64,000 nucleotides of DNA from Deltaproteobacteria bacterium (GCA_040218735.1 JAVJQW010000023.1:544001-608000), one strand, 5' to 3'; shown: positions 1 through 64,000, numbered from the stretch's first letter. Made by a program: numbers and translations. The notes: generated from the letters alone by a model not told the origin.

Positions 1-1072
1 GAATCTCTTCGGCGAGGAAGCGACGCGGTTGTTCGGCGACGGCAGGCTCGGGCCGCGGCAATGCGGCGGCTGGCGCCGGGCACGGAGCGCAAGGGTCGGA
101 AACCACGGTACGCAGGTCGTACTGAGGCGGGACGCGCGGCACGACCATGAGATCCGGAGCCGCGACCTGCGTGACTTCGTCGATACGTTCGAGCGCCTCG
201 AACGCGCGCACATAGTCATCGACTCGCAGCAACGACAAACCATCGGCGCCGCCCCGGAGCCGCACCTGCTGCGAGGGCGGGAGCCGCGTCGTGATTGGGG
301 CCACGGCCTCCACTCGAACGGTCGCGAGGGCGGACCGCGAGAGGTCGCCAACGTACCGGGCAGCCCCTTCCACGGGCGAAAGGTCATCGTAAGTTGCGAT
401 GAGTCGCCCAAGGTCGCGAACCTGGATGTCGTATCCGAGTACGGTGAGTAGCGCACGTTGATCGTGCGCGATGCCAATGAGCGGACGCTCACCGGCGACA
501 CCGCGGCCGCGGATGGGATGCATCCAGTGGACGAGACGACGGTCGTGGTCGACGGCGGAGACCACCGCGACGCGCTCCACGACGCCCTGCGTGACGGACA
601 CGAGCGTTCCCGGTTCGAATCCTACGCTCTGTTCGACGACGGCACGGTTGGGTCGACTCTCGTGGAGCACCGTCTCCGTCTGATGCCGAACCCGCGATCG
701 AATCGTGACCTCGAGATCGTCGCCGCGCACACCCACGCTCGCGGCCGAGACCTTCCAGACCCGTCCTCCAGCCTCGTCGACCACCCAGCCTTCCGCCGCC
801 GCAGCGCCTTCACCAGCGACCCGCACGATGTAACAACGGCGACCACCGTTGGCGAAGAACGCGCGCACGACCGACGGTAGATAGGCCGCTGGATGGTCGA
901 TGCCGAACTGGCTCTCGAAGTGACGGACGGACTCGATGGCCACAGGGACCGCAACGGGGCCCCGCGTCGCGATCCCCACGAACGCCGCGACGTCCGTGCG
1001 TACGCCCGCGAGCGAATGATCGAGCGCATCGGCGCGCTCGAATCGCACGGACGGTGGGGATAGTGAGACCAC
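1..1072 (-). CDS. Second contractile tail sheath protein of eCIS locus A (3' end outside window; absent from ORF track)
   Basis: Manual translation from GTG at 1072 (GAGG upstream): MVSLSPPSVRFERAD...VRTDVAAFVGIATRGPVAVPVAIESVRHFESQFG...VRAFFANGGRRCYIVRV...LRGGADG...VAAPDLM. These are sheath N-terminal motifs and the frame stays open to base 1. Confidence 0.9.
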   Translation of the reverse strand, partial: MVSLSPPSVRFERADALDHSLAGVRTDVAAFVGIATRGPVAVPVAIESVRHFESQFGIDHPAAYLPSVVRAFFANGGRRCYIVRVAGEGAAAAEGWVVDEAGGRVWKVSAASVGVRGDDLEVTIRSRVRHQTETVLHESRPNRAVVEQSVGFEPGTLVSVTQGVVERVAVVSAVDHDRRLVHWMHPIRGRGVAGERPLIGIAHDQRALLTVLGYDIQVRDLGRLIATYDDLSPVEGAARYVGDLSRSALATVRVEAVAPITTRLPPSQQVRLRGGADGLSLLRVDDYVRAFEALERIDEVTQVAAPDLMVVPRVPPQYDLRTVVSDPCAPCPAPAAALPRPEPAVAEQPRRFLAEEI

Positions 1073-1085
1073 GTCGCGTTCGTCC

Positions 1086-1538
1086 TCACTCGCTGGTCGC
1101 GAGCTCCATCGTTAGACCTTCGTGGCAGAGCTCGATCGTCTCGACGGCGACGTCGTTGCCCGTTGCGTTCAGCGACGGGCCCTCGATCTTGTTCAGCCAC
1201 GCGTTTTCGAAGTTCCAGCGCATGACGGGAACGTGCGCTTCGTTCTTGAGCGTGATGGTCCCGTTGCGACGGTCGTCCAGACCGTTCGCAACGTTCCCGT
1301 ACCAATCCCACATCGTCGTATCGCTGATGTAGCCGCGCTTCAGGGTGATGTTGCTGTACTTACGAAGGCCGACGAGTTTGCGGACCGTATTGGGTCGGTC
1401 CGTCCCTTCGCGGTACTCCACGGGATCACCTTCAGCGGTCAGCCCGCTGACTTCGCTGAACGAACCCACGGTCGTGCCATCGATCTCGACCTCGAAGTTG
1501 TAAGTACGAAAAGGATCTCGTCTCTGATCAGTAGACAT
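1086..1538 (-). CDS. eCIS tail tube protein (T4 gp19/Afp1-like), locus A
   Basis: DPFRTYNFEVEIDG...FSEVSGL...VEYREG...NITLKRG...WNFENAW...GPSLNA...VAVETIELCHEG; lies between two sheath genes. Confidence 0.95.
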   Translation of the reverse strand: MSTDQRRDPFRTYNFEVEIDGTTVGSFSEVSGLTAEGDPVEYREGTDRPNTVRKLVGLRKYSNITLKRGYISDTTMWDWYGNVANGLDDRRNGTITLKNEAHVPVMRWNFENAWLNKIEGPSLNATGNDVAVETIELCHEGLTMELATSE

Positions 1539-1551
1539 TCCGAACTCCTAG

Positions 1552-4500
1552 TTAGGACTCACGATCGGCCGTCCATAGACCGATGCGAATGATGACGTAC
1601 TCGGCGGGCTTGACGATCGCGACGCCGACGTTTGCAACGAGCCGGCCCGCATCGATGTCGGACTGAGTCATGGTCGTGCGATCGCACTTCACGAAGAAGC
1701 CATGCTCCGGTGACGGTCCTTCGAGCGCACCGTTCCGCCACACCACCGTCAAGAAGTTGCGAATGGAACGGCGAACCCGCGCCCAGGTCGGCTCGGAGTT
1801 GGGCTCGAAGACCACCCACTGCAGCCCGCGATCGATCGACTTCTCGAGGAAGATCAGGGTGCGCCGGACATTGACGTACTTGTAGTCCGTGTCGCTCGTG
1901 ATGACGCGTCCGCCCCAGATCCTTATCCCGCGGTTGTTCGGTCGGAAGTCTCGGACCACGTTGATGTTCACGGGCGACGGGTTGAGGATGTCGTGCTCCC
2001 CCCGATCCAACGATCGCGACAGGCCGATGATCCCTCGAACGACCTCGTTCGCCGGCGCCTTGTGCACGCCGCGGTCCTGGTCGGTTCGCGCGTAGACGCC
2101 CATGACGTGACCGCTCGGCGGAATTGCGTAGGGCTCGATGTTGACGACGCTGCTCGGCGTGGGATCCGGGATGAGAAGCCACGGATGGTAGATGGCGGCG
2201 TACCGAGTATCGAACTGTTGCCTCTGGAATCGTACGTCGTTGAGTTGATCGGCCGGGGGCGGCGGACCGTCCAGCACGGCGAAACGATAGCGATCGATCT
2301 CGCAGTGGCTGATCAACGCCTGCTGCACGAGCGGGGTCCGTTGCCCCGGCGCAGCCACGATGCTGATGTCCTGCTCGTTACGAAGGCTGAACAGCCCGGT
2401 GCGCAGTGCGGGCTCGTGATTGTCGAGCCCCACGTACATGGCATCGGTCATCGTCCCCGGCGAGTCGTCACCGTTCGCCAGCGCCAGACGAGCCGGACGC
2501 GACGTACCCGTCGGGAGGAGGTCCCGGAGATTCTCCGGTCCCAAGCGCGTCGAGGTGAGGTCGGCGGGCATGGTCGCAACATCTGCAACGCGGATGTAGG
2601 CCGACTCTCCGGGCGTGCGCCTATCCCAACGACGCAGCTCTTCACCGGGACGAAGCGTGATCGATCCGATGACGTCTACGAAGTATCGGCTGTGCCGTGA
2701 GTCCATCGACAGATGTCGATGCACCTCGGTGTCGAGGACAGTCTCGTCGCGGGTCGGCACCGCGGGATCCGGACGGCGCAGGTACGTCACGATGAGTTGG
2801 AACTCACGTGAGCGCGCTCGAATCGGCGCTCCCGGAGGGGCGCCCGCGAAGGCGGCCGCGTGGGCGACGCCGAGGCCACCGCTGAGGGTGACCGTGCGCG
2901 CCGCACGATCCACGGCCTGCACCTTCAGTAACCCCGCGACGGGAGCGCCGTCGGGCTGAAGGAGCTCCAGGATCGTACCCGGTTCGATACCGGTCACGGT
3001 GGTGAGGTCGATCTGCTGCGTTACGGTGTTCAGCGCCACGAGATCGGCCCGCGAGGCGAGGCCTTCCTCTTCGTCACGAACGCCGATCCGAAGTCGGTCC
3101 CCCCATCGACCTGCGTCGAGCGCCTCGACCGTCATGAGTGGGTCGCGACCGAGCATGGCAGACCCGCGGCCGTGTGAAGCTTCGAGTGTTCTCGTGAGCT
3201 CGATGGTGCCCGCGTTTGCGAACGCCGCCGCTGCGGTCGAGTCCGCGAAGAGGACCCGACCGTCCGGCGTCGTGACCCGAACGATGTCGCCGGCGCCAAG
3301 ACCAGCGACGCCTCCGACGGACAAAGTGGCGGCGTCGGCCCCCTCGTCGAAGAGGAGAGCGGCGACGGCGTGGTTGGCCACTCGGAAGGGCGGCATCAAC
3401 ACCTCGACGGCAGCGGCAGCGTGCGCGTGCTGCAGAGGTGTCATCAGTACGACGTTGCCCGGATCGTTGGGGGCGCTTCGATCCCCCGGGACGTCGAGGA
3501 CGACGACGTACTCCGCGAGCGGACCCACGTCGACCTCGAGAACGTCTCCGGCCCGAAGGTCCTCGCGGTTATCGAGAGGCAAGACACTCGCGCCCGCCGT
3601 CACGTTTCCAACGACGTTCCTCGGGGCACGCGTAATGGGGTTCGTCGCGATGAGTCCCGCGGGGAGCGCGGCAAACTCGAGCTCGTTGGTGAACGGATGG
3701 ACGCGAGTCACCTCGATGGGTGGGTTCGCGCCGAGTCGCAGCATCATCCCCTCGCGAGCGCCCACGACACTCTCGGTCTGAACGCGGTTGCCGATCGGCG
3801 CCGCGGTAATGGTTCGGCTGAACTGAACCACTTCCGCGACCGAGCCTGCTGGGCACGACACGCCGAGCGGAGCATCGAGGGTGACGCTCCCCGGGGTCGC
3901 CCACATGATCCGCTCCGTGCCGATCTCGATGTAGGTTCCCGCGGGGGGTAGCAGAGGGGAGAAGACGATCGGGTCGCCGGGGTTGGCGTCGAGGTCGAGG
4001 TTGATCGGTGCCGTGACGGGCGCGAGCGTGTTGACGACCTCGACGTTCGCTCCGATCGGGTACGGGAGATGGAGTGGCTCGTCGAGCGTGAGTCGAAACT
4101 CGTCGACGACACCGGTCGGGGCAGCGTCGGTCGCGGTCCGGATCTCTTTGCGTCCCGCCGGTCCGACCGCGACGACATCATTCGCCGCGAGCCCAGCGCG
4201 CCGGACGACGATTTCGTTCGCGCCTGCGTCGACCGCCGCTCCGAGGGCGCCGCCCGCGCCCGGCGCGGCGTAGGTTCGAGCCCGAATGGGCGTCCCCGAC
4301 GCGTGAGCCCTCTGAAGCGGGAACATCAAACCCACGTGGCGGGCGGGCCCGGGCGCGCTCGCCACCTGGTGGTACTCCGTGCGGCTCCCGTCGTGGATGC
4401 GGACCCAAGTGTTGGCCGCAGCCGAGGTCGTGTCGGTCACGTACAACAGCGGCGCAAAGCCCGCGGCGCCGGTATCACGCGCCGCCGGCCGGAGTAGCCT

Positions 4501-4854
4501 CGTTTCTACCGCGTCGCCGGTACGGGCGTGCAGCATTCGTCCAGCGTGCCTCGCGTTCTGCGGGAGCACGCGGGTCACGAACATGCGTCGGCCGCGATTC
4601 GTGAAGAAGCCTTCGACGGCGTGCGGCGTGTACGAATGCCGTACGCCGCGAAGATCCACGAAGTCATCCGCGTCGAGCGTTCCCCCGAAGACACGCTGAT
4701 AAGCGGCGTAGCTGGTGACGAGCACCGGGATGTCGACCGGACCGCGCTCGGTCACGCCCACGACACCCGCCGTGCTCGTGCTGACACCCTCGATGGGACG
4801 GTTACCTGTATCGACTTCTTCGACGTAGACGCCGGGGGCCAAGTACTCAGCCAT
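1552..4854 (-). CDS. eCIS tail sheath protein with very large internal insertion (1100 aa), locus A
   Basis: N-terminal MAEYLAPGVYVEEVDTGNRPIEGVSTSTAG; C-terminal RGVHKAPANE, WGGR, YVNVRR, WVVFEPN, KPAEYVIIRI. Confidence 0.95.
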   Translation of the reverse strand: MAEYLAPGVYVEEVDTGNRPIEGVSTSTAGVVGVTERGPVDIPVLVTSYAAYQRVFGGTLDADDFVDLRGVRHSYTPHAVEGFFTNRGRRMFVTRVLPQNARHAGRMLHARTGDAVETRLLRPAARDTGAAGFAPLLYVTDTTSAAANTWVRIHDGSRTEYHQVASAPGPARHVGLMFPLQRAHASGTPIRARTYAAPGAGGALGAAVDAGANEIVVRRAGLAANDVVAVGPAGRKEIRTATDAAPTGVVDEFRLTLDEPLHLPYPIGANVEVVNTLAPVTAPINLDLDANPGDPIVFSPLLPPAGTYIEIGTERIMWATPGSVTLDAPLGVSCPAGSVAEVVQFSRTITAAPIGNRVQTESVVGAREGMMLRLGANPPIEVTRVHPFTNELEFAALPAGLIATNPITRAPRNVVGNVTAGASVLPLDNREDLRAGDVLEVDVGPLAEYVVVLDVPGDRSAPNDPGNVVLMTPLQHAHAAAAVEVLMPPFRVANHAVAALLFDEGADAATLSVGGVAGLGAGDIVRVTTPDGRVLFADSTAAAAFANAGTIELTRTLEASHGRGSAMLGRDPLMTVEALDAGRWGDRLRIGVRDEEEGLASRADLVALNTVTQQIDLTTVTGIEPGTILELLQPDGAPVAGLLKVQAVDRAARTVTLSGGLGVAHAAAFAGAPPGAPIRARSREFQLIVTYLRRPDPAVPTRDETVLDTEVHRHLSMDSRHSRYFVDVIGSITLRPGEELRRWDRRTPGESAYIRVADVATMPADLTSTRLGPENLRDLLPTGTSRPARLALANGDDSPGTMTDAMYVGLDNHEPALRTGLFSLRNEQDISIVAAPGQRTPLVQQALISHCEIDRYRFAVLDGPPPPADQLNDVRFQRQQFDTRYAAIYHPWLLIPDPTPSSVVNIEPYAIPPSGHVMGVYARTDQDRGVHKAPANEVVRGIIGLSRSLDRGEHDILNPSPVNINVVRDFRPNNRGIRIWGGRVITSDTDYKYVNVRRTLIFLEKSIDRGLQWVVFEPNSEPTWARVRRSIRNFLTVVWRNGALEGPSPEHGFFVKCDRTTMTQSDIDAGRLVANVGVAIVKPAEYVIIRIGLWTADRES

Positions 4855-4890
4855 GAACGTTACTCCCTCGATCGAGCTCGACGCGCGTCT

Positions 4891-6051
4891 TCACCGCGAC
4901 ACCACGTCGACCCTTTGTTCAGCTCGCCCGTACGCGGGCGTCGTGACGATGTTCAGAGGCCCCGGGAGACTTCCTCCCGAGAAACGAATTGTTAGACGGG
5001 CCACGCGTGAGATCGGCGGGAGCGCGTAGCGCCCACGCATGCTCGTCGTGGCGGAGAAGAGGGACGCGCGCCGGAACTCCGGCGCCGCGGCGCCGCCGAA
5101 GACTTCGATCCACTGGCCGGCGCCCACGCCAGCGACGGCGTCGAGAAACAGGGTGGCGTCACCGGAGTGGACCTCTCTCGTGACCATTCGCGTCGGCACA
5201 CCTGGAGCGAGGCGAGCGGCGGGGCGCGCCACGGTGCCTTCGCGGTGCACGTGGACCAGCGGGTGGTCGAGGCGCACGGTCTGCGGGCCCGCGACGGGAC
5301 CGACGCCCTCGATCGCAGCGACGGTCACGACTTCCTCCCGATCGGGGTGACCCGGTTCGAACACCAGCGGCTCGCCCACGACGACGCCAACGGCGTTCTC
5401 CAAGTCGATGCGCTCCTCGCCGATCTCCGCATCCTCGACGAGCCGCTTGTCGGCGACGGGGTTTGGCGCGAAACCGCGGGGACGAACCTGTGCGCCGACC
5501 GACCGATCCCGAGCGAGCGGTTGATGCAGCGTGATGAGGTTCGGCACGAGAGGAGCCCCCGTCGTGCTCGGCTCGTCCAGCCAGATCTCGGTGACTCGAA
5601 CGCTCGCGCCGACGACAGGGATGTCGCCGACCGGGAGTCGCCGCACGACGATACCGCTGATGCGTACGGGAGCACGGTGGAGGAGTCGGACGCCAAGGTC
5701 GACGGCGTTGAACACCGCCGGGTAGCCGGGGATCGGTCCGAGCGTCGCGGTGAGCTCACGACCGATGTAACCCGAAGCCTCCACCCGTAGGTGCAAGGGC
5801 GCCCCGGCTGCGGCGAGGTCGCCGAATCGGCGGAGCGGCTGCGCGACGAGCCCGATCAACCCATCCGGTCCGAGGCGCGGCGCGACGTCCGGCGTCAGCG
5901 TGGAGAGGCGTAGCGGCGTAGCGGGCTGTCGACCGGTGACCTCGTCGACGATTCGCGTCGTCAAGATTGCCTGGACCGCTGCGCTGCCCGTCGGGAGCGC
6001 GTCCGTGACGAATCGATACCGATCCGTCCCGACCGTCTCGATGCGCGTCAC
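4891..6051 (-). CDS. eCIS accessory protein (prealbumin/carboxypeptidase-regulatory-like beta domains plus sheath-like insert repeats), ~386 aa
   Basis: Likely start is GTG at 6051 overlapping the Pvc16 stop (GTGA); the longer track ORF to 6666 overlaps Pvc16. Shares IVDxxTGR and VEAxGY motifs with the positional equivalent at 60735-61328. Confidence 0.7.
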   Translation of the reverse strand: MTRIETVGTDRYRFVTDALPTGSAAVQAILTTRIVDEVTGRQPATPLRLSTLTPDVAPRLGPDGLIGLVAQPLRRFGDLAAAGAPLHLRVEASGYIGRELTATLGPIPGYPAVFNAVDLGVRLLHRAPVRISGIVVRRLPVGDIPVVGASVRVTEIWLDEPSTTGAPLVPNLITLHQPLARDRSVGAQVRPRGFAPNPVADKRLVEDAEIGEERIDLENAVGVVVGEPLVFEPGHPDREEVVTVAAIEGVGPVAGPQTVRLDHPLVHVHREGTVARPAARLAPGVPTRMVTREVHSGDATLFLDAVAGVGAGQWIEVFGGAAAPEFRRASLFSATTSMRGRYALPPISRVARLTIRFSGGSLPGPLNIVTTPAYGRAEQRVDVVSR

Positions 6052-6653
6052 GGGAGTCGCTCCGCGACGCCGGTTTCGACCGAAGCGCTCCGCACGGGCG
6101 GAACGGGTTGGAGCGGGCGATGCGAGTCGACGAGGACGACGCTCACCTCGTAGGAGACGCAGAGTTGGTACGGGCGCTCCAGGGCGTCCCATACACGCGT
6201 GATCTCCTCGACACCGTGGGACTCCAGGCGAACGGTCAGGCGCGCACCCGTCCCCGCGAAGTCGTCGCGCAGCAGCGCGCCCTCGACGATCGGGATGTCG
6301 TGGAACGTTTGGAGCACGCGCCCCATCAATGCTTGCTCCATCTCCACGGCCCGGTTGCCGTCCGCCAACGGCGTGATCAGGTAGTGCAGGCGTAGCGGGA
6401 GCGGTGCGCGTTGCTCGCGATCGAGACCGACGCGTGTCGGTGACATGTTGAGACGCTGTTCGTCGCGGACGATTCGGTAGAGCCACAGTGAGATGCCGGT
6501 GTCGCCCGCGGTCAGCATCTCTTGGGGAGTCGCGAGGTTCACCGTCATCCCACCGCCAGCGACGAAGGACGGAGCGAGCAGCGGCGTGGCTGCGAACTCG
6601 CTTCGGAGGAGCCCCCGCAGCGTCAGACTCGTGGCGCGAAGCGCAGTGAACAC
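6048..6653 (-). CDS. Pvc16/Afp16-like tail terminator/cap (DUF4255 family), locus A
   Basis: ISLWLYRIVRDEQRLN...PLRLHYLITP...EQALMGRVLQTFHDIP...RVWDALERPYQLCVSYEVSVV, typical of the Pvc16 N-terminal domain; first structural gene of the operon. Confidence 0.9.
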   Translation of the reverse strand: MFTALRATSLTLRGLLRSEFAATPLLAPSFVAGGGMTVNLATPQEMLTAGDTGISLWLYRIVRDEQRLNMSPTRVGLDREQRAPLPLRLHYLITPLADGNRAVEMEQALMGRVLQTFHDIPIVEGALLRDDFAGTGARLTVRLESHGVEEITRVWDALERPYQLCVSYEVSVVLVDSHRPLQPVPPVRSASVETGVAERLP

Positions 6654-6662
6654 ACGACCTCC

Positions 6663-6914
6663 TCACCTTGGATCGCGACGAGCGAGAAAGAGCGTCTCAC
6701 CGTCCAGACCTTCGCGCGCCTCGAGCAGCCCCGCGTCGGCGAGCGCATCGACGGCGCTCTGAAGCTGTTCGAACGTGACCCGGTGACGGAGGCGTCGAGG
6801 CAGCCACCAATCGTGAATGCCCTGGAGGGTGTCGGCCGCGCGCGGGTTCGCGGCGACGTGCGATCGGATCGCATCCTCGACCTCCGCGACCGCCTTGTCG
6901 TCAGGAACGCCCAC
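6663..6914 (-). CDS. Small winged-helix-like protein heading eCIS locus A (83 aa)
   Basis: AADTLQGIHDWWL...LQSAVDALADAGLLEAR, helix-helix-wing pattern; its 3' end carries the GGAGG site in front of Pvc16. Confidence 0.65.
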   Translation of the reverse strand: MGVPDDKAVAEVEDAIRSHVAANPRAADTLQGIHDWWLPRRLRHRVTFEQLQSAVDALADAGLLEAREGLDGETLFLARRDPR

Positions 6915-6934
6915 ACGATTCGAGGCGACGTCTC

Positions 6935-6950
6935 TACAAGGCGCGCGCCA
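6935..6950 (-). promoter_or_regulatory. Possible sigma54 promoter for locus A (imperfect -12 element)
   Basis: TGGCGCGCGCCTTGTA: TGGC and TTG correctly spaced but GT instead of GC at -12; 20 nt before the GTG at 6914. Confidence 0.35.
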
Positions 6951-6982
6951 CGATCGAGCTCGCCGTCAAACGGCCGACTTCA

Positions 6983-9900
6983 TTGATCGAAGCCTCGAAT
7001 CCGCCTTCGGACACCGGGTCCCTGCGGACCCAACTGGGTCATGAGCGACCCACCCCATCGCCGACGAACGCGGCGCCCTCCGCTGGCATCTGCGATGCAG
7101 CGACGCGCGACGTGGGCGATCGACCGCACCGTGAGCATCTGCCGGCGCGCCGACCCCGCCGACGACCCGCGCCATCGGCGGCGACACCGCGTCCCACGAT
7201 GGCGCCTCCCTGCCCCTGCGCGTCCTGTACGAGCAAACGCGCGCAGCGCGCAGCGGCCGACGGCGTACGAGGTGCCGAGCGGTCGCTACCGCACCTGAGC
7301 CGAGTGCAGGCTGCGTTCGGCCCGCATGATCTGTCGGACGTGCGCGCGAAGGTCGGTGAGACGCCGACGACGCGGCTTCTTTCCGCGCACGCCTTCACCG
7401 CGAACAACCGAGTCGCCTTCGCGCGCGAACCGAATCTTCGACTCGCTGCACACGAGGCTGCGCACGTGGTTCAGCAACGCGCCGGCGTCGTCCCCGCGGG
7501 GCTCGGACGCCGCAACGATCGGTGGGAGCGACACGCCGACGCGGTCGCAAATGCCGTGGCCGGCGGGCGTTCGGCGACGCCCCTGCTCTCGGGACTTCCG
7601 CGCCGAGCTCCATCGAAGGACGCCGTGCAGCGTGAACACGAAGGCGGCACGGACACCGACCTCGGCGCGGTCGTCGACCGAATGGTCGCAGCGTACCGCA
7701 CGGGCGACGTCGCCGATGTCGCGGCGGAGCTTCAAGGCAAGAGCGTCACGCAGCTGCGGTTGATGCGAAGCCTGTTCGACGAGAACGCGAGCGCCGACCT
7801 CGCCCGATGGTTCGCATCCCGGACGAGCTCGACGACCGCGAGCACGATCGCAACGGTCGCGGGGGTCATCCTCGGAACGCTCCCGGGGGCGACGTTGCTC
7901 GCGCCCCTGATTCCTCTTGGAACGACGATGGTCGTGCAGTCGGGCGCGTCCGATCGAGCCGCTGCGGAGACCGGCTTGAGACGACTCTGGCCGGCGCTGC
8001 CGCTGATCGATCGCCTCGAGATCTACATGAACCAGTTCACGGAGATCGAGCAGGCACAGCTCGACATCATCCGATCGGCGAGCGCGGAGGAACGCAGCAC
8101 TGCACGGCGTGAGTACGCGCGACTGCTCGCGGTCTACGCGGCGATGTCGCCCGCCGAGGAGTACGAAGCCCGCAAGCTGATGGACCCCGACGACATGGAG
8201 TTCTCGGTCGGCCGGCTGATCGTTCGTGCGTCGGGTTTCTTCATGGACGATGAAGATCCGGTCTTCGACGCATTCATGGATCTCACACGCACGCAGCGCG
8301 AGTCTGTTTGGCGGACGCACAACGGCGGACTGTATCGACTGCTCAGCCTGCAGAGGTTCAACCTCCTCCAGACACTGGTCCACGGCACGGAAGCCGAGGC
8401 GCTCGTCGCGCGACTTCGCCTCGCCACCGACAACCGCATGGATGACATGGACGCCGTCGGGCGGGTGGTCGAGCGGGCGCGGCATCTCCTGCGTGAGCAA
8501 GCCACCTTGCGCGCTCAGATTGCGTCCGAGTCCCTGTCCGGCCCGGACCTAACGGCGGCCAACGCGCGCCTGCGCCAGCTCGGAGAGCTGGAGTCACTGC
8601 TCGAGGTCGAGCGAACGTCGGAAGGAGACATCGACACCACGACGTTCATGGGTCGGCTCTACCAAGCGTCCGGCTCCGGAGATCAGTTCGGCACGTGGGC
8701 GCGTTCGCTCGGTGCCGATCCGGAGGAGATCGCCAAACAGCGAATCATCGCGGCCTCCGGAGCCTTCGTGGACGCCTCGGCGATCCAGCGGGCTCTCATG
8801 GACATCCAGGTGCAGCTCGAGCCCGGTCCACCGGACGAGACCCCTGCGCAGCTCCAGATACGACAGCGCCGGGCGAACAACGATGCGCGGACTCGCGTCC
8901 TCGAGGACACACGAGTGCAAGCCATCTTGCGGAGGCTCGGCCACCAGGGGCCATCCGGAGGTGGCGAGCTCGCCGACGTTCGGCGTTTGGCGGGCGCGAC
9001 CCGATACGACGAGCTCGTGAGCGAGTTCGACGAGGCGCGGCGCGCGCTCAGATGGTCTCAGATGTACCGGGCGACCCTGGAGATCGCTCAGACGGACGCG
9101 TACCGATCGCAGTTTCGGACGGACTCGCGACAAGCGTGGTCGGCCTACTCCTGGCTCAACGGCGCACGCAAGGACATCGTCGACCGGATCCTCGACACGC
9201 GGCGGATCCCGATCAACCTCGTCCTCGAGTCGACGGGCAACGTCGAGTCTCTCCAGGCGATCCTCAGCACGCTCGACGAACGAACGCGCGGAGAGCTTCG
9301 CTTGGGGTACTGGCTGGACCGAACGGAGCGCACCCCCGCCGACGACACGCAGCGCACCGCGCTCACGGCGTTCCGCGACTTCGAGAGACGCGTGCGCGCT
9401 TCGCAGTCCTTGGGCGTGGCGAGTGTCGAAATCGAAACCGCGGCAGGCACCGTGAGCCGCTCGGGCGTTCAGGACATCCTCGATGCCGCGTTGGGCGCCG
9501 CCCCGACGGAGGAGGAGATGGACTCCGACGAGGGCCGATTCCGCGCGGCGGAGCTGCTCTACCATCGACAGCGCGAGCGCCTCGCGCTGCGACGCGGTCT
9601 TGCGGCCGCCTTCTCGGAGACCGACGAAACGATGGTCGCCGCAGCGCGAGAGTTCGCAGCGCTATGGCTTCGCATCGAGGGCACGGGCCGGGTATCGACC
9701 ACGAACTTCGCCGCCCTGTCGCGACTGCACGAGCGGTTCGAAGGTCGCGCGAGAGAGTTCGACGAGGCGAACAATCGAATCGGCGAGATCGCCGGGATCG
9801 TCGCGTCCACGGTCGCGGCGCTGGTGGTCGTCGCCGCGACGGGCGGCGCCGCCACGGTACCCGCGATCGCCGCCGCTGCGGCGGCCGGCGCGAGCGGACG

Positions 9901-11647
9901 TGTCTTCGCGCGGGCGATGTTCGGCGGCGACCACTACAACGCAGCCAGCGGCGAAGGGGCGCGCGACGCCCTCATCGGAGCGATCGACGGCGCACTCGCG
10001 GTTGCCTCGACCGCGCTGGCGGCGCGCGCCACGCGAATGATCGGTCTGTCGGGCCGCGCGCTCGCGCACGGGGCCGCCGAGACCGGCGGGCTGGCCGCGC
10101 AGCAGGCGACGCGCCCCTTCGGCCGGAGGCTCGCTGCGAGCGTGGTCGAAAACGCCATCGACGGTGTCGTCTCGGGCACGATCAGCGAGGGCGTCGTCGC
10201 GATGACGGACGACCGAACTTGGCGAAGCGGAATCTGGCAGGGCCTGATTCGTGTCGGGCAAGCCGCCCTGGTCGGTGGCCTGGCGGGGCTGGGTGGCGGC
10301 GCTGCGATGGGCGCGGTCACGACGATCGCCGGCCGGGGCGCGAGGGGGCTGCGCAATGCGCTGATCGGCGAGCCCGCCGAAGCCGCGATCGAGCGCGCAG
10401 GTGCACGCGAGACACTCGACGCGGCTCGACGCGCGAGCCAAGGCGGCAACTACGACGAAGCCCGTCGCCTCGTGGGAGAGCTCGAACCGCACTTGAACGC
10501 GCGGCAGATTCAATCGCTATTGAGCGAGCTCGGCGAGCCGCCACCTGGCGCGGTCCTCTTTCGACAGACGATCGAGCTGGATGGCGTGCGGCACACGCTG
10601 AAGTTGGTCGCTACGCAGGGCGACGAAGCGATCTTCGTCCTGTGCAGCAGCTGTCGCCACGCCGTGTCCGTCCTGTCGGACCTGATCCAGACCGCCGACG
10701 CCAGCGGACTGACCGCGCTCAAGCGAGAGTTGGAGATCGACCTCGCCCGGATGCAGGCGTTCGAGACCCGGCTGCGGAGCGGAACGCGGGTGCTCCCGCA
10801 GGAGCTTCGCGACGAGTTCACGCACCTCGCGGGTCGCCTACGCGGGCACGCGACGGCCAACCCCGCGATGGCCGACGATCTGAACCGCCTCTCCGGCGTT
10901 CGAATCGACGCGCCCGACAGCATCCCGGCGCCGACACCGCAGGCAGAGCAACGGATCCTGTCGCAGCTCCGGCGCGCCAGCATCCCAACGCCCGATGACC
11001 CGATGGTTCCACTGTCCGACTTGGTCGGGGCGTTCACTCGCGCGCAGGATCTCGGTACGGAGGTCGCGCAGCATTACCGATCGATGCTCGACCGACGGCT
11101 GGTCGACGATCTCGAATCGGTCATCCGGCGACGCCGCGCCATTCAGGCGACGGACCCCGCGGCACGGTCTGCGGCCGACACCGCATACCTCCACGGCGGA
11201 GCCGCGCGGGACCTCGAGACGATCGGGGATGCCGCGCGGGACGTCGGGATCGACCTGCGCCCGCTTCGCGGCATCCACGGGCCCACCGTCGATCCGGCCA
11301 CCCTCCGGGGCGACGCCGGGCGCGCCTACCGACACATCGTGTCGGGAGGCTCTGACGCGCGACATCTTCAGGTGGCGAGCCGCGAGGAGGCAGAGCAGCT
11401 GCTGCGCGCCCTCCGAGGCAACTTCCCCGACCTCGCCGACGCCACGGGCTTCATCCCGTCGCACTCCAAGAGGCTCCTGGGTTCGAAGGATCGAATCTTC
11501 CACTGGGACGACATGGTCGGGGCGGATGGCCGGACGTTGATCGACCACCCGACCGGACACGACCACGCGCGTTTTCGACACCTCCAGATCCACATTGGTG
11601 ATAGCCAATATCGTATCAACTGGGGCGACCCACTCTTCGACCCATGA
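6983..11647 (+). CDS. DUF4157 (eCIS-core) domain protein with hydrophobic central region and His-rich C-terminal putative toxin domain
   Basis: AHAFTANNRVAF...AAHEAAHVVQQ...WERHADAVA is DUF4157-like; Ala/Gly-rich hydrophobic stretch; C-terminal FHWDD...H..GHDH...HLQIH. Start uncertain: in-frame GTG at 7112 fits the sigma54 motif. Confidence 0.85.
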   Translation: MIEASNPPSDTGSLRTQLGHERPTPSPTNAAPSAGICDAATRDVGDRPHREHLPARRPRRRPAPSAATPRPTMAPPCPCASCTSKRAQRAAADGVRGAERSLPHLSRVQAAFGPHDLSDVRAKVGETPTTRLLSAHAFTANNRVAFAREPNLRLAAHEAAHVVQQRAGVVPAGLGRRNDRWERHADAVANAVAGGRSATPLLSGLPRRAPSKDAVQREHEGGTDTDLGAVVDRMVAAYRTGDVADVAAELQGKSVTQLRLMRSLFDENASADLARWFASRTSSTTASTIATVAGVILGTLPGATLLAPLIPLGTTMVVQSGASDRAAAETGLRRLWPALPLIDRLEIYMNQFTEIEQAQLDIIRSASAEERSTARREYARLLAVYAAMSPAEEYEARKLMDPDDMEFSVGRLIVRASGFFMDDEDPVFDAFMDLTRTQRESVWRTHNGGLYRLLSLQRFNLLQTLVHGTEAEALVARLRLATDNRMDDMDAVGRVVERARHLLREQATLRAQIASESLSGPDLTAANARLRQLGELESLLEVERTSEGDIDTTTFMGRLYQASGSGDQFGTWARSLGADPEEIAKQRIIAASGAFVDASAIQRALMDIQVQLEPGPPDETPAQLQIRQRRANNDARTRVLEDTRVQAILRRLGHQGPSGGGELADVRRLAGATRYDELVSEFDEARRALRWSQMYRATLEIAQTDAYRSQFRTDSRQAWSAYSWLNGARKDIVDRILDTRRIPINLVLESTGNVESLQAILSTLDERTRGELRLGYWLDRTERTPADDTQRTALTAFRDFERRVRASQSLGVASVEIETAAGTVSRSGVQDILDAALGAAPTEEEMDSDEGRFRAAELLYHRQRERLALRRGLAAAFSETDETMVAAAREFAALWLRIEGTGRVSTTNFAALSRLHERFEGRAREFDEANNRIGEIAGIVASTVAALVVVAATGGAATVPAIAAAAAAGASGRVFARAMFGGDHYNAASGEGARDALIGAIDGALAVASTALAARATRMIGLSGRALAHGAAETGGLAAQQATRPFGRRLAASVVENAIDGVVSGTISEGVVAMTDDRTWRSGIWQGLIRVGQAALVGGLAGLGGGAAMGAVTTIAGRGARGLRNALIGEPAEAAIERAGARETLDAARRASQGGNYDEARRLVGELEPHLNARQIQSLLSELGEPPPGAVLFRQTIELDGVRHTLKLVATQGDEAIFVLCSSCRHAVSVLSDLIQTADASGLTALKRELEIDLARMQAFETRLRSGTRVLPQELRDEFTHLAGRLRGHATANPAMADDLNRLSGVRIDAPDSIPAPTPQAEQRILSQLRRASIPTPDDPMVPLSDLVGAFTRAQDLGTEVAQHYRSMLDRRLVDDLESVIRRRRAIQATDPAARSAADTAYLHGGAARDLETIGDAARDVGIDLRPLRGIHGPTVDPATLRGDAGRAYRHIVSGGSDARHLQVASREEAEQLLRALRGNFPDLADATGFIPSHSKRLLGSKDRIFHWDDMVGADGRTLIDHPTGHDHARFRHLQIHIGDSQYRINWGDPLFDP
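7084..7099 (+). promoter_or_regulatory. sigma54 -24/-12 promoter motif
   Basis: TGGCATCTGCGATGCA (GG-N10-GC); in-frame GTG follows after 12 nt at 7112. Confidence 0.55.
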
Positions 11648-12006
11648 CTCGCCGAAACCACCAACACCTGACGTCCGACGTCATCGCCGCCCTACGGAAG
11701 GGTCAGACGAGCTCGGTCGAGCTACCCACGGAGCGCCCTGGCCACCGCGCCTGGGTCGGCGTACACGCCCGGTTTCCTCGAGGCGTGCGGATCGCGGACG
11801 CGGAACCCAACGGCTTCCACGTCCGGCGCTTTGCGATATCGGACGAATGGATCGCTTGCGAGGGGTACCCGGTCGTCCAGGACGCGGTGGACTTCGTAGG
11901 CTTCGATGCCGCCACCCTCGACGAGCTCGACGCCAAGCTCGACACACTCCTTCCGGCCGGGGCGATGCTGCGCCCCGACGGCGTCGACTCGGATTACCCG
12001 TTCTGA
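11644..12006 (+). CDS. Putative immunity protein (120 aa)
   Basis: ATGA overlap with the stop of the DUF4157 gene; small, no signal peptide, acidic C-terminal half ending DSDYPF. Function inferred from position. Confidence 0.6.
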   Translation: MTRRNHQHLTSDVIAALRKGQTSSVELPTERPGHRAWVGVHARFPRGVRIADAEPNGFHVRRFAISDEWIACEGYPVVQDAVDFVGFDAATLDELDAKLDTLLPAGAMLRPDGVDSDYPF

Positions 12007-12056
12007 CTCACACGTCGGATTGACTCTGCGCGGCGCGGGGGCCACACGTCCCGCCC

Positions 12057-13544
12057 ATGGCAAGAAACGTCCCTGCGGTCGGATTGTTCGTCGTCGCGTT
12101 GTTCGGCTGCGACTCCGACGCGTACATCGTGCAGAGCGCCCTGATCTCTGCCGTCCCGGCGACGGTGGACTTCGGCGTCGTTCCGGTCGGATCGACGGCC
12201 CGCCGGGAGTTGGTGCTGGCGAACGCCGGGACCCTCCCCACGCGGGTGGACGGGATCGTGGTCGAACCGGCGACCGACGTCTTTCGGACGACCGACGACG
12301 TGATGCGGCTCGATCCGCTGCAGGAGCATCGCCTGGAGATCACGTTCGCACCGGTCGTCGGCGGAGAGCACGCGGCGACGCTGCGGGTCTCGAGCAGCGC
12401 GGACCGTGGCGAGCTCGACGTCGTCCTGAAGGGATCGACGGAGTCGTTCACGCACTGCTCGACGTGTGCGGAACCTCGTCCGCGACCCGACCCCTGTGGC
12501 GGTCCATCGCAGCCGCAGATCCTTCCGCCCGACGCACGCAACGTGTCGCGGAGCGCCCTGTCGTGGGACGGCGATGCGTACACGGCGACCTACGCGGTGG
12601 AGGCCAACGGTACATCGGACCTCCACCGGCTCCGGATCTCTCGTGGGGGATCCGTCGAACGAACGGAGGTCCTCCGCCGCGACGTGAATGACGTGGTCGT
12701 CGCGCCGACGAGCGGTGGACACGTGGTGGCCTACCGCGAGGGTTGGACGGACGGCGCGACCTTCGCGCGCGTGGACGAAACGGGGACGGTGACCTTCGAA
12801 CGGCGCTTCGACGCCGACTTCATCGAGGCGGTCGCGGTCGACGGCGCCGAGCAGCAAGCGTTCGTGTACATGGTCGAACGATCGACCCCCGAAAATGGCG
12901 ACGAGCGCGACCTCTGGATCACCGTGCTCGACGACGAAGGTGGGTCACGCCTGCCCCCCACGCAAATCGACGCCAGCGGCGAACAACCCATCGCCGCGGG
13001 GGTCGTCGCCGTGCCCGGCGGTTGGACCGTCGTCTACACCATCTCCGTCGACGAGCGTGTGCGGGGACGCAGCGTCCACGTCACGGCGTCCGGTCAGGTC
13101 GGACCGCGATCGTCCGTCGCGGGTGACGCCGCGTCGGTGCGCTTCGAACGCAACCGCGGAATGGCCGTCGGGACAGACGACATTCTGATCACCTACGTCG
13201 ATGGGTTCGTCGAACCTCACAGCGTTCACGCGCAGCGCCTGACCCTACAGGGCGCGCCCCTCGAGCTGCCGCTACCGATCGTCGAGCGAATCGCCGCCGC
13301 CGCTTCGGCGACCGCGCACCGGATCGACGCGCGCTGGTTCATCGCGTGGCAGGACTTTCGTCATGACCGGCAGCGCAGCGACCTCTACGTGAGCGAGGTC
13401 GGCGGCACACCGCGCCGCGTGCCGAACACGGTCGGAGGAGGCTTCGAAGCCTCCTTCGCGTTCAACGGCTGTGACGCCGCGGTGCTGTCCACGCACGACA
13501 TCGAAGGCTACGGGCGTCTGGTGTTCGACACGATCGAGCTGTGA
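12057..13544 (+). CDS. Lipoprotein with ASH/Ig-like (choice-of-anchor D-type) domain and probable beta-propeller
   Basis: Lipobox LFGC; PATVDFGVVPVG...LVLANAG...ITFAP...ATLRVSS; repeated beta-rich blades with W/Y. Confidence 0.7.
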   Translation: MARNVPAVGLFVVALFGCDSDAYIVQSALISAVPATVDFGVVPVGSTARRELVLANAGTLPTRVDGIVVEPATDVFRTTDDVMRLDPLQEHRLEITFAPVVGGEHAATLRVSSSADRGELDVVLKGSTESFTHCSTCAEPRPRPDPCGGPSQPQILPPDARNVSRSALSWDGDAYTATYAVEANGTSDLHRLRISRGGSVERTEVLRRDVNDVVVAPTSGGHVVAYREGWTDGATFARVDETGTVTFERRFDADFIEAVAVDGAEQQAFVYMVERSTPENGDERDLWITVLDDEGGSRLPPTQIDASGEQPIAAGVVAVPGGWTVVYTISVDERVRGRSVHVTASGQVGPRSSVAGDAASVRFERNRGMAVGTDDILITYVDGFVEPHSVHAQRLTLQGAPLELPLPIVERIAAAASATAHRIDARWFIAWQDFRHDRQRSDLYVSEVGGTPRRVPNTVGGGFEASFAFNGCDAAVLSTHDIEGYGRLVFDTIEL

Positions 13545-13593
13545 CGTGCGTCTGGCAACGGGCGGGGACGCGGACCGAGGCTTCGGAGCTCGC

Positions 13594-16500
13594 TCAGGGC
13601 AGATAGGTCATCGGCACCTGCTCCGTGACGAGCCCCAGCGTTCCGCCCGTCAGCCACATGTAGTCCGAGAGCCGGACACGCACCCGCCAGCGCGGACCGT
13701 CTTCCAACTCGGGCATCCGCGTTACGTCCCGGCCCGCCGTCGCGACGAAGGTGGTAGTGCCGCGCGGGTGGGTCTCCGGGGTCATGAGATCCAGGAGCGC
13801 CGCGGGGACGACGCCGGTGCCGAGCGCACCGTCGAACGAACACACGATCGAGACGTACTGCGGGACCAGCTGCTGAACGCGAACGTCGATCGTGTGGCCG
13901 GCTGCAGTCTGCCAAGCGATGGGCAGCGGGTCGCCGGGCGGGGGGACGACGATCGTCGAGAAGCCGTTGACCCCTGGCGCGGTGAGCTCCACCGCGGGGG
14001 TCGGTGGCAACACGTCCGCGGCAAACGCCGGGAACGTGTCGGTGCCGGCGAAGTCGACGTGCAGCGGCTGGCCGGCGACGAACACCGAGCGGCGCGTATC
14101 TTGGAAGCTGTATCGGCCGAGCAGACCCGGATCGACGGCGATGTCGAACGCACCGCCCGTGATCGTGAGGCGCCCCGCGTCCTCGCCGCGCGGTGGCGTG
14201 GCCTCCCCCGCACACACGAGCGCGGTGCAATCACCCGCGCGGGTCGTGCTGCACTCGGAGGGGAACGGCGAGCCGGCGATGAACTGCGCCGCGACCGCCG
14301 TCCGTGGCGTGCCTCCGGGGAGACGTGTGCTCTGCACGTCGCCGGCGTGAACGACGACGGCACCCTCGTGTGGGGCGAGCCGCAGGACGAAGCGCCCGAC
14401 GCTCTTCAGATCCGCGCGCCGCGCGCTCTGGGCGCGGCGCGTGACGGAGAGCTCGAAGTCACCGACCGTCTCCGTCTCGAGGACTCGGATCGTGAGGGCG
14501 TCGTCCCGCCACGCGACGAGCTCCAGCCAGGGCGGCAGCGTCGTGCTCCCGTCGACTTCGAGGACGCCGGTGGCGTCACCCAGATCGCGACCGGCGATGA
14601 CCAGTGTCTGGTCCTCCAGCGGGTTCGCCGTCGCGACGAGATCCTCCGCGTTCATCGGCGGTGACAACTCGAGGATCGGGACGCGGCGGCACCAGTTCGA
14701 CGCGCTGTCGTAACCGTGGGTCGGGATCTTGTCGCCGACCACGTTTGTCTCTCGAGCTCGCGCGAGGCGATGAGGCCGCTCGACGTAGCCGGGGTCGAGG
14801 TAGTACGGGACGTCCGGATCCGTGTCGCCGTCGGTCTCGACGAGCCCGTATCGAGCGCAGATCGGCTCCGCGACGATCCGCTCGGTTCCGTCGCCGATCG
14901 GGTAGCGGTGCTCCTCGGCGCGCGCTCCCGTGTAGCGCGGGTCCGTGCCGCGGTAGACGCGGTCCGCGAGGTAGGCGCAGACCTCCACGTTGAGGCCGTC
15001 GCGAGTGTTCGATCGAACCTCGCGGAGCGCGTCGAGGATCGGGCGCGGCGAGAGCGTCGCATCCTCGCTGCACCACCAATCCGTGTGGGCGCGATTGAAG
15101 AAGCCGAACACACTCGCTTTGTCGCGGCCGGGCCGGTTGTCCACCCGCGTCCAGTCCGCGTCGGCGAGCGGTGCGGTGGGGAGCGTCGCGAAGTCGACCG
15201 GCTCCACGAAGTCCGGGACGTGGAGGAGGCGCGGGTCGTTCCCCGGCGGAGTCTTTTCGAACGTGCCGAGGCCGGGGAGGTCGAGGCCTTCGACGACCTG
15301 GTTGCGTGCGACGTCGGTGCACGTCGGGCAAGCGCGAGCGCGCTTCAGCAACCGCCAGTAAAGACGCGTCCGATCGCGTGCGTCGGGGGTGAAGCTCGGG
15401 AGCGCCTCGAACACGCCCTCGCCGAAGCGGCGGAGGAAGTCCAACAACTCAGCGACGGGGTGACTCGGTGGCTCCGCGGGACGCGAGAACTCATAGCGGA
15501 GGAACGCGCCGGTGAGTTTGCCGAGCGGACCCTCGATATCGAAGGACGCACTCCCGTACGCCTGGATCCCCAGCCCGGACGACAGCCCCCTCAGCATCGC
15601 GCGGTTCGTCGCCCACCCCTGCCAGCAGCGACGCTCGGTGCCGAGGTCGTGACCTTCGCGGATTTGCAGCTTCAACGTGCCGTAGGCGCCGTCGATTCGC
15701 GGGAGCTCGCGAATGACTTCCGTCCACCCCTGGGCGGCGCAGAAGAACAGCTCGCGCCGCTGCTCGAGGACGTCGAGCTCGTAAGTTTGGGCTCCGTCGA
15801 CGTCTCGGTAGGTTCCTTCCAGGAAGTCGGTCGCGCGGAAGTCACCGACGCCGAAGAAGGTCTGTTCGCCATCGGGGAAGCGGCGCCACGTCATCGGATG
15901 TAGCTCGCGTCGCTCGTTGTTGGGGTCGCCGGTGATGACGACCTCCGGCGAGCAGAGGAGGTCTCGACTGAGACCAGGAGCCAACGCAGCGGTCACGGCT
16001 TCGTGTCCGTGGATCATCCCGGCGATGGCACCGACGTACGCGCTCGCGTTGGGGTCGGTTCGGATCGGCGGCGCCAGCAGCGCCGCCCAGTCGGGTCCGT
16101 TCCAGCGTTCCCACATGTGGCCGGACGACCAACGGTCCTGCAGGAAGTGTTGCCCGATCGCTTCGTAGGTGAGCGCTTCGAGCTCGGCCTCTTTGACGTA
16201 GTCGGACCACGCCACGACTTCGTTGGGCCCGACGGATTCGATGTTCCGATACAGGTCCGCGGCGCGCTTCGCGAGGCGGACGGCGATGGCGTGGTAGTGC
16301 CGGTAGTTCAGGCTCGCCTGACTCCCGAAGTGCGAGCTGTTGAACACCGCGCCCATCCACAGCCCGTAGTCGTGGCAGTCGTCGTGGCGATCCGCGGTAG
16401 GCGGGAGCGGCGGACACAGTCGGTGCCGATTGATCCAGTCGTAGAGCGTGTAGCTGACGTCCGGGAGCCCCGCGAATTGAGCGGGCGCGGGGAGACGACG

Positions 16501-16854
16501 CTCCTGGAGCGAGGTCTTGGGTTCGTCGCCGGGGATCCGACCGGGGCCGTTCACGAGCGTCCCCAGGTTCCAACGTACGTCGCGCCTGAAGTAGCTGGCG
16601 TTGAGGTCGACGACGGTGAAGTTCAACCCGCGGTCCGTGCGGATCGGGCTGTCGGCGAGCCCCATGCCATCGAGCGTCCAATCGGCGAGGAACGCATGTT
16701 CGTTTCGTCCGGCCCGAGTGTCGAGATAGAGCGAACGCCACTCTTCCTCGTCGAGCGCTTCCAACGACGAGGTTCGCGTGTCCCACGCCTCGGCCGATCC
16801 GATGCTGGCGACGAAGACGAGCGTCGCGATCGCAAAGATCCGCGCGGCGCTCAC
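13594..16854 (-). CDS. Secreted zinc-dependent phospholipase C / P1-nuclease-fold protein with C-terminal Ig-like domains (~1086 aa)
   Basis: Likely GTG start at 16854 (GTGA overlap); signal peptide ending AEA followed by Trp; NEH, NSSHF and HFLQDRWSSGH motifs; IPT-like LVIAGRDLG segment. Confidence 0.6.
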   Translation of the reverse strand: MSAARIFAIATLVFVASIGSAEAWDTRTSSLEALDEEEWRSLYLDTRAGRNEHAFLADWTLDGMGLADSPIRTDRGLNFTVVDLNASYFRRDVRWNLGTLVNGPGRIPGDEPKTSLQERRLPAPAQFAGLPDVSYTLYDWINRHRLCPPLPPTADRHDDCHDYGLWMGAVFNSSHFGSQASLNYRHYHAIAVRLAKRAADLYRNIESVGPNEVVAWSDYVKEAELEALTYEAIGQHFLQDRWSSGHMWERWNGPDWAALLAPPIRTDPNASAYVGAIAGMIHGHEAVTAALAPGLSRDLLCSPEVVITGDPNNERRELHPMTWRRFPDGEQTFFGVGDFRATDFLEGTYRDVDGAQTYELDVLEQRRELFFCAAQGWTEVIRELPRIDGAYGTLKLQIREGHDLGTERRCWQGWATNRAMLRGLSSGLGIQAYGSASFDIEGPLGKLTGAFLRYEFSRPAEPPSHPVAELLDFLRRFGEGVFEALPSFTPDARDRTRLYWRLLKRARACPTCTDVARNQVVEGLDLPGLGTFEKTPPGNDPRLLHVPDFVEPVDFATLPTAPLADADWTRVDNRPGRDKASVFGFFNRAHTDWWCSEDATLSPRPILDALREVRSNTRDGLNVEVCAYLADRVYRGTDPRYTGARAEEHRYPIGDGTERIVAEPICARYGLVETDGDTDPDVPYYLDPGYVERPHRLARARETNVVGDKIPTHGYDSASNWCRRVPILELSPPMNAEDLVATANPLEDQTLVIAGRDLGDATGVLEVDGSTTLPPWLELVAWRDDALTIRVLETETVGDFELSVTRRAQSARRADLKSVGRFVLRLAPHEGAVVVHAGDVQSTRLPGGTPRTAVAAQFIAGSPFPSECSTTRAGDCTALVCAGEATPPRGEDAGRLTITGGAFDIAVDPGLLGRYSFQDTRRSVFVAGQPLHVDFAGTDTFPAFAADVLPPTPAVELTAPGVNGFSTIVVPPPGDPLPIAWQTAAGHTIDVRVQQLVPQYVSIVCSFDGALGTGVVPAALLDLMTPETHPRGTTTFVATAGRDVTRMPELEDGPRWRVRVRLSDYMWLTGGTLGLVTEQVPMTYLP

Positions 16855-17288
16855 GAGCTGCGCTCCCCGGCGCGCGGCGCGCACGGTGCATCGTCCGCGA
16901 CGAAGACCGCCTCGAAGGCGTCGAGCGCTTCCACGTCGTCGACGGCGTCGCGCTTCGCCCACTCTGCCTTGCAGACCTCGGGGCACTCCGCGACCTCGAC
17001 GCACGTCGCGAGTGATGTGTCGCTCGCCGCGCAGGCGCCGAAGGTGAGGACACATCGTGTCCACTGCACGATCGAGTCGTCGACGGCAGGATCGTAGACG
17101 AATCGAACGGCGCCGCCGTGCGTGCTGCCGGGGTGGATCGCGACTTCGACGCAGGCCTCGCAGGTGGGGTCGAAGGGTCGCGTCGTCGGAGCCCAGGGCT
17201 CCGCGAGCGTCGGGGGCGGCGCTTCGGTAGGTGCCTTGGAGGCACAGCCCACCGCGAAGAGGGTCAGGAGCAGAGTCTTGGATCGCAT
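16851..17288 (-). CDS. Small Cys-rich lipoprotein (145 aa)
   Basis: MRSKTLLLTLFAVGC lipobox, several paired Cys, translationally coupled to the PLC-like gene. Confidence 0.75.
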   Translation of the reverse strand: MRSKTLLLTLFAVGCASKAPTEAPPPTLAEPWAPTTRPFDPTCEACVEVAIHPGSTHGGAVRFVYDPAVDDSIVQWTRCVLTFGACAASDTSLATCVEVAECPEVCKAEWAKRDAVDDVEALDAFEAVFVADDAPCAPRAGERSS

Positions 17289-17301
17289 GAGGCGACGCGA
17301 G

Positions 17302-17317
17302 TGCACGGACCGCGCCG
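17302..17317 (-). promoter_or_regulatory. sigma54 -24/-12 promoter motif
   Basis: CGGCGCGGTCCGTGCA (GG-N10-GC); ATG at 17288 follows after 13 nt. Confidence 0.55.
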
Positions 17318-17347
17318 TGTTCTTCGCCGCCATCCGGGCGCCGTGTT

Positions 17348-17390
17348 GTGCACGGTCGTGCACGACCGTCGAGCACGACCGTGCACGACC
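17348..17390. repeat. Four near-tandem 10-bp repeats (GTGCACGACC consensus) containing an 18-bp palindrome; probable regulator binding site
   Basis: GTGCACGGTC GTGCACGACC gtc GAGCACGACC GTGCACGACC; palindrome ACGGTCGTGCACGACCGT at 17352-17369; between two divergent sigma54 motifs. Confidence 0.75.
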
Positions 17391-17417
17391 GCGAACAGGA
17401 GCGCGCCCGGCGCGGCG

Positions 17418-17433
17418 TGGCACCGCGAGTGCA
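17418..17433 (+). promoter_or_regulatory. sigma54 -24/-12 promoter motif
   Basis: TGGCACCGCGAGTGCA, close to consensus TGGCAC-N5-TTGCW; ATG at 17447 follows after 13 nt. Confidence 0.7.
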
Positions 17434-17446
17434 CTGTCGACGCGCC

Positions 17447-18709
17447 ATGTCACTTCCGAGAGCCCGCTTCATCGCCCTGACCCTGTTCCTCACTGCGGCC
17501 GCCCCCTGCAGCTCCACGTCGACGGCGCCCGGCATGGCCGGCGTCGACGGCGGCATGCCAGCCAGCCCCCGCGAGACGGCGTGCGCCGACGCGGTCGACA
17601 ACGACGGCAACGGTCTCACCGACTGCGACGATCCCGCGTGCGCCGCCGATCCGCTCTGCGACGTACCCGAGCCCTGTCCGCGAAACGACCCCAACTGCGA
17701 CGAGACGCCGGTCGAGATCTGCGACAACGCCATGGACGACGACGACGACACTCGGGTGGACTGCGACGATCCCGACTGCACGAACACGCCCGCGTGCAGC
17801 CCGCAGACGTGCCCCGGTCCTCAGGACGAGGTCGCCGCGTTCTTCGGCGTGGTGACACCTTCGCTCGCCCACCGCATCTGTCTGTACGATTCGTGCGGAC
17901 GCTCGCTCGGCGGGCAGCCGGTGGATCCACCCGCCGCGGATCCGGGGAGCCGAACCGCCGGGTTCATCGTGAACCCGGTCGCCGTCCCGGTCGAAGGCCC
18001 CGTGAAGTTGGCGGCCTTCCGCGCCTTCGACTTCGACGACGACGCCGGCTGTCCGGAGGACACGTTCCCAGCGAGCGCGCGGCTCGACCTAGAGATGCCG
18101 GCCGTCGCGTCGGACCGCGGCCGCCCGATCGTCCTCCTCGGCGGAGCGCCCGTGAATCCGGACGGCACGACGCGAGACATCTGCGGTCCGACGCGCGACC
18201 AGCCGTGCACCGAGACCGCGCCGGGGTTCTCGGTGTTCTACAGCGAATGCGCTCCCGACGCCGACCGCGCGACGGCGCGGGTGATCAACCTGTCGCCGAA
18301 CGCCGGCCCGATCACGGTCGAAGTGATCGACGACTTCTCGGATCCGGAGGTCACGGTCACCACGTTCGGCCCCGTGCCGTACGGCGGGACGACGGACTAC
18401 GTGGCGTTGTCCAAGCTCCCGGCGGACTCGAGCTTCCCGTTGGTCGAGGCCACGCTGCGCGTGAAGAACGCGTCGAACGAAGTCATCGCGACGCGTGTCC
18501 CGTTCGGGCCTGCGTTCCCCGACAGCGGCAGCCGAATGATGTGGACGGGCTTCTGTTACTCGATCCTGTTCACGGGCGAGGTCCGGAGCTTCGACGGCGC
18601 GCCGATCGCAGATCCGCCGGCCCTCTTCGTCGAGGACACTCCGCTGTGCGAGGTGTGGCGGTCGAGCGACCCGAGCGGGGAGCCGGCGCACTGGCCCATG
18701 TGTGAATAG
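17447..18709 (+). CDS. Exported Cys/Asp-rich protein with myxobacterial-type CxDxxDxDxDxxxDCDDPxC repeats and a DUF4397-like C-terminal domain
   Basis: Signal-like N-terminus; two repeats (CADAVDNDGNGLTDCDDPAC, CDNAMDDDDDTRVDCDDPDC); ARVINLSPNAGP...VPYGGTTDY. Confidence 0.7.
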   Translation: MSLPRARFIALTLFLTAAAPCSSTSTAPGMAGVDGGMPASPRETACADAVDNDGNGLTDCDDPACAADPLCDVPEPCPRNDPNCDETPVEICDNAMDDDDDTRVDCDDPDCTNTPACSPQTCPGPQDEVAAFFGVVTPSLAHRICLYDSCGRSLGGQPVDPPAADPGSRTAGFIVNPVAVPVEGPVKLAAFRAFDFDDDAGCPEDTFPASARLDLEMPAVASDRGRPIVLLGGAPVNPDGTTRDICGPTRDQPCTETAPGFSVFYSECAPDADRATARVINLSPNAGPITVEVIDDFSDPEVTVTTFGPVPYGGTTDYVALSKLPADSSFPLVEATLRVKNASNEVIATRVPFGPAFPDSGSRMMWTGFCYSILFTGEVRSFDGAPIADPPALFVEDTPLCEVWRSSDPSGEPAHWPMCE

Positions 18710-18733
18710 GCGGCGGGGCTCGCCCAAGTAGGC

Positions 18734-20335
18734 TCAGGGGGCGTCGGCGCCGCCCGAAAACGCGATCAGCACGACGACGACGACCAAGGTCCCGAGCCCC
18801 ACGATGCCGGCGCGCCACAGCGGCGGTGCGGTTCGGAACGCTTCGTAGGCCCGCTCGACGTGCGCGATCACCGTGGTGATCGCGTTCGGCTCGTACCGGG
18901 GAGGCGGGCGCGGATAGGCGACGCGCTCCTGCGTGTCGACCGCCGAACCGTCGGGGAGCACGGCCTCGACGAACGCCGCGACTTCGTGCGCACCCGTGTC
19001 CCATCCGTGGTCGACGACCACGCCGCGAATCGCGTCGCGCATCGCAGCTGCGGTTGCGAATCGATCGTCCGGCTTGGTGGCGAGCGCCTGCGCGAGGATC
19101 GACTCGAGCGCTTCGGGGAGATCGTCGCGATGGTGCCGAACGCGAGCGACGAAGTCCGTGTCGAGGGTGCGGAACACCGCCTCGGCGTCGGTGTCGACGA
19201 GAGGCCGCCGGGTGAGCAACTCGAACGCGAGGAGCCCGGCCGCGAAGACATCCGTACGGCGCTCGATCGGCTGGCCGGCGAGCTGCTCGGGCGCCATGTA
19301 GCGGCTCTTGCCCGCCGGCCCCTGGGCGCGCGCGATGCCGAAGTCCGAGAGCTTCACTTCACCGGCCCGAGACAGCAGGACGTTCGACGGCGAGACGTCG
19401 CGATGCACGATGCCGAGCGACGCTCCGTCCACGTCCGTCGCGTTGTGGCAGTAGTCGAGGCCCTGGAGGATCTGCACCACGATGTGCAGCGCGACGGCGA
19501 TCGGGACGTCCTTCTCCTGCTTGGCGTACTCGCCGAGCACCTGCAGGAGGTCGCAGCCCTCGACGTGCTCCATCGCGATGAACAGCACGCCGTCGGCTTC
19601 GCCGAGGTCGTGCACCTGAACGATGTTCGGGTGGCGAAGTCCGACGCTCAGCTCGGCCTCGCCGACGAACGCCTGCCTCGCCTCCTCGTCGCGCGCGAGC
19701 TTGGGGAGCAGACGTTTGATCGCCAACGTCGCCGCCGGACCGGTGGCGCCCTTCACGTTCGCGACGAAGATCTCCGCCATCCCGCCTTTGCCGATGCGCC
19801 GTCCGAGCTCGTACTCACCGAACGTCTCGTGCGGCGGCGCCGCGGTCACTTCGACGAGGTCGGCCTCGGCAAACGGGAGGTCCTCCGTGGAGTCGCCGTA
19901 GTAGTGGACCAGCCCGGCGGCGAGCGCGCTCTGGCTGCACAGGAGCCACGAGACGTTCGTGCCGACGGGGAGCAGCGCCTCCACGGCGCGGCGCGCGTCG
20001 TCGGCGTACGGATCGGTCGTGGCGAGGAACAGACTCTCGCCGTCACCGTGTCGCTTCCGTGCGATCGGAATGACGCGATGAGCGATCGCGACCTCCGCGG
20101 GCACGAGCTCGAGCACCCGCGGATGCACCGGCGTTCGCAGCGGGTCCACGGTGGGCACGCCGAGGTGACGCGACAGCGCGGAGACGAGGACGTCCTCCTC
20201 GATGTCGCCGGCCTCCACGAGGTAGCGGCCGAGCGCACGCGCGGCGAGGCGCGCCTCGACGACGGCGTCGTCTAGCCGCTCCTCGTCGATGAAGCCCAGC
20301 TCGAGCAGCACGTCACCGAGGCGTTGTCTCGCCAC
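18734..20335 (-). CDS. Ser/Thr protein kinase with N-terminal MshEN/GspE-N (PilB-N) domain and C-terminal transmembrane helix
   Basis: RLGDVLLELGFI...LGRYLVEAGDI; GKGGMAEIF, AIKRL, HRDVSPSNVLL, DFGIA, YMAPEQ; hydrophobic C-terminus. GTG at 20335 chosen as start. Confidence 0.9.
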   Translation of the reverse strand: MARQRLGDVLLELGFIDEERLDDAVVEARLAARALGRYLVEAGDIEEDVLVSALSRHLGVPTVDPLRTPVHPRVLELVPAEVAIAHRVIPIARKRHGDGESLFLATTDPYADDARRAVEALLPVGTNVSWLLCSQSALAAGLVHYYGDSTEDLPFAEADLVEVTAAPPHETFGEYELGRRIGKGGMAEIFVANVKGATGPAATLAIKRLLPKLARDEEARQAFVGEAELSVGLRHPNIVQVHDLGEADGVLFIAMEHVEGCDLLQVLGEYAKQEKDVPIAVALHIVVQILQGLDYCHNATDVDGASLGIVHRDVSPSNVLLSRAGEVKLSDFGIARAQGPAGKSRYMAPEQLAGQPIERRTDVFAAGLLAFELLTRRPLVDTDAEAVFRTLDTDFVARVRHHRDDLPEALESILAQALATKPDDRFATAAAMRDAIRGVVVDHGWDTGAHEVAAFVEAVLPDGSAVDTQERVAYPRPPPRYEPNAITTVIAHVERAYEAFRTAPPLWRAGIVGLGTLVVVVVLIAFSGGADAP

Positions 20336-20388
20336 CGTCGGCCAGCATACGCGCAGAGCCCTCGCGAGGGCAGCCGGCGTCGCGAGCC

Positions 20389-21228
20389 CTAGCGAACGCC
20401 TTCCGGCAGGCCGATCCGGTCGAGGTCCGTCGTGCGGCGCCACGTATCGTCCAGGGTCCTCAGCCTCGACAGCTGGGCGCGCTCGTCGCCACGAATCGCG
20501 CGTGGCGTGCGACCCGGCGCGATCGGTGTGGCGCTACGCAGCGCCGGTCCATTCACCCACATCGGTCGGGGGCCGTAGTTCTGGATGCCCACCATCGCGC
20601 GCCCGACGTAGCGGCCCGACGCGAGGACCGAGAAGCGCACCCAGCGCACGTCGTCGATCGTCACCGCGGTCTCGGGGTGCTCCTCGAGGTCGACCGCGAC
20701 GGCGCCCGCGTCCGCCTCGAAGACGAAGAACGTGACCTCGTCTCCGCGGAACGGCGCGTCCCCCAACGACGCGTCGAAGCCGAGCCAGACCGAAGCGTTG
20801 AATCCGACTCCGGTGAGCCAACCCATCCCGTAGATCGCGACCGTGGCCGGGTGGGTCTCGGTCCCGGGGATCCGCACGACCTCGCGCCGATCGGAGGGGG
20901 TGTCGATGAAGATCTGTCGTTGGATCGGCGGCGGCGCCGTCGCCATCGGGTTCTGATCCACCGCCGGCCAGCCCGCGCTGATCAGCTTGCTCTCGAAGTC
21001 CGGCGCGTTGAGCTGGTTGTCGTCCTCGGCGCCGGGGAGCAGCTCGTACTCGACGAGCGTTCGGATCCGCGCGCCGCCGTCGGGCGGATCGACCGTCTCC
21101 TCGCCGGCGTCCCGCGCGACGCCGGCGTCCTTCATCGGCGGATTCGTTTCGCCGTCGTCATCGTCCTCGCTACAGGCCACCACCGCCACCGCCATGGTCG
21201 CCACCGCGAACCACCGTGCCCGCTGCAT
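20389..21228 (-). CDS. Hypothetical lipoprotein (~279 aa)
   Basis: MQRARWFAVATMAVAVVAC lipobox; start overlaps the stop of the upstream peptidase-like gene. Confidence 0.7.
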   Translation of the reverse strand: MQRARWFAVATMAVAVVACSEDDDDGETNPPMKDAGVARDAGEETVDPPDGGARIRTLVEYELLPGAEDDNQLNAPDFESKLISAGWPAVDQNPMATAPPPIQRQIFIDTPSDRREVVRIPGTETHPATVAIYGMGWLTGVGFNASVWLGFDASLGDAPFRGDEVTFFVFEADAGAVAVDLEEHPETAVTIDDVRWVRFSVLASGRYVGRAMVGIQNYGPRPMWVNGPALRSATPIAPGRTPRAIRGDERAQLSRLRTLDDTWRRTTDLDRIGLPEGVR

Positions 21229-23420
21229 CACTCTGCCTCCGTGAGCCACTGCATCGCCGCCTCGACTTGGGTGTCGATGCCACGCGCTGCGTCGCTCTGT
21301 TTCTGGAAGACGACCTCGTCGGGCTCCACGCCGCGACCGCCGACGTGAACGTCTACCGGATCGGCGGCGCTCCCGAGGATCACGCCGCCCGTCATCTGAA
21401 AGGAGCCGCCGCCGAAGCCCACGCGGTGCAGCGGCGAGAACGCGAGCTCCCCATAGGCGCCGAGGGTCGGGACGGGCCCGAACACCCGCGTCCGCCCCTC
21501 GGGCCGGAGCACACGAACGTTGTACGTGAGCCAGTCGTTACCCGAGCCGTCGATGCCCGTGAGCACGCCGAGCTTGGTGTCGGCGGCGACGTTCGGCGCG
21601 GGGTGTGAGCCGCCGAGCAACGCGTAGTTCGACACGAGCACGCCGCCGCAGATGTAGTAGCCGAAGCCCGGCCACCCGGTGTCGATCGAGCACGCGAACA
21701 TCGCGTCGCGGAGGGCGGTGTCCCCCTCGAAACCCGCGAGCGGCGGCACCACCACGTTCGCCGGGTAGATGTCGTCGGGGAAGAAGAACGACGTCAGCCA
21801 CGCCACGCCCGCGAGCGAGCCTCCGTCACCGCGGCGCTCGTCGAGCAGCATGCGCTGAGGTGCGGGATCGAACGCGGCGGCGATCTCGTTCCACCAGGAC
21901 ATCACGTTGCCGGGTGTCCCGTTGATCTGCAGGATCCGAACGCCCGCGACGGAGGCCGTCGCGACGTGCCCCGTCTGCACGATGTCGGACGCCTCGGCGG
22001 TGCGGAGGAAGCGCGTGTCGCAGGGCAGGCGGAGGCCGCGCCACGCCGGGACCTCGTTCGACCACAGCGCGGCGGACATCGTCGCCGTGGTGACCTCGAT
22101 GATCTCGAGCTCCGCTTCGGAGCACGCGACGCCGTCTTGCCGATCACAGCGCGCGAAGCGCAGCGCGGCGCCCTTGTTCATCGCGACGCCGAGGAGCTGC
22201 GGCGTGGTCACGAAGTCTCGCGCGCGGTCGTCACCGGGGTACAGCAAGTACGGCTCGGCAAGCGCGCGCCACTCGGGGGTCGGGACGTCGTCGACGTGAG
22301 TCAGCACGTCACCCGCCCGCAGCATGCGGGCGACGGGGTGCGCGGGGATCGTGCGGAAGACCATCGGGAGCGTCGCTCGGGTCGGGAGGAGGTCCGCGTC
22401 GGACTGCACCGCGCACGTCCCGGAGCCGAGCCCGCTCACGGGCGCGATGGCGACCCCGCGCGCGTGGCCGTCCTCGAGGTGGTCGACGGCGAGGCGGAAG
22501 CGCGACCAGAATCGTTTGTTCGGAGCCGCGACGATCTCGGCGAGCTCCGCGTCGTAGCGTTCGAGGTTCGCGCGCGCCGCGCGGTGGCCGGAGAAGGTGT
22601 GCCGCTCGAACATCCGGCGCGCGAGGTACGCGTCGCGCATGCGCTCCGTCGCGAAGTCCGGGCCGTCCACGACGGCGCGATCGGCGCAGCGCCCCATCGT
22701 GCAGAGCCCTTCGGCGCCGCAGCGCTGGTCCTCGTCGACGAGCGAGCAGGTCGCGTCCGGCACCGCGGCCTCACCTCGGTCGTAGAACGCAACGGCGTCG
22801 ATCCGCATGCGGCCTTCGAAGTTCGGGACGAACGGCGGCTGCTCGTTCCGCAGCTCGTCGTCCACGTAGAGGACGGGCGCGAGCCGACGCCCGAAGAGGA
22901 AGTCGAACGCACCGGACGTGAGCTCCACCCAGCCGTCGTCGGTCGCACGCCCCGACGGGAGGAGCGGTAGAACGCCGACGTCGTGCACCGACGCGAAGTT
23001 CGGCGCCGCGACCGCAGCCTCCACGTCGCCGCTGAACCAGATGAGGAACGCGCGCGGTCGAGTGCCCTCGGCGCGGTACCACAGCTTCACCTCGACCCGC
23101 CGGTCGCCGAAGCGATCGCGCAGGCCCTCCGTATTCGCGAGCATCATCGCCGACGCCTGCCCACCCATGACGAGCGCGCCGTCGCCTTCGATCGCCGTCC
23201 CGCCCTCGAGGAGCTGGATGATCGCCTGCTCGTCCATGGGGGCGAGGCCGCCGTCGAAGTGAAAGACGTCGAGGCCCTCCGGCGGAGGTCGACCTTCGAA
23301 GCCGTGCACGAGCGCAGCGCCGGAGACGTCGAGGTGCCCCGTCGCGTCGAGCTCTTGAGCGAGCACGACGGCGGGCGACGAGAGCAGGAGGATTATCGCG
23401 AGCGCGTCCGCGTGTCGCAT
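21228..23420 (-). CDS. Secreted S41-family peptidase-like protein
   Basis: Signal peptide from ATG 23420; LEDGH, PDZ-like LRAGDVLTHVDD, LLDERRGDGGS, GSGND, TLGA, GRGVEPDEVV, DTQVEAAMQWL. Confidence 0.75.
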   Translation of the reverse strand: MRHADALAIILLLSSPAVVLAQELDATGHLDVSGAALVHGFEGRPPPEGLDVFHFDGGLAPMDEQAIIQLLEGGTAIEGDGALVMGGQASAMMLANTEGLRDRFGDRRVEVKLWYRAEGTRPRAFLIWFSGDVEAAVAAPNFASVHDVGVLPLLPSGRATDDGWVELTSGAFDFLFGRRLAPVLYVDDELRNEQPPFVPNFEGRMRIDAVAFYDRGEAAVPDATCSLVDEDQRCGAEGLCTMGRCADRAVVDGPDFATERMRDAYLARRMFERHTFSGHRAARANLERYDAELAEIVAAPNKRFWSRFRLAVDHLEDGHARGVAIAPVSGLGSGTCAVQSDADLLPTRATLPMVFRTIPAHPVARMLRAGDVLTHVDDVPTPEWRALAEPYLLYPGDDRARDFVTTPQLLGVAMNKGAALRFARCDRQDGVACSEAELEIIEVTTATMSAALWSNEVPAWRGLRLPCDTRFLRTAEASDIVQTGHVATASVAGVRILQINGTPGNVMSWWNEIAAAFDPAPQRMLLDERRGDGGSLAGVAWLTSFFFPDDIYPANVVVPPLAGFEGDTALRDAMFACSIDTGWPGFGYYICGGVLVSNYALLGGSHPAPNVAADTKLGVLTGIDGSGNDWLTYNVRVLRPEGRTRVFGPVPTLGAYGELAFSPLHRVGFGGGSFQMTGGVILGSAADPVDVHVGGRGVEPDEVVFQKQSDAARGIDTQVEAAMQWLTEAE

Positions 23421-23433
23421 CGCGGGGCGCGAC

Positions 23434-23449
23434 TGCAACGCACGTGCCG
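23434..23449 (-). promoter_or_regulatory. sigma54 -24/-12 promoter motif
   Basis: CGGCACGTGCGTTGCA (GGCAC-N5-TTGCA); ATG at 23420 follows after 13 nt. Confidence 0.75.
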
Positions 23450-23520
23450 CGCTCCGCGTTCGTTCCTGCACACGCGGCGTTTAGATCCGCTTAGATCGTC
23501 GAGTGCTACGCTCGTCGTGC

Positions 23521-25671
23521 ATGCGTCCCGCTCCCCTCCCGCCGCCGCACGTGCCTCCGATCGGTCGAGACGAAACCATCCTCGCGCTGCGAGCGAAGGT
23601 GGTTCGCGGCGAGGTCGTCGCGCTCGTCGGCCCGCCCGGCGTCGGCAAGGCGACCGTCGCGGTGGCGCTCGCCGAAGCGGCGACGGAACGAACCGGCCGC
23701 CCGTTCGCGATCGTCGACGTCGCCCGCGGCGAGTCCCCGCCCCCCGGCGTCGGCCTCGTTCTGCTCGATGTGGACCGAGCCGCCGAGCCGATCGACTGGC
23801 GCACGCTGACGAACCGACCGCTCGTGGTGACCTCGCGCGCCTACTCGCGCTGTCCACCGCTGGCCGCCGACGCCGTCCGTTCCGTTCGACCGCTCTCGCC
23901 CGAGGACACCGCGAAGGTCTTCGCCCGGCTCGTCGGCCATCACGTCTTCGAACCGGACGCCCTCGCCTTCACCGGCGGGCTCGGCGGTTTGATCGCCGAG
24001 GTCGCCGAACGATCCAAGACTGCGCCACTGCTGCGCATCGCCGACGATCTCGCGTGCGGCCGATGGACTTGGTCGCCGCTCGAAGAAGCCATCGAAGCGT
24101 TGAGCCCGCCCGTGCGAAACACGCTCGTACGCCTCGCGCGGCTCGCGCCCGTACCGCGCCGCACCGCGGAGCTGCTCCTCGGCGCGAAGTCGCTCGAGCG
24201 GCACCTGCCGGTCCTGGAGGATCGCGGTTGGGTGTGGCGCGCCGATCAACAGCTCCACGTCGCCGCGCCCCGAGTGTTACTTCGATCGCAGCGAACGCCG
24301 CCGTGGCGCGAGGACGAAGCGGCGCAGATCGTGGACGAAGCCGTGCGCCGACGTGCGCGCCACTACGTGCAGACCTCGCCCGAGGACCTTCGATGGATCC
24401 GGCGATTCCGAGCGCAGCTCCTCGAGATCTCGACTCGCGAGCGCTCGCGCCCCGAGCTCGCGGCGCGCGCGGCGTTTGCGCTGGAGCCGTTGCTCACCAC
24501 GCACGGGTCGATGCTCGACAACGTCGCGATCCTCGACCACGCAAGCGAGCTTGCGCACGAGTCGGATGACCGAACGCTCGTCTCCGCGACCGCGTGGGCC
24601 CAGGGCAAAGCGTGGCTGACGCGCGGATGTTACGAACGCAGCCTCGACGCGCTGATGAAGGCCGATGGGCTGGCACCTTCGATCGACGATGTATCGATCG
24701 CGGCCCACGCGTACGTCGCGATCGGTCACACGCAGGCGGCGCTCGGGGACGTGGCGACGGCGAACGCTTACCTGCGCGAGGCGGAGGGCTGGGCCGACGA
24801 CGCCGACCTCGCCTACGAGCGTGCGCTCGCGCGCGTGCAGTTCGGGTACGTCGCGCTCGCCGCCAACGATCCCGACGAGGCGCTCCGCATCGCCGAGGAG
24901 TCGATCCGTGAGACGACGCTCGCGCAGCTCGAGAGGATCCGCGCGATCGCGGAGCTCGTGCGAGGACGCGCGCTCGTCGAGACGGGTGCGCCGAGGCCCG
25001 CCGTCGGTGCGTTCATGCACGCGGCGTCCGTGTTCGTAGCGCTCGGCGAGTCCGCGCAGGCGAGCAAGGTCTGGACGTTCGCCGCCGACGCGAGCGCCAA
25101 GGCGGGCGACGTCGACGACGCGCGTGCGCTGTGCCTCGACGCGATCGCCCTCGCCCGAAGGACGGACGACGAGGAGAGCGCGCTGTTCGCGCAGGTGGCG
25201 CGAGCGGATCTCGAGCTCAGCGCGGAGCGCATCGCCGAAGCCAGCCACGCGGTGCGCGAGGCCCGCCGACTCGCGGCGCGCGTGGGGACGCCGCTCTCGG
25301 TGGAGCGCCTCGCGGACGTCATGAAGCGGCTCGACCGGATCACACCATCGCCGGCGGCGATCGCGGTGCTCGACCGGGAAGGTCGCTTCGTCCGCCTCGG
25401 CGACGTGCAGCACGATCTCTCACGACGCGCGGCGCTGCGACGCATCCTCGCCCACCTCGTGGCGGCCGCAGAGGAGCGCGCCGGTGAGAGCATCTCCGCC
25501 GACGAGCTCTTCGAAGCGGGCTGGCCGGGCCGGGCCGCGTCGACGAACGCGCGCCGGAAGGTCTACACGGCGCTGTGGGCGCTGCGTCGCCTCGGGCTCG
25601 CCGACGCGATCGTGACGCGCGACGCCGGCTACGCGCTGAGCCCGGGCCGGGTGCGCATCGGTCGACTTTGA
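23521..25671 (+). CDS. Putative transcriptional regulator: degenerate STAND-type ATPase + TPR repeats + C-terminal winged helix
   Basis: IGRDE...LVGPPGVGKA (Walker A-like), LVVTSR, Ala-rich TPR-like helices, C-terminal ISADELFEAGWPG...VYTALWALRRLGL...GYAL. Confidence 0.75.
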   Translation: MRPAPLPPPHVPPIGRDETILALRAKVVRGEVVALVGPPGVGKATVAVALAEAATERTGRPFAIVDVARGESPPPGVGLVLLDVDRAAEPIDWRTLTNRPLVVTSRAYSRCPPLAADAVRSVRPLSPEDTAKVFARLVGHHVFEPDALAFTGGLGGLIAEVAERSKTAPLLRIADDLACGRWTWSPLEEAIEALSPPVRNTLVRLARLAPVPRRTAELLLGAKSLERHLPVLEDRGWVWRADQQLHVAAPRVLLRSQRTPPWREDEAAQIVDEAVRRRARHYVQTSPEDLRWIRRFRAQLLEISTRERSRPELAARAAFALEPLLTTHGSMLDNVAILDHASELAHESDDRTLVSATAWAQGKAWLTRGCYERSLDALMKADGLAPSIDDVSIAAHAYVAIGHTQAALGDVATANAYLREAEGWADDADLAYERALARVQFGYVALAANDPDEALRIAEESIRETTLAQLERIRAIAELVRGRALVETGAPRPAVGAFMHAASVFVALGESAQASKVWTFAADASAKAGDVDDARALCLDAIALARRTDDEESALFAQVARADLELSAERIAEASHAVREARRLAARVGTPLSVERLADVMKRLDRITPSPAAIAVLDREGRFVRLGDVQHDLSRRAALRRILAHLVAAAEERAGESISADELFEAGWPGRAASTNARRKVYTALWALRRLGLADAIVTRDAGYALSPGRVRIGRL

Positions 25672-25748
25672 TCGGAGCGACCCTCCTCGAACGCAACACT
25701 GTCGTCCTCTTGCGTCGATCGATCCGGCGCGGTGGGAGCAGAACGACC

Positions 25749-25764
25749 TGGCATCGTTCGTGCG
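25749..25764 (+). promoter_or_regulatory. sigma54 -24/-12 promoter motif
   Basis: TGGCATCGTTCGTGCG (GG-N10-GC); ATG at 25779 follows after 14 nt; inverted repeat ACGCAA-N13-TTGCGT upstream at 25691-25715. Confidence 0.6.
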
Positions 25765-25778
25765 TTCGCGACGAGCTC

Positions 25779-27017
25779 ATGTCGAAGCGTCGTACCCTGC
25801 CCCTCCTCCTCCTCGTGTTCACGGCCTGCGGTGACGCCGAAACGACGCCGGCGGGTCCCGCTCTCCTCGCCACGCCGATCGCCGCCGAGCTCCGAGTCTA
25901 CGGCGAGCGCGGGAACCTGGCGGAGCCGCTCCCGGTCACGCCCGCGTTCATCGGCTACCGCGGCGAGGGCGACACGTGGGTCGAGCTCGACCCCGCCGAA
26001 GCGGTCGCGTTCGACATCCTCCACGAGCGGTACGCCCTGTGGGTGGTGTGCGCGCCGCTCGAGGGCGACGCACAGACGGTCAGCCAGGTGCTCTACCTCC
26101 ACGCGGAAGACACCGTGCGACCGACCGTCCGCTGCCCGACCGACATCGCGTTGGACCCGTTCCCCGCTCTGGATGTCGAGATCCGGGAGACCGAGAACCG
26201 CTCCATCGGCATCGCCGTGGGCCAGACCCAGTCGCTGTACCACCACATCCAGGGCGGAACCGTGACGATCTCCATCGTCGCGCCCGAGCCGAAGGAGGTC
26301 GATGTGGTGACGCTCCGGAAGTACGAAGGAACCTTCGGCCTGCGCGTCGCGCGCGACGTCCAGATCCGGGAGGGCGCCCAGTTCTTGGTCGACGTCCACG
26401 CCGAGCACGCCGACATCCAGACCGCGAAGCTCGAGAGCCCCGTCAACGGAACGGTCCACACCGTCTTCATCACCGGTGGCGGCACGCAAGCTCACTTGCA
26501 CACCAGCGAGTCGTCGTCCGTCGCGGTCGTCGGGCCGGAGGGCCGCGACGCTGACGACGTCTACGTCGGCATCGTCGAAGTCGACGGCGGCGTTCACCTC
26601 AGCTATCGAGCCGACCCGACGAAGGCGACGTACCGCGCTCCCGAGGTCTTCGACGCCTGGGAGCTCGACCCCGTGGCCAACGGACCGATCGTCGGCGGTA
26701 TCGAGCTCGGCGCGGCTCAGGTCGCGACCTACCTCTACGGCACGGAGAGCTCCTACGTCGAAGCGTTGGCGACGTCGACGTACCTCGGCTCCGACGCGAC
26801 GCTGTCGTTGGACGCGCCCGAGGCCGCCGCGATCGTCGCGCCGAGCGAAGGCGACTTCTTGCAATCCCGGACGCGGCTCCACGAGAGCAACCGCACCCTT
26901 CAGGAGCTCCTCGACGTCGAGATGTTCAAGTCGACGGACGTGCCCCCGCGCGCGAAAGACGGCTTCGACGTCCGGATCTCGGCCCGCGGCACGTCGGGTC
27001 GCCTCGGCCAGCGCTGA
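25779..27017 (+). CDS. Hypothetical beta-rich lipoprotein (~412 aa)
   Basis: MSKRRTLPLLLLVFTAC lipobox; coding-like codon usage. Confidence 0.75.
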   Translation: MSKRRTLPLLLLVFTACGDAETTPAGPALLATPIAAELRVYGERGNLAEPLPVTPAFIGYRGEGDTWVELDPAEAVAFDILHERYALWVVCAPLEGDAQTVSQVLYLHAEDTVRPTVRCPTDIALDPFPALDVEIRETENRSIGIAVGQTQSLYHHIQGGTVTISIVAPEPKEVDVVTLRKYEGTFGLRVARDVQIREGAQFLVDVHAEHADIQTAKLESPVNGTVHTVFITGGGTQAHLHTSESSSVAVVGPEGRDADDVYVGIVEVDGGVHLSYRADPTKATYRAPEVFDAWELDPVANGPIVGGIELGAAQVATYLYGTESSYVEALATSTYLGSDATLSLDAPEAAAIVAPSEGDFLQSRTRLHESNRTLQELLDVEMFKSTDVPPRAKDGFDVRISARGTSGRLGQR

Positions 27018-27073
27018 ACGCGGCGGATCGACTTCGGGCGGGATTCGCCACGTGAGTGTGGCACCATCGCGCG

Positions 27074-28138
27074 ATGCTGATTCGACAGCTGGTAGACCCC
27101 GGCTCGTGGACCTTCACGTACCTCCTCGCCGACCCGGACTCGAAGGCGGCCGTGTTGATCGACCCGGTGCTGGAGCAGTTCCTGCGCGACCTCGCGATCG
27201 TTCGGGAGCTCGGGCTCGATCTCCACTACACGATCGAGACCCACGCCCACGCGGACCATGTCACGTCCGCGTGGCGCTTCAAGCAGAAGCTCGGGAGTCG
27301 GATCGTCGTGTCGAAGGCGTCGGGAGCCGAAGGGGCCGACCGGGTCGTCGAGCACGGTGACGTGATCGAGTTCGGCGCGCATCGACTCGAGGTCCGCGCG
27401 ACGCCGGGGCACACAAATGGGTGCGTCACGTTCGTCACGCCCGACCGCACGATGGCCTTCACCGGCGACGCGTTGATGGTTCGCGGTACGGGTCGCACGG
27501 ACTTTCAGGAGGGTGATGCCGGCCAGCTGTTCCGTTCGGTGCGCGAGGAGATCTTCTCGCTCCCGGCGACGTGCAAGCTCTATCCCGCGCACGACTACCA
27601 GGGCCGCACGGAGACCACCGTCGCGGAGGAGCGCGCGTTCAACCCGCGCGTCGGTGACGACAAGAAGGAGGAGGACTTCGTCGGCTACATGCGCAACCTC
27701 GGTCTTCCCCACCCACGCAAGATCGACGTGGCCGTGCCCGCGAACCTGAAGTGCGGCCGCCTCGACGACGACCCGATCCGCGAGCCCACCTGGGGCCCTC
27801 TGGTCCGGACCGTCGCGGGGGTCTGGGAGGTCGAAGCCAACTGGGTCGCGGAGAACCAAAGCGCGCTGCACGTCATCGACGTTCGCTCCGCGGAGGAGTT
27901 CGACGGCGAGCTCGGCCACGTCCCGGACGCGCAGCTCGTGCCACTTGACGACCTGAGCGATCGACTGGATGCCATGCCGCGCGACCGCCCGGTGATCGCG
28001 GTGTGCCAGTCCGGTGCGCGCTCCTCGAAGGCGACGGCGATCCTCGAGAAGGCCGGCTTCGAGCGTGTCGCGAACCTCAGCGGCGGGATGCTGCGGTGGC
28101 GCCAGCTGGGCCTCCCGGTCCAAGGGGGCGCAGACTGA
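27074..28138 (+). CDS. Persulfide dioxygenase (ETHE1-like MBL fold)-rhodanese fusion
   Basis: ETHAHADH, TPGHT, FTGDAL, GRTDFQ, YPAHDY, AVPANLKCG; rhodanese IDVRSAEEF, VCQSGARS, LSGGMLRW. Confidence 0.92.
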   Translation: MLIRQLVDPGSWTFTYLLADPDSKAAVLIDPVLEQFLRDLAIVRELGLDLHYTIETHAHADHVTSAWRFKQKLGSRIVVSKASGAEGADRVVEHGDVIEFGAHRLEVRATPGHTNGCVTFVTPDRTMAFTGDALMVRGTGRTDFQEGDAGQLFRSVREEIFSLPATCKLYPAHDYQGRTETTVAEERAFNPRVGDDKKEEDFVGYMRNLGLPHPRKIDVAVPANLKCGRLDDDPIREPTWGPLVRTVAGVWEVEANWVAENQSALHVIDVRSAEEFDGELGHVPDAQLVPLDDLSDRLDAMPRDRPVIAVCQSGARSSKATAILEKAGFERVANLSGGMLRWRQLGLPVQGGAD

Positions 28139-28180
28139 GGCCTCGGCCGGCGGCGCGACTTCTCTTTTTTCTCGGGCCCG

Positions 28181-28207
28181 TGTCGAATCGCGTCCAGGCC
28201 GATCGTC
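28181..28207 (+). promoter_or_regulatory. Probable ECF42-type autoregulated promoter
   Basis: TGTCGAA-N16-CGTC upstream of the YciI/ECF42 pair, matching the TGTCGA / CG(A/T)C motif described for ECF42 targets. Confidence 0.55.
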
Positions 28208-28334
28208 ATCGTCCCGATGTGTCGACGAACGGCGCACGAATCGAGGCCAAAACGCCGGCCCGCGGCGCGGGACGGCTTGGCGCAGCTTTCGGACCGGTCG
28301 CTCACGCGACCGGCCTCAGCCGAGGAGGACGAAG

Positions 28335-28697
28335 ATGAAATACATGCTGTTGATCTATGGAGCGCCGGATTCATCGCCGGCACCGGACACGCCGGAGTTC
28401 GGCGCGTACATGGAGGGCTACGTGAAGGCTGACGCCACCTTCAAGGAGGAAGGCGTGATGCTCGGCGGGGAAGCGCTCGAGTCCACCGAGACCGCGACGA
28501 GCGTTCGCATCCGCGGCGGGAAGACGGAGACGATGGACGGCCCGTTCGCAGAGACGAAGGAGCAGCTCGGGGGCTTCTACCTGCTCGAATGCAAGGACCT
28601 CGACGCGGCCATCCGCTACGCGGAGCTGATCCCCGACGCGAAGACCGGGACGGTCGAGATCCGTCCGGTCATGGACGTCAGTCAGTTCGAGGAATGA
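28335..28697 (+). CDS. YciI-family (DGPF) protein
   Basis: MKYMLLIY...DGPFAETKEQLGGFYLLE...VEIRP; GAGGAGG ribosome-binding site. Confidence 0.93.
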   Translation: MKYMLLIYGAPDSSPAPDTPEFGAYMEGYVKADATFKEEGVMLGGEALESTETATSVRIRGGKTETMDGPFAETKEQLGGFYLLECKDLDAAIRYAELIPDAKTGTVEIRPVMDVSQFEE

Positions 28698-29953
28698 GCG
28701 ACCCGCACCGAGACGCACCGATTCGCGAGGCCGTCGAAGCGACGGTCCGCGCCGATGGTGGGCGTCTCCTTGCGCTGTTGATCCGACACCTCGGCGACTT
28801 CGAGCTGGCCGAAGACTGCCTGCAGGACGCGCTCGCGTCTGCGCTCGTTCACTGGCGCCGCAACGGTGTTCCGCACGCGCCCGAAGCGTGGCTCATGCAG
28901 GTGGCGCGTCGCAAGGCGATCGATCGGCTGCGCCGCGACACGAACCTGCGCGGCAAGAAGGAAGAGTACGCCGCGCTGCTCGCGTTGGAGGCGGAGCAGC
29001 CCGACCCGTCCGAGATCCCGGACGAACGCCTCCGCTTGATCTTCACGTGCTGCCACCCCGCGCTCGACGAACCGACGCGCATCGCGCTCACGCTGCGGAC
29101 GCTCGGGGGCCTGACGACCGAGGAGATCGCGCGCGCGTTCGTCGTCAAGGAGCAGACGATGGGGCAACGCCTCGTGCGCGCCCGCCACAAGATCACGAAG
29201 GCCCGAATCCCGTACGAGGTCCCGGACGCCGAGCGGTGGCACGAACGCTTGGACGCGGTCCTCACCGTCCTCTACCTGATCTTCAACGAGGGGTACGCGT
29301 CGTGCCACGACGACTACATCCGCACGGACCTGTGCGAGGAAGCGATTCGCTTGACGAGCATCCTCGCCCGACTGTGCCCCGAGGAGCCGGAGGTCGAAGG
29401 ACTGCTGGCGTTGATGCTCCTCCCTCACGCGCGCCGCCGCGCGCGCCTCGCTCCCGACCGTTCGATGGTGCCGCTCGAAGAGCAGGACCGTAGCGCGTGG
29501 GACCACGAGGCGATCGCGACGGGCGTGGCGTTGGTGGAGACCGCGCTGAAGCGGGGCCGGCCCGGACCGTTCTCGATCCAGGCCGCCGTCAGCGCGCTGC
29601 ACGCCGAGGCGCCGACCGCGGAGGCCACGGACTGGGCGCAGATCGTGTTGCTCTACGAGACGCTGAAGCGCTACCGCAGCAATCCGATCTACGAGCTCAA
29701 CCGCGTCGCCGCGCTGGCCCACACCCGCGGAGCCGATGTCGCGCTGTCGCTCCTCGAACCGCTGCGGGCGTCGCTCGGCGACTACCAGCCGTTCCACGCG
29801 CTGGAGGCCGACCTACTCCGCCGCGAGGGACGAACGCGCGAGGCGCTCGACGCGTACGACGCCGCGATCGCCGGCGCGCGCAACGACGCGGATCGAAAGT
29901 TCCTCGAGCGACGACGCGAGACCGTTCGGCGAGCCTTGGATCGTTCGACGTAG
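28694..29953 (+). CDS. ECF sigma factor, ECF42-type with C-terminal TPR extension
   Basis: DFELAEDCLQDA, AWL..VARRKAIDRLRR, DERLRLIFTCCHPAL, YLIFNEGY, TDWAQIVLLY; coupled to the DGPF gene. Confidence 0.93.
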   Translation: MSDPHRDAPIREAVEATVRADGGRLLALLIRHLGDFELAEDCLQDALASALVHWRRNGVPHAPEAWLMQVARRKAIDRLRRDTNLRGKKEEYAALLALEAEQPDPSEIPDERLRLIFTCCHPALDEPTRIALTLRTLGGLTTEEIARAFVVKEQTMGQRLVRARHKITKARIPYEVPDAERWHERLDAVLTVLYLIFNEGYASCHDDYIRTDLCEEAIRLTSILARLCPEEPEVEGLLALMLLPHARRRARLAPDRSMVPLEEQDRSAWDHEAIATGVALVETALKRGRPGPFSIQAAVSALHAEAPTAEATDWAQIVLLYETLKRYRSNPIYELNRVAALAHTRGADVALSLLEPLRASLGDYQPFHALEADLLRREGRTREALDAYDAAIAGARNDADRKFLERRRETVRRALDRST

Positions 29954-29956
29954 GCG

Positions 29957-30733
29957 TCAGGCGGAGTCGACCAACGCCGCCAGCCGCGTCTCGGCTTCGG
30001 CGTCGCGCGGGAAGAGCAGCTCGACGCGGAGCTCGGAGAGGCGCACGTCGCGTGGCGCGTTGAAATACGAGATGACGGAGAACGTGCGGATCGCCGCGCC
30101 GCCGACCAGGAACGTCGGGCTGACGACCAGGGCGTCCTCGGGTTCGTCACGAAGCCGTACCCCTTCCACCTCGACCGCTTCCTCCGCGCGCGCGACGAGC
30201 GCGGCGAGGCGGTCGTCGAACGGGGAGGCGCGCTGCTCGCGGCGCAGTCGATGGAGGACGGCGGCGGCGACGGCCGGCCAGTTCTCGATCTTGTCGCGGA
30301 GCGAGGCCGTGTCCAGGAGCCCCTCGACCATGTTGTCGGGCCGCGCGCCGAGCGCGGTGAACAACCGCGCCGCGCCTTCGTTCTGGTCGACGACATCCCA
30401 CCACCCGTCGAGCACGAGCGCGGGGAAGGGTTCGTGTCGTTCGAGGATCGAACGGAGCGCCGCACGAAAGGGCGCACTCGACGCGTCGTCGCGCGCGTCC
30501 CGGTAGGCCGGCGGGAGCCCCGCGAGCGCGAGCAGCGCGTTGCGCTCCCGAAGCGGGACGTCGAGCGCGTTCGCGAGTCGGAGCACGATGTCGGCGCCGG
30601 GTCGGGAGCGACCGGTCTCGAGGAACGAGAGGTGTCGCTGCGACGCACGTGCCTCCAGCGCGAGCTCGAGCTGGGTCAGCCCACGTGCTCTTCGCCACTC
30701 GCGCAGCGCGCGGCCGAACGCCGAGGTCGTCAT
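29957..30733 (-). CDS. XRE-family HTH regulator with MmyB-like ligand-binding domain
   Basis: FGRALREWRRARGLTQLELA...RHLSFLETGRSRP...ERNALL; HEPFPALVLD; ELRVELLFP. Confidence 0.9.
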   Translation of the reverse strand: MTTSAFGRALREWRRARGLTQLELALEARASQRHLSFLETGRSRPGADIVLRLANALDVPLRERNALLALAGLPPAYRDARDDASSAPFRAALRSILERHEPFPALVLDGWWDVVDQNEGAARLFTALGARPDNMVEGLLDTASLRDKIENWPAVAAAVLHRLRREQRASPFDDRLAALVARAEEAVEVEGVRLRDEPEDALVVSPTFLVGGAAIRTFSVISYFNAPRDVRLSELRVELLFPRDAEAETRLAALVDSA

Positions 30734-30768
30734 GGCAAAGACGCTACTCGACGTCGGTCGTGTGCGCG

Positions 30769-30785
30769 ATGACCTCGGAGGGAAT
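30769..30785. promoter_or_regulatory. Imperfect palindrome, candidate operator of the XRE regulator
   Basis: ATGACCT-CGG-AGGGAAT between the divergent XRE and membrane-protein genes. Confidence 0.35.
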
Positions 30786-30822
30786 CGACGGGCGGATCGC
30801 GAGGTCGGTAGCGTCGTCCGCC

Positions 30823-31227
30823 ATGACGAACACGAATTCGACGCCCCGCGGCGTCCTGACCGCCCTCGCCGCGACGGCGATCCCCATCGGCGCGTTTGCG
30901 CTGCTCTTGCCCGAGACCCTCCTCGTGGAGGTGAAGGCCGCCGCAGCTGCGTCGAGCGCGGTCGCGATGGCACGCACGGTGGGCGTCCTCCTACTCGCGG
31001 TCGGGACTTTGAACCTCATGGTGCGGAACCACCCGCCGTCGCCGACGTTGCGCGTCGTCCTCTGGGCGGACTTGCTCCTGCAGGTCCTGATTCTCCCGCT
31101 CGATCCGCTCGCCTACGTGGAGGGCGCATTCGGGACCGCCGGAGCCTTCGTCCCGAACACGGTGCTCCACGTCGTCCTCATCGCCTGGCTCGCAGTCCAG
31201 GTGCGACGCGCACGAACGTGGGGCTGA
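30823..31227 (+). CDS. Small integral membrane protein (about 4 TM helices)
   Basis: Four hydrophobic segments; divergent from the XRE regulator. Confidence 0.75.
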   Translation: MTNTNSTPRGVLTALAATAIPIGAFALLLPETLLVEVKAAAAASSAVAMARTVGVLLLAVGTLNLMVRNHPPSPTLRVVLWADLLLQVLILPLDPLAYVEGAFGTAGAFVPNTVLHVVLIAWLAVQVRRARTWG

Positions 31228-31319
31228 GCGGAGGCCGGATCCCTGATTTCAACGGACGCGCAGCTCGATTCGTGGGAACTCGGCTGTAGGCGAGGCGCGG
31301 ACCAGGGCGGCCGAGGACA

Positions 31320-31877
31320 CTAGATGACGCCGATGCGCTTGCTCTCGTCATCGTCGGCGCTCTTCAGCCAGACTTCGGAGCTCGCTCGGTCCCGCGGGAC
31401 GACCAGGAAGCACGCCGGAACGCCGAGGCGCCCGATCTCGATGGCGGCGTACCTGACGTCGAGGCGACTCGGGCCGCCCGTGGACGGCTTCCACCCGACG
31501 ACCCCGACGTCGTGTGTGGGTTTGTCGAGCGTGACGTACAAGATGACCTGCGTGGCCCAGTCGACGTCGGGGACCGCGAGGGGTCGCTCCTGCTCGTCGA
31601 GGACCGGCGAAGCCGCAACGAACGAGGCCCACGCGTCCGAGCTCGCGGCGACTCCGACGTGCAGCTGCTCGGACGCGGCGTCCGGGCCAACCGGAAGACC
31701 GACGTGACGTCCCGGCAAGGTGGGCTCGTTCCATCTCGAGATGACTCCGCACTGGTGGGCTGTGACGACCTCCGCTTCGGCGGAGGCGATCGGCGCGGCC
31801 GAGCCTCCGGCAGGGGACGACGACGAAGCACACGCGACGACGAGCGAGAAGAGCGCGAGGGAGAGAAGCTGTCTCAT
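31320..31877 (-). CDS. Hypothetical lipoprotein (possibly PrcB C-terminal-like)
   Basis: LVVAC lipobox; PDVDWATQVILYV...PACFLVVPR. Confidence 0.65.
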   Translation of the reverse strand: MRQLLSLALFSLVVACASSSSPAGGSAAPIASAEAEVVTAHQCGVISRWNEPTLPGRHVGLPVGPDAASEQLHVGVAASSDAWASFVAASPVLDEQERPLAVPDVDWATQVILYVTLDKPTHDVGVVGWKPSTGGPSRLDVRYAAIEIGRLGVPACFLVVPRDRASSEVWLKSADDDESKRIGVI

Positions 31878-31988
31878 GCCTGCCTTCTACGCGCGGGTCG
31901 CGACGGAGACCTATTCTCGCTTCGCGATTTCAGGAGATGTCAGCGAGCCGTCGTCGCACTGCCTCGACGGCCGCCGAGCGACGATCGC

Positions 31989-33218
31989 TCAGACACACTC
32001 GACGGCCCTCGCAACGCCGTTCGAGCCACTCAGAGCACGCTGCGCGTCGAGGGTCTGCCAGCGCTGCCGCATGCGCCACAGCGTCGTGCGGTGAATGCCC
32101 AAGGCTTCGGCCGCGCGCTTCACGCTCCCGTGCACCGCGAGCGCGCGCTCCACGGCGCTTCGTTCGAGCGCGTCCAAAGGTGCCGACGTTCTCGGTGCCG
32201 TCGTCGGTGTGTCGGCCGCGCTGCGGAGCTCCGGTGCGAGCGCGCAGAGCTGCGTCGCGGTGAGCACCGGGCCCGCAGAGATCGACATGACGCGGTCGAC
32301 GATGTTCTTCAGCTCGCGCACGTTCCCGGGCCAGTCGTGCTCACACAGCGCTGCGCGCGCGCACGGCGCGAGCGAGACCTCGCCGGCGCGGTCGTGGGCC
32401 GCGATGAACCGGTCGATGAGCTCAGCGAGATCGTTGGGGCGGCAGCCGAGCGCCGGGACGTCCAAACGGAAGGTGGAGAGGCGGTAGTAGAGGTCCGCGC
32501 GGAACCGCTGCGTGGCGCTCTCTTCGAGGAGGTTGCGGTTCGTCGCGGAGACGACGCGGACGTCGACCGGGGTCGGGGTCGCCGCGCCGACCGGTTGGAC
32601 CTGCCCGGTCTCCAACACCCGAAGGAGCTTCGCCTGCATTGCCGGCTCGAGCTCTCCGACCTCGTCGAGGAACAACGTCCCGCCGGCGGCCTCCCGAAAC
32701 GCGCCGAGCGTGTCCTGGTCGGCGCCCGTGAAGGCGCCGCGTCGGTGCCCGAACAGCAGGCTCTCGGCGAGGTGCGGACTGATCGCTGCGCCATTCACGG
32801 CGATGAACTTGCCCGTACGACGCGAGCGGTCGTGCAGGCGTTTCGCGAGGAGCTCCTTGCCGACGCCCGTCGGGCCCGCGATCAGCACACTCCCCGGGCG
32901 CGGTGCGATGCGTTCGGCGACGCGCAGCGCTTCGCGCATCGGCGGATCGACCGCGACGATCGGGTCGCGGCGACGCGCGAGCCGCGCCCCCGCCACGGAC
33001 CGGAGCTCCGCGGTCGAAAACGGGATGGTGAGGTCGCGGCCGATGATCAAGACCCGCGAAGGCGTAGGTTGTGGCTCGTCGCCGTCGACGACGACGAGAT
33101 CGGCCTCCTCCTTCGCGGCGATCCGCCACGATGGCGCCGAGCGCTGCAGGACGGCGGCGATCGCGCACCCGAGCGGGCCCTCGAAGTCGACGCAGACCGA
33201 GGGGGCGACGAGGCTCAT
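31989..33218 (-). CDS. sigma54-dependent enhancer-binding protein (AAA+, Fis HTH) with truncated receiver-like N-terminus
   Basis: GPTGVGKE, ESLLFGHRRGAFTGA, LFLDEVGE, FRADLYYRL, WPGNVRELKN, AAEALGIHRTTLWR. Confidence 0.95.
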   Translation of the reverse strand: MSLVAPSVCVDFEGPLGCAIAAVLQRSAPSWRIAAKEEADLVVVDGDEPQPTPSRVLIIGRDLTIPFSTAELRSVAGARLARRRDPIVAVDPPMREALRVAERIAPRPGSVLIAGPTGVGKELLAKRLHDRSRRTGKFIAVNGAAISPHLAESLLFGHRRGAFTGADQDTLGAFREAAGGTLFLDEVGELEPAMQAKLLRVLETGQVQPVGAATPTPVDVRVVSATNRNLLEESATQRFRADLYYRLSTFRLDVPALGCRPNDLAELIDRFIAAHDRAGEVSLAPCARAALCEHDWPGNVRELKNIVDRVMSISAGPVLTATQLCALAPELRSAADTPTTAPRTSAPLDALERSAVERALAVHGSVKRAAEALGIHRTTLWRMRQRWQTLDAQRALSGSNGVARAVECV

Positions 33219-33838
33219 CGCGCGACCTCCAGCTCGATGCGAACGACGACGCGGCCCTCACGGAGCTCGACGGTCAGCGAGCGCTGCTGACTCGAAAGGG
33301 CCGCCGCGATCGGCTCGACCTGTGTTCGCACGGAGATCGCGTCGCCCTCCGCCAGACCCGAGGGGTGTGAGCGCTCCATCTCGAGGCCGTCGATGTCGTC
33401 CGATGAGCGGCGAAATGCGAGCACGCCACCGCTTCCGCCCACACGACAGAGCACGCCGACTACGGCTGCGACCGCGGCGCGATCGCGATCGCGATCGCAC
33501 CGGGCGTCGCTGAGCGCATCGAGCTCATCGATGACGTGAATCTCGGTCCGCTCCAGGTACGTAGCGAGCGGTGCGATGGTCTCCCTCACGAGGCGAGGTG
33601 CGGCGACCGAGGTGGGTGCGCCGATCTGCTCGCTGACCTCGGCGACGAGTGATTTAGCAGCAGACGCACAATGACTAATCTCATCGTCGAGGGCGATCAC
33701 GACAGCGACGAAGTCATCGTGGGACGAGGACAAGGCTTCGCGCACTAGCTGAACACGGAGTCGAGCCGCGGCCAGACGATGAAGGAGAGCAACGGTCTGA
33801 GCGTGTACGTTCGACCACGCCGCTTCCTCACGAAACAC
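33215..33838 (-). CDS. Hypothetical protein, degenerate histidine-kinase-like layout (~207 aa)
   Basis: Purine-rich site before GTG 33838; helical hairpin then alpha/beta region ending LTVELREGRVVVRIEL; no N/G boxes; ATGA overlap with the activator gene. Confidence 0.45.
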   Translation of the reverse strand: MFREEAAWSNVHAQTVALLHRLAAARLRVQLVREALSSSHDDFVAVVIALDDEISHCASAAKSLVAEVSEQIGAPTSVAAPRLVRETIAPLATYLERTEIHVIDELDALSDARCDRDRDRAAVAAVVGVLCRVGGSGGVLAFRRSSDDIDGLEMERSHPSGLAEGDAISVRTQVEPIAAALSSQQRSLTVELREGRVVVRIELEVAR

Positions 33839-34022
33839 AAGTCCCCCTTCCCCGCTCGACTGGCGGCCCAAGCGCCGTCGCGACCGCGCCAGGCATTGGG
33901 TCTACGATCGTGGTGTGTCGGATCTGACACAGAAATCGAATGCGATTCGATCACGTCGGAAGTGAGTCTTCGCGGGCGATACGCTCGGCGATTCGTAGGT
34001 GATTCGTGATAGTTTGGTGAGC

Positions 34023-34454
34023 ATGGCCGAGCTCGTCGCGGTGCAAGGAGCGACCGTCAAGCTGTCCCCCGTCGTGAAGTCGTTGAGTATCTCGGTCGAC
34101 ACACACGTACTGAGCATCGTGACCTCCGGCCCGCTCGCGACGGTCGACGATCTGGAGATCCTCCTCGAGAAGGACGTAGACTCGTCGTTCGCGACGTACG
34201 TGACGCCGTACGACAACGCGGCCTATGTCGGCGGCGTGCTCAAGTACTCCAAGCTGACGGTGATCGAACAGCTGTCGACGATCACAACGAAGGACGGCGA
34301 TCCCATCGTCCTCAAGAAGACGACCGGCAAGATATCTTGCTCGGTGACCAAGCCGGCGCAGGATCCCGCGCAAGGCACACCGGACCCCGTTGCTACCTAT
34401 GACTTGGAGATCGAGTTCACGGATGTGAGTCAGTCGATTCTCACGAGCGACTGA
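34023..34454 (+). CDS. Putative CIS spike-tip protein (Afp10/Pvc10-like, non-canonical PAAR)
   Basis: 143 aa, Thr/Val-rich; YVTPY...GVLK, DGDPIVLK, VTKPAQDP...PDPVATY resemble the CIS spike-tip family; locus B has no other tip gene. Confidence 0.6.
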   Translation: MAELVAVQGATVKLSPVVKSLSISVDTHVLSIVTSGPLATVDDLEILLEKDVDSSFATYVTPYDNAAYVGGVLKYSKLTVIEQLSTITTKDGDPIVLKKTTGKISCSVTKPAQDPAQGTPDPVATYDLEIEFTDVSQSILTSD

Positions 34455-35562
34455 ATTCTTCCGCCTGGGCGATCAAACTCACAGCGAGCGCCGAGACCTC
34501 CGCGGCCGGATCCATCGTCGCGGCCTGAAGGATCTGCAGCACCTGCGGATCAGCGTAGGTTTGCGGCGGCCGCCAGTGCATCAGCCCCAAACCCATCACG
34601 GCGCGGAGCCGACGCACCGGGTCACGCGCGTGGACCGCCGTGAGTTTGAGGAGGAGGACGGGGAGCACCGGCAGCCGCCGGCTCAACGTCCACGCTAGGC
34701 CCGAGGCCTCGGGTCCCGACAGACTCACCGTTCCGATGCCGAACCTGCGGTCGACGAGCGCTTCGATCGCGGTCGCGTCCAAGCGCATTTGCGCGCCGGC
34801 GACGTGGGTGCGGTCGGTGCGCTCCACGAGCTCGACGCCGGGCACCTCCAGGGTGATCTGCAGGATGTGCTCCGCGACCTCGGGTGCGAGCATGGGGAGC
34901 ACGACCTCCTCCTCCGACGCGGACGGGTCGAGGAACTCGGTCCAGTTGTCGATGAGCCCCTCCTCATCGCCGTCCTCTTCCCACGTGTCTTCGAGGACCG
35001 CGGTGAGGACGTCTCGCACGGCGCCGTGGGTTGGGTCGTCCGCGAGCGCTTGCACGCGCGCGCGGCCGTCGGGGGGAGGCTCCGACAGGAGCGCCAACAT
35101 CGCGCCCGACACCGTGAGATCGACGTCCCCCGTCGCCACCGCTGCTTCGACGGAGCGCCGGGCTTCGTCGTCCCAGAAGATCCCGTGCACCGGGTCCATG
35201 TACAGCGACGTCAGCGTGTCGAGCGCATCCAAGCGCGCCTCGGGGTCGGCCTGCGCGTTTCGGGCGTCGAGGTGCACCAGCGGCGTCGGGACGAGGTGCA
35301 GACGCTCGGCGATCTGAAACGCCGCGTCGACCGCGGTGGGGCCCGACACGTCCGCGACGCAGATCCCTCGGGCACCGGCGACGAGCGTGACCTCCGCGTC
35401 GCGGTCGTCACCCGAGAGTTGAAACGTCGCGCTGGGGCGTTCGTCGTCTTCCTCTTCGCCGTCGAGCTGCTCACCGTCGAGCTGTCCGGTGATTCGTGAG
35501 ACGAGCGCGTCGAAGTCACCGCCGTCGAAAAACGCGAGGCGCAGGGAGTCCGGCGGAATCAC
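34441..35562 (-). CDS. Acidic two-repeat protein, putative immunity/chaperone for the upstream effector-like protein
   Basis: 4-nt overlap with the upstream gene; internal duplication (GICVADVSGPTA...DPEARLDAL / GIGTVSLSGPEA...DPVRRLRAV), each followed by HEAT-like helices. Confidence 0.6.
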   Translation of the reverse strand: MIPPDSLRLAFFDGGDFDALVSRITGQLDGEQLDGEEEDDERPSATFQLSGDDRDAEVTLVAGARGICVADVSGPTAVDAAFQIAERLHLVPTPLVHLDARNAQADPEARLDALDTLTSLYMDPVHGIFWDDEARRSVEAAVATGDVDLTVSGAMLALLSEPPPDGRARVQALADDPTHGAVRDVLTAVLEDTWEEDGDEEGLIDNWTEFLDPSASEEEVVLPMLAPEVAEHILQITLEVPGVELVERTDRTHVAGAQMRLDATAIEALVDRRFGIGTVSLSGPEASGLAWTLSRRLPVLPVLLLKLTAVHARDPVRRLRAVMGLGLMHWRPPQTYADPQVLQILQAATMDPAAEVSALAVSLIAQAEEFSRS

Positions 35563-38500
35563 GATTGAGACTCATACTTCTTCTTGAGGGCCCGCTCTAG
35601 CTCGAGGATGTGTTTGTGCATCTGGTCGGGGAGGACGACGACGTTCTGCCCCAACTCCTTCTCGAGCTGCAGCCCGTGTTTCTTCACGAGTTTTCGCGCC
35701 GCCTCCGTCATGATCGCCGCACTGCGTCTCTCGTGCTTGGAGACGAACTGCTTCATGACGTGCGGCAGGACCGACGTCTGGAACACCTTGACGAGGTCGG
35801 GGCCCGACTCGGCGTTGGCGATATTCTCCAGCACGAGCTCCCACGCGCTGCCTTCACGGCTGAACTCGACGTGGATCAGCGTCTCCAGGCGCTCGACCAT
35901 GAGGTTGAAGGACTGGTCTTCCTGTACCCTCCCCTTCAAGGTTACGTCGATCTCTCCGTCGATCTGAATTGGGTGCCCTTGGAGCCGCTTCCTGAGCTTC
36001 TCCGCCTGAACCTTGGAGAGCTTGGCCAAGGTCGCGTTGATGTCGTCGTACGTGCCGATGCCTGCGACTTCCTCGGCCTTGCTGTCGACGACCGTGACTG
36101 CGCTCTTGGGCACGTCCGTCGCGCCGGTGAGGCCCTCCACGGGTAGCTTCGGCTTCTCACGGAGTTGGCCTTTGTCATTCCGCGTCCCGGTGGCGGCCAA
36201 GGCCTTCCGGCGCGTCCTCTCGATCATGTGTCGAGCCTTCGCGGCTGTGCGGTAGCGCTTTCCTTTCGGAGCCGACTTCGAGATCTGCGTGACCACGTTG
36301 TCGACCGCCCGCTGGAGGATCTTACCCAAGCTCACGACCGTGTAGGCCGCCATGATGTTCACGCCGGGCACCAGCGCGCCGAAGTGGTCCGTGACCTCCT
36401 TGAGAGTCGGAGCACCCTTCTTGCCGCTGACGAGGGCGTGCGCCTCCCGGTCCACCTGAGCCGCCTTCTCTCGCACCTTGGCGGCCCCGTTCGCGACGGT
36501 ATCCGCCTTGATCAGAGCCTTCTGCCTGCGTGCGATCGTCTCGAACCGCTTCGCGGTCGTCGTGAGCCGGTTCGGGCTCTTCGTAGCGCTCACGACTCCG
36601 CGTTGCCCGCTGATCATGACGTGCGTCGAGCGCTTCGTCTTTCTGAACGAGAGCTCCCCGGCCTTGTACTTGGCGCGGAGCGGGAGCTCCGTCGCGCCGG
36701 GGTGTTCGCCGAAGTAGCGGTAGATCGTGGAGAGCACGTACGCGAGGCTCTGCTGGCGGCGCACGAGGTCTTTCTGATAACGCCCCCGAGCTGCGCCCTC
36801 CGCCGTGCGGAACGCACGTACCGTGGCGTCGGCCGTATCGTCCGCGAGAATGACGAGGCGCTTGGCCTTCTTGATCTCGGCGCGCGCCTTCGACCGCCGA
36901 GACACATCGTGAATCTCGTCGAGCCGCGCCGTGAACTGGTCGAGTCGCGCCCGCACCTCCATCGGGTACGACGCGACCATCGGCACCGCGTCGTCGCCGC
37001 GACGCACGAAGTACATCTTGTGGTCACCGCCGGGCGCCGGCACCGGGACGACTTCGCCGATCGCCGAGTTCTCCTTCGCCGGCGACTCACCCGGCTTCGC
37101 GAGGCCGATCTTCGTCGCGATCCACGCGATCGCCTTGTCCAGGGCCCGGTCGACCATCGCCTGCAGGCCGCCAACGATCTGCTTCACCTTGTCGGGGAGT
37201 CCGCCGAGGCCGAGGATCTTCGCGAGCAGGTCGATCACGATCGGGACGAGCTTCGCCAGCGCTTGCTCGATGAGGTTCGCGGCGGCGCCGATCGCCCCGG
37301 ACATGATGCTCGCCGCACCGGTGACGACGGCGTCGATCAGCGAGAAGATCTTCGCCGCGTTGTCGATGATCCAGCTGACCACCTTGTAGATCATCTCGAC
37401 GGCCTGGATGATCGCACCCACAGGGTTGAACATCGCGATCAGCCGCGCGGTGGCGACCTTCACAATCGTCGTCACGATGTAGTCCTTGATCGCGGCCATC
37501 ACCGTGTTGACGATCGTCTCGGGGTTGATCTTGTCCTGGAGGAGCTTCCAGAGGCCCTCCCAGCCCTCCTTCATCAGGATGGTTACGAACTCGAGCGCCA
37601 TCTCGATGCGCCGCATGTTCTTCTCACCGATGTATTTGACGAGCTTCGTGCGAATGCGCGGCCAGCTGATGCCGAGGATCTGAAGAATCAACTTCAGCAC
37701 GGCCTTGACCGAGAACTCCGTCGGTACCTCGACCCCGACGTCTTTGAGCTTCGACGTCAGCCACTCGAGGAGGCCCTTGATCAGGTGCTTTCCGATGTTC
37801 GCCTTGAACTGCTCGAAACCCTTCTTCAGCGCCTTCACCACGTTGTTCGCGAACTTCTTGGGTTTGTCCGCAATCTTGTCGACCACGGCGGCGAACCGCC
37901 GGACCAGGCCCCAGAACGTCGGCGGCGGAATACCGAGGATCCGCAGGAGTCCGTTGACCATCGCGCGCAGCGGGTCGTCCATGAACTCACTCACGAAGTC
38001 GGCGAACTTCTGGAAGAGGCCCTTCGACATCTCCCGGAGCTTGGTGATCTTCGCCCTCTTCTCGGCGACGGTGCGCTTCAGACGGTTTCCGAGCTGCTTG
38101 TTGAAGTCCTTCCGCGTGTTCTCTACGTCCGTCTCCAGCTTCTTGAACTTCTTGTCGAACTTCGCCTGCTGCTCCAGGACGAAGTTCTCCATCCCCTTCG
38201 GTACCTTGGAGAGCTCGGTCTTGATCTTCGTGCGGGCGTCCTTGATGAGTTTGCGGCACGTCTTGATGACCCCGCGAACCCACGAGCTGATCGTGAGCGC
38301 GAGCTTGGACGCGCCGTTGACGAAGTCCTGCTCCGCGCGCTCGTAGAGCCGCACGATCCAACCCGGCAGCCCCACGAAGAAGTCGCGAATGCTGGAGAGC
38401 GTCGAGTCCTTGCGCTTCTTGATGTGTTTGTCGACGCGCTTCAGCGTGCGCTCGAAGTTCTCGCTGAGCGGTTTGATGCCGTCGTCCCACTGCTTGAGAG

Positions 38501-39563
38501 CGCTCGGCACGAGCGCCTCGAGCTTCGGCTTCACCTGCGTTTCGGCCTCCGCGAAGATGCCGTCGAGCTTCTTGCCGAGGGCGTCGCGCAGCTTCTCCTC
38601 CTCCGTCTTGAACGTCTTCTTGTCCTGGTCGACCGCGGGGATCTGGGACGCGCGCGCCTCCAGCATGCGCTTCCGTGCTTCCTTCTCCGCCTTCGCAAAC
38701 GACGCGCTCGCGCCCGCACGCAGCTGCTTGTCGGTCTTGAGAACCGCCTTGGGCCCCTGCTTCGCGAGGTCACCGAACTGCGACTGTGCAGCCCGCGCGT
38801 TCGCCACCGGTCCGTCCTTCACGAGCGGCGCCATCTCGTGGTCGAGCTTGGCGTCCTTCGCCTTGGTGTTCAGCTTCGTCTGGTGGGCCGTGAGGGAGAC
38901 GTCGGCCTCCCGCACGGGGTCGGGCGTCGCCGTCTGCGCGTCGATCGCGGGGGTCTTCGGGGCGGCGTCGTGCGCGGTCAGCGGCGTGACCTTCTTCTTG
39001 CTCTGAACGCTGGGCCGCGCCTTGACCGCGCGCTGGTAGCTCGTCTGGGTCTTCGAAACCTCGACGTCGATGTCGTTGTTGAGCTCCTTCCCGGCCGCCT
39101 TCGCCATCTCCTTGGGGTCCGCCTTGCCGAGGTCGTCCTCGTCGGCGGGGCGCTTCAGCCACATCGCGATCTTCAGGCGCATCACCAGGGCTTGAATCTC
39201 GGGATCCGGTGGCTCGTGTTTCTCGATCGTCTCCGCGTGGCCTTCGAGGGCCCGCCCGTCGACCTCCTTCTTCGGTTCGACGACCGCCGCCCGCGATGCG
39301 GCGACGGAGGTCTTCGTCGTCTCGTGGGACCCCTCGGCGATGCGTTTCTGATCCGCGCGGTGTTTGACGGATTCGACGCGCTTGCGCTCTCGCGCGGAGA
39401 GTCGCGTCGGATCCCGCTTCGGCTTCTTCTTCTTCGCGACGACCTTCCGCTTGGGGGGTCGGCTCGCCGACTTGTCCCGGCCGCGCGCCGGTGCCTTCGG
39501 CTTGGCCGCACGCTTCGGCGTGTCCTTCTTGGCGGCGCTCGGAGCCTTGGCTGACGCTCTCAT
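35559..39563 (-). CDS. Large Lys-rich eCIS-associated protein (1334 aa), putative cargo/effector
   Basis: Basic low-complexity N-terminus, coiled coils, amphipathic core (HLIKGLLEWL; LIAMFNPVGAIIQAVEMIYKVVSWIIDNA), unrecognised C-terminus; follows the AAA ATPase by 6 nt. Confidence 0.7.
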   Translation of the reverse strand: MRASAKAPSAAKKDTPKRAAKPKAPARGRDKSASRPPKRKVVAKKKKPKRDPTRLSARERKRVESVKHRADQKRIAEGSHETTKTSVAASRAAVVEPKKEVDGRALEGHAETIEKHEPPDPEIQALVMRLKIAMWLKRPADEDDLGKADPKEMAKAAGKELNNDIDVEVSKTQTSYQRAVKARPSVQSKKKVTPLTAHDAAPKTPAIDAQTATPDPVREADVSLTAHQTKLNTKAKDAKLDHEMAPLVKDGPVANARAAQSQFGDLAKQGPKAVLKTDKQLRAGASASFAKAEKEARKRMLEARASQIPAVDQDKKTFKTEEEKLRDALGKKLDGIFAEAETQVKPKLEALVPSALKQWDDGIKPLSENFERTLKRVDKHIKKRKDSTLSSIRDFFVGLPGWIVRLYERAEQDFVNGASKLALTISSWVRGVIKTCRKLIKDARTKIKTELSKVPKGMENFVLEQQAKFDKKFKKLETDVENTRKDFNKQLGNRLKRTVAEKRAKITKLREMSKGLFQKFADFVSEFMDDPLRAMVNGLLRILGIPPPTFWGLVRRFAAVVDKIADKPKKFANNVVKALKKGFEQFKANIGKHLIKGLLEWLTSKLKDVGVEVPTEFSVKAVLKLILQILGISWPRIRTKLVKYIGEKNMRRIEMALEFVTILMKEGWEGLWKLLQDKINPETIVNTVMAAIKDYIVTTIVKVATARLIAMFNPVGAIIQAVEMIYKVVSWIIDNAAKIFSLIDAVVTGAASIMSGAIGAAANLIEQALAKLVPIVIDLLAKILGLGGLPDKVKQIVGGLQAMVDRALDKAIAWIATKIGLAKPGESPAKENSAIGEVVPVPAPGGDHKMYFVRRGDDAVPMVASYPMEVRARLDQFTARLDEIHDVSRRSKARAEIKKAKRLVILADDTADATVRAFRTAEGAARGRYQKDLVRRQQSLAYVLSTIYRYFGEHPGATELPLRAKYKAGELSFRKTKRSTHVMISGQRGVVSATKSPNRLTTTAKRFETIARRQKALIKADTVANGAAKVREKAAQVDREAHALVSGKKGAPTLKEVTDHFGALVPGVNIMAAYTVVSLGKILQRAVDNVVTQISKSAPKGKRYRTAAKARHMIERTRRKALAATGTRNDKGQLREKPKLPVEGLTGATDVPKSAVTVVDSKAEEVAGIGTYDDINATLAKLSKVQAEKLRKRLQGHPIQIDGEIDVTLKGRVQEDQSFNLMVERLETLIHVEFSREGSAWELVLENIANAESGPDLVKVFQTSVLPHVMKQFVSKHERRSAAIMTEAARKLVKKHGLQLEKELGQNVVVLPDQMHKHILELERALKKKYESQS

Positions 39564-39569
39564 GTCGAA

Positions 39570-41474
39570 TCAGTGCAGCGGCGCCATGAAGGCCTCGAGC
39601 TCCCCGCGGGCGTAGAGGCGGTCCATCTTCTCCAGCTCGCGCGCGATCGCCCGCCCGAGGTGTCGTCGACCGATCGCGACGTCCTCCGCGGCCGCGAGGT
39701 ACGCCGCCTTCGTCACGATGCTCTTGATCGCCCCCCCCGACAGCTCGAACTTCTCCGCGAGCACCTGCACGTCGACGTCCGCGTCCACCGGCGCCTCCGG
39801 GGGGAACGTGATGCTCCAGATTCGTTCGCGCGCCGCGAGGTCCGGCGCGGGGAACTCGACGACGTGGTGGAGCCGGCGCAGGAACGCCTCGTCGATGTTG
39901 GACTTCATGTTCGTCGTCAACACCGCGACGCCCGGGTACTCGTCGAGGCGCTGGAGCAGATAGTTGACCTCCATGTTGGCGTAGCGGTCGGTCGCGGTGC
40001 CGATGCTCGTTCGCTTTCCGAAGAGGCTGTCGGCCTCGTCGAAGACCAACACGGCGGGGGCGCGTTCGACCTCGTCGAAGAGTCGCGAGAGCGCCCGCTC
40101 GCTCTCGCCTACCCACTTCGACACGATCTTGGCCGTGTCGATCCGGAGGAGCGGGAGCCCCAGCGTCGTGGCGACGACTTCCGCCGCGAGTGTCTTGCCG
40201 GTCCCCGACGGCCCGTAGAACAACGACTTCACGCCGCGACCGAGCTGGTGGTGTCGCGCGAAGCCCCACGCCTCGTCGACCTGTTCGCGACGCTCGACCT
40301 GCGCGCACATCGTTCGCAGCGCGTCGACCGCGGGGTCGGGCAACACGATGCGGTCCCAGCCCACGTTGCGCATCCGACGCTCTCCGAAGGTGCGGCGGTG
40401 TTCGTCGGCCTGCAGCCGACACGCCCGATCGATGTCGTCGCCGTCGAACTGCGCGGCGGCCCGTCGGATCTCCTCGGCGCCGAACGTGTAGCGCTCACTC
40501 GCCCACCGCACCCGGTCGTCCTCGGCGTCGAGGCTCGTGTAACCCGCCCAGAGCCGCCGTCGCTCGGCGACACCCAACGCGGCGAGCTCCACGCGAGCCA
40601 ACGGCACTTCACGCAGCGCGTTCGGCAGACGATCGTCCTCCTCGAGGACGACACACAGCGGGACGCCCTCGGGTACTCGATGCAGAGGCCCCGTGACGAG
40701 GAGGCGCGCGTCGAGGATCCTCGCGTCGCGCTCCGCGATCGCCAGCGCGTCCGCCGGTCCGCCCTCGCCCACGTGGAGGTGGAGCAGCGCACGCCCCTCG
40801 TCGCGCGCGATCTGCAGCGCGGCGCGGACCGCGTCCTCGCGGTGCCGACCCCAGAACAGGACGTGACGCCCGCCCACGTGCGCCGTGCGCCGGACGTCGA
40901 CGTCGTCGAGCGGCCGATCCGGCACCACCGTCAGCGACGCGCCGTCCGACTCGAGCGGGGGCATCGCTCCGCTCGCGACGAACGCGACGAGGCGATCGTC
41001 GAGCGCCAAGAGCGCGTCCGGGCCGCTTCGATCCTTGTCGACGACCCCGTAGCGAACGAGTGCCCCTGACCCCGCGAGCGCGCACGCCACGCCCCGAGGG
41101 TCCAGCGCCCACGCGAGCGCAGCGTGGGACGGGCGGTCACGCGCGAGGTCACCGTGGAGGTGCCCAATCAGCTCGCCGATGGCGGGTTCGAGGGACCACG
41201 CGACGAGGAGTCGGAGCACGTCGCGCTCCGACCGCTCCAACGTCAACCCCTCCTCGATCCGCGCGAGCGGGTGCTCCGGCTCGAGCTCGACCTCGCCATC
41301 GAGCAGCACGCGCGCCTCGAACGCCGCGCCATCACGGTCCAGACCACGCGCCCCCCCGGCCTCACACGTCGCGAGCAACGTGTGGAGCTCGTCGTCCGGA
41401 CCGAGGCGTCGTGTGATCGCCTCGTGGAGCGCGCGCGCTGCGAACCGGCGGGTGGTGTCGAGGACCGAAGTCAT
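39570..41474 (-). CDS. eCIS AAA+ ATPase (Afp15/Pvc15-like)
   Basis: LFYGPSGTGKTLAAEV, IVSKWVGESE, VLVFDEADSLFGKRT, DRYANMEVNYLLQRL, IDEAFLRR, FELSGGAI. Confidence 0.95.
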   Translation of the reverse strand: MTSVLDTTRRFAARALHEAITRRLGPDDELHTLLATCEAGGARGLDRDGAAFEARVLLDGEVELEPEHPLARIEEGLTLERSERDVLRLLVAWSLEPAIGELIGHLHGDLARDRPSHAALAWALDPRGVACALAGSGALVRYGVVDKDRSGPDALLALDDRLVAFVASGAMPPLESDGASLTVVPDRPLDDVDVRRTAHVGGRHVLFWGRHREDAVRAALQIARDEGRALLHLHVGEGGPADALAIAERDARILDARLLVTGPLHRVPEGVPLCVVLEEDDRLPNALREVPLARVELAALGVAERRRLWAGYTSLDAEDDRVRWASERYTFGAEEIRRAAAQFDGDDIDRACRLQADEHRRTFGERRMRNVGWDRIVLPDPAVDALRTMCAQVERREQVDEAWGFARHHQLGRGVKSLFYGPSGTGKTLAAEVVATTLGLPLLRIDTAKIVSKWVGESERALSRLFDEVERAPAVLVFDEADSLFGKRTSIGTATDRYANMEVNYLLQRLDEYPGVAVLTTNMKSNIDEAFLRRLHHVVEFPAPDLAARERIWSITFPPEAPVDADVDVQVLAEKFELSGGAIKSIVTKAAYLAAAEDVAIGRRHLGRAIARELEKMDRLYARGELEAFMAPLH

Positions 41475-41478
41475 GGCC

Positions 41479-42162
41479 TCAGGCGTCGTCGTCCGTCGAG
41501 GGCGTTTCCGTGGTGGTGTCCGTGCTCGGCGGAGGCGGCGGCGCCAACACCTCCTCGGCCGCCTTGCGCTCCTCGTTCAGGCTCTCGAGCTTCGACTTCG
41601 CCGACGCGAGCCGTGTCCCGATCGTCGCGTTCTCCTTTTCACGATCCGCGACCAGCGCCTGGGCGACGGCGATCTCTTCGTCGAGCGCAGCGATGCGCGC
41701 ACGCGCGCCCTCTTTGGCCTCGGACGCCTCGTACGCTTCTTTCGTCGACGCAAACGTCTTCTCCGCCTCATCCGCCGAACCGGCTGCCTTGGCTTCGGCC
41801 TCCGCCGCGGTGACGGCATCTTTCAGCGGCTTCACGACGTCCGGCGCGGAGCCGTTGGCTTCGGCGATGGCCACACGGCGCTTCGCCTCGGCGACCTTCG
41901 ACTGCTTCTCCGCGATGTCGAGGACGCGCTTGGCGGCCTCGTGCCACTTCGTCGCGTCCGACGCGACGGACGCGAGCGTCGTCGCGCGCGTCTCGTCGTC
42001 GGCGAGCTCCTTCTTGGCCGCCTTCAGCTGCGCGTTCAGCGCCGCCACGGTCTCCTTGCGACGCTTGCATGCGTCCTCGACGTTCTTGTGGGCGACCGTC
42101 GCCTCCCAACACTTCAGACGTGCTTCGTCGTACCGGGTGCGCGCCCGCTCTAGATGCTCCAT
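41479..42162 (-). CDS. Ala/Glu/Lys-rich coiled-coil protein (227 aa)
   Basis: GGAGGAGG before ATG 42162; heptad-rich sequence with Pro/Thr/Asp tail. Confidence 0.75.
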   Translation of the reverse strand: MEHLERARTRYDEARLKCWEATVAHKNVEDACKRRKETVAALNAQLKAAKKELADDETRATTLASVASDATKWHEAAKRVLDIAEKQSKVAEAKRRVAIAEANGSAPDVVKPLKDAVTAAEAEAKAAGSADEAEKTFASTKEAYEASEAKEGARARIAALDEEIAVAQALVADREKENATIGTRLASAKSKLESLNEERKAAEEVLAPPPPPSTDTTTETPSTDDDA

Positions 42163-43799
42163 GCCTGTCCTCCTCCGTCGCTCGCGACGAATACGATGTT
42201 GACGGATCGCTCTTCGAACCACGGCACCGCCGCGACGTCGCGCAGCATGTCGGCGAAGAGAAGATCCACGTAGCCGGGCGGAAACTCGAGGCGCACCTCG
42301 AGTGACTCCGCTTCGAGATTGAACGTTCCGCGCGTGCGCAGGATGGCTTCGACGAGCTCGCGGTCGACGAGGCGCCGCGTCACCTCCGCCTCGATCTGCT
42401 CCCCGAGCCGCTCGCCGAAGGCTTCGGGGGCTCGCACCGTCGACGACGACGCCACCCACGCCAGCTCCTCCTCGTCGGGGCAGACCTCGAGTCCCCCGAG
42501 CAGCCACACCGCGGGGTCGTCGATCGGGATCGAGAGGCTCCGCGCCAGAGCACGGAACGCAAAGGCGGCGACCGCGACGTCACCGTTTTGCGCGGCCTCC
42601 GCCTCGGGCGTCGTCAGATCCAACAGCGGCCCGAGCACAAAAACCAGGCCGGCGGCCCGTGAGAAGATCGCCTCGCCCTCGGCGGCGGCCTCGGGGACGA
42701 TCTCGGACGGCGCTTCGACCTCACACAGAAGCTCCGCCTCGGCGGCGGTTGCGCTCGAGACCGGAACCGACGCCGACGGGGGCGCCTCCGGCCGCGACGC
42801 GTGGTCATCCTCGACCACGTCCTCGCTCCCCGACGGTGCGTCGCTCGGCGGATTGTCGACGTCGAGCGACGCTTCCGCGGTTCGATGTGCGTCCGCCGTC
42901 GGGCGCGGGCTCGTAGCGTCGGTGGTCGTGGCCGTCGCCGGCACCACGGTCGGGTCCCCGCCCTCGAACTCCACCGTCCCAGTGTCGAGCAGACGCGGCG
43001 AGAGCCGCGCGAGCAGCGCGACCCGAAGGAGTCGCATCCAAGCGACCTTCTCCGTCGACGGCAGCGGCCCCGCTTCCGCGACCGCCTCGAGCGCGACGAC
43101 GAGTCGATCCACCCGAGCTGCGAGCTGCCGTCGCGTCTCACGCACACAACCGCGCTCGAACGCGGGTGCAGCGCTTCGTCGTCGCCGATGCGTCAGCTCC
43201 TCCTGCACCCGCCTCCACAGCGCTTCGGCCATCCCGGCGTGAGGCAACGCCGTGAGCACGTCCCAGCGGTGCCGCCGAAGCAGTCGAACGATCTGCGGCA
43301 GCGGTGCCTCGGACGACCACAACGCCTCGACGAGGGCCTCGACCGAGGTGTCGTCGACGCCGATGTCCATCACGGCGAGCGCGCGAAGGGCCGCTCGCGG
43401 CGAGCCCGAGTCGGCGACGCGCTTCGCGATCGTGACGAGCCGCTCAGCACGGGCTCGCGTCGTTTCGGGCACAGTGGTCGAAACGGGGTCGCGCTCCTCC
43501 GCGATCGCGGGCAACGCGCTGACGTCCATCGGCGGCAACGTCGCGATGATCTGCATCGCGATCTCACGACCGATGCGTTCGACGAGCGTCCCGAACGACG
43601 CATCGCCCGCGTGGATCTGCAGGTCCAAGCGAAGGGTCGGGATGACGATCGGCCGGTGCATCGCCTCCAGCCGCTGGTCGAGCTGCCGCTCGACCTCGGA
43701 GAGGATCTTCATGACGAAGTCCTCCGCGTCGACGACGTGCCGGGCCGAGACCCCGCGCACCTCGAGACGCCCGCGTCCGATCACGACCTCCCGCGCCAC
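42150..43799 (-). CDS. CIS tape-measure-like protein (Afp14 positional equivalent)
   Basis: N-terminal IPTLRLDL; C-terminal SRAAGLVFVL and DMLRDVAAVPWF...VNIVF resemble CIS tape-measure termini; sits between fibre and ATPase genes. Confidence 0.6.
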   Translation of the reverse strand: MAREVVIGRGRLEVRGVSARHVVDAEDFVMKILSEVERQLDQRLEAMHRPIVIPTLRLDLQIHAGDASFGTLVERIGREIAMQIIATLPPMDVSALPAIAEERDPVSTTVPETTRARAERLVTIAKRVADSGSPRAALRALAVMDIGVDDTSVEALVEALWSSEAPLPQIVRLLRRHRWDVLTALPHAGMAEALWRRVQEELTHRRRRSAAPAFERGCVRETRRQLAARVDRLVVALEAVAEAGPLPSTEKVAWMRLLRVALLARLSPRLLDTGTVEFEGGDPTVVPATATTTDATSPRPTADAHRTAEASLDVDNPPSDAPSGSEDVVEDDHASRPEAPPSASVPVSSATAAEAELLCEVEAPSEIVPEAAAEGEAIFSRAAGLVFVLGPLLDLTTPEAEAAQNGDVAVAAFAFRALARSLSIPIDDPAVWLLGGLEVCPDEEELAWVASSSTVRAPEAFGERLGEQIEAEVTRRLVDRELVEAILRTRGTFNLEAESLEVRLEFPPGYVDLLFADMLRDVAAVPWFEERSVNIVFVASDGGGQAWSI

Positions 43800-43802
43800 G
43801 GC

Positions 43803-45764
43803 TCACCCCACGCTCACGAGCACACGAACGACGTTGCCGTTGACCGCGGTCAACGCGGTCCCGACGACCTTGGTGGCCGAGGTGCCCGCCTTGACGGTGC
43901 CCTTCGTCCCCGCGGCCGTCGACAGCACGACCTTCTTGCCGGCCTGGATGTTGTGGCCCGCGTCGACCTCGACGTCGATCGCGCCGCCGACCGCCACCAG
44001 GAGGTCTCCGCTGCTGTGCGCGCCCGCGCCGACCCCCACCGGTCGGTCACTCCCTCCCACGCGACCGATGAACGCGCCGGTCCCGTCGAAGCCGACGAAG
44101 TGGTTGTCGTACGTGGGCAGGTGCGGAACGCCGTTGAGCCGAACGCAGATCGCCTGCACGACGACGCGGCCGTCGAAGCCGACGTCCTGGTTGAAGTTCG
44201 CCGCACCGAGGAACGACGCCGCCTGCCCGAACTGCACCGCGCCGTTGAAGACTGTGGACTGCAACGTCGTGTTGCCCTGGAAGACGGCGTTTGTCTGGAA
44301 CGTGGCGGTGCCCGTGAACGTCGTCGCGGGGAGTGTCATCGTCGCCCCCGCGCCGAAGCCAACACCGCTGTCGAACGTGACCGTGTCTTCGAACGTCACG
44401 GGCTTCTCGAACGTCGACGTGCCCTCGAACAGCGCCTGGTTCTTGAACGTCGACTTCAACTTGAACTGCGTCTGGTCGTCGAACACGGCGAGTTTGTCGA
44501 CGTTGAGCCCGCCCTCGATCTGCACGGCCTCCTCGACGAGGACCGACCCCTTGACCTCCAGCGCGTGCGCGCCGGTGGCGACCGCGTCCTTGACGATCCG
44601 CGTCCGGCCGCTCACGACGAGCGCGTCAACCGGGATGGCGGGGTTCGTCGCCTCGAACTTGATCGTCGTCGTCGCGCCCTCGACGTCGAGCCCCTTCGTC
44701 GCCTTCACGGGCGCGGTCGTGAACACCGCCGCACCCGCGGTGAGCTTCGCGCCCGAATCGATCGTGACGTCCTTCTTTGCGTCGATGACGTCTTTGGTGG
44801 TGAGCTTTCCCTCGACGTCCGTCACGCCGAGGGTGGCGAGACCCGCGACCTTCAACTTCTCGGGTACCTGCAGCTCCGCGCCCCCCGCGCCGACCCGGGC
44901 CGCGAGCGCCGTCTTGGCGTCGGCGCCGTCGCAAATGTCGATCACCACGCCCGGATCGATCGCGCCGCCGCCGGGGTCGTAGGCGACCTTGGCGCTGATC
45001 GACCCGTCGTCGGTGAGGACGAGGCCGCTACGCACGACGAGCGGGTCGTGGAAGTACACACCCTTCTCGCGCCCGATCTCGAAGGCCACGGAGGTCTCCG
45101 TCGCCGTCTGCGCGACGGAGTCCGTGTTGCGGAGCGGGTGCGTGAACGTCGCGCCGGTGACGCCGATGACGTCGACACCTTCGTTGGAGACGTCCTCGCC
45201 CAGCCCGCAACCTACCTTGCGCGTCTGCTTGACAACCTTCAGTTCGTCTTCGAGCGTTCGGTGCACGATGCCGAGACACACGCGCCGGTCCGCTCCGGGT
45301 CGCGTCACGTCGGCGGGGAGCGATGCATGCGGTTCGAGGAGCGCCTTTCGGCGGAGCACCTTGGACGCCCCTTCCTTCTCGAAGGCCTTGATCGCATAGG
45401 CCTCCTCGACACGCGGATCGAGGGCGCGGTTGCAGTACGTGAACTCGCTGTTCTGGCGTTGCTCCTCGGCGAAGTAGAGAAAGACCTCGAACTTCGTGTC
45501 TGGATCGCCTTCCACGAGATCGGCAATGTTGACCGGCTCACGAACCACGATGGCCTTTCCGTCCGGCCCGTACGCGACCCCCGGACTCACGACCGGAGAC
45601 GCCCCCACCATCTCGAGCTCCAGACCCCACGCGACGCCGTAGAGATCACGAGCCAGCGAGCGTCGCTCGAGCGCCGCGCGGAAGTACGTCTGGTCGTCGT
45701 CGAGCTCGTCGGCGCCCAGCGGCATCCCGTCGATGTAAAGGGTTCGAACGTTGTCATTCGCCAC
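43803..45764 (-). CDS. Tail fibre-like protein: baseplate-attachment module, beta-repeat shaft, small C-terminal beta domain (~653 aa)
   Basis: GTG 45764 with GAGGAG; N-terminal YIDGMPL..DELDDDQTY...GVAWGLEL...VSPGVAY; hexapeptide repeats TFEKPV TFEDTV TFDSGV etc. Confidence 0.7.
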   Translation of the reverse strand: MANDNVRTLYIDGMPLGADELDDDQTYFRAALERRSLARDLYGVAWGLELEMVGASPVVSPGVAYGPDGKAIVVREPVNIADLVEGDPDTKFEVFLYFAEEQRQNSEFTYCNRALDPRVEEAYAIKAFEKEGASKVLRRKALLEPHASLPADVTRPGADRRVCLGIVHRTLEDELKVVKQTRKVGCGLGEDVSNEGVDVIGVTGATFTHPLRNTDSVAQTATETSVAFEIGREKGVYFHDPLVVRSGLVLTDDGSISAKVAYDPGGGAIDPGVVIDICDGADAKTALAARVGAGGAELQVPEKLKVAGLATLGVTDVEGKLTTKDVIDAKKDVTIDSGAKLTAGAAVFTTAPVKATKGLDVEGATTTIKFEATNPAIPVDALVVSGRTRIVKDAVATGAHALEVKGSVLVEEAVQIEGGLNVDKLAVFDDQTQFKLKSTFKNQALFEGTSTFEKPVTFEDTVTFDSGVGFGAGATMTLPATTFTGTATFQTNAVFQGNTTLQSTVFNGAVQFGQAASFLGAANFNQDVGFDGRVVVQAICVRLNGVPHLPTYDNHFVGFDGTGAFIGRVGGSDRPVGVGAGAHSSGDLLVAVGGAIDVEVDAGHNIQAGKKVVLSTAAGTKGTVKAGTSATKVVGTALTAVNGNVVRVLVSVG

Positions 45765-47586
45765 GGCCGCTCTCCTCTTCGTCGAGCTCCGGCGTCTCCA
45801 GGCGCTCGTCGGCCTCCACCGGCCGGAACGAGTCGAACTCATCCTCCAGACCGCGCTCCTTCAGGAAGGACTGGAGTCGACTCGCCTCGCGTGTCGCGGA
45901 CTCCACCACGTCGAAGTCCTTGAAGTACCGCCCCGCGACCTCGAGCCAGTCGCGTGACAGCTCGCGATCCAACGCCGCGTAGACCCGTTCGACGAGCTTC
46001 TTGCCGTCGCTCCACGACACCAACTCGAAGTCCGTCGTGTCGTGGGCGACAAACGCCTCCTCGATCACCGCGAGCGCCTTGTCGCGCGCCGTGAGGTCCT
46101 CCGTCGCGTCCGGCGCGATCATCGCCAACGCACGTTCGACACGCGGCCGGCGCTCCAGCGTCCCGAGCGCCTCCGCGCGACGCTGCTCGATCGCGTCGGC
46201 CTCGACCGTGTCCGGGACCCTCCCGTTCACCGCGTAGCTGATCTTCAGCAGACGATCGATCGGGACGTCGGCGACACGCTGGTAACCTTCGACGACCAGC
46301 GCATACGCGGCCTCCTTCGTCGCAGTCTCGCGGACCTTCGCGGGGGCCGTCGCCCCGGTGACGATGTTCGCGATGACCTCGGCCTTGTCGCGGCTCGGCT
46401 CACACTGATCACCGCAGTCGACCTTCCACGCTTGCGGCGGCTCCGGGCTCGTCTCGTAGGTCTGCGGCTCGCAGAGCTGTCGACGAATCACCCAGGCCAA
46501 CAGGTACGTCAGGTCCGCGTTCGACAGCACCCGTCGTCGAATCGGCCGCACCGCGACACCGCTCTGCGTCCCCTGGGTCTTGAACAGCACGTGCGCCAGC
46601 AGGACGATCGGCTGGCCTCGACACGGCTGACACGCCACGCCCGAGATCACGTCGATCATCGCCGCCACGGGGTTGTCGCAGCACACCGCCTGACGTGCGT
46701 TCGGCGCCATCACCGTCGCGGGCTCCTTGTCGAGGATCCGCTGCGCGTTGCGGTCCACGTTCCACAGCTTTCGCAGCGCGCGGCTGTAGTGGGCGACGCC
46801 CGCCGCTCCGCGCAGCCCGGTGTCGGGCGTGCACTCGTCGAGGAGCGGCTCGAAGACGTCACACGGATCGTAGATCTCGGACTGCGCCTCCGGCAGGTCG
46901 TCGCACGGATCCGGGAGGCAGCCCGTCACCCAGAAGATGTGGTCCTTCGGGGGCACCTTCTTGATCCAGACGAAGCGCGCGCGCTCCTGCACACGCGTGT
47001 GATCGCAGCCGGGGTCCTCGGACGGACCGCACGGCGTCGTGTAGCGAGGCTTCGCCGCGTCGAGGCAGTCGTCGTAGACGAGCCCGAGGTACCACCCCGC
47101 CGTCGACGGCGGCTCTTCACACGGTTCACAAGGATCGTTGAGCTCGGAAAGATCCGGGCGGCCGAACTGCATCCATCGGCCGCTCACGAGCGGGCGGCCT
47201 TTTGCGTCGTAGGCGACGCCGGGCCCGACCTCGATCTTGCAGCTCTCCTCGTCGATTCGGATCGGATAGCCGCAGTACACGCCCCACCCGCCGATGACGG
47301 AGCTCGCGAGGTGCTGCTGGCTGCGGTGGTACGTGACGGCGGCGGAGAGGTCCGCGTCGGTCACGAGCTGCCCCGGGAAGTAGCGCGGTCGCGGCGCGAG
47401 GCACGCCTCCGTGGGTACGCCGTGGTAGCCGCTGGACTCTTCCGTCCCGGAGGTGCACGCGGACGACGCCGAACCCGAGCCGCACGAGGAACCTCCGCAG
47501 CCGCAACCGCCGGCCGACTTCGACGAAGCGCTCGTACCCGAGCACCCACATGAGCGCGTTTCTGACTTGGTGATCTGTCGGTTCAC
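45754..47586 (-). CDS. Cys-rich eCIS baseplate/fibre-attachment family protein (610 aa)
   Basis: RPRYFPGQLVTDADL...GWGVYCG...VGPGVAYDAKGR; CGC motifs in the N-terminus and many Cys-Pro clusters. Confidence 0.7.
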   Translation of the reverse strand: MNRQITKSETRSCGCSGTSASSKSAGGCGCGGSSCGSGSASSACTSGTEESSGYHGVPTEACLAPRPRYFPGQLVTDADLSAAVTYHRSQQHLASSVIGGWGVYCGYPIRIDEESCKIEVGPGVAYDAKGRPLVSGRWMQFGRPDLSELNDPCEPCEEPPSTAGWYLGLVYDDCLDAAKPRYTTPCGPSEDPGCDHTRVQERARFVWIKKVPPKDHIFWVTGCLPDPCDDLPEAQSEIYDPCDVFEPLLDECTPDTGLRGAAGVAHYSRALRKLWNVDRNAQRILDKEPATVMAPNARQAVCCDNPVAAMIDVISGVACQPCRGQPIVLLAHVLFKTQGTQSGVAVRPIRRRVLSNADLTYLLAWVIRRQLCEPQTYETSPEPPQAWKVDCGDQCEPSRDKAEVIANIVTGATAPAKVRETATKEAAYALVVEGYQRVADVPIDRLLKISYAVNGRVPDTVEADAIEQRRAEALGTLERRPRVERALAMIAPDATEDLTARDKALAVIEEAFVAHDTTDFELVSWSDGKKLVERVYAALDRELSRDWLEVAGRYFKDFDVVESATREASRLQSFLKERGLEDEFDSFRPVEADERLETPELDEEESGRGE

Positions 47587-48494
47587 CGCATTTTCCTTTC
47601 GAAGGCGAAGAGCAGCAGCTCGGCGATGAGGAAGGTCGGGATGGCAAACGGGCGCACGCAGTTGTCGACGTGACTCACGTGCCCCCGTGGGTCGACGCGC
47701 AGACGCGCGAGCGTCAGGCAGTGACCGAGGCGGTCGCAGGGATCCGGCTCACACGGCGCGCAGTCGCAGGTGAGGTAATCGCAGAGCCACCGGCGTACGT
47801 CGTCGGGGCGGCAGTCGTGGGGGTTGAGGTCCTCAGCGATCGTGCGCGGTAGCCGCGCGGTGCGCTCCGGCTCACCGAAGGGCTCCTCGGTGATCGTGAG
47901 ACACCAGCCGTGCCGAACGCGGGAGTCGTCACACGTAGGCTGGCAGCAGGTCTCGGGACCGCCGAGCGACTGCACGGGGCGCTCGCCGCGCTCCTGGTAG
48001 CAGAGCCCGATCCACAGCTCGACGTGGTCTCTCCAGTAGCGCTCGTCGGTGGGCGTGGGGCGATCTTGATCGCTGGCGTACGCGCCTTCGTCGCGGATCT
48101 CGCGCTTCACCTTGCCGATGAAAGCGCGGCGCGCGGCGGACTCGAGATCGATCTCGACGTCGCGCGACACCTCGATGCGGCGCCCCAGACAGTCCAGCGC
48201 GACACCGCGATTCACCGTGACCTTCCACGGACACGCATCGTCGAGCTCGTGCACCTTCAGGCCGCACACCGTCCCGTAGCCGTGGAGCTCGGCGTTGTGG
48301 TTCCGAATGTTCTGGAGGTGAAACGCCTGGTCGACGGAGAGGTCCTCCGCCTCCAGCAACATGCTGTAGAAGTAGCGGGTGCGGAGCGAGTCGTTCGTCC
48401 CGCGCGCCACACACGGATCCACGCAGTCGTCGGGCTCTGCGTGATCACGTCCGGGCCGGTGCGGGGCCGTGGCGATTGGCTTCTGTACGTGCAT
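47583..48494 (-). CDS. Cys-rich eCIS baseplate/fibre-attachment family protein (303 aa)
   Basis: AAAGGA before ATG 48494; RTRYFYSMLLEAEDLSVDQAF...HGYGTVCGLKV...VNRGVALDCLGR. Confidence 0.75.
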   Translation of the reverse strand: MHVQKPIATAPHRPGRDHAEPDDCVDPCVARGTNDSLRTRYFYSMLLEAEDLSVDQAFHLQNIRNHNAELHGYGTVCGLKVHELDDACPWKVTVNRGVALDCLGRRIEVSRDVEIDLESAARRAFIGKVKREIRDEGAYASDQDRPTPTDERYWRDHVELWIGLCYQERGERPVQSLGGPETCCQPTCDDSRVRHGWCLTITEEPFGEPERTARLPRTIAEDLNPHDCRPDDVRRWLCDYLTCDCAPCEPDPCDRLGHCLTLARLRVDPRGHVSHVDNCVRPFAIPTFLIAELLLFAFERKMR

Positions 48495-48514
48495 CGTTCG
48501 TCCTTTCTCGGTCC

Positions 48515-50578
48515 TCAGACCTTCGCGCCCATCCCGAGGCGAGGTCCGATACCGACCTGGGCCTCGGCGCGCGTCTCGGGCGCGCGCGTGAGCAACATGG
48601 CGTTTGTCGACGGGGGCTCGTCGGTGAGCACCCACGGTGCGTGGCGTCCGAGCGTCGCATCGAGCCCGAGCCGACCGAGTTGTCCGAGCGCGAGGTGTTG
48701 CGGTGCGACGCGCAGCTCCGCCTCCACTCCGGCCGGCTTCTCCCGCTGGACCATGCGATCGATCTGGGCCACCCGATCGGGATCGCGGCTCGTCGTCGGT
48801 CCGAGGTAGATGATGAGCTTTCCACGTCCCTGCGAGATCGGTCCGAGCTCCGGGTACGGCTTCGAGTCCAGGTTGCCGGCGCCGAGCCGTACCTGGTTCC
48901 CGAGGACGATGCGATCGCCGCCGCACGAGCCGGGCATGATCGAGTCGCAGCCCAGCGTGACGGTCCCGCCGAGTAGGAAGCTCCGTCGCTGTGCGAACGC
49001 TTCGACGATGCGGGCGTCCGAGGCTCCGTACAGCTCGAGGTAGCGCTCGAGCGCCCACCGCGTCCCACGCATCCGATACAGCGCGAACGCCAGGCTCAGC
49101 GCCCGCCGCTTCGTCGCGACGGACCAGTCCGGCTCGAGCACGAAGCCGATGCGTTCGGCGAGCCAGTCGAGCTGCGCGGCTGTCCCCGCGCGGGCGGAGA
49201 AGAACCGGTACGCCTCGTCGATCGTACGGGCGACCTCGACGTTGCTCGCCTCGAACATCGACAGGAACCGCGCGAGGAGATCGCGGCTCGTGGGGTCCTC
49301 GCTGAACACGGCTGGCAGGAACCGCAGGTACGTGACCCGCGGGTACTCGACGCGGAGCCACTCCAAGAGCGGCGCTTGTCGACCGTCGGAGAGCAGCTCG
49401 ATCTCCACGAACGCGAAGCGCCCGACGGCGCCGTCCATCAGGAGCTCACCGATGTCGTCGCCGCGCGGAAACGAGAACGGACGTGGCGCGGACCAGCGCG
49501 GATCCGCGCGGACCTCCTCTGGCGTGACGCCGTCGAGCGTGAGGCAGTCGTCGTCCGCGAGCACACGCGCGCTAAGGTGCGTGGATTGGGTGGCCCGAAT
49601 GACGAGGCGGTGCCACTCGACGCGCGGCGACTTGGCGTCGAGCGGGCCGACGATGAACGACCCGCTCGCGCGCACGAACCCCTCTGGCTCGAGCTCGAGC
49701 GGGTGAAGCGCACACGTCTCGTCGACCGCGACGAGACGCGCGGCGCGGAACGTCGCACCCACGAACGACCCGGACTCGCGCGTCCACCCGAGCGGGATCG
49801 GCTCGGAGCCCGACAGGTCCCACTGCACGACGCGCCCGGTCAGCGTGTCGCCCGCCCTGAGGTGCCCCTCGGAGTCGACCTCGAAGGCCCCGGACCAGCT
49901 CCGCTCGAGCACGTGCCGAACGAGCGCGTTCGCAGGGCCGGACCACACCGATCGCGTCCCGGAGCGCCCGGCGAAGATCGTACCGGTCGAGGAGACCGCG
50001 AGCCGGTTCGCCGGCGCGGAGAGCGCGAAGCGTGCGAGCGGTCGACCTTCGGGATCGATGCGCACGAGCTCGCCGCGCGTGAGCAACCAGATCTGCTCCG
50101 GGTGCAGGACCGCGGCGTCCAGCCGGGGCGGCACGACAGCGACGGCGACGGGCGCTTCGAACGTGCGCGCGCCGACGAGCCCCATCGGGTCGGAGCGGAG
50201 GATGTAGAGCCGGTCCTGGTCCGGGACGGTGACGTAGAGGCGCCCGCGTCCGGAGCGCGCCACGTCCGTCGCTCCCAAGAGGTCGCGCGGCCAGCACGCG
50301 GGCATGTCCAAGCGACGCGCTTCGTCGCCGCACACGTCGAGTCGGCAGAGTCCGTCGGGGCCCACGGCGATCGCGTAACCCGGTCCGTCGAACACGAGCC
50401 CCCCCAGCGGCGGCGCGCGCCCCGGTTCGGCCGTAGTGGTCGGGAGCTGCTTGGCCGGCGCGAGCGTCGTACCCGCGGGGGTACGCATGAGATCCGACGA
50501 CCGTTCGAAGGCGAGCGACCACCCGTTCCACCCGTCCAGGTGGAAGAACTTCTCCGCGCCGACGCCGGGGTTGCGCAC
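48515..50578 (-). CDS. Baseplate wedge protein: beta-propeller-like N-terminus + P2 tail protein I-like domain (~687 aa)
   Basis: YLRFLPAVF...LARFLSMFE...LDWLAERIG...LYRMRGTRWALERYL; C-terminal REKPAGV; GTG at 50578 just after the baseplate J stop. Confidence 0.8.
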   Translation of the reverse strand: MRNPGVGAEKFFHLDGWNGWSLAFERSSDLMRTPAGTTLAPAKQLPTTTAEPGRAPPLGGLVFDGPGYAIAVGPDGLCRLDVCGDEARRLDMPACWPRDLLGATDVARSGRGRLYVTVPDQDRLYILRSDPMGLVGARTFEAPVAVAVVPPRLDAAVLHPEQIWLLTRGELVRIDPEGRPLARFALSAPANRLAVSSTGTIFAGRSGTRSVWSGPANALVRHVLERSWSGAFEVDSEGHLRAGDTLTGRVVQWDLSGSEPIPLGWTRESGSFVGATFRAARLVAVDETCALHPLELEPEGFVRASGSFIVGPLDAKSPRVEWHRLVIRATQSTHLSARVLADDDCLTLDGVTPEEVRADPRWSAPRPFSFPRGDDIGELLMDGAVGRFAFVEIELLSDGRQAPLLEWLRVEYPRVTYLRFLPAVFSEDPTSRDLLARFLSMFEASNVEVARTIDEAYRFFSARAGTAAQLDWLAERIGFVLEPDWSVATKRRALSLAFALYRMRGTRWALERYLELYGASDARIVEAFAQRRSFLLGGTVTLGCDSIMPGSCGGDRIVLGNQVRLGAGNLDSKPYPELGPISQGRGKLIIYLGPTTSRDPDRVAQIDRMVQREKPAGVEAELRVAPQHLALGQLGRLGLDATLGRHAPWVLTDEPPSTNAMLLTRAPETRAEAQVGIGPRLGMGAKV

Positions 50579-50580
50579 CT

Positions 50581-52608
50581 TCAGCGATCCCCCCGCTCGA
50601 TGCCGATCTGATGGAGCGCCGAACGCCACAGGTGAGCGCCTTCGCGCATCTCGACGTCCTCGCAGTCGAACGTCTCGCCCCGCACGTGCAGCACGAGCTT
50701 TCGAATGGAACCGACCGACTCCAGCCGGAGCAGCTCGCTCGCGAGTTCGTTGTTCACGATGCGACGGCCCACGGGCCAACCGTCACCTTCGGCGCCGCCG
50801 CGCGTCGGATGCAGGTAGTCCTCGATTCGCGCCGCGACCTCTTCGCGCGCGCGGTCGGCGTCCGTCGGTCGCGCCGGAACCACGACGACCTCGGCCGTGA
50901 CGTCCTCGTAGACGGGCGCGATGACGAACAGCTCCGTGGTCAACACGCGGAACCGATCCAACTCACTGGCTACGTGCGCGAGGAACGTCTGGTCCGGCAT
51001 CGGCGCGACCTCGTCACGCGGTGCCTCGGGGACGACGATCAAAGTCACCGCGCCGGTCGCGGGCGCGGACGGAAAGCGTGGGTCGTGCCGGTCGAGGGCT
51101 ATCGCTCGAGCGGCGCCGGCGTCGAGCGCGAGCGCTTCGAAGTTCGACGCCGTGACGGCGGCGTCCAGCGACCGCACGCGCCCTGGGGCGGTCCGGCGCG
51201 CGACTTCGATGGGTTCTTCGTCCTGACCACCGGTCGCGAGCTCCAGCGGCTCGACGGTGCGAATGTCGGAGATCGCGAACTCACGCGTGAGTGACTTCTG
51301 ACCGTTGCCGACGGCGCCCCCTCCACTGCGGTAGGTGACGAACACGTTGTTCGTCCCGGACGGCGGGATGCGCCCTTCGATGCCGTCGCCGAACACGATC
51401 GACGCGCGGTCCGGGCTCACGGTGAAGATACGCCGTGGGCCGGGTGAGTCGTCGCGCCCTCGCCTGTCGCCGAGATCCTCGACGAGCTCCCAGACCTCCG
51501 GGTCGGGCTCCTTCACGAGCACCGACGGGGGGAAGTCGTCCGTCATGAGGATCGGCGCGTGCCGGACGTCGAAGGTCTGGTTCGGGGAGCCATCGCTCGC
51601 GCCGACACGCTCCTCGGCGTAGGTCCGCCACTGCACGAGCACAACAGCGTTCGGCGCCACGTACCGCACACGTCGTCGTTCCTCGCGCGCGGTGGCGTGG
51701 ACGCGCGCGCGGATCCAGTGTCGGAGCACGCCGTCCGTCGCGGAGCCCACCTGCGGGGCGAGCTTCGACGTCAGGGTGATCTCGATGAACCCATTGCTCC
51801 GCAGCGCGTCGGTCCGATCCGCCGCGACCTCCAGCGCGAACCACTGGCCGTCCTCGTCGAGGCCCTCCCAGACCACGTCCGAGGTGGGTTGCGCGGCCTG
51901 TACGGGCCTCGGGCCCGGCACCGTGGACGCCGGTTGAAGGGCGGCCTCCTCCTCGACCGTGCGCACGTAGATGCGGAGGCGACCCTCGTTCGACACGCCG
52001 AGGATGGGCGAGGGTTTGTTGGTCGCGGCGTCGATCTCCGTGTCGAAGCCGAAGTGGAGCGCGCGGTCCCTGAGGCGCGCCTCCCCGAACGGCGCATAGT
52101 CCTGGTCGGGTGCGAGGTTCAGCGCGGTGAGATCTTGAACCTGGGAGCTCACGCGGTCGTCGAGGAGGAGCGCGCCGAGGTTCGCCTTGATGAGGTGAAC
52201 GTCCTCGATGGCCTCGAAGAAGATGTCGTCGTCTTCACCGGGCGCGGAGAAACGGAGCTCGTGCGCGAGGAGAGATACAACACCGCCGGTCGGTTCCATC
52301 GTCGCCTGCACGGGCATCAACGCGGGCTTCGGTGGTCTCGGCGCGAACCCCAGGAGGTCGAGGAACTCGACGTACATGCGCTCGTCGGGGAGCCGATTGA
52401 GTCGGTAGAGGAGCGTCTCGGTGAGCCACGCGAAGACGTCGACGATCGCGATGCCGGGATCGCTGGTGTTGTACTCACTCCACTGACGCGCCGTTCGGCC
52501 GCGCTGGTCGACCTTCCAGTCGGGCACGTAGGCCGAGATGCGGCGGCGCGCTTCGCTGACCAAGTCCTCGAAGGTTCGGTCGTCGAGGTTTTCGGGGATG
52601 AAGGGCAT
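50581..52608 (-). CDS. Baseplate J-like assembly protein (Afp11/gp6-like)
   Basis: NLDDRTFEDLVSEARRRI...SDPGIAIVDVFAWLTE; SDGSPNQTF; FGDGIEGRIPP; AVTASNFE; YLHPTRGG..GDGWP. Confidence 0.93.
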   Translation of the reverse strand: MPFIPENLDDRTFEDLVSEARRRISAYVPDWKVDQRGRTARQWSEYNTSDPGIAIVDVFAWLTETLLYRLNRLPDERMYVEFLDLLGFAPRPPKPALMPVQATMEPTGGVVSLLAHELRFSAPGEDDDIFFEAIEDVHLIKANLGALLLDDRVSSQVQDLTALNLAPDQDYAPFGEARLRDRALHFGFDTEIDAATNKPSPILGVSNEGRLRIYVRTVEEEAALQPASTVPGPRPVQAAQPTSDVVWEGLDEDGQWFALEVAADRTDALRSNGFIEITLTSKLAPQVGSATDGVLRHWIRARVHATAREERRRVRYVAPNAVVLVQWRTYAEERVGASDGSPNQTFDVRHAPILMTDDFPPSVLVKEPDPEVWELVEDLGDRRGRDDSPGPRRIFTVSPDRASIVFGDGIEGRIPPSGTNNVFVTYRSGGGAVGNGQKSLTREFAISDIRTVEPLELATGGQDEEPIEVARRTAPGRVRSLDAAVTASNFEALALDAGAARAIALDRHDPRFPSAPATGAVTLIVVPEAPRDEVAPMPDQTFLAHVASELDRFRVLTTELFVIAPVYEDVTAEVVVVPARPTDADRAREEVAARIEDYLHPTRGGAEGDGWPVGRRIVNNELASELLRLESVGSIRKLVLHVRGETFDCEDVEMREGAHLWRSALHQIGIERGDR

Positions 52609-53030
52609 CAGGGCCTCTCACTTCCCTCCCGCAGGTAGAGCGGGAACACCTGGTTGAAGATGGCGTTGTTCTCGCGGAGTCGATAACTCAGCGAGGCGAC
52701 GAGGCGGGTCTCGATCTCCTCGTCCTCGGCGACCGAGACCTCCAGCACGTCGATACGCGGTTCGTGCGCGGCGAGCGCGTCGCGGATCGCACGTTCGAGG
52801 TGGTCGGCCGTCGCGGAGGTCTTGGCTTCGAAGAGGAGCTGCGGCACCTCCGATCCGAACTCCGGGCGCATCACACGCTCGTTCACACCCGTCCCCAGGA
52901 TGATCCGAATGGCCTCCTGGACGTCGCGCTCCGCTTCGACCATCGCGAAGCGGCCGTTGGCGTCGATGCGTACCGGGAAGGCCCAGCCCACCCCCAGCTC
53001 TCTGCGGCGATCGGAAGTCCTCATCATCAA
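52608..53030 (-). CDS. GPW/gp25-family baseplate protein (Afp9-like)
   Basis: LGVGWAFP...IRIILGT..NERVMRPEFGS...EPRIDV...NQVFPLYL. Confidence 0.95.
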   Translation of the reverse strand: MMMRTSDRRRELGVGWAFPVRIDANGRFAMVEAERDVQEAIRIILGTGVNERVMRPEFGSEVPQLLFEAKTSATADHLERAIRDALAAHEPRIDVLEVSVAEDEEIETRLVASLSYRLRENNAIFNQVFPLYLREGSERP

Positions 53031-53611
53031 CCCTTCTTGAGCGCGATGCTCGAGGCGACGACCTCGACCGTCGTCGCCTTGACCTTGATGCTGTTGGCGT
53101 TGTCGTCGAGGACGATCTCGTTGCCCCCGGCGCTCTTCACCGTGACCTTCTTGCCCTCGCCGGCCAGCTCGATCGTGTGTTCGTTGGCGATCGTGATGGT
53201 CTTGGATTTCTCGTCGATGAGTACCTTTTGTTTGTTCTTGGTCTCGATCAGGACCTTCTCCTCGCCTTCGACGTCAGATACCAGGACCTGAGTTCCGGCC
53301 TTCGTGTGAAACCTGCGCTCATCGACCTTCGTGGTCGGCGGCTTGCGTTTCTTCGAATAGATCGACCCGAGGACGAAGAGCATCTTGGGATCACCGGCGT
53401 AGTAGGCGACGACGACCTCGTCGCCCTTCTCCGGCACCGAGTAGGCGCCGTGCGTCTCCCCGGCGAACGGCATGAGGACGCGACACCAGTCCGTCTCTCG
53501 GTCCTTCTCGAGCGGAAGCTTGAGCCGCACCCGTCCGAGCTGCTCCTTCTTGTCCTCGCGGTCGACGACGATGCCGACCGTGAGCCCCATGGACTTGGAT
53601 GCGATCGTCAT
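53027..53611 (-). CDS. Baseplate assembly protein V (gp5 OB-fold + short beta-helix spike)
   Basis: GIVVD...LGRVRLKLP...TDWCRV...PEKGDEVVVAY..GDP...VLGSIY followed by beta-strand repeats. Confidence 0.92.
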   Translation of the reverse strand: MTIASKSMGLTVGIVVDREDKKEQLGRVRLKLPLEKDRETDWCRVLMPFAGETHGAYSVPEKGDEVVVAYYAGDPKMLFVLGSIYSKKRKPPTTKVDERRFHTKAGTQVLVSDVEGEEKVLIETKNKQKVLIDEKSKTITIANEHTIELAGEGKKVTVKSAGGNEIVLDDNANSIKVKATTVEVVASSIALKKG

Positions 53612-54714
53612 GCGTACGCCTTCCTGACCGAGAACGTCGTCTGGTAGCCGGACTGATCGATGCGATGGGTCGACTCGGTCACGTAGTAGGCGCCATCGAA
53701 GCGCTTCCCGAGGCCCTTCAGCTCGATGTTCACGCCGGCACGCAGGGAGGGAATGCCGACCGTCTGTCCGGAGCCGGTGACGAAGGAGTGCGCGTTTCGG
53801 CGCAGGACGGACTCGGCCAGAGTCTGAGCCTCCTCGTCGCTGAGTACGGCTTCCTTGAGGATGACCTCCTCTTTGCCCTTGCCGAACGCCGACTCCAGGA
53901 CCTCACCCGCGTTCTTGCCCTTTTGCTTGAGGTCGTTCAGCTTCGCGCGCGTCGCCGACTTCTCGATGAGTCGACCCTCGATCGGGTGCCAGCACCGCAC
54001 CGTCACCTTCGAGACCTGACGCGCCAACGTGAGGGACGGCGCAAAGGACATCAGCGACTTGCCGTACTCGAGGGTGAGGACGGGGCTGTTGCCTTCGCGG
54101 GTGTGTACGAAGTGGAGGTCGCCGTCTCGGAGGAAGACCTCGAAGTCGAGACGCTTCGCGCGCTCGAGGAGGAAGGAGATGTCGTCCTTGTTGTCCTGCG
54201 GGACGACGTCGTGTCGTTCCTTTGTCGAGTCGATGAGTGCCCCGAACCCATTTTCGCGGGCGATCTCCCCCGCGATCTCGGCGTCGGTCTTCTTCTCCCA
54301 ACTCTTGGTCTTCGGCTGGTTTCGGAGTCGGTGCAGGAGGTCGAGGCCGCGCACGACCAGCGTGGAGGACCCGGTCGGAGGGAACTGCGGGTCGAAGGCG
54401 ATGACCTCCCCCTGCAGCATGCGCTGCATCTTCGGGGCATCCGCGTAACCCATCTCGAGCTCGAACTGCTTGCCGAGGTCGATGGGGTCACCACCGTCCG
54501 AGTACTTGTACGTGGGTGACTCGCTCCGGCTGGTGTGACGGACGTTGTTGAGCACCAGCTCGACGGCAGCGAGGTCCTTGATGCTGTCCTTGAACTGAAC
54601 GCTCAGGACGTCACCCGCCTCTTCGTGCAGCTCCTTCCCGCCGATTCGGAACCGGAACTGCGGCGCGTAGAACCGAGGCGCCTTCCCGGTTCCCTGGTCG
54701 AGTACGACGTCCAT
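53608..54714 (-). CDS. Phage late control D / gp27-like hub protein
   Basis: ELEMGY, KTDAEIA.EIA, Q..KDDISFLLERAKRLDFE, GIPSLRAG, GLGKRFDGAYYVTESTH. Confidence 0.92.
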   Translation of the reverse strand: MDVVLDQGTGKAPRFYAPQFRFRIGGKELHEEAGDVLSVQFKDSIKDLAAVELVLNNVRHTSRSESPTYKYSDGGDPIDLGKQFELEMGYADAPKMQRMLQGEVIAFDPQFPPTGSSTLVVRGLDLLHRLRNQPKTKSWEKKTDAEIAGEIARENGFGALIDSTKERHDVVPQDNKDDISFLLERAKRLDFEVFLRDGDLHFVHTREGNSPVLTLEYGKSLMSFAPSLTLARQVSKVTVRCWHPIEGRLIEKSATRAKLNDLKQKGKNAGEVLESAFGKGKEEVILKEAVLSDEEAQTLAESVLRRNAHSFVTGSGQTVGIPSLRAGVNIELKGLGKRFDGAYYVTESTHRIDQSGYQTTFSVRKAYA

Positions 54715-55410
54715 CTACGCCTCCTCCTCGATCCGCGGCACCCGGAGGATCGCGCCCGGGGAGAGATCGGCCGCGTCGCGGAGGTTGTTGGCCGTGGCGA
54801 TCTCGCGCCACTGCGACGCATCACCGTACGCTTCGTGTGCGATGGCCGGCAGCGTGTCCCCGTGGCGAACGACGACCGTCTTGGTGCGGTCGGGGGAGCG
54901 CAGGTTCATCGCGCCGAGCTGCTCGATGACGGTCCGGTAGCGCTTCACGCCCAGAGCCACGTTCACGCGGAGCGGCGTCCCGTCCGGGTCGAAGAGGACG
55001 AACTGGCGCCGCACGGACTCGATGACGCCCTCGACGATGTTCTTGCTCCACTCGAAGACGACGATCGGCGGTGCGTGGCGCTCACCGTCGACCCGCGCGA
55101 GCTGCTGGAGCTTCTCGGCGTGTTTGGAGGCATCGCGCCCCGGTGTCCCCGGTGCCTCGTTGGTGGTGTCCACCAGGAGCTCGAACGTCAGCTTCTCGGT
55201 GTTGCCGCGTACGAACTGGATCACGGGCGCCTCGAGGCCGGGAATGCCGATCTCGGCGAAGGCGTTCGACTGCTCCATCGTGTACTCCTTCGGGTTGAAG
55301 AGCACGTCGACGGCGAGGTACTTGTCGTCCTTCTTTCCCTTGGGAAAGATCTTCATGCGTGTCAGCGGCTGCCGGTCAGCGAAGGGTTTGGTGAAGGAAA
55401 CCATTCTCAC
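54715..55410 (-). CDS. CIS tube-initiator protein with C-terminal LysM domain (Afp7-like)
   Basis: VLFNPKEYT, HAPPIVVFEW, LFDPDGTPLR, VVRHGDTLPAIA...YGDASQWREIATANNL. Alternative ATG at 55404. Confidence 0.92.
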   Translation of the reverse strand: MRMVSFTKPFADRQPLTRMKIFPKGKKDDKYLAVDVLFNPKEYTMEQSNAFAEIGIPGLEAPVIQFVRGNTEKLTFELLVDTTNEAPGTPGRDASKHAEKLQQLARVDGERHAPPIVVFEWSKNIVEGVIESVRRQFVLFDPDGTPLRVNVALGVKRYRTVIEQLGAMNLRSPDRTKTVVVRHGDTLPAIAHEAYGDASQWREIATANNLRDAADLSPGAILRVPRIEEEA

Positions 55411-55598
55411 TCACCTCCCAAGAGGTCGGGATCGCGTTGCTGGATCTTGCGCTCCTCTTCGAAGCGCCGCGCCGAATCTCGGCGCATCTGCTCGAGGAAC
55501 GCATCACGGACATCCACCGGATCCGGGCCACCGTGGTCCCTGGAGCTCTCCTCGGTGACGGCGATACGCGCGTCGAGATTTCCGATGATCAGCGGCAT
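55407..55598 (-). CDS. Small eCIS protein (Afp6-like positional equivalent, 63 aa)
   Basis: MPLIIGNLDARI N-terminus and charged C-terminal helix, between second tube and tube initiator. Confidence 0.65.
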   Translation of the reverse strand: MPLIIGNLDARIAVTEESSRDHGGPDPVDVRDAFLEQMRRDSARRFEEERKIQQRDPDLLGGE

Positions 55599-55599
55599 T

Positions 55600-56115
55600 T
55601 CACGTCAACCCGATATTCGAGAGCCCGAAATGATCGAGCCCTTCGTGAGCGATGGTGAGTGTTTCGGTCGCTACGCCGTTCTGACCCGCGTTGAGACCAG
55701 GGCCGGTCCATTTCAGCGGGAGCCCCTGCCGGAACATCCACGCTTGCGCTGGGATCCCTCCGTTGGTGAGTAGGACGATGATTCCGTCCTTCCGTTGGTA
55801 GACGCCGTCGCTGACCTTCCGGACCCAGGACCAGAGGTCGGAGGTGATGAGCAACCCGCGCTTCAGAACGAGGTCGGAGGGTTTCGTCCGCGTCGGGAGG
55901 CGGCGCACGTATTTGTTCTGACCGCCCTCGGGATAATCCAGCGTCTCGAGGCTCATCTCGATACCGGAGCACTCCGAGAACCCACCACCGAGGAGGGCCA
56001 ACGCAGCGCCCACCGTGGCCTTGGTGTCGAGCAGACCGGCGCTGTCGCGGAGCATCACGACGTACCGGAATGCGGGGAGCGGGAGCGGATTGAGGCGACC
56101 CGGGCGTTGAACCAT
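55600..56115 (-). CDS. Second tail tube protein (Afp5-like), locus B
   Basis: PAFRY...GGFSECSGIEM...YPEGGQN...LVLKRGL...WTGPGLNA...VATETLTIAHEGL; the start overlaps the sheath stop (track ORF to 57933 is over-extended). Confidence 0.92.
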   Translation of the reverse strand: MVQRPGRLNPLPLPAFRYVVMLRDSAGLLDTKATVGAALALLGGGFSECSGIEMSLETLDYPEGGQNKYVRRLPTRTKPSDLVLKRGLLITSDLWSWVRKVSDGVYQRKDGIIVLLTNGGIPAQAWMFRQGLPLKWTGPGLNAGQNGVATETLTIAHEGLDHFGLSNIGLT

Positions 56116-58193
56116 CACGCGCCTCCCTGAATGTCGTCGAGGACGGCGGACCCGTCTCGGGAGAACGCGACCCGAATGAGGATGAACTCGGTGGGGATCG
56201 CGGGCGCGATCTCGACCTCGGCGACGACCATGCCCTGGTCCCGCTCGGCCGGCGTCGTCGTGGAGTCGTCGACGCGAACGCTGTACGACTCTGCGCGCGT
56301 CGTGCCGGCGAGCGCGTTCTTCCGCCACAGCTCGTCGAGGACGGCGTCGATGGTGAGGTGGATGCGGAAGCGAACGTCGGCGTCGTTCGGCTCGAAGACA
56401 AACGTCGACCCGAGCGCGCGCAGCACCCGGCGAACGTAGGCGACGACGCGGCTCGCCGGGATGAAGCGATCCGGGCGGCTCCAAGTCGCGAGGGAACGCA
56501 CGCCGTGGACCAGCGCGCCGCGCCCCGGGATCGCGTGGACGACGCCGAGGTGCGCGGCGTTGAGATCCGCACGGTCGCGATCCGGAAGGACCTCGGCGAT
56601 TCCCACGGCGCCTTCGAGCGTGATGTTGGCGAAGCGCGCACCGGGCGTCCCCTCGCGTGTCGTCGCGGCCATCAGACCTGCGACGTGACCCGACGGCGGA
56701 ACGAGGATGACGCGGCGCCCGCGCGTGCCGGGATCCAGGACGCGGACCCAGGGGTGGAACATCGCGCAGTGCGGGAGCGCGCTCGCGTGCCCTTCGAGCG
56801 CCACTTCGGATCGCATGACGTGGGTCGACGCGATCACCTCGGCCGGGGTGAGCATCGGCAGCGGGTCGAGGAGGAGCGTGCGGTCCAAGCCGCGGTCCAA
56901 CCCCAGCTCCGAGGACGGGAGGGACATCGCGATGAGGTCGCGCTGCAGGGCGGAGATCGCCGACCCGAATCCGGGCATCTGAGACTCGGGCACCACCTCC
57001 GGAGGGATGCTCGGCGCGGGAGTCGGGACGGCGCTCTCGGTCTCGTTCCGCGGCGCGCAAGGAGGCGGCGGTTCGGGTGGAAGCTCGTCGCGCGGGTCGT
57101 CGACCGGCGGTCTCGAGCAGTCGTGCGGCTCGGGCGCGGCGGGCAGCATGAGATCCGGGAACGTGACGATACTGGGCGCAGGGTGGGTCATCATCGCGCG
57201 CCCCGCAGTGAGTACGACGTTGGCGTCCATCGCCTTCGTACCGTCCACGCCGCCGGTGAGTTGGACCCGCCATTCGGGGACATCCGCGACCGCTTCGAGG
57301 GATGGCGTTCCGTTCCATGGGTTGGGTAGCGGCGCGGGCATCGTCTGGGGCGGGAACGACGTGGGGTAGCCGTCGGGCAGCGCGCTGCGGAGGAGCGACG
57401 AGTTCCCGGGTCGCTGCTGTCCCAGCGACAGCGCAATCTCGGAGTCCTCCGCGTAGGGAGTCCAGGACTCGGGGACGGCTGGGCTCCACTCGGTTTGCGG
57501 CCCGCTCGGCATGAAGTATCGCCACACCGCGCGCGGGCTCTCCCACGCGAGCGACAGTTCGCGGTGACGCTCGCGTCCCGCGGCGCTGTCGACGATGACT
57601 TCGACGGTGGGATCGATCACCTCGACGAGGTCGACGGACGGATCCACGGCGGCGTGGGGCCACGCGAACAACCCACCGGTGCCGGCCACCAGGCGCCCGA
57701 ACGTGGGGGGGGATCCCACGCCTCGACGGAAGCGAACGACGTCCCCTTCCCGCAGGCCCGCCGCGAGCGTCGGGAACCCGGCCACCGTACGTCGTCGTCG
57801 CACGCGGAGCGGCATCGCGATCCGTGTGGCGTTGCCCCAGCGCCCCGCGGAGCTCGCGGTGAGTCCGATCGTCGCGCCCGTCGCCGGGTCGATGACTTCG
57901 GCGCGTGCGACGCGCGTCGTGGTCGACGCCCAACGCAGCACGTAGGCCGTCGAGCCTCGGTTCTGAAAATGAGCGTACGCCGCGAGTGGAGTGAGCGCCT
58001 GGCGCTGGGTACCGCGAATGGGTAGGAACCCACCGAACTCGAGCTTGAAGCCCCCCCAGTCCTCGACCCGTCGAGGAACCAGGATGGGCCCGCGCTCGAG
58101 GATGCCCGCGAAGCCGACGATGTCGGCGCGCAAGGCATCCCCGGACCCGCGCGGGGCCTCCTCCTGGACGATTTCGACTCCCGGCGCGAGCAT
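56115..58193 (-). CDS. Second tail sheath protein, locus B (~692 aa)
   Basis: MLAPGVEI...RADIVGFAGILERGP; LTGGVDG; PPSGHVAG; VFEPND; IAPAIPTEFILIRV; ATG 58193 overlaps the tube stop. Confidence 0.92.
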   Translation of the reverse strand: MLAPGVEIVQEEAPRGSGDALRADIVGFAGILERGPILVPRRVEDWGGFKLEFGGFLPIRGTQRQALTPLAAYAHFQNRGSTAYVLRWASTTTRVARAEVIDPATGATIGLTASSAGRWGNATRIAMPLRVRRRRTVAGFPTLAAGLREGDVVRFRRGVGSPPTFGRLVAGTGGLFAWPHAAVDPSVDLVEVIDPTVEVIVDSAAGRERHRELSLAWESPRAVWRYFMPSGPQTEWSPAVPESWTPYAEDSEIALSLGQQRPGNSSLLRSALPDGYPTSFPPQTMPAPLPNPWNGTPSLEAVADVPEWRVQLTGGVDGTKAMDANVVLTAGRAMMTHPAPSIVTFPDLMLPAAPEPHDCSRPPVDDPRDELPPEPPPPCAPRNETESAVPTPAPSIPPEVVPESQMPGFGSAISALQRDLIAMSLPSSELGLDRGLDRTLLLDPLPMLTPAEVIASTHVMRSEVALEGHASALPHCAMFHPWVRVLDPGTRGRRVILVPPSGHVAGLMAATTREGTPGARFANITLEGAVGIAEVLPDRDRADLNAAHLGVVHAIPGRGALVHGVRSLATWSRPDRFIPASRVVAYVRRVLRALGSTFVFEPNDADVRFRIHLTIDAVLDELWRKNALAGTTRAESYSVRVDDSTTTPAERDQGMVVAEVEIAPAIPTEFILIRVAFSRDGSAVLDDIQGGA

Positions 58194-58642
58194 CAGATCA
58201 TCTCGATCCCTTCGTGCGCGAGCTCGAGGGTCTCCAGGGCCGTCTCGTTCTTGTTGGCGGCCATCGCGGGCCCCATCCACTTCACCGGCCAGGCCTTCTT
58301 GAGCTTCCAGGTCGCGACGACCCCTCGCTTCTCGTCGAGGAGGTGGATCTTCACCGAGGTCTTGCCCTCGCTGTCGTCGGCGTTGCCGATGCCGCCGACC
58401 ACCTCGTCGCGCCATCGAAAGAGATCCGAGGCGCCGATCACGCCGCGCTTGAGCACGACGTTGGGGTGCTTCCGGATCCCCGGAATCTTGCGCATCACCG
58501 TGTCTTCGTCCCCGGTTCGGTACTCGACGACGCCCTGTTCGCTGTCGATTCCCGACACCTCCGAGAACGCCGCGATGATTCCGTTGTCGAACTCGACGCG
58601 GAAATTGAATGACCCGTATGGGTTGTTCCTCTCGACCGCCAT
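58193..58642 (-). CDS. Tail tube protein (gp19/Afp1-like), locus B
   Basis: NPYGSFNFRVE...FSEVSG...VEYRTG...VVLKRG...AWPVKWMGP...ETLELAHEG. Confidence 0.95.
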   Translation of the reverse strand: MAVERNNPYGSFNFRVEFDNGIIAAFSEVSGIDSEQGVVEYRTGDEDTVMRKIPGIRKHPNVVLKRGVIGASDLFRWRDEVVGGIGNADDSEGKTSVKIHLLDEKRGVVATWKLKKAWPVKWMGPAMAANKNETALETLELAHEGIEMI

Positions 58643-58658
58643 GATTTATACCTCCTGA

Positions 58659-60725
58659 TCAGCCCTGGCTGTCCGCGGTGAATTGACCGATTCGGAAGAT
58701 CACGAACTCGGCGGGTTTGGTCGGAGCCACACCAATCTCACAGATCAGGCGGCCGTTATCCAAGTCATCCTGACTCATCGTGGAGCGATCACACTTCACG
58801 TAGAAGGCGTCGTCCGGTTTGGTTCCGAGGAGCGCGCCCGTGCGCCACACCGACTCCAGGAACGTCTCGATAGTGCTCCGGACGGCGGCCCAGAGCTGCT
58901 CGTTGTTCGGTTCGAACACGACCCACTGCGTGCCCTTGTCGATCGAGTGCTCGAGGAAGATGAACAGCCGTCGAACGTTGACGTACTTCCACTCCGGGTC
59001 ACTCGAGATGGTGCGCGCGCCCCACACGCGGATGCCGCGTTTGTTCTCGCGGAAGTCACGGATGACGTTGATGCCCTCCGGATTCAGGACCTCCTGGACG
59101 CCGTGCAGCACCTTCGTCACGACGTCGCGTGCGCCGCGTACGACCTCGTTGGCGGGCGCCTTGTGTACGCCGCGGTCGACATCGGAGCGGGCGTAGATGC
59201 CCACCATCGGCCCCGACGGGGGCACCTCGATCTCCCGGGCCGTCTGCGGGTCCGAGCTACGGATCCACGGGTGGTAGATCGCGGCGTACTTGCTGTCGAA
59301 ATTGCCGCGGTGTCCGCGGATGGTCGCGGTCTCGGCGCCGCTCGGGCCGTCGAGGACCGCGAAGCGGTACTTCATCAGCTCGCAGTGGGTGATCAGCGCG
59401 TCCTGCACGGCCGGCGCCGTCACACCGGGGACGGCGGTGATCGAAATCGCCTCCTCGTCTTCGAGCGCCGCGATACCGCTGCGCTGACCCGGGTCGGCGC
59501 CGGAGTTGCCGATGTAGTCGGGGACGTCGGGGAGCTGGTCGTCGGTCCCCACCGCGAGCCCGGCGACGGGCGCCAGCCACTCGGGGTGACCGTTCGTCGT
59601 GGTGGGGTGCGTGTCGAGCGGTGCGGCTGGATCGAAACCCGTCGGCGCCGTCATCGTGATGAGTTTGGAGTCGTCGACCTTCTTCCAGTACGTGCGGGTC
59701 GCGTTGAACTCGGCGGCCTGCGCGGCCGTGAACCCGAGGGTTGCACCGGCCGCGACTTGTCCCCAGGCGCCGCGGAAGGTCTCGACCGTCGCGCCCCAAC
59801 TCACGATGAGGTCGACTTCGCTCAGGAGCGCGACGAGGCGCTCACCGGGGCCCGCGGCGGTCGGCGCGCCGGCGGTTGGGGTGACGATTTCCAGCGTGTT
59901 GCCGGCGATCTTCGCGACCGTGGCGTAGGTGGCTTCGACCAGGTCACCTGTGGCGGTCGCTTCCTTGCGCAGCTCGATCACGCAGCCCGGGTAGAACGCG
60001 GACGCCGACGCCACTGCGATGGCGTTGCCGGAGACGGAACCCACCTCTACGGGGGGCCCGTAGGTCGGCCGCACCTGCACGCCAACGCGCTCGGCCCACA
60101 CGCCAGGCTCCTTGGCGCGGAGCGTGGGTCCGCCGGCCGTTGCGGCGCGGAGACGGACGTACGAGTTCGCCGCCTTGTGTTCGCCCTCGGCGGTGGTGAT
60201 GGGGTTGGCCAGCCCGATCTGGCGGGTCGACGAGATCCCCTTCGAGACCGCGACCGGCGTCGCAGGGTCGTCTCCGCCGAAGAGCGCGACGGTCGTCGAG
60301 TCGTACCCGCGGAGCGTCGTCACGCCGATCTTGTCCATACCCACCGGCGCGTTGGCGCGGAGGCGAGCGAAGATGCCGTGCTGGAGCTGGAGCTCGCGCA
60401 GGTCGACGGCGTTTCCACCCTGGGGCGGGTGCGCCTTGTAGACTCGGCACACGAAGGCACGCTTGCCTCCGTTGTCGAAGAACTGCTTCATCGCGATGGG
60501 CAAGTGTCCGTGTTCGCCGCCCGGTCCCGCTCCGGTCTTGCGCGGAATGAACCCACCGAAGTTTCGCTGGTACTCACCGAAACTCGTCACGAGCTTGGGG
60601 AGCCCCTGAACGGGGCCGCGTTCGGTCATGCCGACGAACCCAGCGGTACTGGTAGATACGCCTTCGATGGTTTTTTTGCCGGGTCGTTCTTCGATGTACA
60701 CGCCTGGCGCGAGATATTCGGGCAT
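58659..60725 (-). CDS. Tail sheath protein, locus B (688 aa)
   Basis: MPEYLAPGVYIEE...EGVSTSTAGFVG; RGVHKAPANE; WGART; YVNVRRLF; KPAEFVIFRIGQ. Confidence 0.96.
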   Translation of the reverse strand: MPEYLAPGVYIEERPGKKTIEGVSTSTAGFVGMTERGPVQGLPKLVTSFGEYQRNFGGFIPRKTGAGPGGEHGHLPIAMKQFFDNGGKRAFVCRVYKAHPPQGGNAVDLRELQLQHGIFARLRANAPVGMDKIGVTTLRGYDSTTVALFGGDDPATPVAVSKGISSTRQIGLANPITTAEGEHKAANSYVRLRAATAGGPTLRAKEPGVWAERVGVQVRPTYGPPVEVGSVSGNAIAVASASAFYPGCVIELRKEATATGDLVEATYATVAKIAGNTLEIVTPTAGAPTAAGPGERLVALLSEVDLIVSWGATVETFRGAWGQVAAGATLGFTAAQAAEFNATRTYWKKVDDSKLITMTAPTGFDPAAPLDTHPTTTNGHPEWLAPVAGLAVGTDDQLPDVPDYIGNSGADPGQRSGIAALEDEEAISITAVPGVTAPAVQDALITHCELMKYRFAVLDGPSGAETATIRGHRGNFDSKYAAIYHPWIRSSDPQTAREIEVPPSGPMVGIYARSDVDRGVHKAPANEVVRGARDVVTKVLHGVQEVLNPEGINVIRDFRENKRGIRVWGARTISSDPEWKYVNVRRLFIFLEHSIDKGTQWVVFEPNNEQLWAAVRSTIETFLESVWRTGALLGTKPDDAFYVKCDRSTMSQDDLDNGRLICEIGVAPTKPAEFVIFRIGQFTADSQG

Positions 60726-60734
60726 CGTGTTCTC

Positions 60735-61328
60735 CTAAGGTATGAGTATGGGCTGAACCGAAGTGACTCGATTCAACTCGACGGTAGGGATGTTTGTTGT
60801 TTTGGCTCCGGACGGCCACGTCACGATGACGGTCGCGCTGGATGCTGCGAGCTTCTCGGGCACGTGAACGACGAACTGCCAGCGTTGGGGGAACTCTTCC
60901 TTGGTGACGTAGACGGGCACCGTGTGGTTCGGGACCGACGGCGCCGGATCGACGAGCTGAACGGTGACGTCCTCAGGCGCGAGGTTCGCCACTGCGTTGT
61001 GCACTTCGCCCACCACGCGCGTGTCTTCAGGGCTGAACTGGAACGTCGCGCGTCGGTGGAGCTGAAGTGTCTGCGGTGAGGGCATCGGCGAGACGACCGT
61101 GGGGAGCTTCTTCGTCACGTAGTCGCGAGCCCACACCACGACGTCGTAGGTGCCCGGTGGGGTGTCGAGGACGACGAGATCTCCGCTCAGGTTCGTGACG
61201 ACGGGATAGAACATCCGCCGGTCGCGTAGCGTGTTGCTCGGGCTCTTGGGGACGAGCAGCTCCACGGAGGAGCTGCGAATCCGTCTCCCGGTCGAATAGT
61301 CGACCACCTTGAATCCGAGGTTCGGCAT
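60735..61328 (-). CDS. eCIS accessory protein (prealbumin/carboxypeptidase-regulatory-like fold, 197 aa)
   Basis: Between Pvc16 and sheath; VVDYSTGR, PPGTYDVVVWARDY. Confidence 0.7.
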   Translation of the reverse strand: MPNLGFKVVDYSTGRRIRSSSVELLVPKSPSNTLRDRRMFYPVVTNLSGDLVVLDTPPGTYDVVVWARDYVTKKLPTVVSPMPSPQTLQLHRRATFQFSPEDTRVVGEVHNAVANLAPEDVTVQLVDPAPSVPNHTVPVYVTKEEFPQRWQFVVHVPEKLAASSATVIVTWPSGAKTTNIPTVELNRVTSVQPILIP

Positions 61329-61340
61329 GACTTTCGTCCC

Positions 61341-61964
61341 TCAGGGGAGCGGGACCTCGGGCGGCACTTCGCTGGGGTTCGGGGCGCCGATGGTGTGCGG
61401 CGCGTTGCTGCGCTCCTGCACGATGCCGGAGGTGAAGACACGCTGAGACGCGATCGGGATGACGCGCGCCTTGTAGTAGAGCGCGAGCTTGAAGCGCTTG
61501 AACCCGAACGTCGTCCAGATGCGCGCCTGATCTTCGATGCTCGGGTTGTGCAGCGAGAGCTGCACCGTGTCGGCCGGATCCCAGCCGGCGCCGAGGTACA
61601 CGGGCTCGAGCTCGGCGTGGTCGTACATGACACGCAGGACGTCGCCGAGGAGCTGGTGCTCGTCGGTCGTGGAGGCCGCCCAAGCACACACCATGAAGTC
61701 GAGGTCGACGACACACGGCGGGACAACCTGCTGCGAGGTCCCGCCCACGCTCGAGACGACCTGGTGGTCGCGGTTCTTGAGGAAGGGGTTCTCGGAGATG
61801 TTGTAGAGAAAGACCGTCAGGCGCGGGCGCGGGATCGGGTCGGGGAGCAGATCGATGGACTCGATGAAGATCTGGGACGCGGTGATGCTGAGGAGCGAGA
61901 GATTCTCCTGCAGCACGCGCTTGAACGCGTCGCTCACCTGATAGATCGCCCGAGCATCCGCCAC
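61341..61964 (-). CDS. Pvc16/Afp16-like (DUF4255) protein, locus B
   Basis: RLTVFLYNISENPFLKN...VDLDFMVCAW...DEHQLLGDVLRVMYD...IWTTF...LALYYKARV. Confidence 0.9.
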   Translation of the reverse strand: MADARAIYQVSDAFKRVLQENLSLLSITASQIFIESIDLLPDPIPRPRLTVFLYNISENPFLKNRDHQVVSSVGGTSQQVVPPCVVDLDFMVCAWAASTTDEHQLLGDVLRVMYDHAELEPVYLGAGWDPADTVQLSLHNPSIEDQARIWTTFGFKRFKLALYYKARVIPIASQRVFTSGIVQERSNAPHTIGAPNPSEVPPEVPLP

Positions 61965-61966
61965 GG

Positions 61967-62290
61967 CTAGTCCTCCGAGAACGCTTCCAACAGCGCGTGG
62001 GGATCGTGGGCGCCGCGTCCGGCCACATGGATGCGGGTGGCGCCCGCGAGGTAGGCGTCGTGGTGGTCTTCGGGCGCCTCGCGGTCGGTGATCAGCCCGC
62101 GGACGCGGACGTGAAGCGGGATGCGCCCGAGCAGCGCCACGCCGGCGTCGTGGTGCCCGCGCGCGTCGATGACGACGGTCTCATCCGAGCCCTCCGTCCA
62201 GAAGCGCGAGGACGACAGATCGACGTAGACGACCCCGTCGGCGGAGCTCCACCGCCCCTCCCCCGCAACGTCCAGTAGCACCGTGCGCAT
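61967..62290 (-). CDS. Hypothetical protein heading locus B (107 aa)
   Basis: ATG 13 nt after a sigma54 motif; ends 2 nt before the Pvc16 start and carries its GGAGG site. Confidence 0.6.
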   Translation of the reverse strand: MRTVLLDVAGEGRWSSADGVVYVDLSSSRFWTEGSDETVVIDARGHHDAGVALLGRIPLHVRVRGLITDREAPEDHHDAYLAGATRIHVAGRGAHDPHALLEAFSED

Positions 62291-62303
62291 GACTCCCGGC
62301 TAG

Positions 62304-62319
62304 AGCAGGAAGCGATCCA
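62304..62319 (-). promoter_or_regulatory. sigma54 -24/-12 promoter motif for eCIS locus B
   Basis: TGGATCGCTTCCTGCT (GG-N10-GC); ATG at 62290 follows after 13 nt. Confidence 0.5.
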
Positions 62320-62359
62320 CATCGAGACACTCGCCAGCGGAGCCTGGGCGCCGGAGTGG

Positions 62360-62404
62360 GTTGCGGAATGCAACATGGGTTGCGCGACCAAGACGTTGCG
62401 CAAC
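62360..62404. promoter_or_regulatory. Cluster of GTTGC/GCAAC half-sites, candidate upstream activator sequence
   Basis: GTTGC-GGAAT-GCAAC (62360-62374), GTTGC (62379-62383), GTTGCGCAAC (62395-62404); about 70-110 bp upstream of the inferred start site. Confidence 0.55.
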
Positions 62405-62432
62405 GGCGTCGGCGCGCCGCCCGTGACCGCTT

Positions 62433-64000
62433 TCAGCGGGAGACGCTGAGGTAGTCGATGCGCAGCAGGATGTCGTCGACCTCGTTGAGGCGAAGGCCAT
62501 CACCCACCGGCCGGCCCTCGTCGTCGACGTTCGGCAGCTCGCTCTCGGGGATGAACAACGCGTACTCACCGAAGAGGAGCCTCGCGGCGAGCTCGGTGCT
62601 CTCACCGTCGACGGTGGTGCTCGAGGCGAGCGTCGTCGGGTCCACGTTCAAGCGAGCCTGCAGTCGCGCCGTTGCGAAGTTCCTCGCCGAGTCGTCGACG
62701 AGGTTTGGGACGCCCTCGCCGACCCCGGGGAGGCGGAAGAGGTTTCGACGCGGCCGCGTGCTCGCGACCTGGAACGAGTCGTCGGCCGCACGCGCACAGC
62801 GGTTCGCGTAGAAGGTGTTGGCCTGCTGAATCTCCAGGTTCACCGTCTGCGCCAGCCCTTGGAACATGCGCGCCTCGTCGCCGACGACGGTCGCGTTGAG
62901 GCTCCATACGCGCTCGGCGCACGCGTTCTCGAGCGCAAACGGGATGCCCGAGGCGTCCCCTCGATTGAGCGCCGAGAGCGGCGCGAGGTTGAACGGGATG
63001 CGCACGCCGAGGCGACGACCATCCCTCCGCACCTCGAAGCGCGGGTGAGTCAGGATCGCGCGGAAGCGCTCGGTGGCGTCGAGGATGTGATTGCCCGGAT
63101 CGACTTCGAGCTGATCGGCGACCTGTAGGATCTCGTTCTTGAGGCTGATGACCTGGGTGAGCTCGGCCGGGACCGCACCGTTGACGGAGCCGGTGGCCTT
63201 GATCGCGCGGAGCTCGTCGAGCACCTCGACCAGGTCGTTCGCCTCCTGCGCCGCGAGCACGTCTGCGCGCGCCGACAAGGACTGCTGAAACTCGTACTCT
63301 ACCGCGCGCACGCCGAGGTACGACGCGCGGCGCGCGAGCGCGAACTTCCGACGGAACGCTTCGATGTCGTCGTTCAGCCACGGGTCGCGCCCGACAACGC
63401 TCGCGAGCGAAGCCTCCGCAGCCGCCACGTCGGCGAGCCCGCGCGGCACCCGTCGCACGAGTTGCTCGCGCAGCCCCTCGAACTCGAGGTACCCGGCCGA
63501 CGCTTCTTGCATCGCCCGACGAATACGCAGCTGGGCGGCGTCGAGTCCGACCAGCGCGAGCTCGGCCTCCTTGAAGCAACGCTCCTCCTCGATGTCATTC
63601 TCGATGCCGAGCACCGTGAGGTCGTGGCTGCGCTGGGCGTCGTCCATCGCGGCCTGGATCGCGAGCGAGGCGATCTCGAACCCAGCCGCCACGCCCCCCG
63701 CGGTGCAGGCCGTCCCCGACGCCGCGCCGAACTTCGTGTCCGAACCGACGGCATCGGCACAGTCCGCCACCGCGTGCGAGGCGACGGCGGCGGAGTCCAC
63801 CGCGGTCTTCGCTGCGTTGAGATCGGACATGGTGTTCGCGTGGTCCTCTTCGAGGCCCTCGATCTCTCGATTGCCCGCGCGGAGGATGTCGCAGCTCCGA
63901 ACCTGGATGTCGTACTCGTCGAGGAGCGCGTTGAACTCGGCGCGCGCCGTCGCGATGTCGGTCGCGAGGATGCGGAGGCCGAACGCGACCTCCCCGAGCG
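62433..64000 (-). CDS. C-terminal part of a large protein with Tc-toxin A-subunit-like features (5' end outside window)
   Basis: Frame open to the window edge; long helices with a Gly/Ala-rich stretch, ARRASYLGVRAVEYEF, and terminal LNEVDDILLRIDY resembling the TcA DIILHIRY terminus. Confidence 0.55.
   Translation of the reverse strand, partial: LGEVAFGLRILATDIATARAEFNALLDEYDIQVRSCDILRAGNREIEGLEEDHANTMSDLNAAKTAVDSAAVASHAVADCADAVGSDTKFGAASGTACTAGGVAAGFEIASLAIQAAMDDAQRSHDLTVLGIENDIEEERCFKEAELALVGLDAAQLRIRRAMQEASAGYLEFEGLREQLVRRVPRGLADVAAAEASLASVVGRDPWLNDDIEAFRRKFALARRASYLGVRAVEYEFQQSLSARADVLAAQEANDLVEVLDELRAIKATGSVNGAVPAELTQVISLKNEILQVADQLEVDPGNHILDATERFRAILTHPRFEVRRDGRRLGVRIPFNLAPLSALNRGDASGIPFALENACAERVWSLNATVVGDEARMFQGLAQTVNLEIQQANTFYANRCARAADDSFQVASTRPRRNLFRLPGVGEGVPNLVDDSARNFATARLQARLNVDPTTLASSTTVDGESTELAARLLFGEYALFIPESELPNVDDEGRPVGDGLRLNEVDDILLRIDYLSVSR

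Follow-up and report, generated by a model that had tools for sequence, protein, structure and literature searches.

Six sigma54-type promoter motifs in a stretch of bacterial DNA stand at a near-fixed 12–14 nt from a start codon, which raises the question of whether they are promoters whose transcripts have almost no leader. The stretch, here called the window, spans 64 kb at 68% GC and carries two extracellular contractile injection system (eCIS) loci on the minus strand, locus A (about 1–6914) and locus B (34441–62290), with separate Pvc16, sheath and tube genes in each. It also encodes a DUF4157 protein, an MshEN-kinase, an ECF sigma factor and a sigma54 enhancer-binding protein with a GAFTGA motif. 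We treated the source organism as Myxococcota-like, given that relatives of the kinase are labelled Deltaproteobacteria, Myxococcota, Polyangia and similar; protein-level relatives at 94% and 87% identity were found, the first of them labelled 'Deltaproteobacteria bacterium'. An Rfam search of the window returned no match, and a sigma70 consensus scan of 16500–34500 returned no promoters.

Candidate 16-mers were scored on the sigma54 −24/−12 consensus, TGGCACG-4N-TTGC(T/A), as given in PMC7910581, with a maximum of 7; the score was fixed before outside sequence was fetched. The window holds 1,135 GG-N10-GC 16-mers, and the three top scores (6.5, 6.0 and 5.5) belong to the sites at 23434, 17418 and 7084. 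Seven 16-mers score 5.0, including that at 17302, and the other six have no start codon at 12–14 nt. Consensus flanks around the GG at −24 and the GC at −12 give the six sites scores of 4.5–6.5. All six were found where the original prediction had placed them, with spacers of 12, 13, 13, 13, 14 and 13 nt to a start codon (five ATG and one GTG, at 7112), and four lie in divergent regions with no source of read-through. The motifs and the genes they precede are as follows.

7084..7099, plus strand: sigma54-type −24/−12 motif, score 5.5, spacer 12 to GTG 7112
7112..11647, plus strand: DUF4157/eCIS_core protein (PF13699, E=8e-9), 1,511 aa from GTG 7112, putative cargo adjoining eCIS locus A
17302..17317, minus strand: sigma54-type motif, score 5.0, spacer 13 to ATG 17288
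16851..17288, minus strand: 145-aa predicted lipoprotein with a lipobox-like Cys at residue 15 and no Pfam match, opening an operon that runs to 13594
17418..17433, plus strand: sigma54-type motif, score 6.0, spacer 13 to ATG 17447
17447..18709, plus strand: 420-aa predicted exported Cys-rich protein with a signal-peptide-like N-terminus and no Pfam match
23434..23449, minus strand: sigma54-type motif, score 6.5, the best in the window, spacer 13 to ATG 23420
21228..23420, minus strand: 730-aa predicted exported protein, heading a two-gene operon with 20389–21231
25749..25764, plus strand: sigma54-type motif, score 4.5, spacer 14 to ATG 25779
25779..27017, plus strand: 412-aa predicted lipoprotein with a lipobox-like N-terminus, its nearest Atlas cluster auto-named 'Lipoprotein'
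62304..62319, minus strand: sigma54-type motif, score 4.5, spacer 13 to ATG 62290
34441..62290, minus strand: eCIS locus B operon, with a 107-aa first gene, Pvc16, sheaths, tubes, baseplate and AAA ATPase

No Pfam match was obtained for a 1,334-aa gene in locus B (35559–39563), which has a strong strand AT skew, or for the 83-aa gene that opens locus A (6663–6950). This first gene of locus A has a GG-N10-GT variant 20 nt before GTG 6914, without a Shine-Dalgarno sequence (SD), and does not fit the 12–14 pattern; this type of variant occurs at E. coli pspA (PMC4591121).

Support for the start codons differs among the sites. By eye, lipoprotein-type signal peptides follow 17288 and 25779, and signal-peptide-like ends follow 17447 and 23420; a crude hydrophobicity rule flags 17288, 17447 and 25779 and does not flag 23420. 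ATG 62290 is the earliest start past an in-frame stop, and the 107-aa gene that it opens has one relative (96% identity) with the same predicted start, which is therefore no independent evidence. GTG 7112 is plausible, not pinned, with ATG 7199 and TTG 6983 as alternatives: 117 residues precede the conserved HVVQQ motif from GTG 7112 and 88 from ATG 7199, and 116 homologs span 66 to >600 residues, which covers both values. The database copy of this protein starts at GTG 7304, inside a conserved block that begins near residue 40–45, and because that start cuts into the block the true one must lie further upstream. The effector site at 7084 is the weakest of the six. In-frame GTG/TTG codons upstream of 17447 and 23420 have anti-SD energies near −6, and a GTG downstream of 62290 has one of −6.9.

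SD sequences are absent from the motif-linked starts, as had been claimed. Their anti-SD duplex energies range from +0.9 to −3.4 kcal/mol, so that none of six reaches −5 kcal/mol, compared with 19 of 27 operon-internal genes; internal genes of eCIS locus B are mostly SD-led. Motifs scoring ≥4.5 stand at 12–14 nt in 6/18 hand-called operon-first genes, a count that relies on the geometry of the original prediction for three starts (7112, 17288 and 17447). Across 2,000 dinucleotide shuffles, every 3-nt window from 0 to 100 was counted and the maximum was 2, which upholds the view that the fixed spacing is the signal. A motif-blind caller gave 3/24, recovering only 23420, 25779 and 62290.

Outside the window, one genome scan with a kinase alignment gave at least 601 stretches, of which the best 80 were kept as loci. 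We used 72 of these best-ranked loci (982 kb, mostly from Myxococcota) and dropped eight with GC ≤55%, for which the codon model was weak or failing. The loci were chosen by a myxobacterial-type kinase, not by taxonomy, and their depositor labels include Proteobacteria, Enterobacterales and Thermoanaerobaculia; no close relative of the window was found among the best 80 of the at least 601 stretches (best identity 45%). Starts came from a codon-based caller blind to upstream motifs, with one start per operon-first gene and 521 starts in the 72 loci. A histogram counting every plausible start was noisy at low score and had a spurious decoy peak; it was replaced by the motif-blind starts.

Over 0–100 nt, the 72 loci contain 14 motifs with a score ≥5, of which two, three, one and one have spacers of 12, 13, 14 and 15 nt. 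The 12–14 window thus holds 6/14 at score ≥5 (P = 1.7e-6) and 7/25 at score 4.5 (P = 6e-6). Widened to 12–15, a decision made post hoc with the data already viewed, it holds 7/14, against a shuffle mean of 0.24 and a maximum of 2 in 200 shuffles; these matches come from five separate loci (locus-level P = 6e-5). Decoys with the half-site spacing changed by −1 or +1 gave 0/7 and 0/3 at 12–15 at score 5, and 1/29 at score 4.5. A stricter pattern in the loci gave 3/6 at the canonical half-site spacing versus 1/23 at other spacings, and 0/2 on a plasmid of Sandaracinus amylolyticus. Three of the loci matches carry anti-SD energies of −6.0 to −6.6. On the Sandaracinus plasmid (200 of 210 kb), two of eight strong motifs lie at 12–13, and in a third case the start at spacer 13 is annotated in the record itself (40917 in L082); an M. 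stipitatus plasmid gave 0/1. The short-spacer genes encode a pilin, a response regulator, a ccoN-ccoO fusion, an esterase, a chitinase-family protein and lipoproteins. Starts of the pilin and the receiver protein are pinned, since their domains begin at residue 2 (N_methyl) and residue 7 (receiver) and neither gene has an upstream in-frame start. A distance histogram of the kind proposed with the original prediction, run on the 72 loci, peaks at 12–15 nt, above shuffled controls. Counts are small throughout; the positional signal is real and replicated.

Controls from other lineages displayed no such peak. GC-rich Proteobacteria (11 loci, 494 kb, 311 starts) had 0/7 motifs at 12–15, all being at ≥25 nt, and Actinobacteria (5 loci, 232 kb) had 0/1. 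Gemmatirosa (6 loci, 282 kb) had no motif with a score ≥5 near 153 operon-first starts and is mute on spread beyond Myxococcota. The comparison of Myxococcota with the proteobacterial control is not significant alone, either at score ≥5 (9/23 versus 0/7, P = 0.07) or at score 4.5 (12/42 versus 1/12, P = 0.25). A pooled Fisher test including an E. coli table gave P = 1e-5, a value that combines ChIP data with motif scans and should be taken as indicative only. In that table, all 41 protein genes behind ChIP promoters lie ≥18 nt from the predicted start site (PMC4591121 Table 1), and characterized sigma54 promoters differ from those described here in having such leaders.

Are these motifs sigma54 promoters? 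Enrichment is confined to the canonical half-site spacing, and the window encodes an enhancer-binding protein with GAFTGA, both of which are consistent with the identity originally proposed; rpoN was not found among the window's Pfam matches. Opening of the closed complex at sigma54 promoters depends on an enhancer-binding protein at an upstream site, and each promoter needs its own activator. Three further features of the window bear on activation.

31989..33218, minus strand: sigma54 enhancer-binding protein, AAA+ with GAFTGA (PF00158, E=2e-59), Fis-type HTH and no recognized sensor domain
17345..17390, no strand assigned: three imperfect 23-nt repeats, 10–13 bp apart and partly palindromic, between the divergent sigma54 motifs 17302 and 17418, a candidate enhancer
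62357..62404, no strand assigned: direct repeat of 9 nt plus an inverted repeat of 10 nt, upstream of site 62304 (the predicted promoter of eCIS locus B), a candidate enhancer or activator site

The repeats at 17345–17390 may be an enhancer common to both divergent motifs. No convincing upstream repeats were found at 7084, 23434 or 25749. The two candidate enhancer repeats differ in sequence, and the idea of a single sigma54 regulon was overstated; it is more fitting to view the sites as several sigma54 promoters, each set controlled by a different activator. The activator at 31989–33218 is encoded just outside eCIS locus B, past its distal end, and a sigma54 motif precedes the first gene of that locus. 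We offer sigma54 control of an eCIS as a lead, reminiscent of T6SS activators. The sites share with known sigma54 promoters the half-site sequence, the fixed spacing, the intergenic position, a nearby GAFTGA activator and, upstream of 17302/17418 and 62304, candidate repeats. A bias toward exported proteins is shared as well, at 9/27 versus 81/648 by a crude rule (compare PMC3162934). We consider it likely that these are sigma54 (RpoN) promoters from which near-leaderless mRNAs arise, in lineages where leaderless expression is already favoured.

The predicted leader follows from start-site geometry measured in other species. Two rows of Leptospira dRNA-seq data give 10 nt from the 16-mer to the mapped start (PMC5243855 supplement), and the E. 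coli sRNA glmY implies 11 nt (PMC4591121). Subtracting these 10–11 nt from spacers of 12–14 would leave leaders of about 1–4 nt, and of 4–5 nt at spacer 15, in line with the short leader proposed for sigma54 transcripts. Where leaderless is defined as a leader of 5 nt or less (PMC12754779), this promoter geometry would place the transcripts in that class. Strict leaderless transcripts start on the A of AUG (PMC3616915), and canonical geometry predicts 1–4 nt, not a zero-nt leader, at the six sites.

Reading the six sites as near-leaderless sigma54 promoters fits the data, and it missed a wider context in the same window, where four further operon-first genes have TANNNT 7–8 nt before the start. 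Among the starts at 20335(−), 23521(+), 30733(−), 34023(+) and 27074(+), four have TANNNT at that distance and the fifth has CANNNT at 6 nt, and none has an SD; we read these as sigma70-type leaderless genes. TANNNT occurs at 4–11 nt before none of the six sigma54-linked starts. The four TANNNT genes suggest that the organism is broadly leaderless and that sigma54 follows the same habit. Across the 72 loci, TANNNT lies 6, 7, 8 and 9 nt before 15, 9, 15 and 13 starts (52/521), versus about 2.6 per position. The ratio of TANNNT at 6 to that at 7–9 is 15:37 in Myxococcota loci (L001–L080) and 10:4 in Actinobacteria (L091, L093 and L104–L106), where it peaks at 6 (P = 0.005). In M. xanthus, Cappable-seq places the start of MXAN_1525 at −1 (PMC8844925).

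No score ≥5 motif in the loci has a called start at a spacer of 0–11, including 10–11, which implies either that a few extra 5' bases are present or that transcription begins further along, on the ATG. We favour tolerated short leaders. True zero-leader transcripts, for which polymerase at these sigma54 promoters would start 1–4 nt further downstream than in E. coli or Leptospira, on the A of ATG, seem unlikely. Truly leaderless mRNAs would need such a shift given the empty 0–11 range; at 17302 and at one L070 site no purine occurs from position 10 until the A of ATG, and C. jejuni sigma54 motifs lie 8–13 nt from mapped starts (PMC3847290). Against this, a purine at position 10–11 is usable as a canonical start at most sites, and the sigma70-type class is likewise spread over 6–9 nt, unlike that of Actinobacteria, which argues for tolerated short leaders. 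A C precedes ATG in 15/27 cases, about as often as in all operon-first genes (302/648), and the base at −1 does not separate zero-leader from short-leader models.

Near-leaderless sigma54 promoters are also to be weighed against sites that do not drive the genes at all. The motif might bind sigma54 or another protein as a repressing, roadblock or operator site, with transcription of the genes coming from a more distant upstream start or a sigma70-family promoter. A roadblock requires no fixed distance to the start codon, however, and a long leader without an SD would leave translation unexplained. Same-strand genes 107 and 142 nt upstream of 25779 and 62290 could read through, but the four other sites, in divergent regions, have no such source. 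TANNNT is missing at 4–11 nt from all six, although a CANNNT hexamer lies 9 nt before one start (17447). In E. coli, sigma54 binds at many intragenic sites (PMC4591121 Table 2); even so, we judge a non-driving role very improbable. Chance or a coding-frame artefact, in which, at spacer 13, the ATG shares its frame with a GTG/TTG in the −12 box and the motif would be N-terminal coding sequence in GC-rich DNA, is scarcely credible: the 1,135 GG-N10-GC 16-mers, in-frame GTG/TTG six codons upstream at several sites and a decoy peak of 19 at one distance in the all-starts first pass (attributed to the kinase gene that the loci share) speak for it, but motifs with a score ≥5 lack 3-nt periodicity (0, 10, 1 and 0 at spacers 10, 13, 16 and 19, window sites included), spacers 12, 14 and 15 do not keep the frame, no peak is seen in GC-matched Proteobacteria, Actinobacteria or Gemmatirosa, and shuffles and decoys are flat.

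For the near-leaderless sigma54 promoters that we favour, we propose that an enhancer-binding protein bound upstream would open the closed complex at the motif and that RNA would start 10–11 nt past the 16-mer, placing the start codon 1–5 nt, mostly 2–3 nt, from the 5' end. With no room for an SD, the first gene would be translated by a leaderless-type route in which the ribosome engages the near-terminal AUG, and downstream operon genes would use ordinary SD initiation. In this organism and some other Myxococcota, and not only at these six genes, promoters of both sigma families would be set against start codons, with SD-led sigma54 promoters kept too.

The pattern is unevenly distributed. 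By depositor labels, the 80 starts of Kofleriaceae/Haliangiales included four strong sites and were the richest in TANNNT (20/80), and genomes of unspecified group had three strong sites among 245 starts. No strong match at 12–15 was found in Myxococcaceae (0/69 starts) or Polyangiaceae (0/58). The short-spacer sigma54 pattern is patchy, being present in Haliangiales and Sandaracinus and unseen in Myxococcaceae and Polyangiaceae. The Sandaracinus plasmid (L081–L084) has short-spacer sigma54 motifs yet TANNNT at only 1/103 starts, so the two leaderless classes need not co-occur. SD-led sigma54 promoters also exist, at 52 nt in L059, at 40 nt in L040 and twice on the Sandaracinus plasmid. Two pilin genes, in L070 (13277–13309, Haliangiales) and L033 (16616–16697, Sandaracinaceae), have spacers of 14 versus 63; these candidate orthologs have similar bases right after the −12 box and are 68% identical over 47 residues. 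Tentatively, Haliangiales, Sandaracinaceae and unclassified lineages may possess sigma-independent SD-less leaders of 1–5 nt in a substantial fraction of operons (at least 10/18 operon-first genes here) and for about half of the strong gene-proximal sigma54 promoters in the sampled loci, with promoters able to change mode over evolution, an idea prompted by the pilin pair; we put this forward as a possibility of less than even weight.

Leaderless genes with sigma70-type promoters are known; new here would be a leaderless-type class with sigma54 promoters. Genes led by a Pribnow box in Actinobacteria and Deinococcus-Thermus (PMC3160421, PMC6028130, PMC12340547) are described with the same fixed, short distance from promoter to start in operon-first genes, an absent SD there and SDs retained for internal genes; the element here is −24/−12 rather than −10. 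The leaderless pexR of myxobacteria is from the same phylum and has a proposed leader of 5 nt or less, and its short-leader promoter is sigmaA-type, unlike sigma54 here; the sigma54 promoters of ahpC and katB are not called leaderless in the text of that paper (PMC12754779). Leaderless mRNAs of B. japonicum yielded an extended −10 motif rather than one for RpoN. Reported sigma54 leaders are 16, 22 and 27 nt in Leptospira, which is rich in leaderless mRNAs (PMC5243855), and M. xanthus mrpC starts at −58 (PMC8844925). In the literature covered, which was mostly open-access, we found no description of sigma54 promoters as a leaderless class, and single published cases may exist. The survey of TA-led genes used 20 bp upstream and states only Pribnow-like signals as found (PMC3160421), group C of GeneMarkS-2 models a Pribnow box (PMC6028130), and distances were put into 100-nt bins in a broad sigma54 survey (PMC3162934). 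With leaderless surveys limited to 20 bp or the Pribnow box and the sigma54 survey binned so coarsely, the class would be invisible to them.

If our reading is correct, enhancer-controlled myxobacterial genes, including those for pilin, cbb3 oxidase, lipoproteins and a contractile injection system, would have no 5' leader for control by riboswitches or small RNAs, and their control would sit wholly at the level of the activator. These promoters would offer a natural test of the maximal distance of an AUG from the 5' end for SD-free initiation and, given a fixed start codon, of where sigma54 starts RNA. A sigma-independent short-leader mode, if true, would imply ribosomes or initiation factors adapted to a non-terminal AUG without an SD. 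As the fixed spacing marks both promoter and start codon, it would improve gene-start calls and the prediction of sigma54 targets in an activator-rich phylum.
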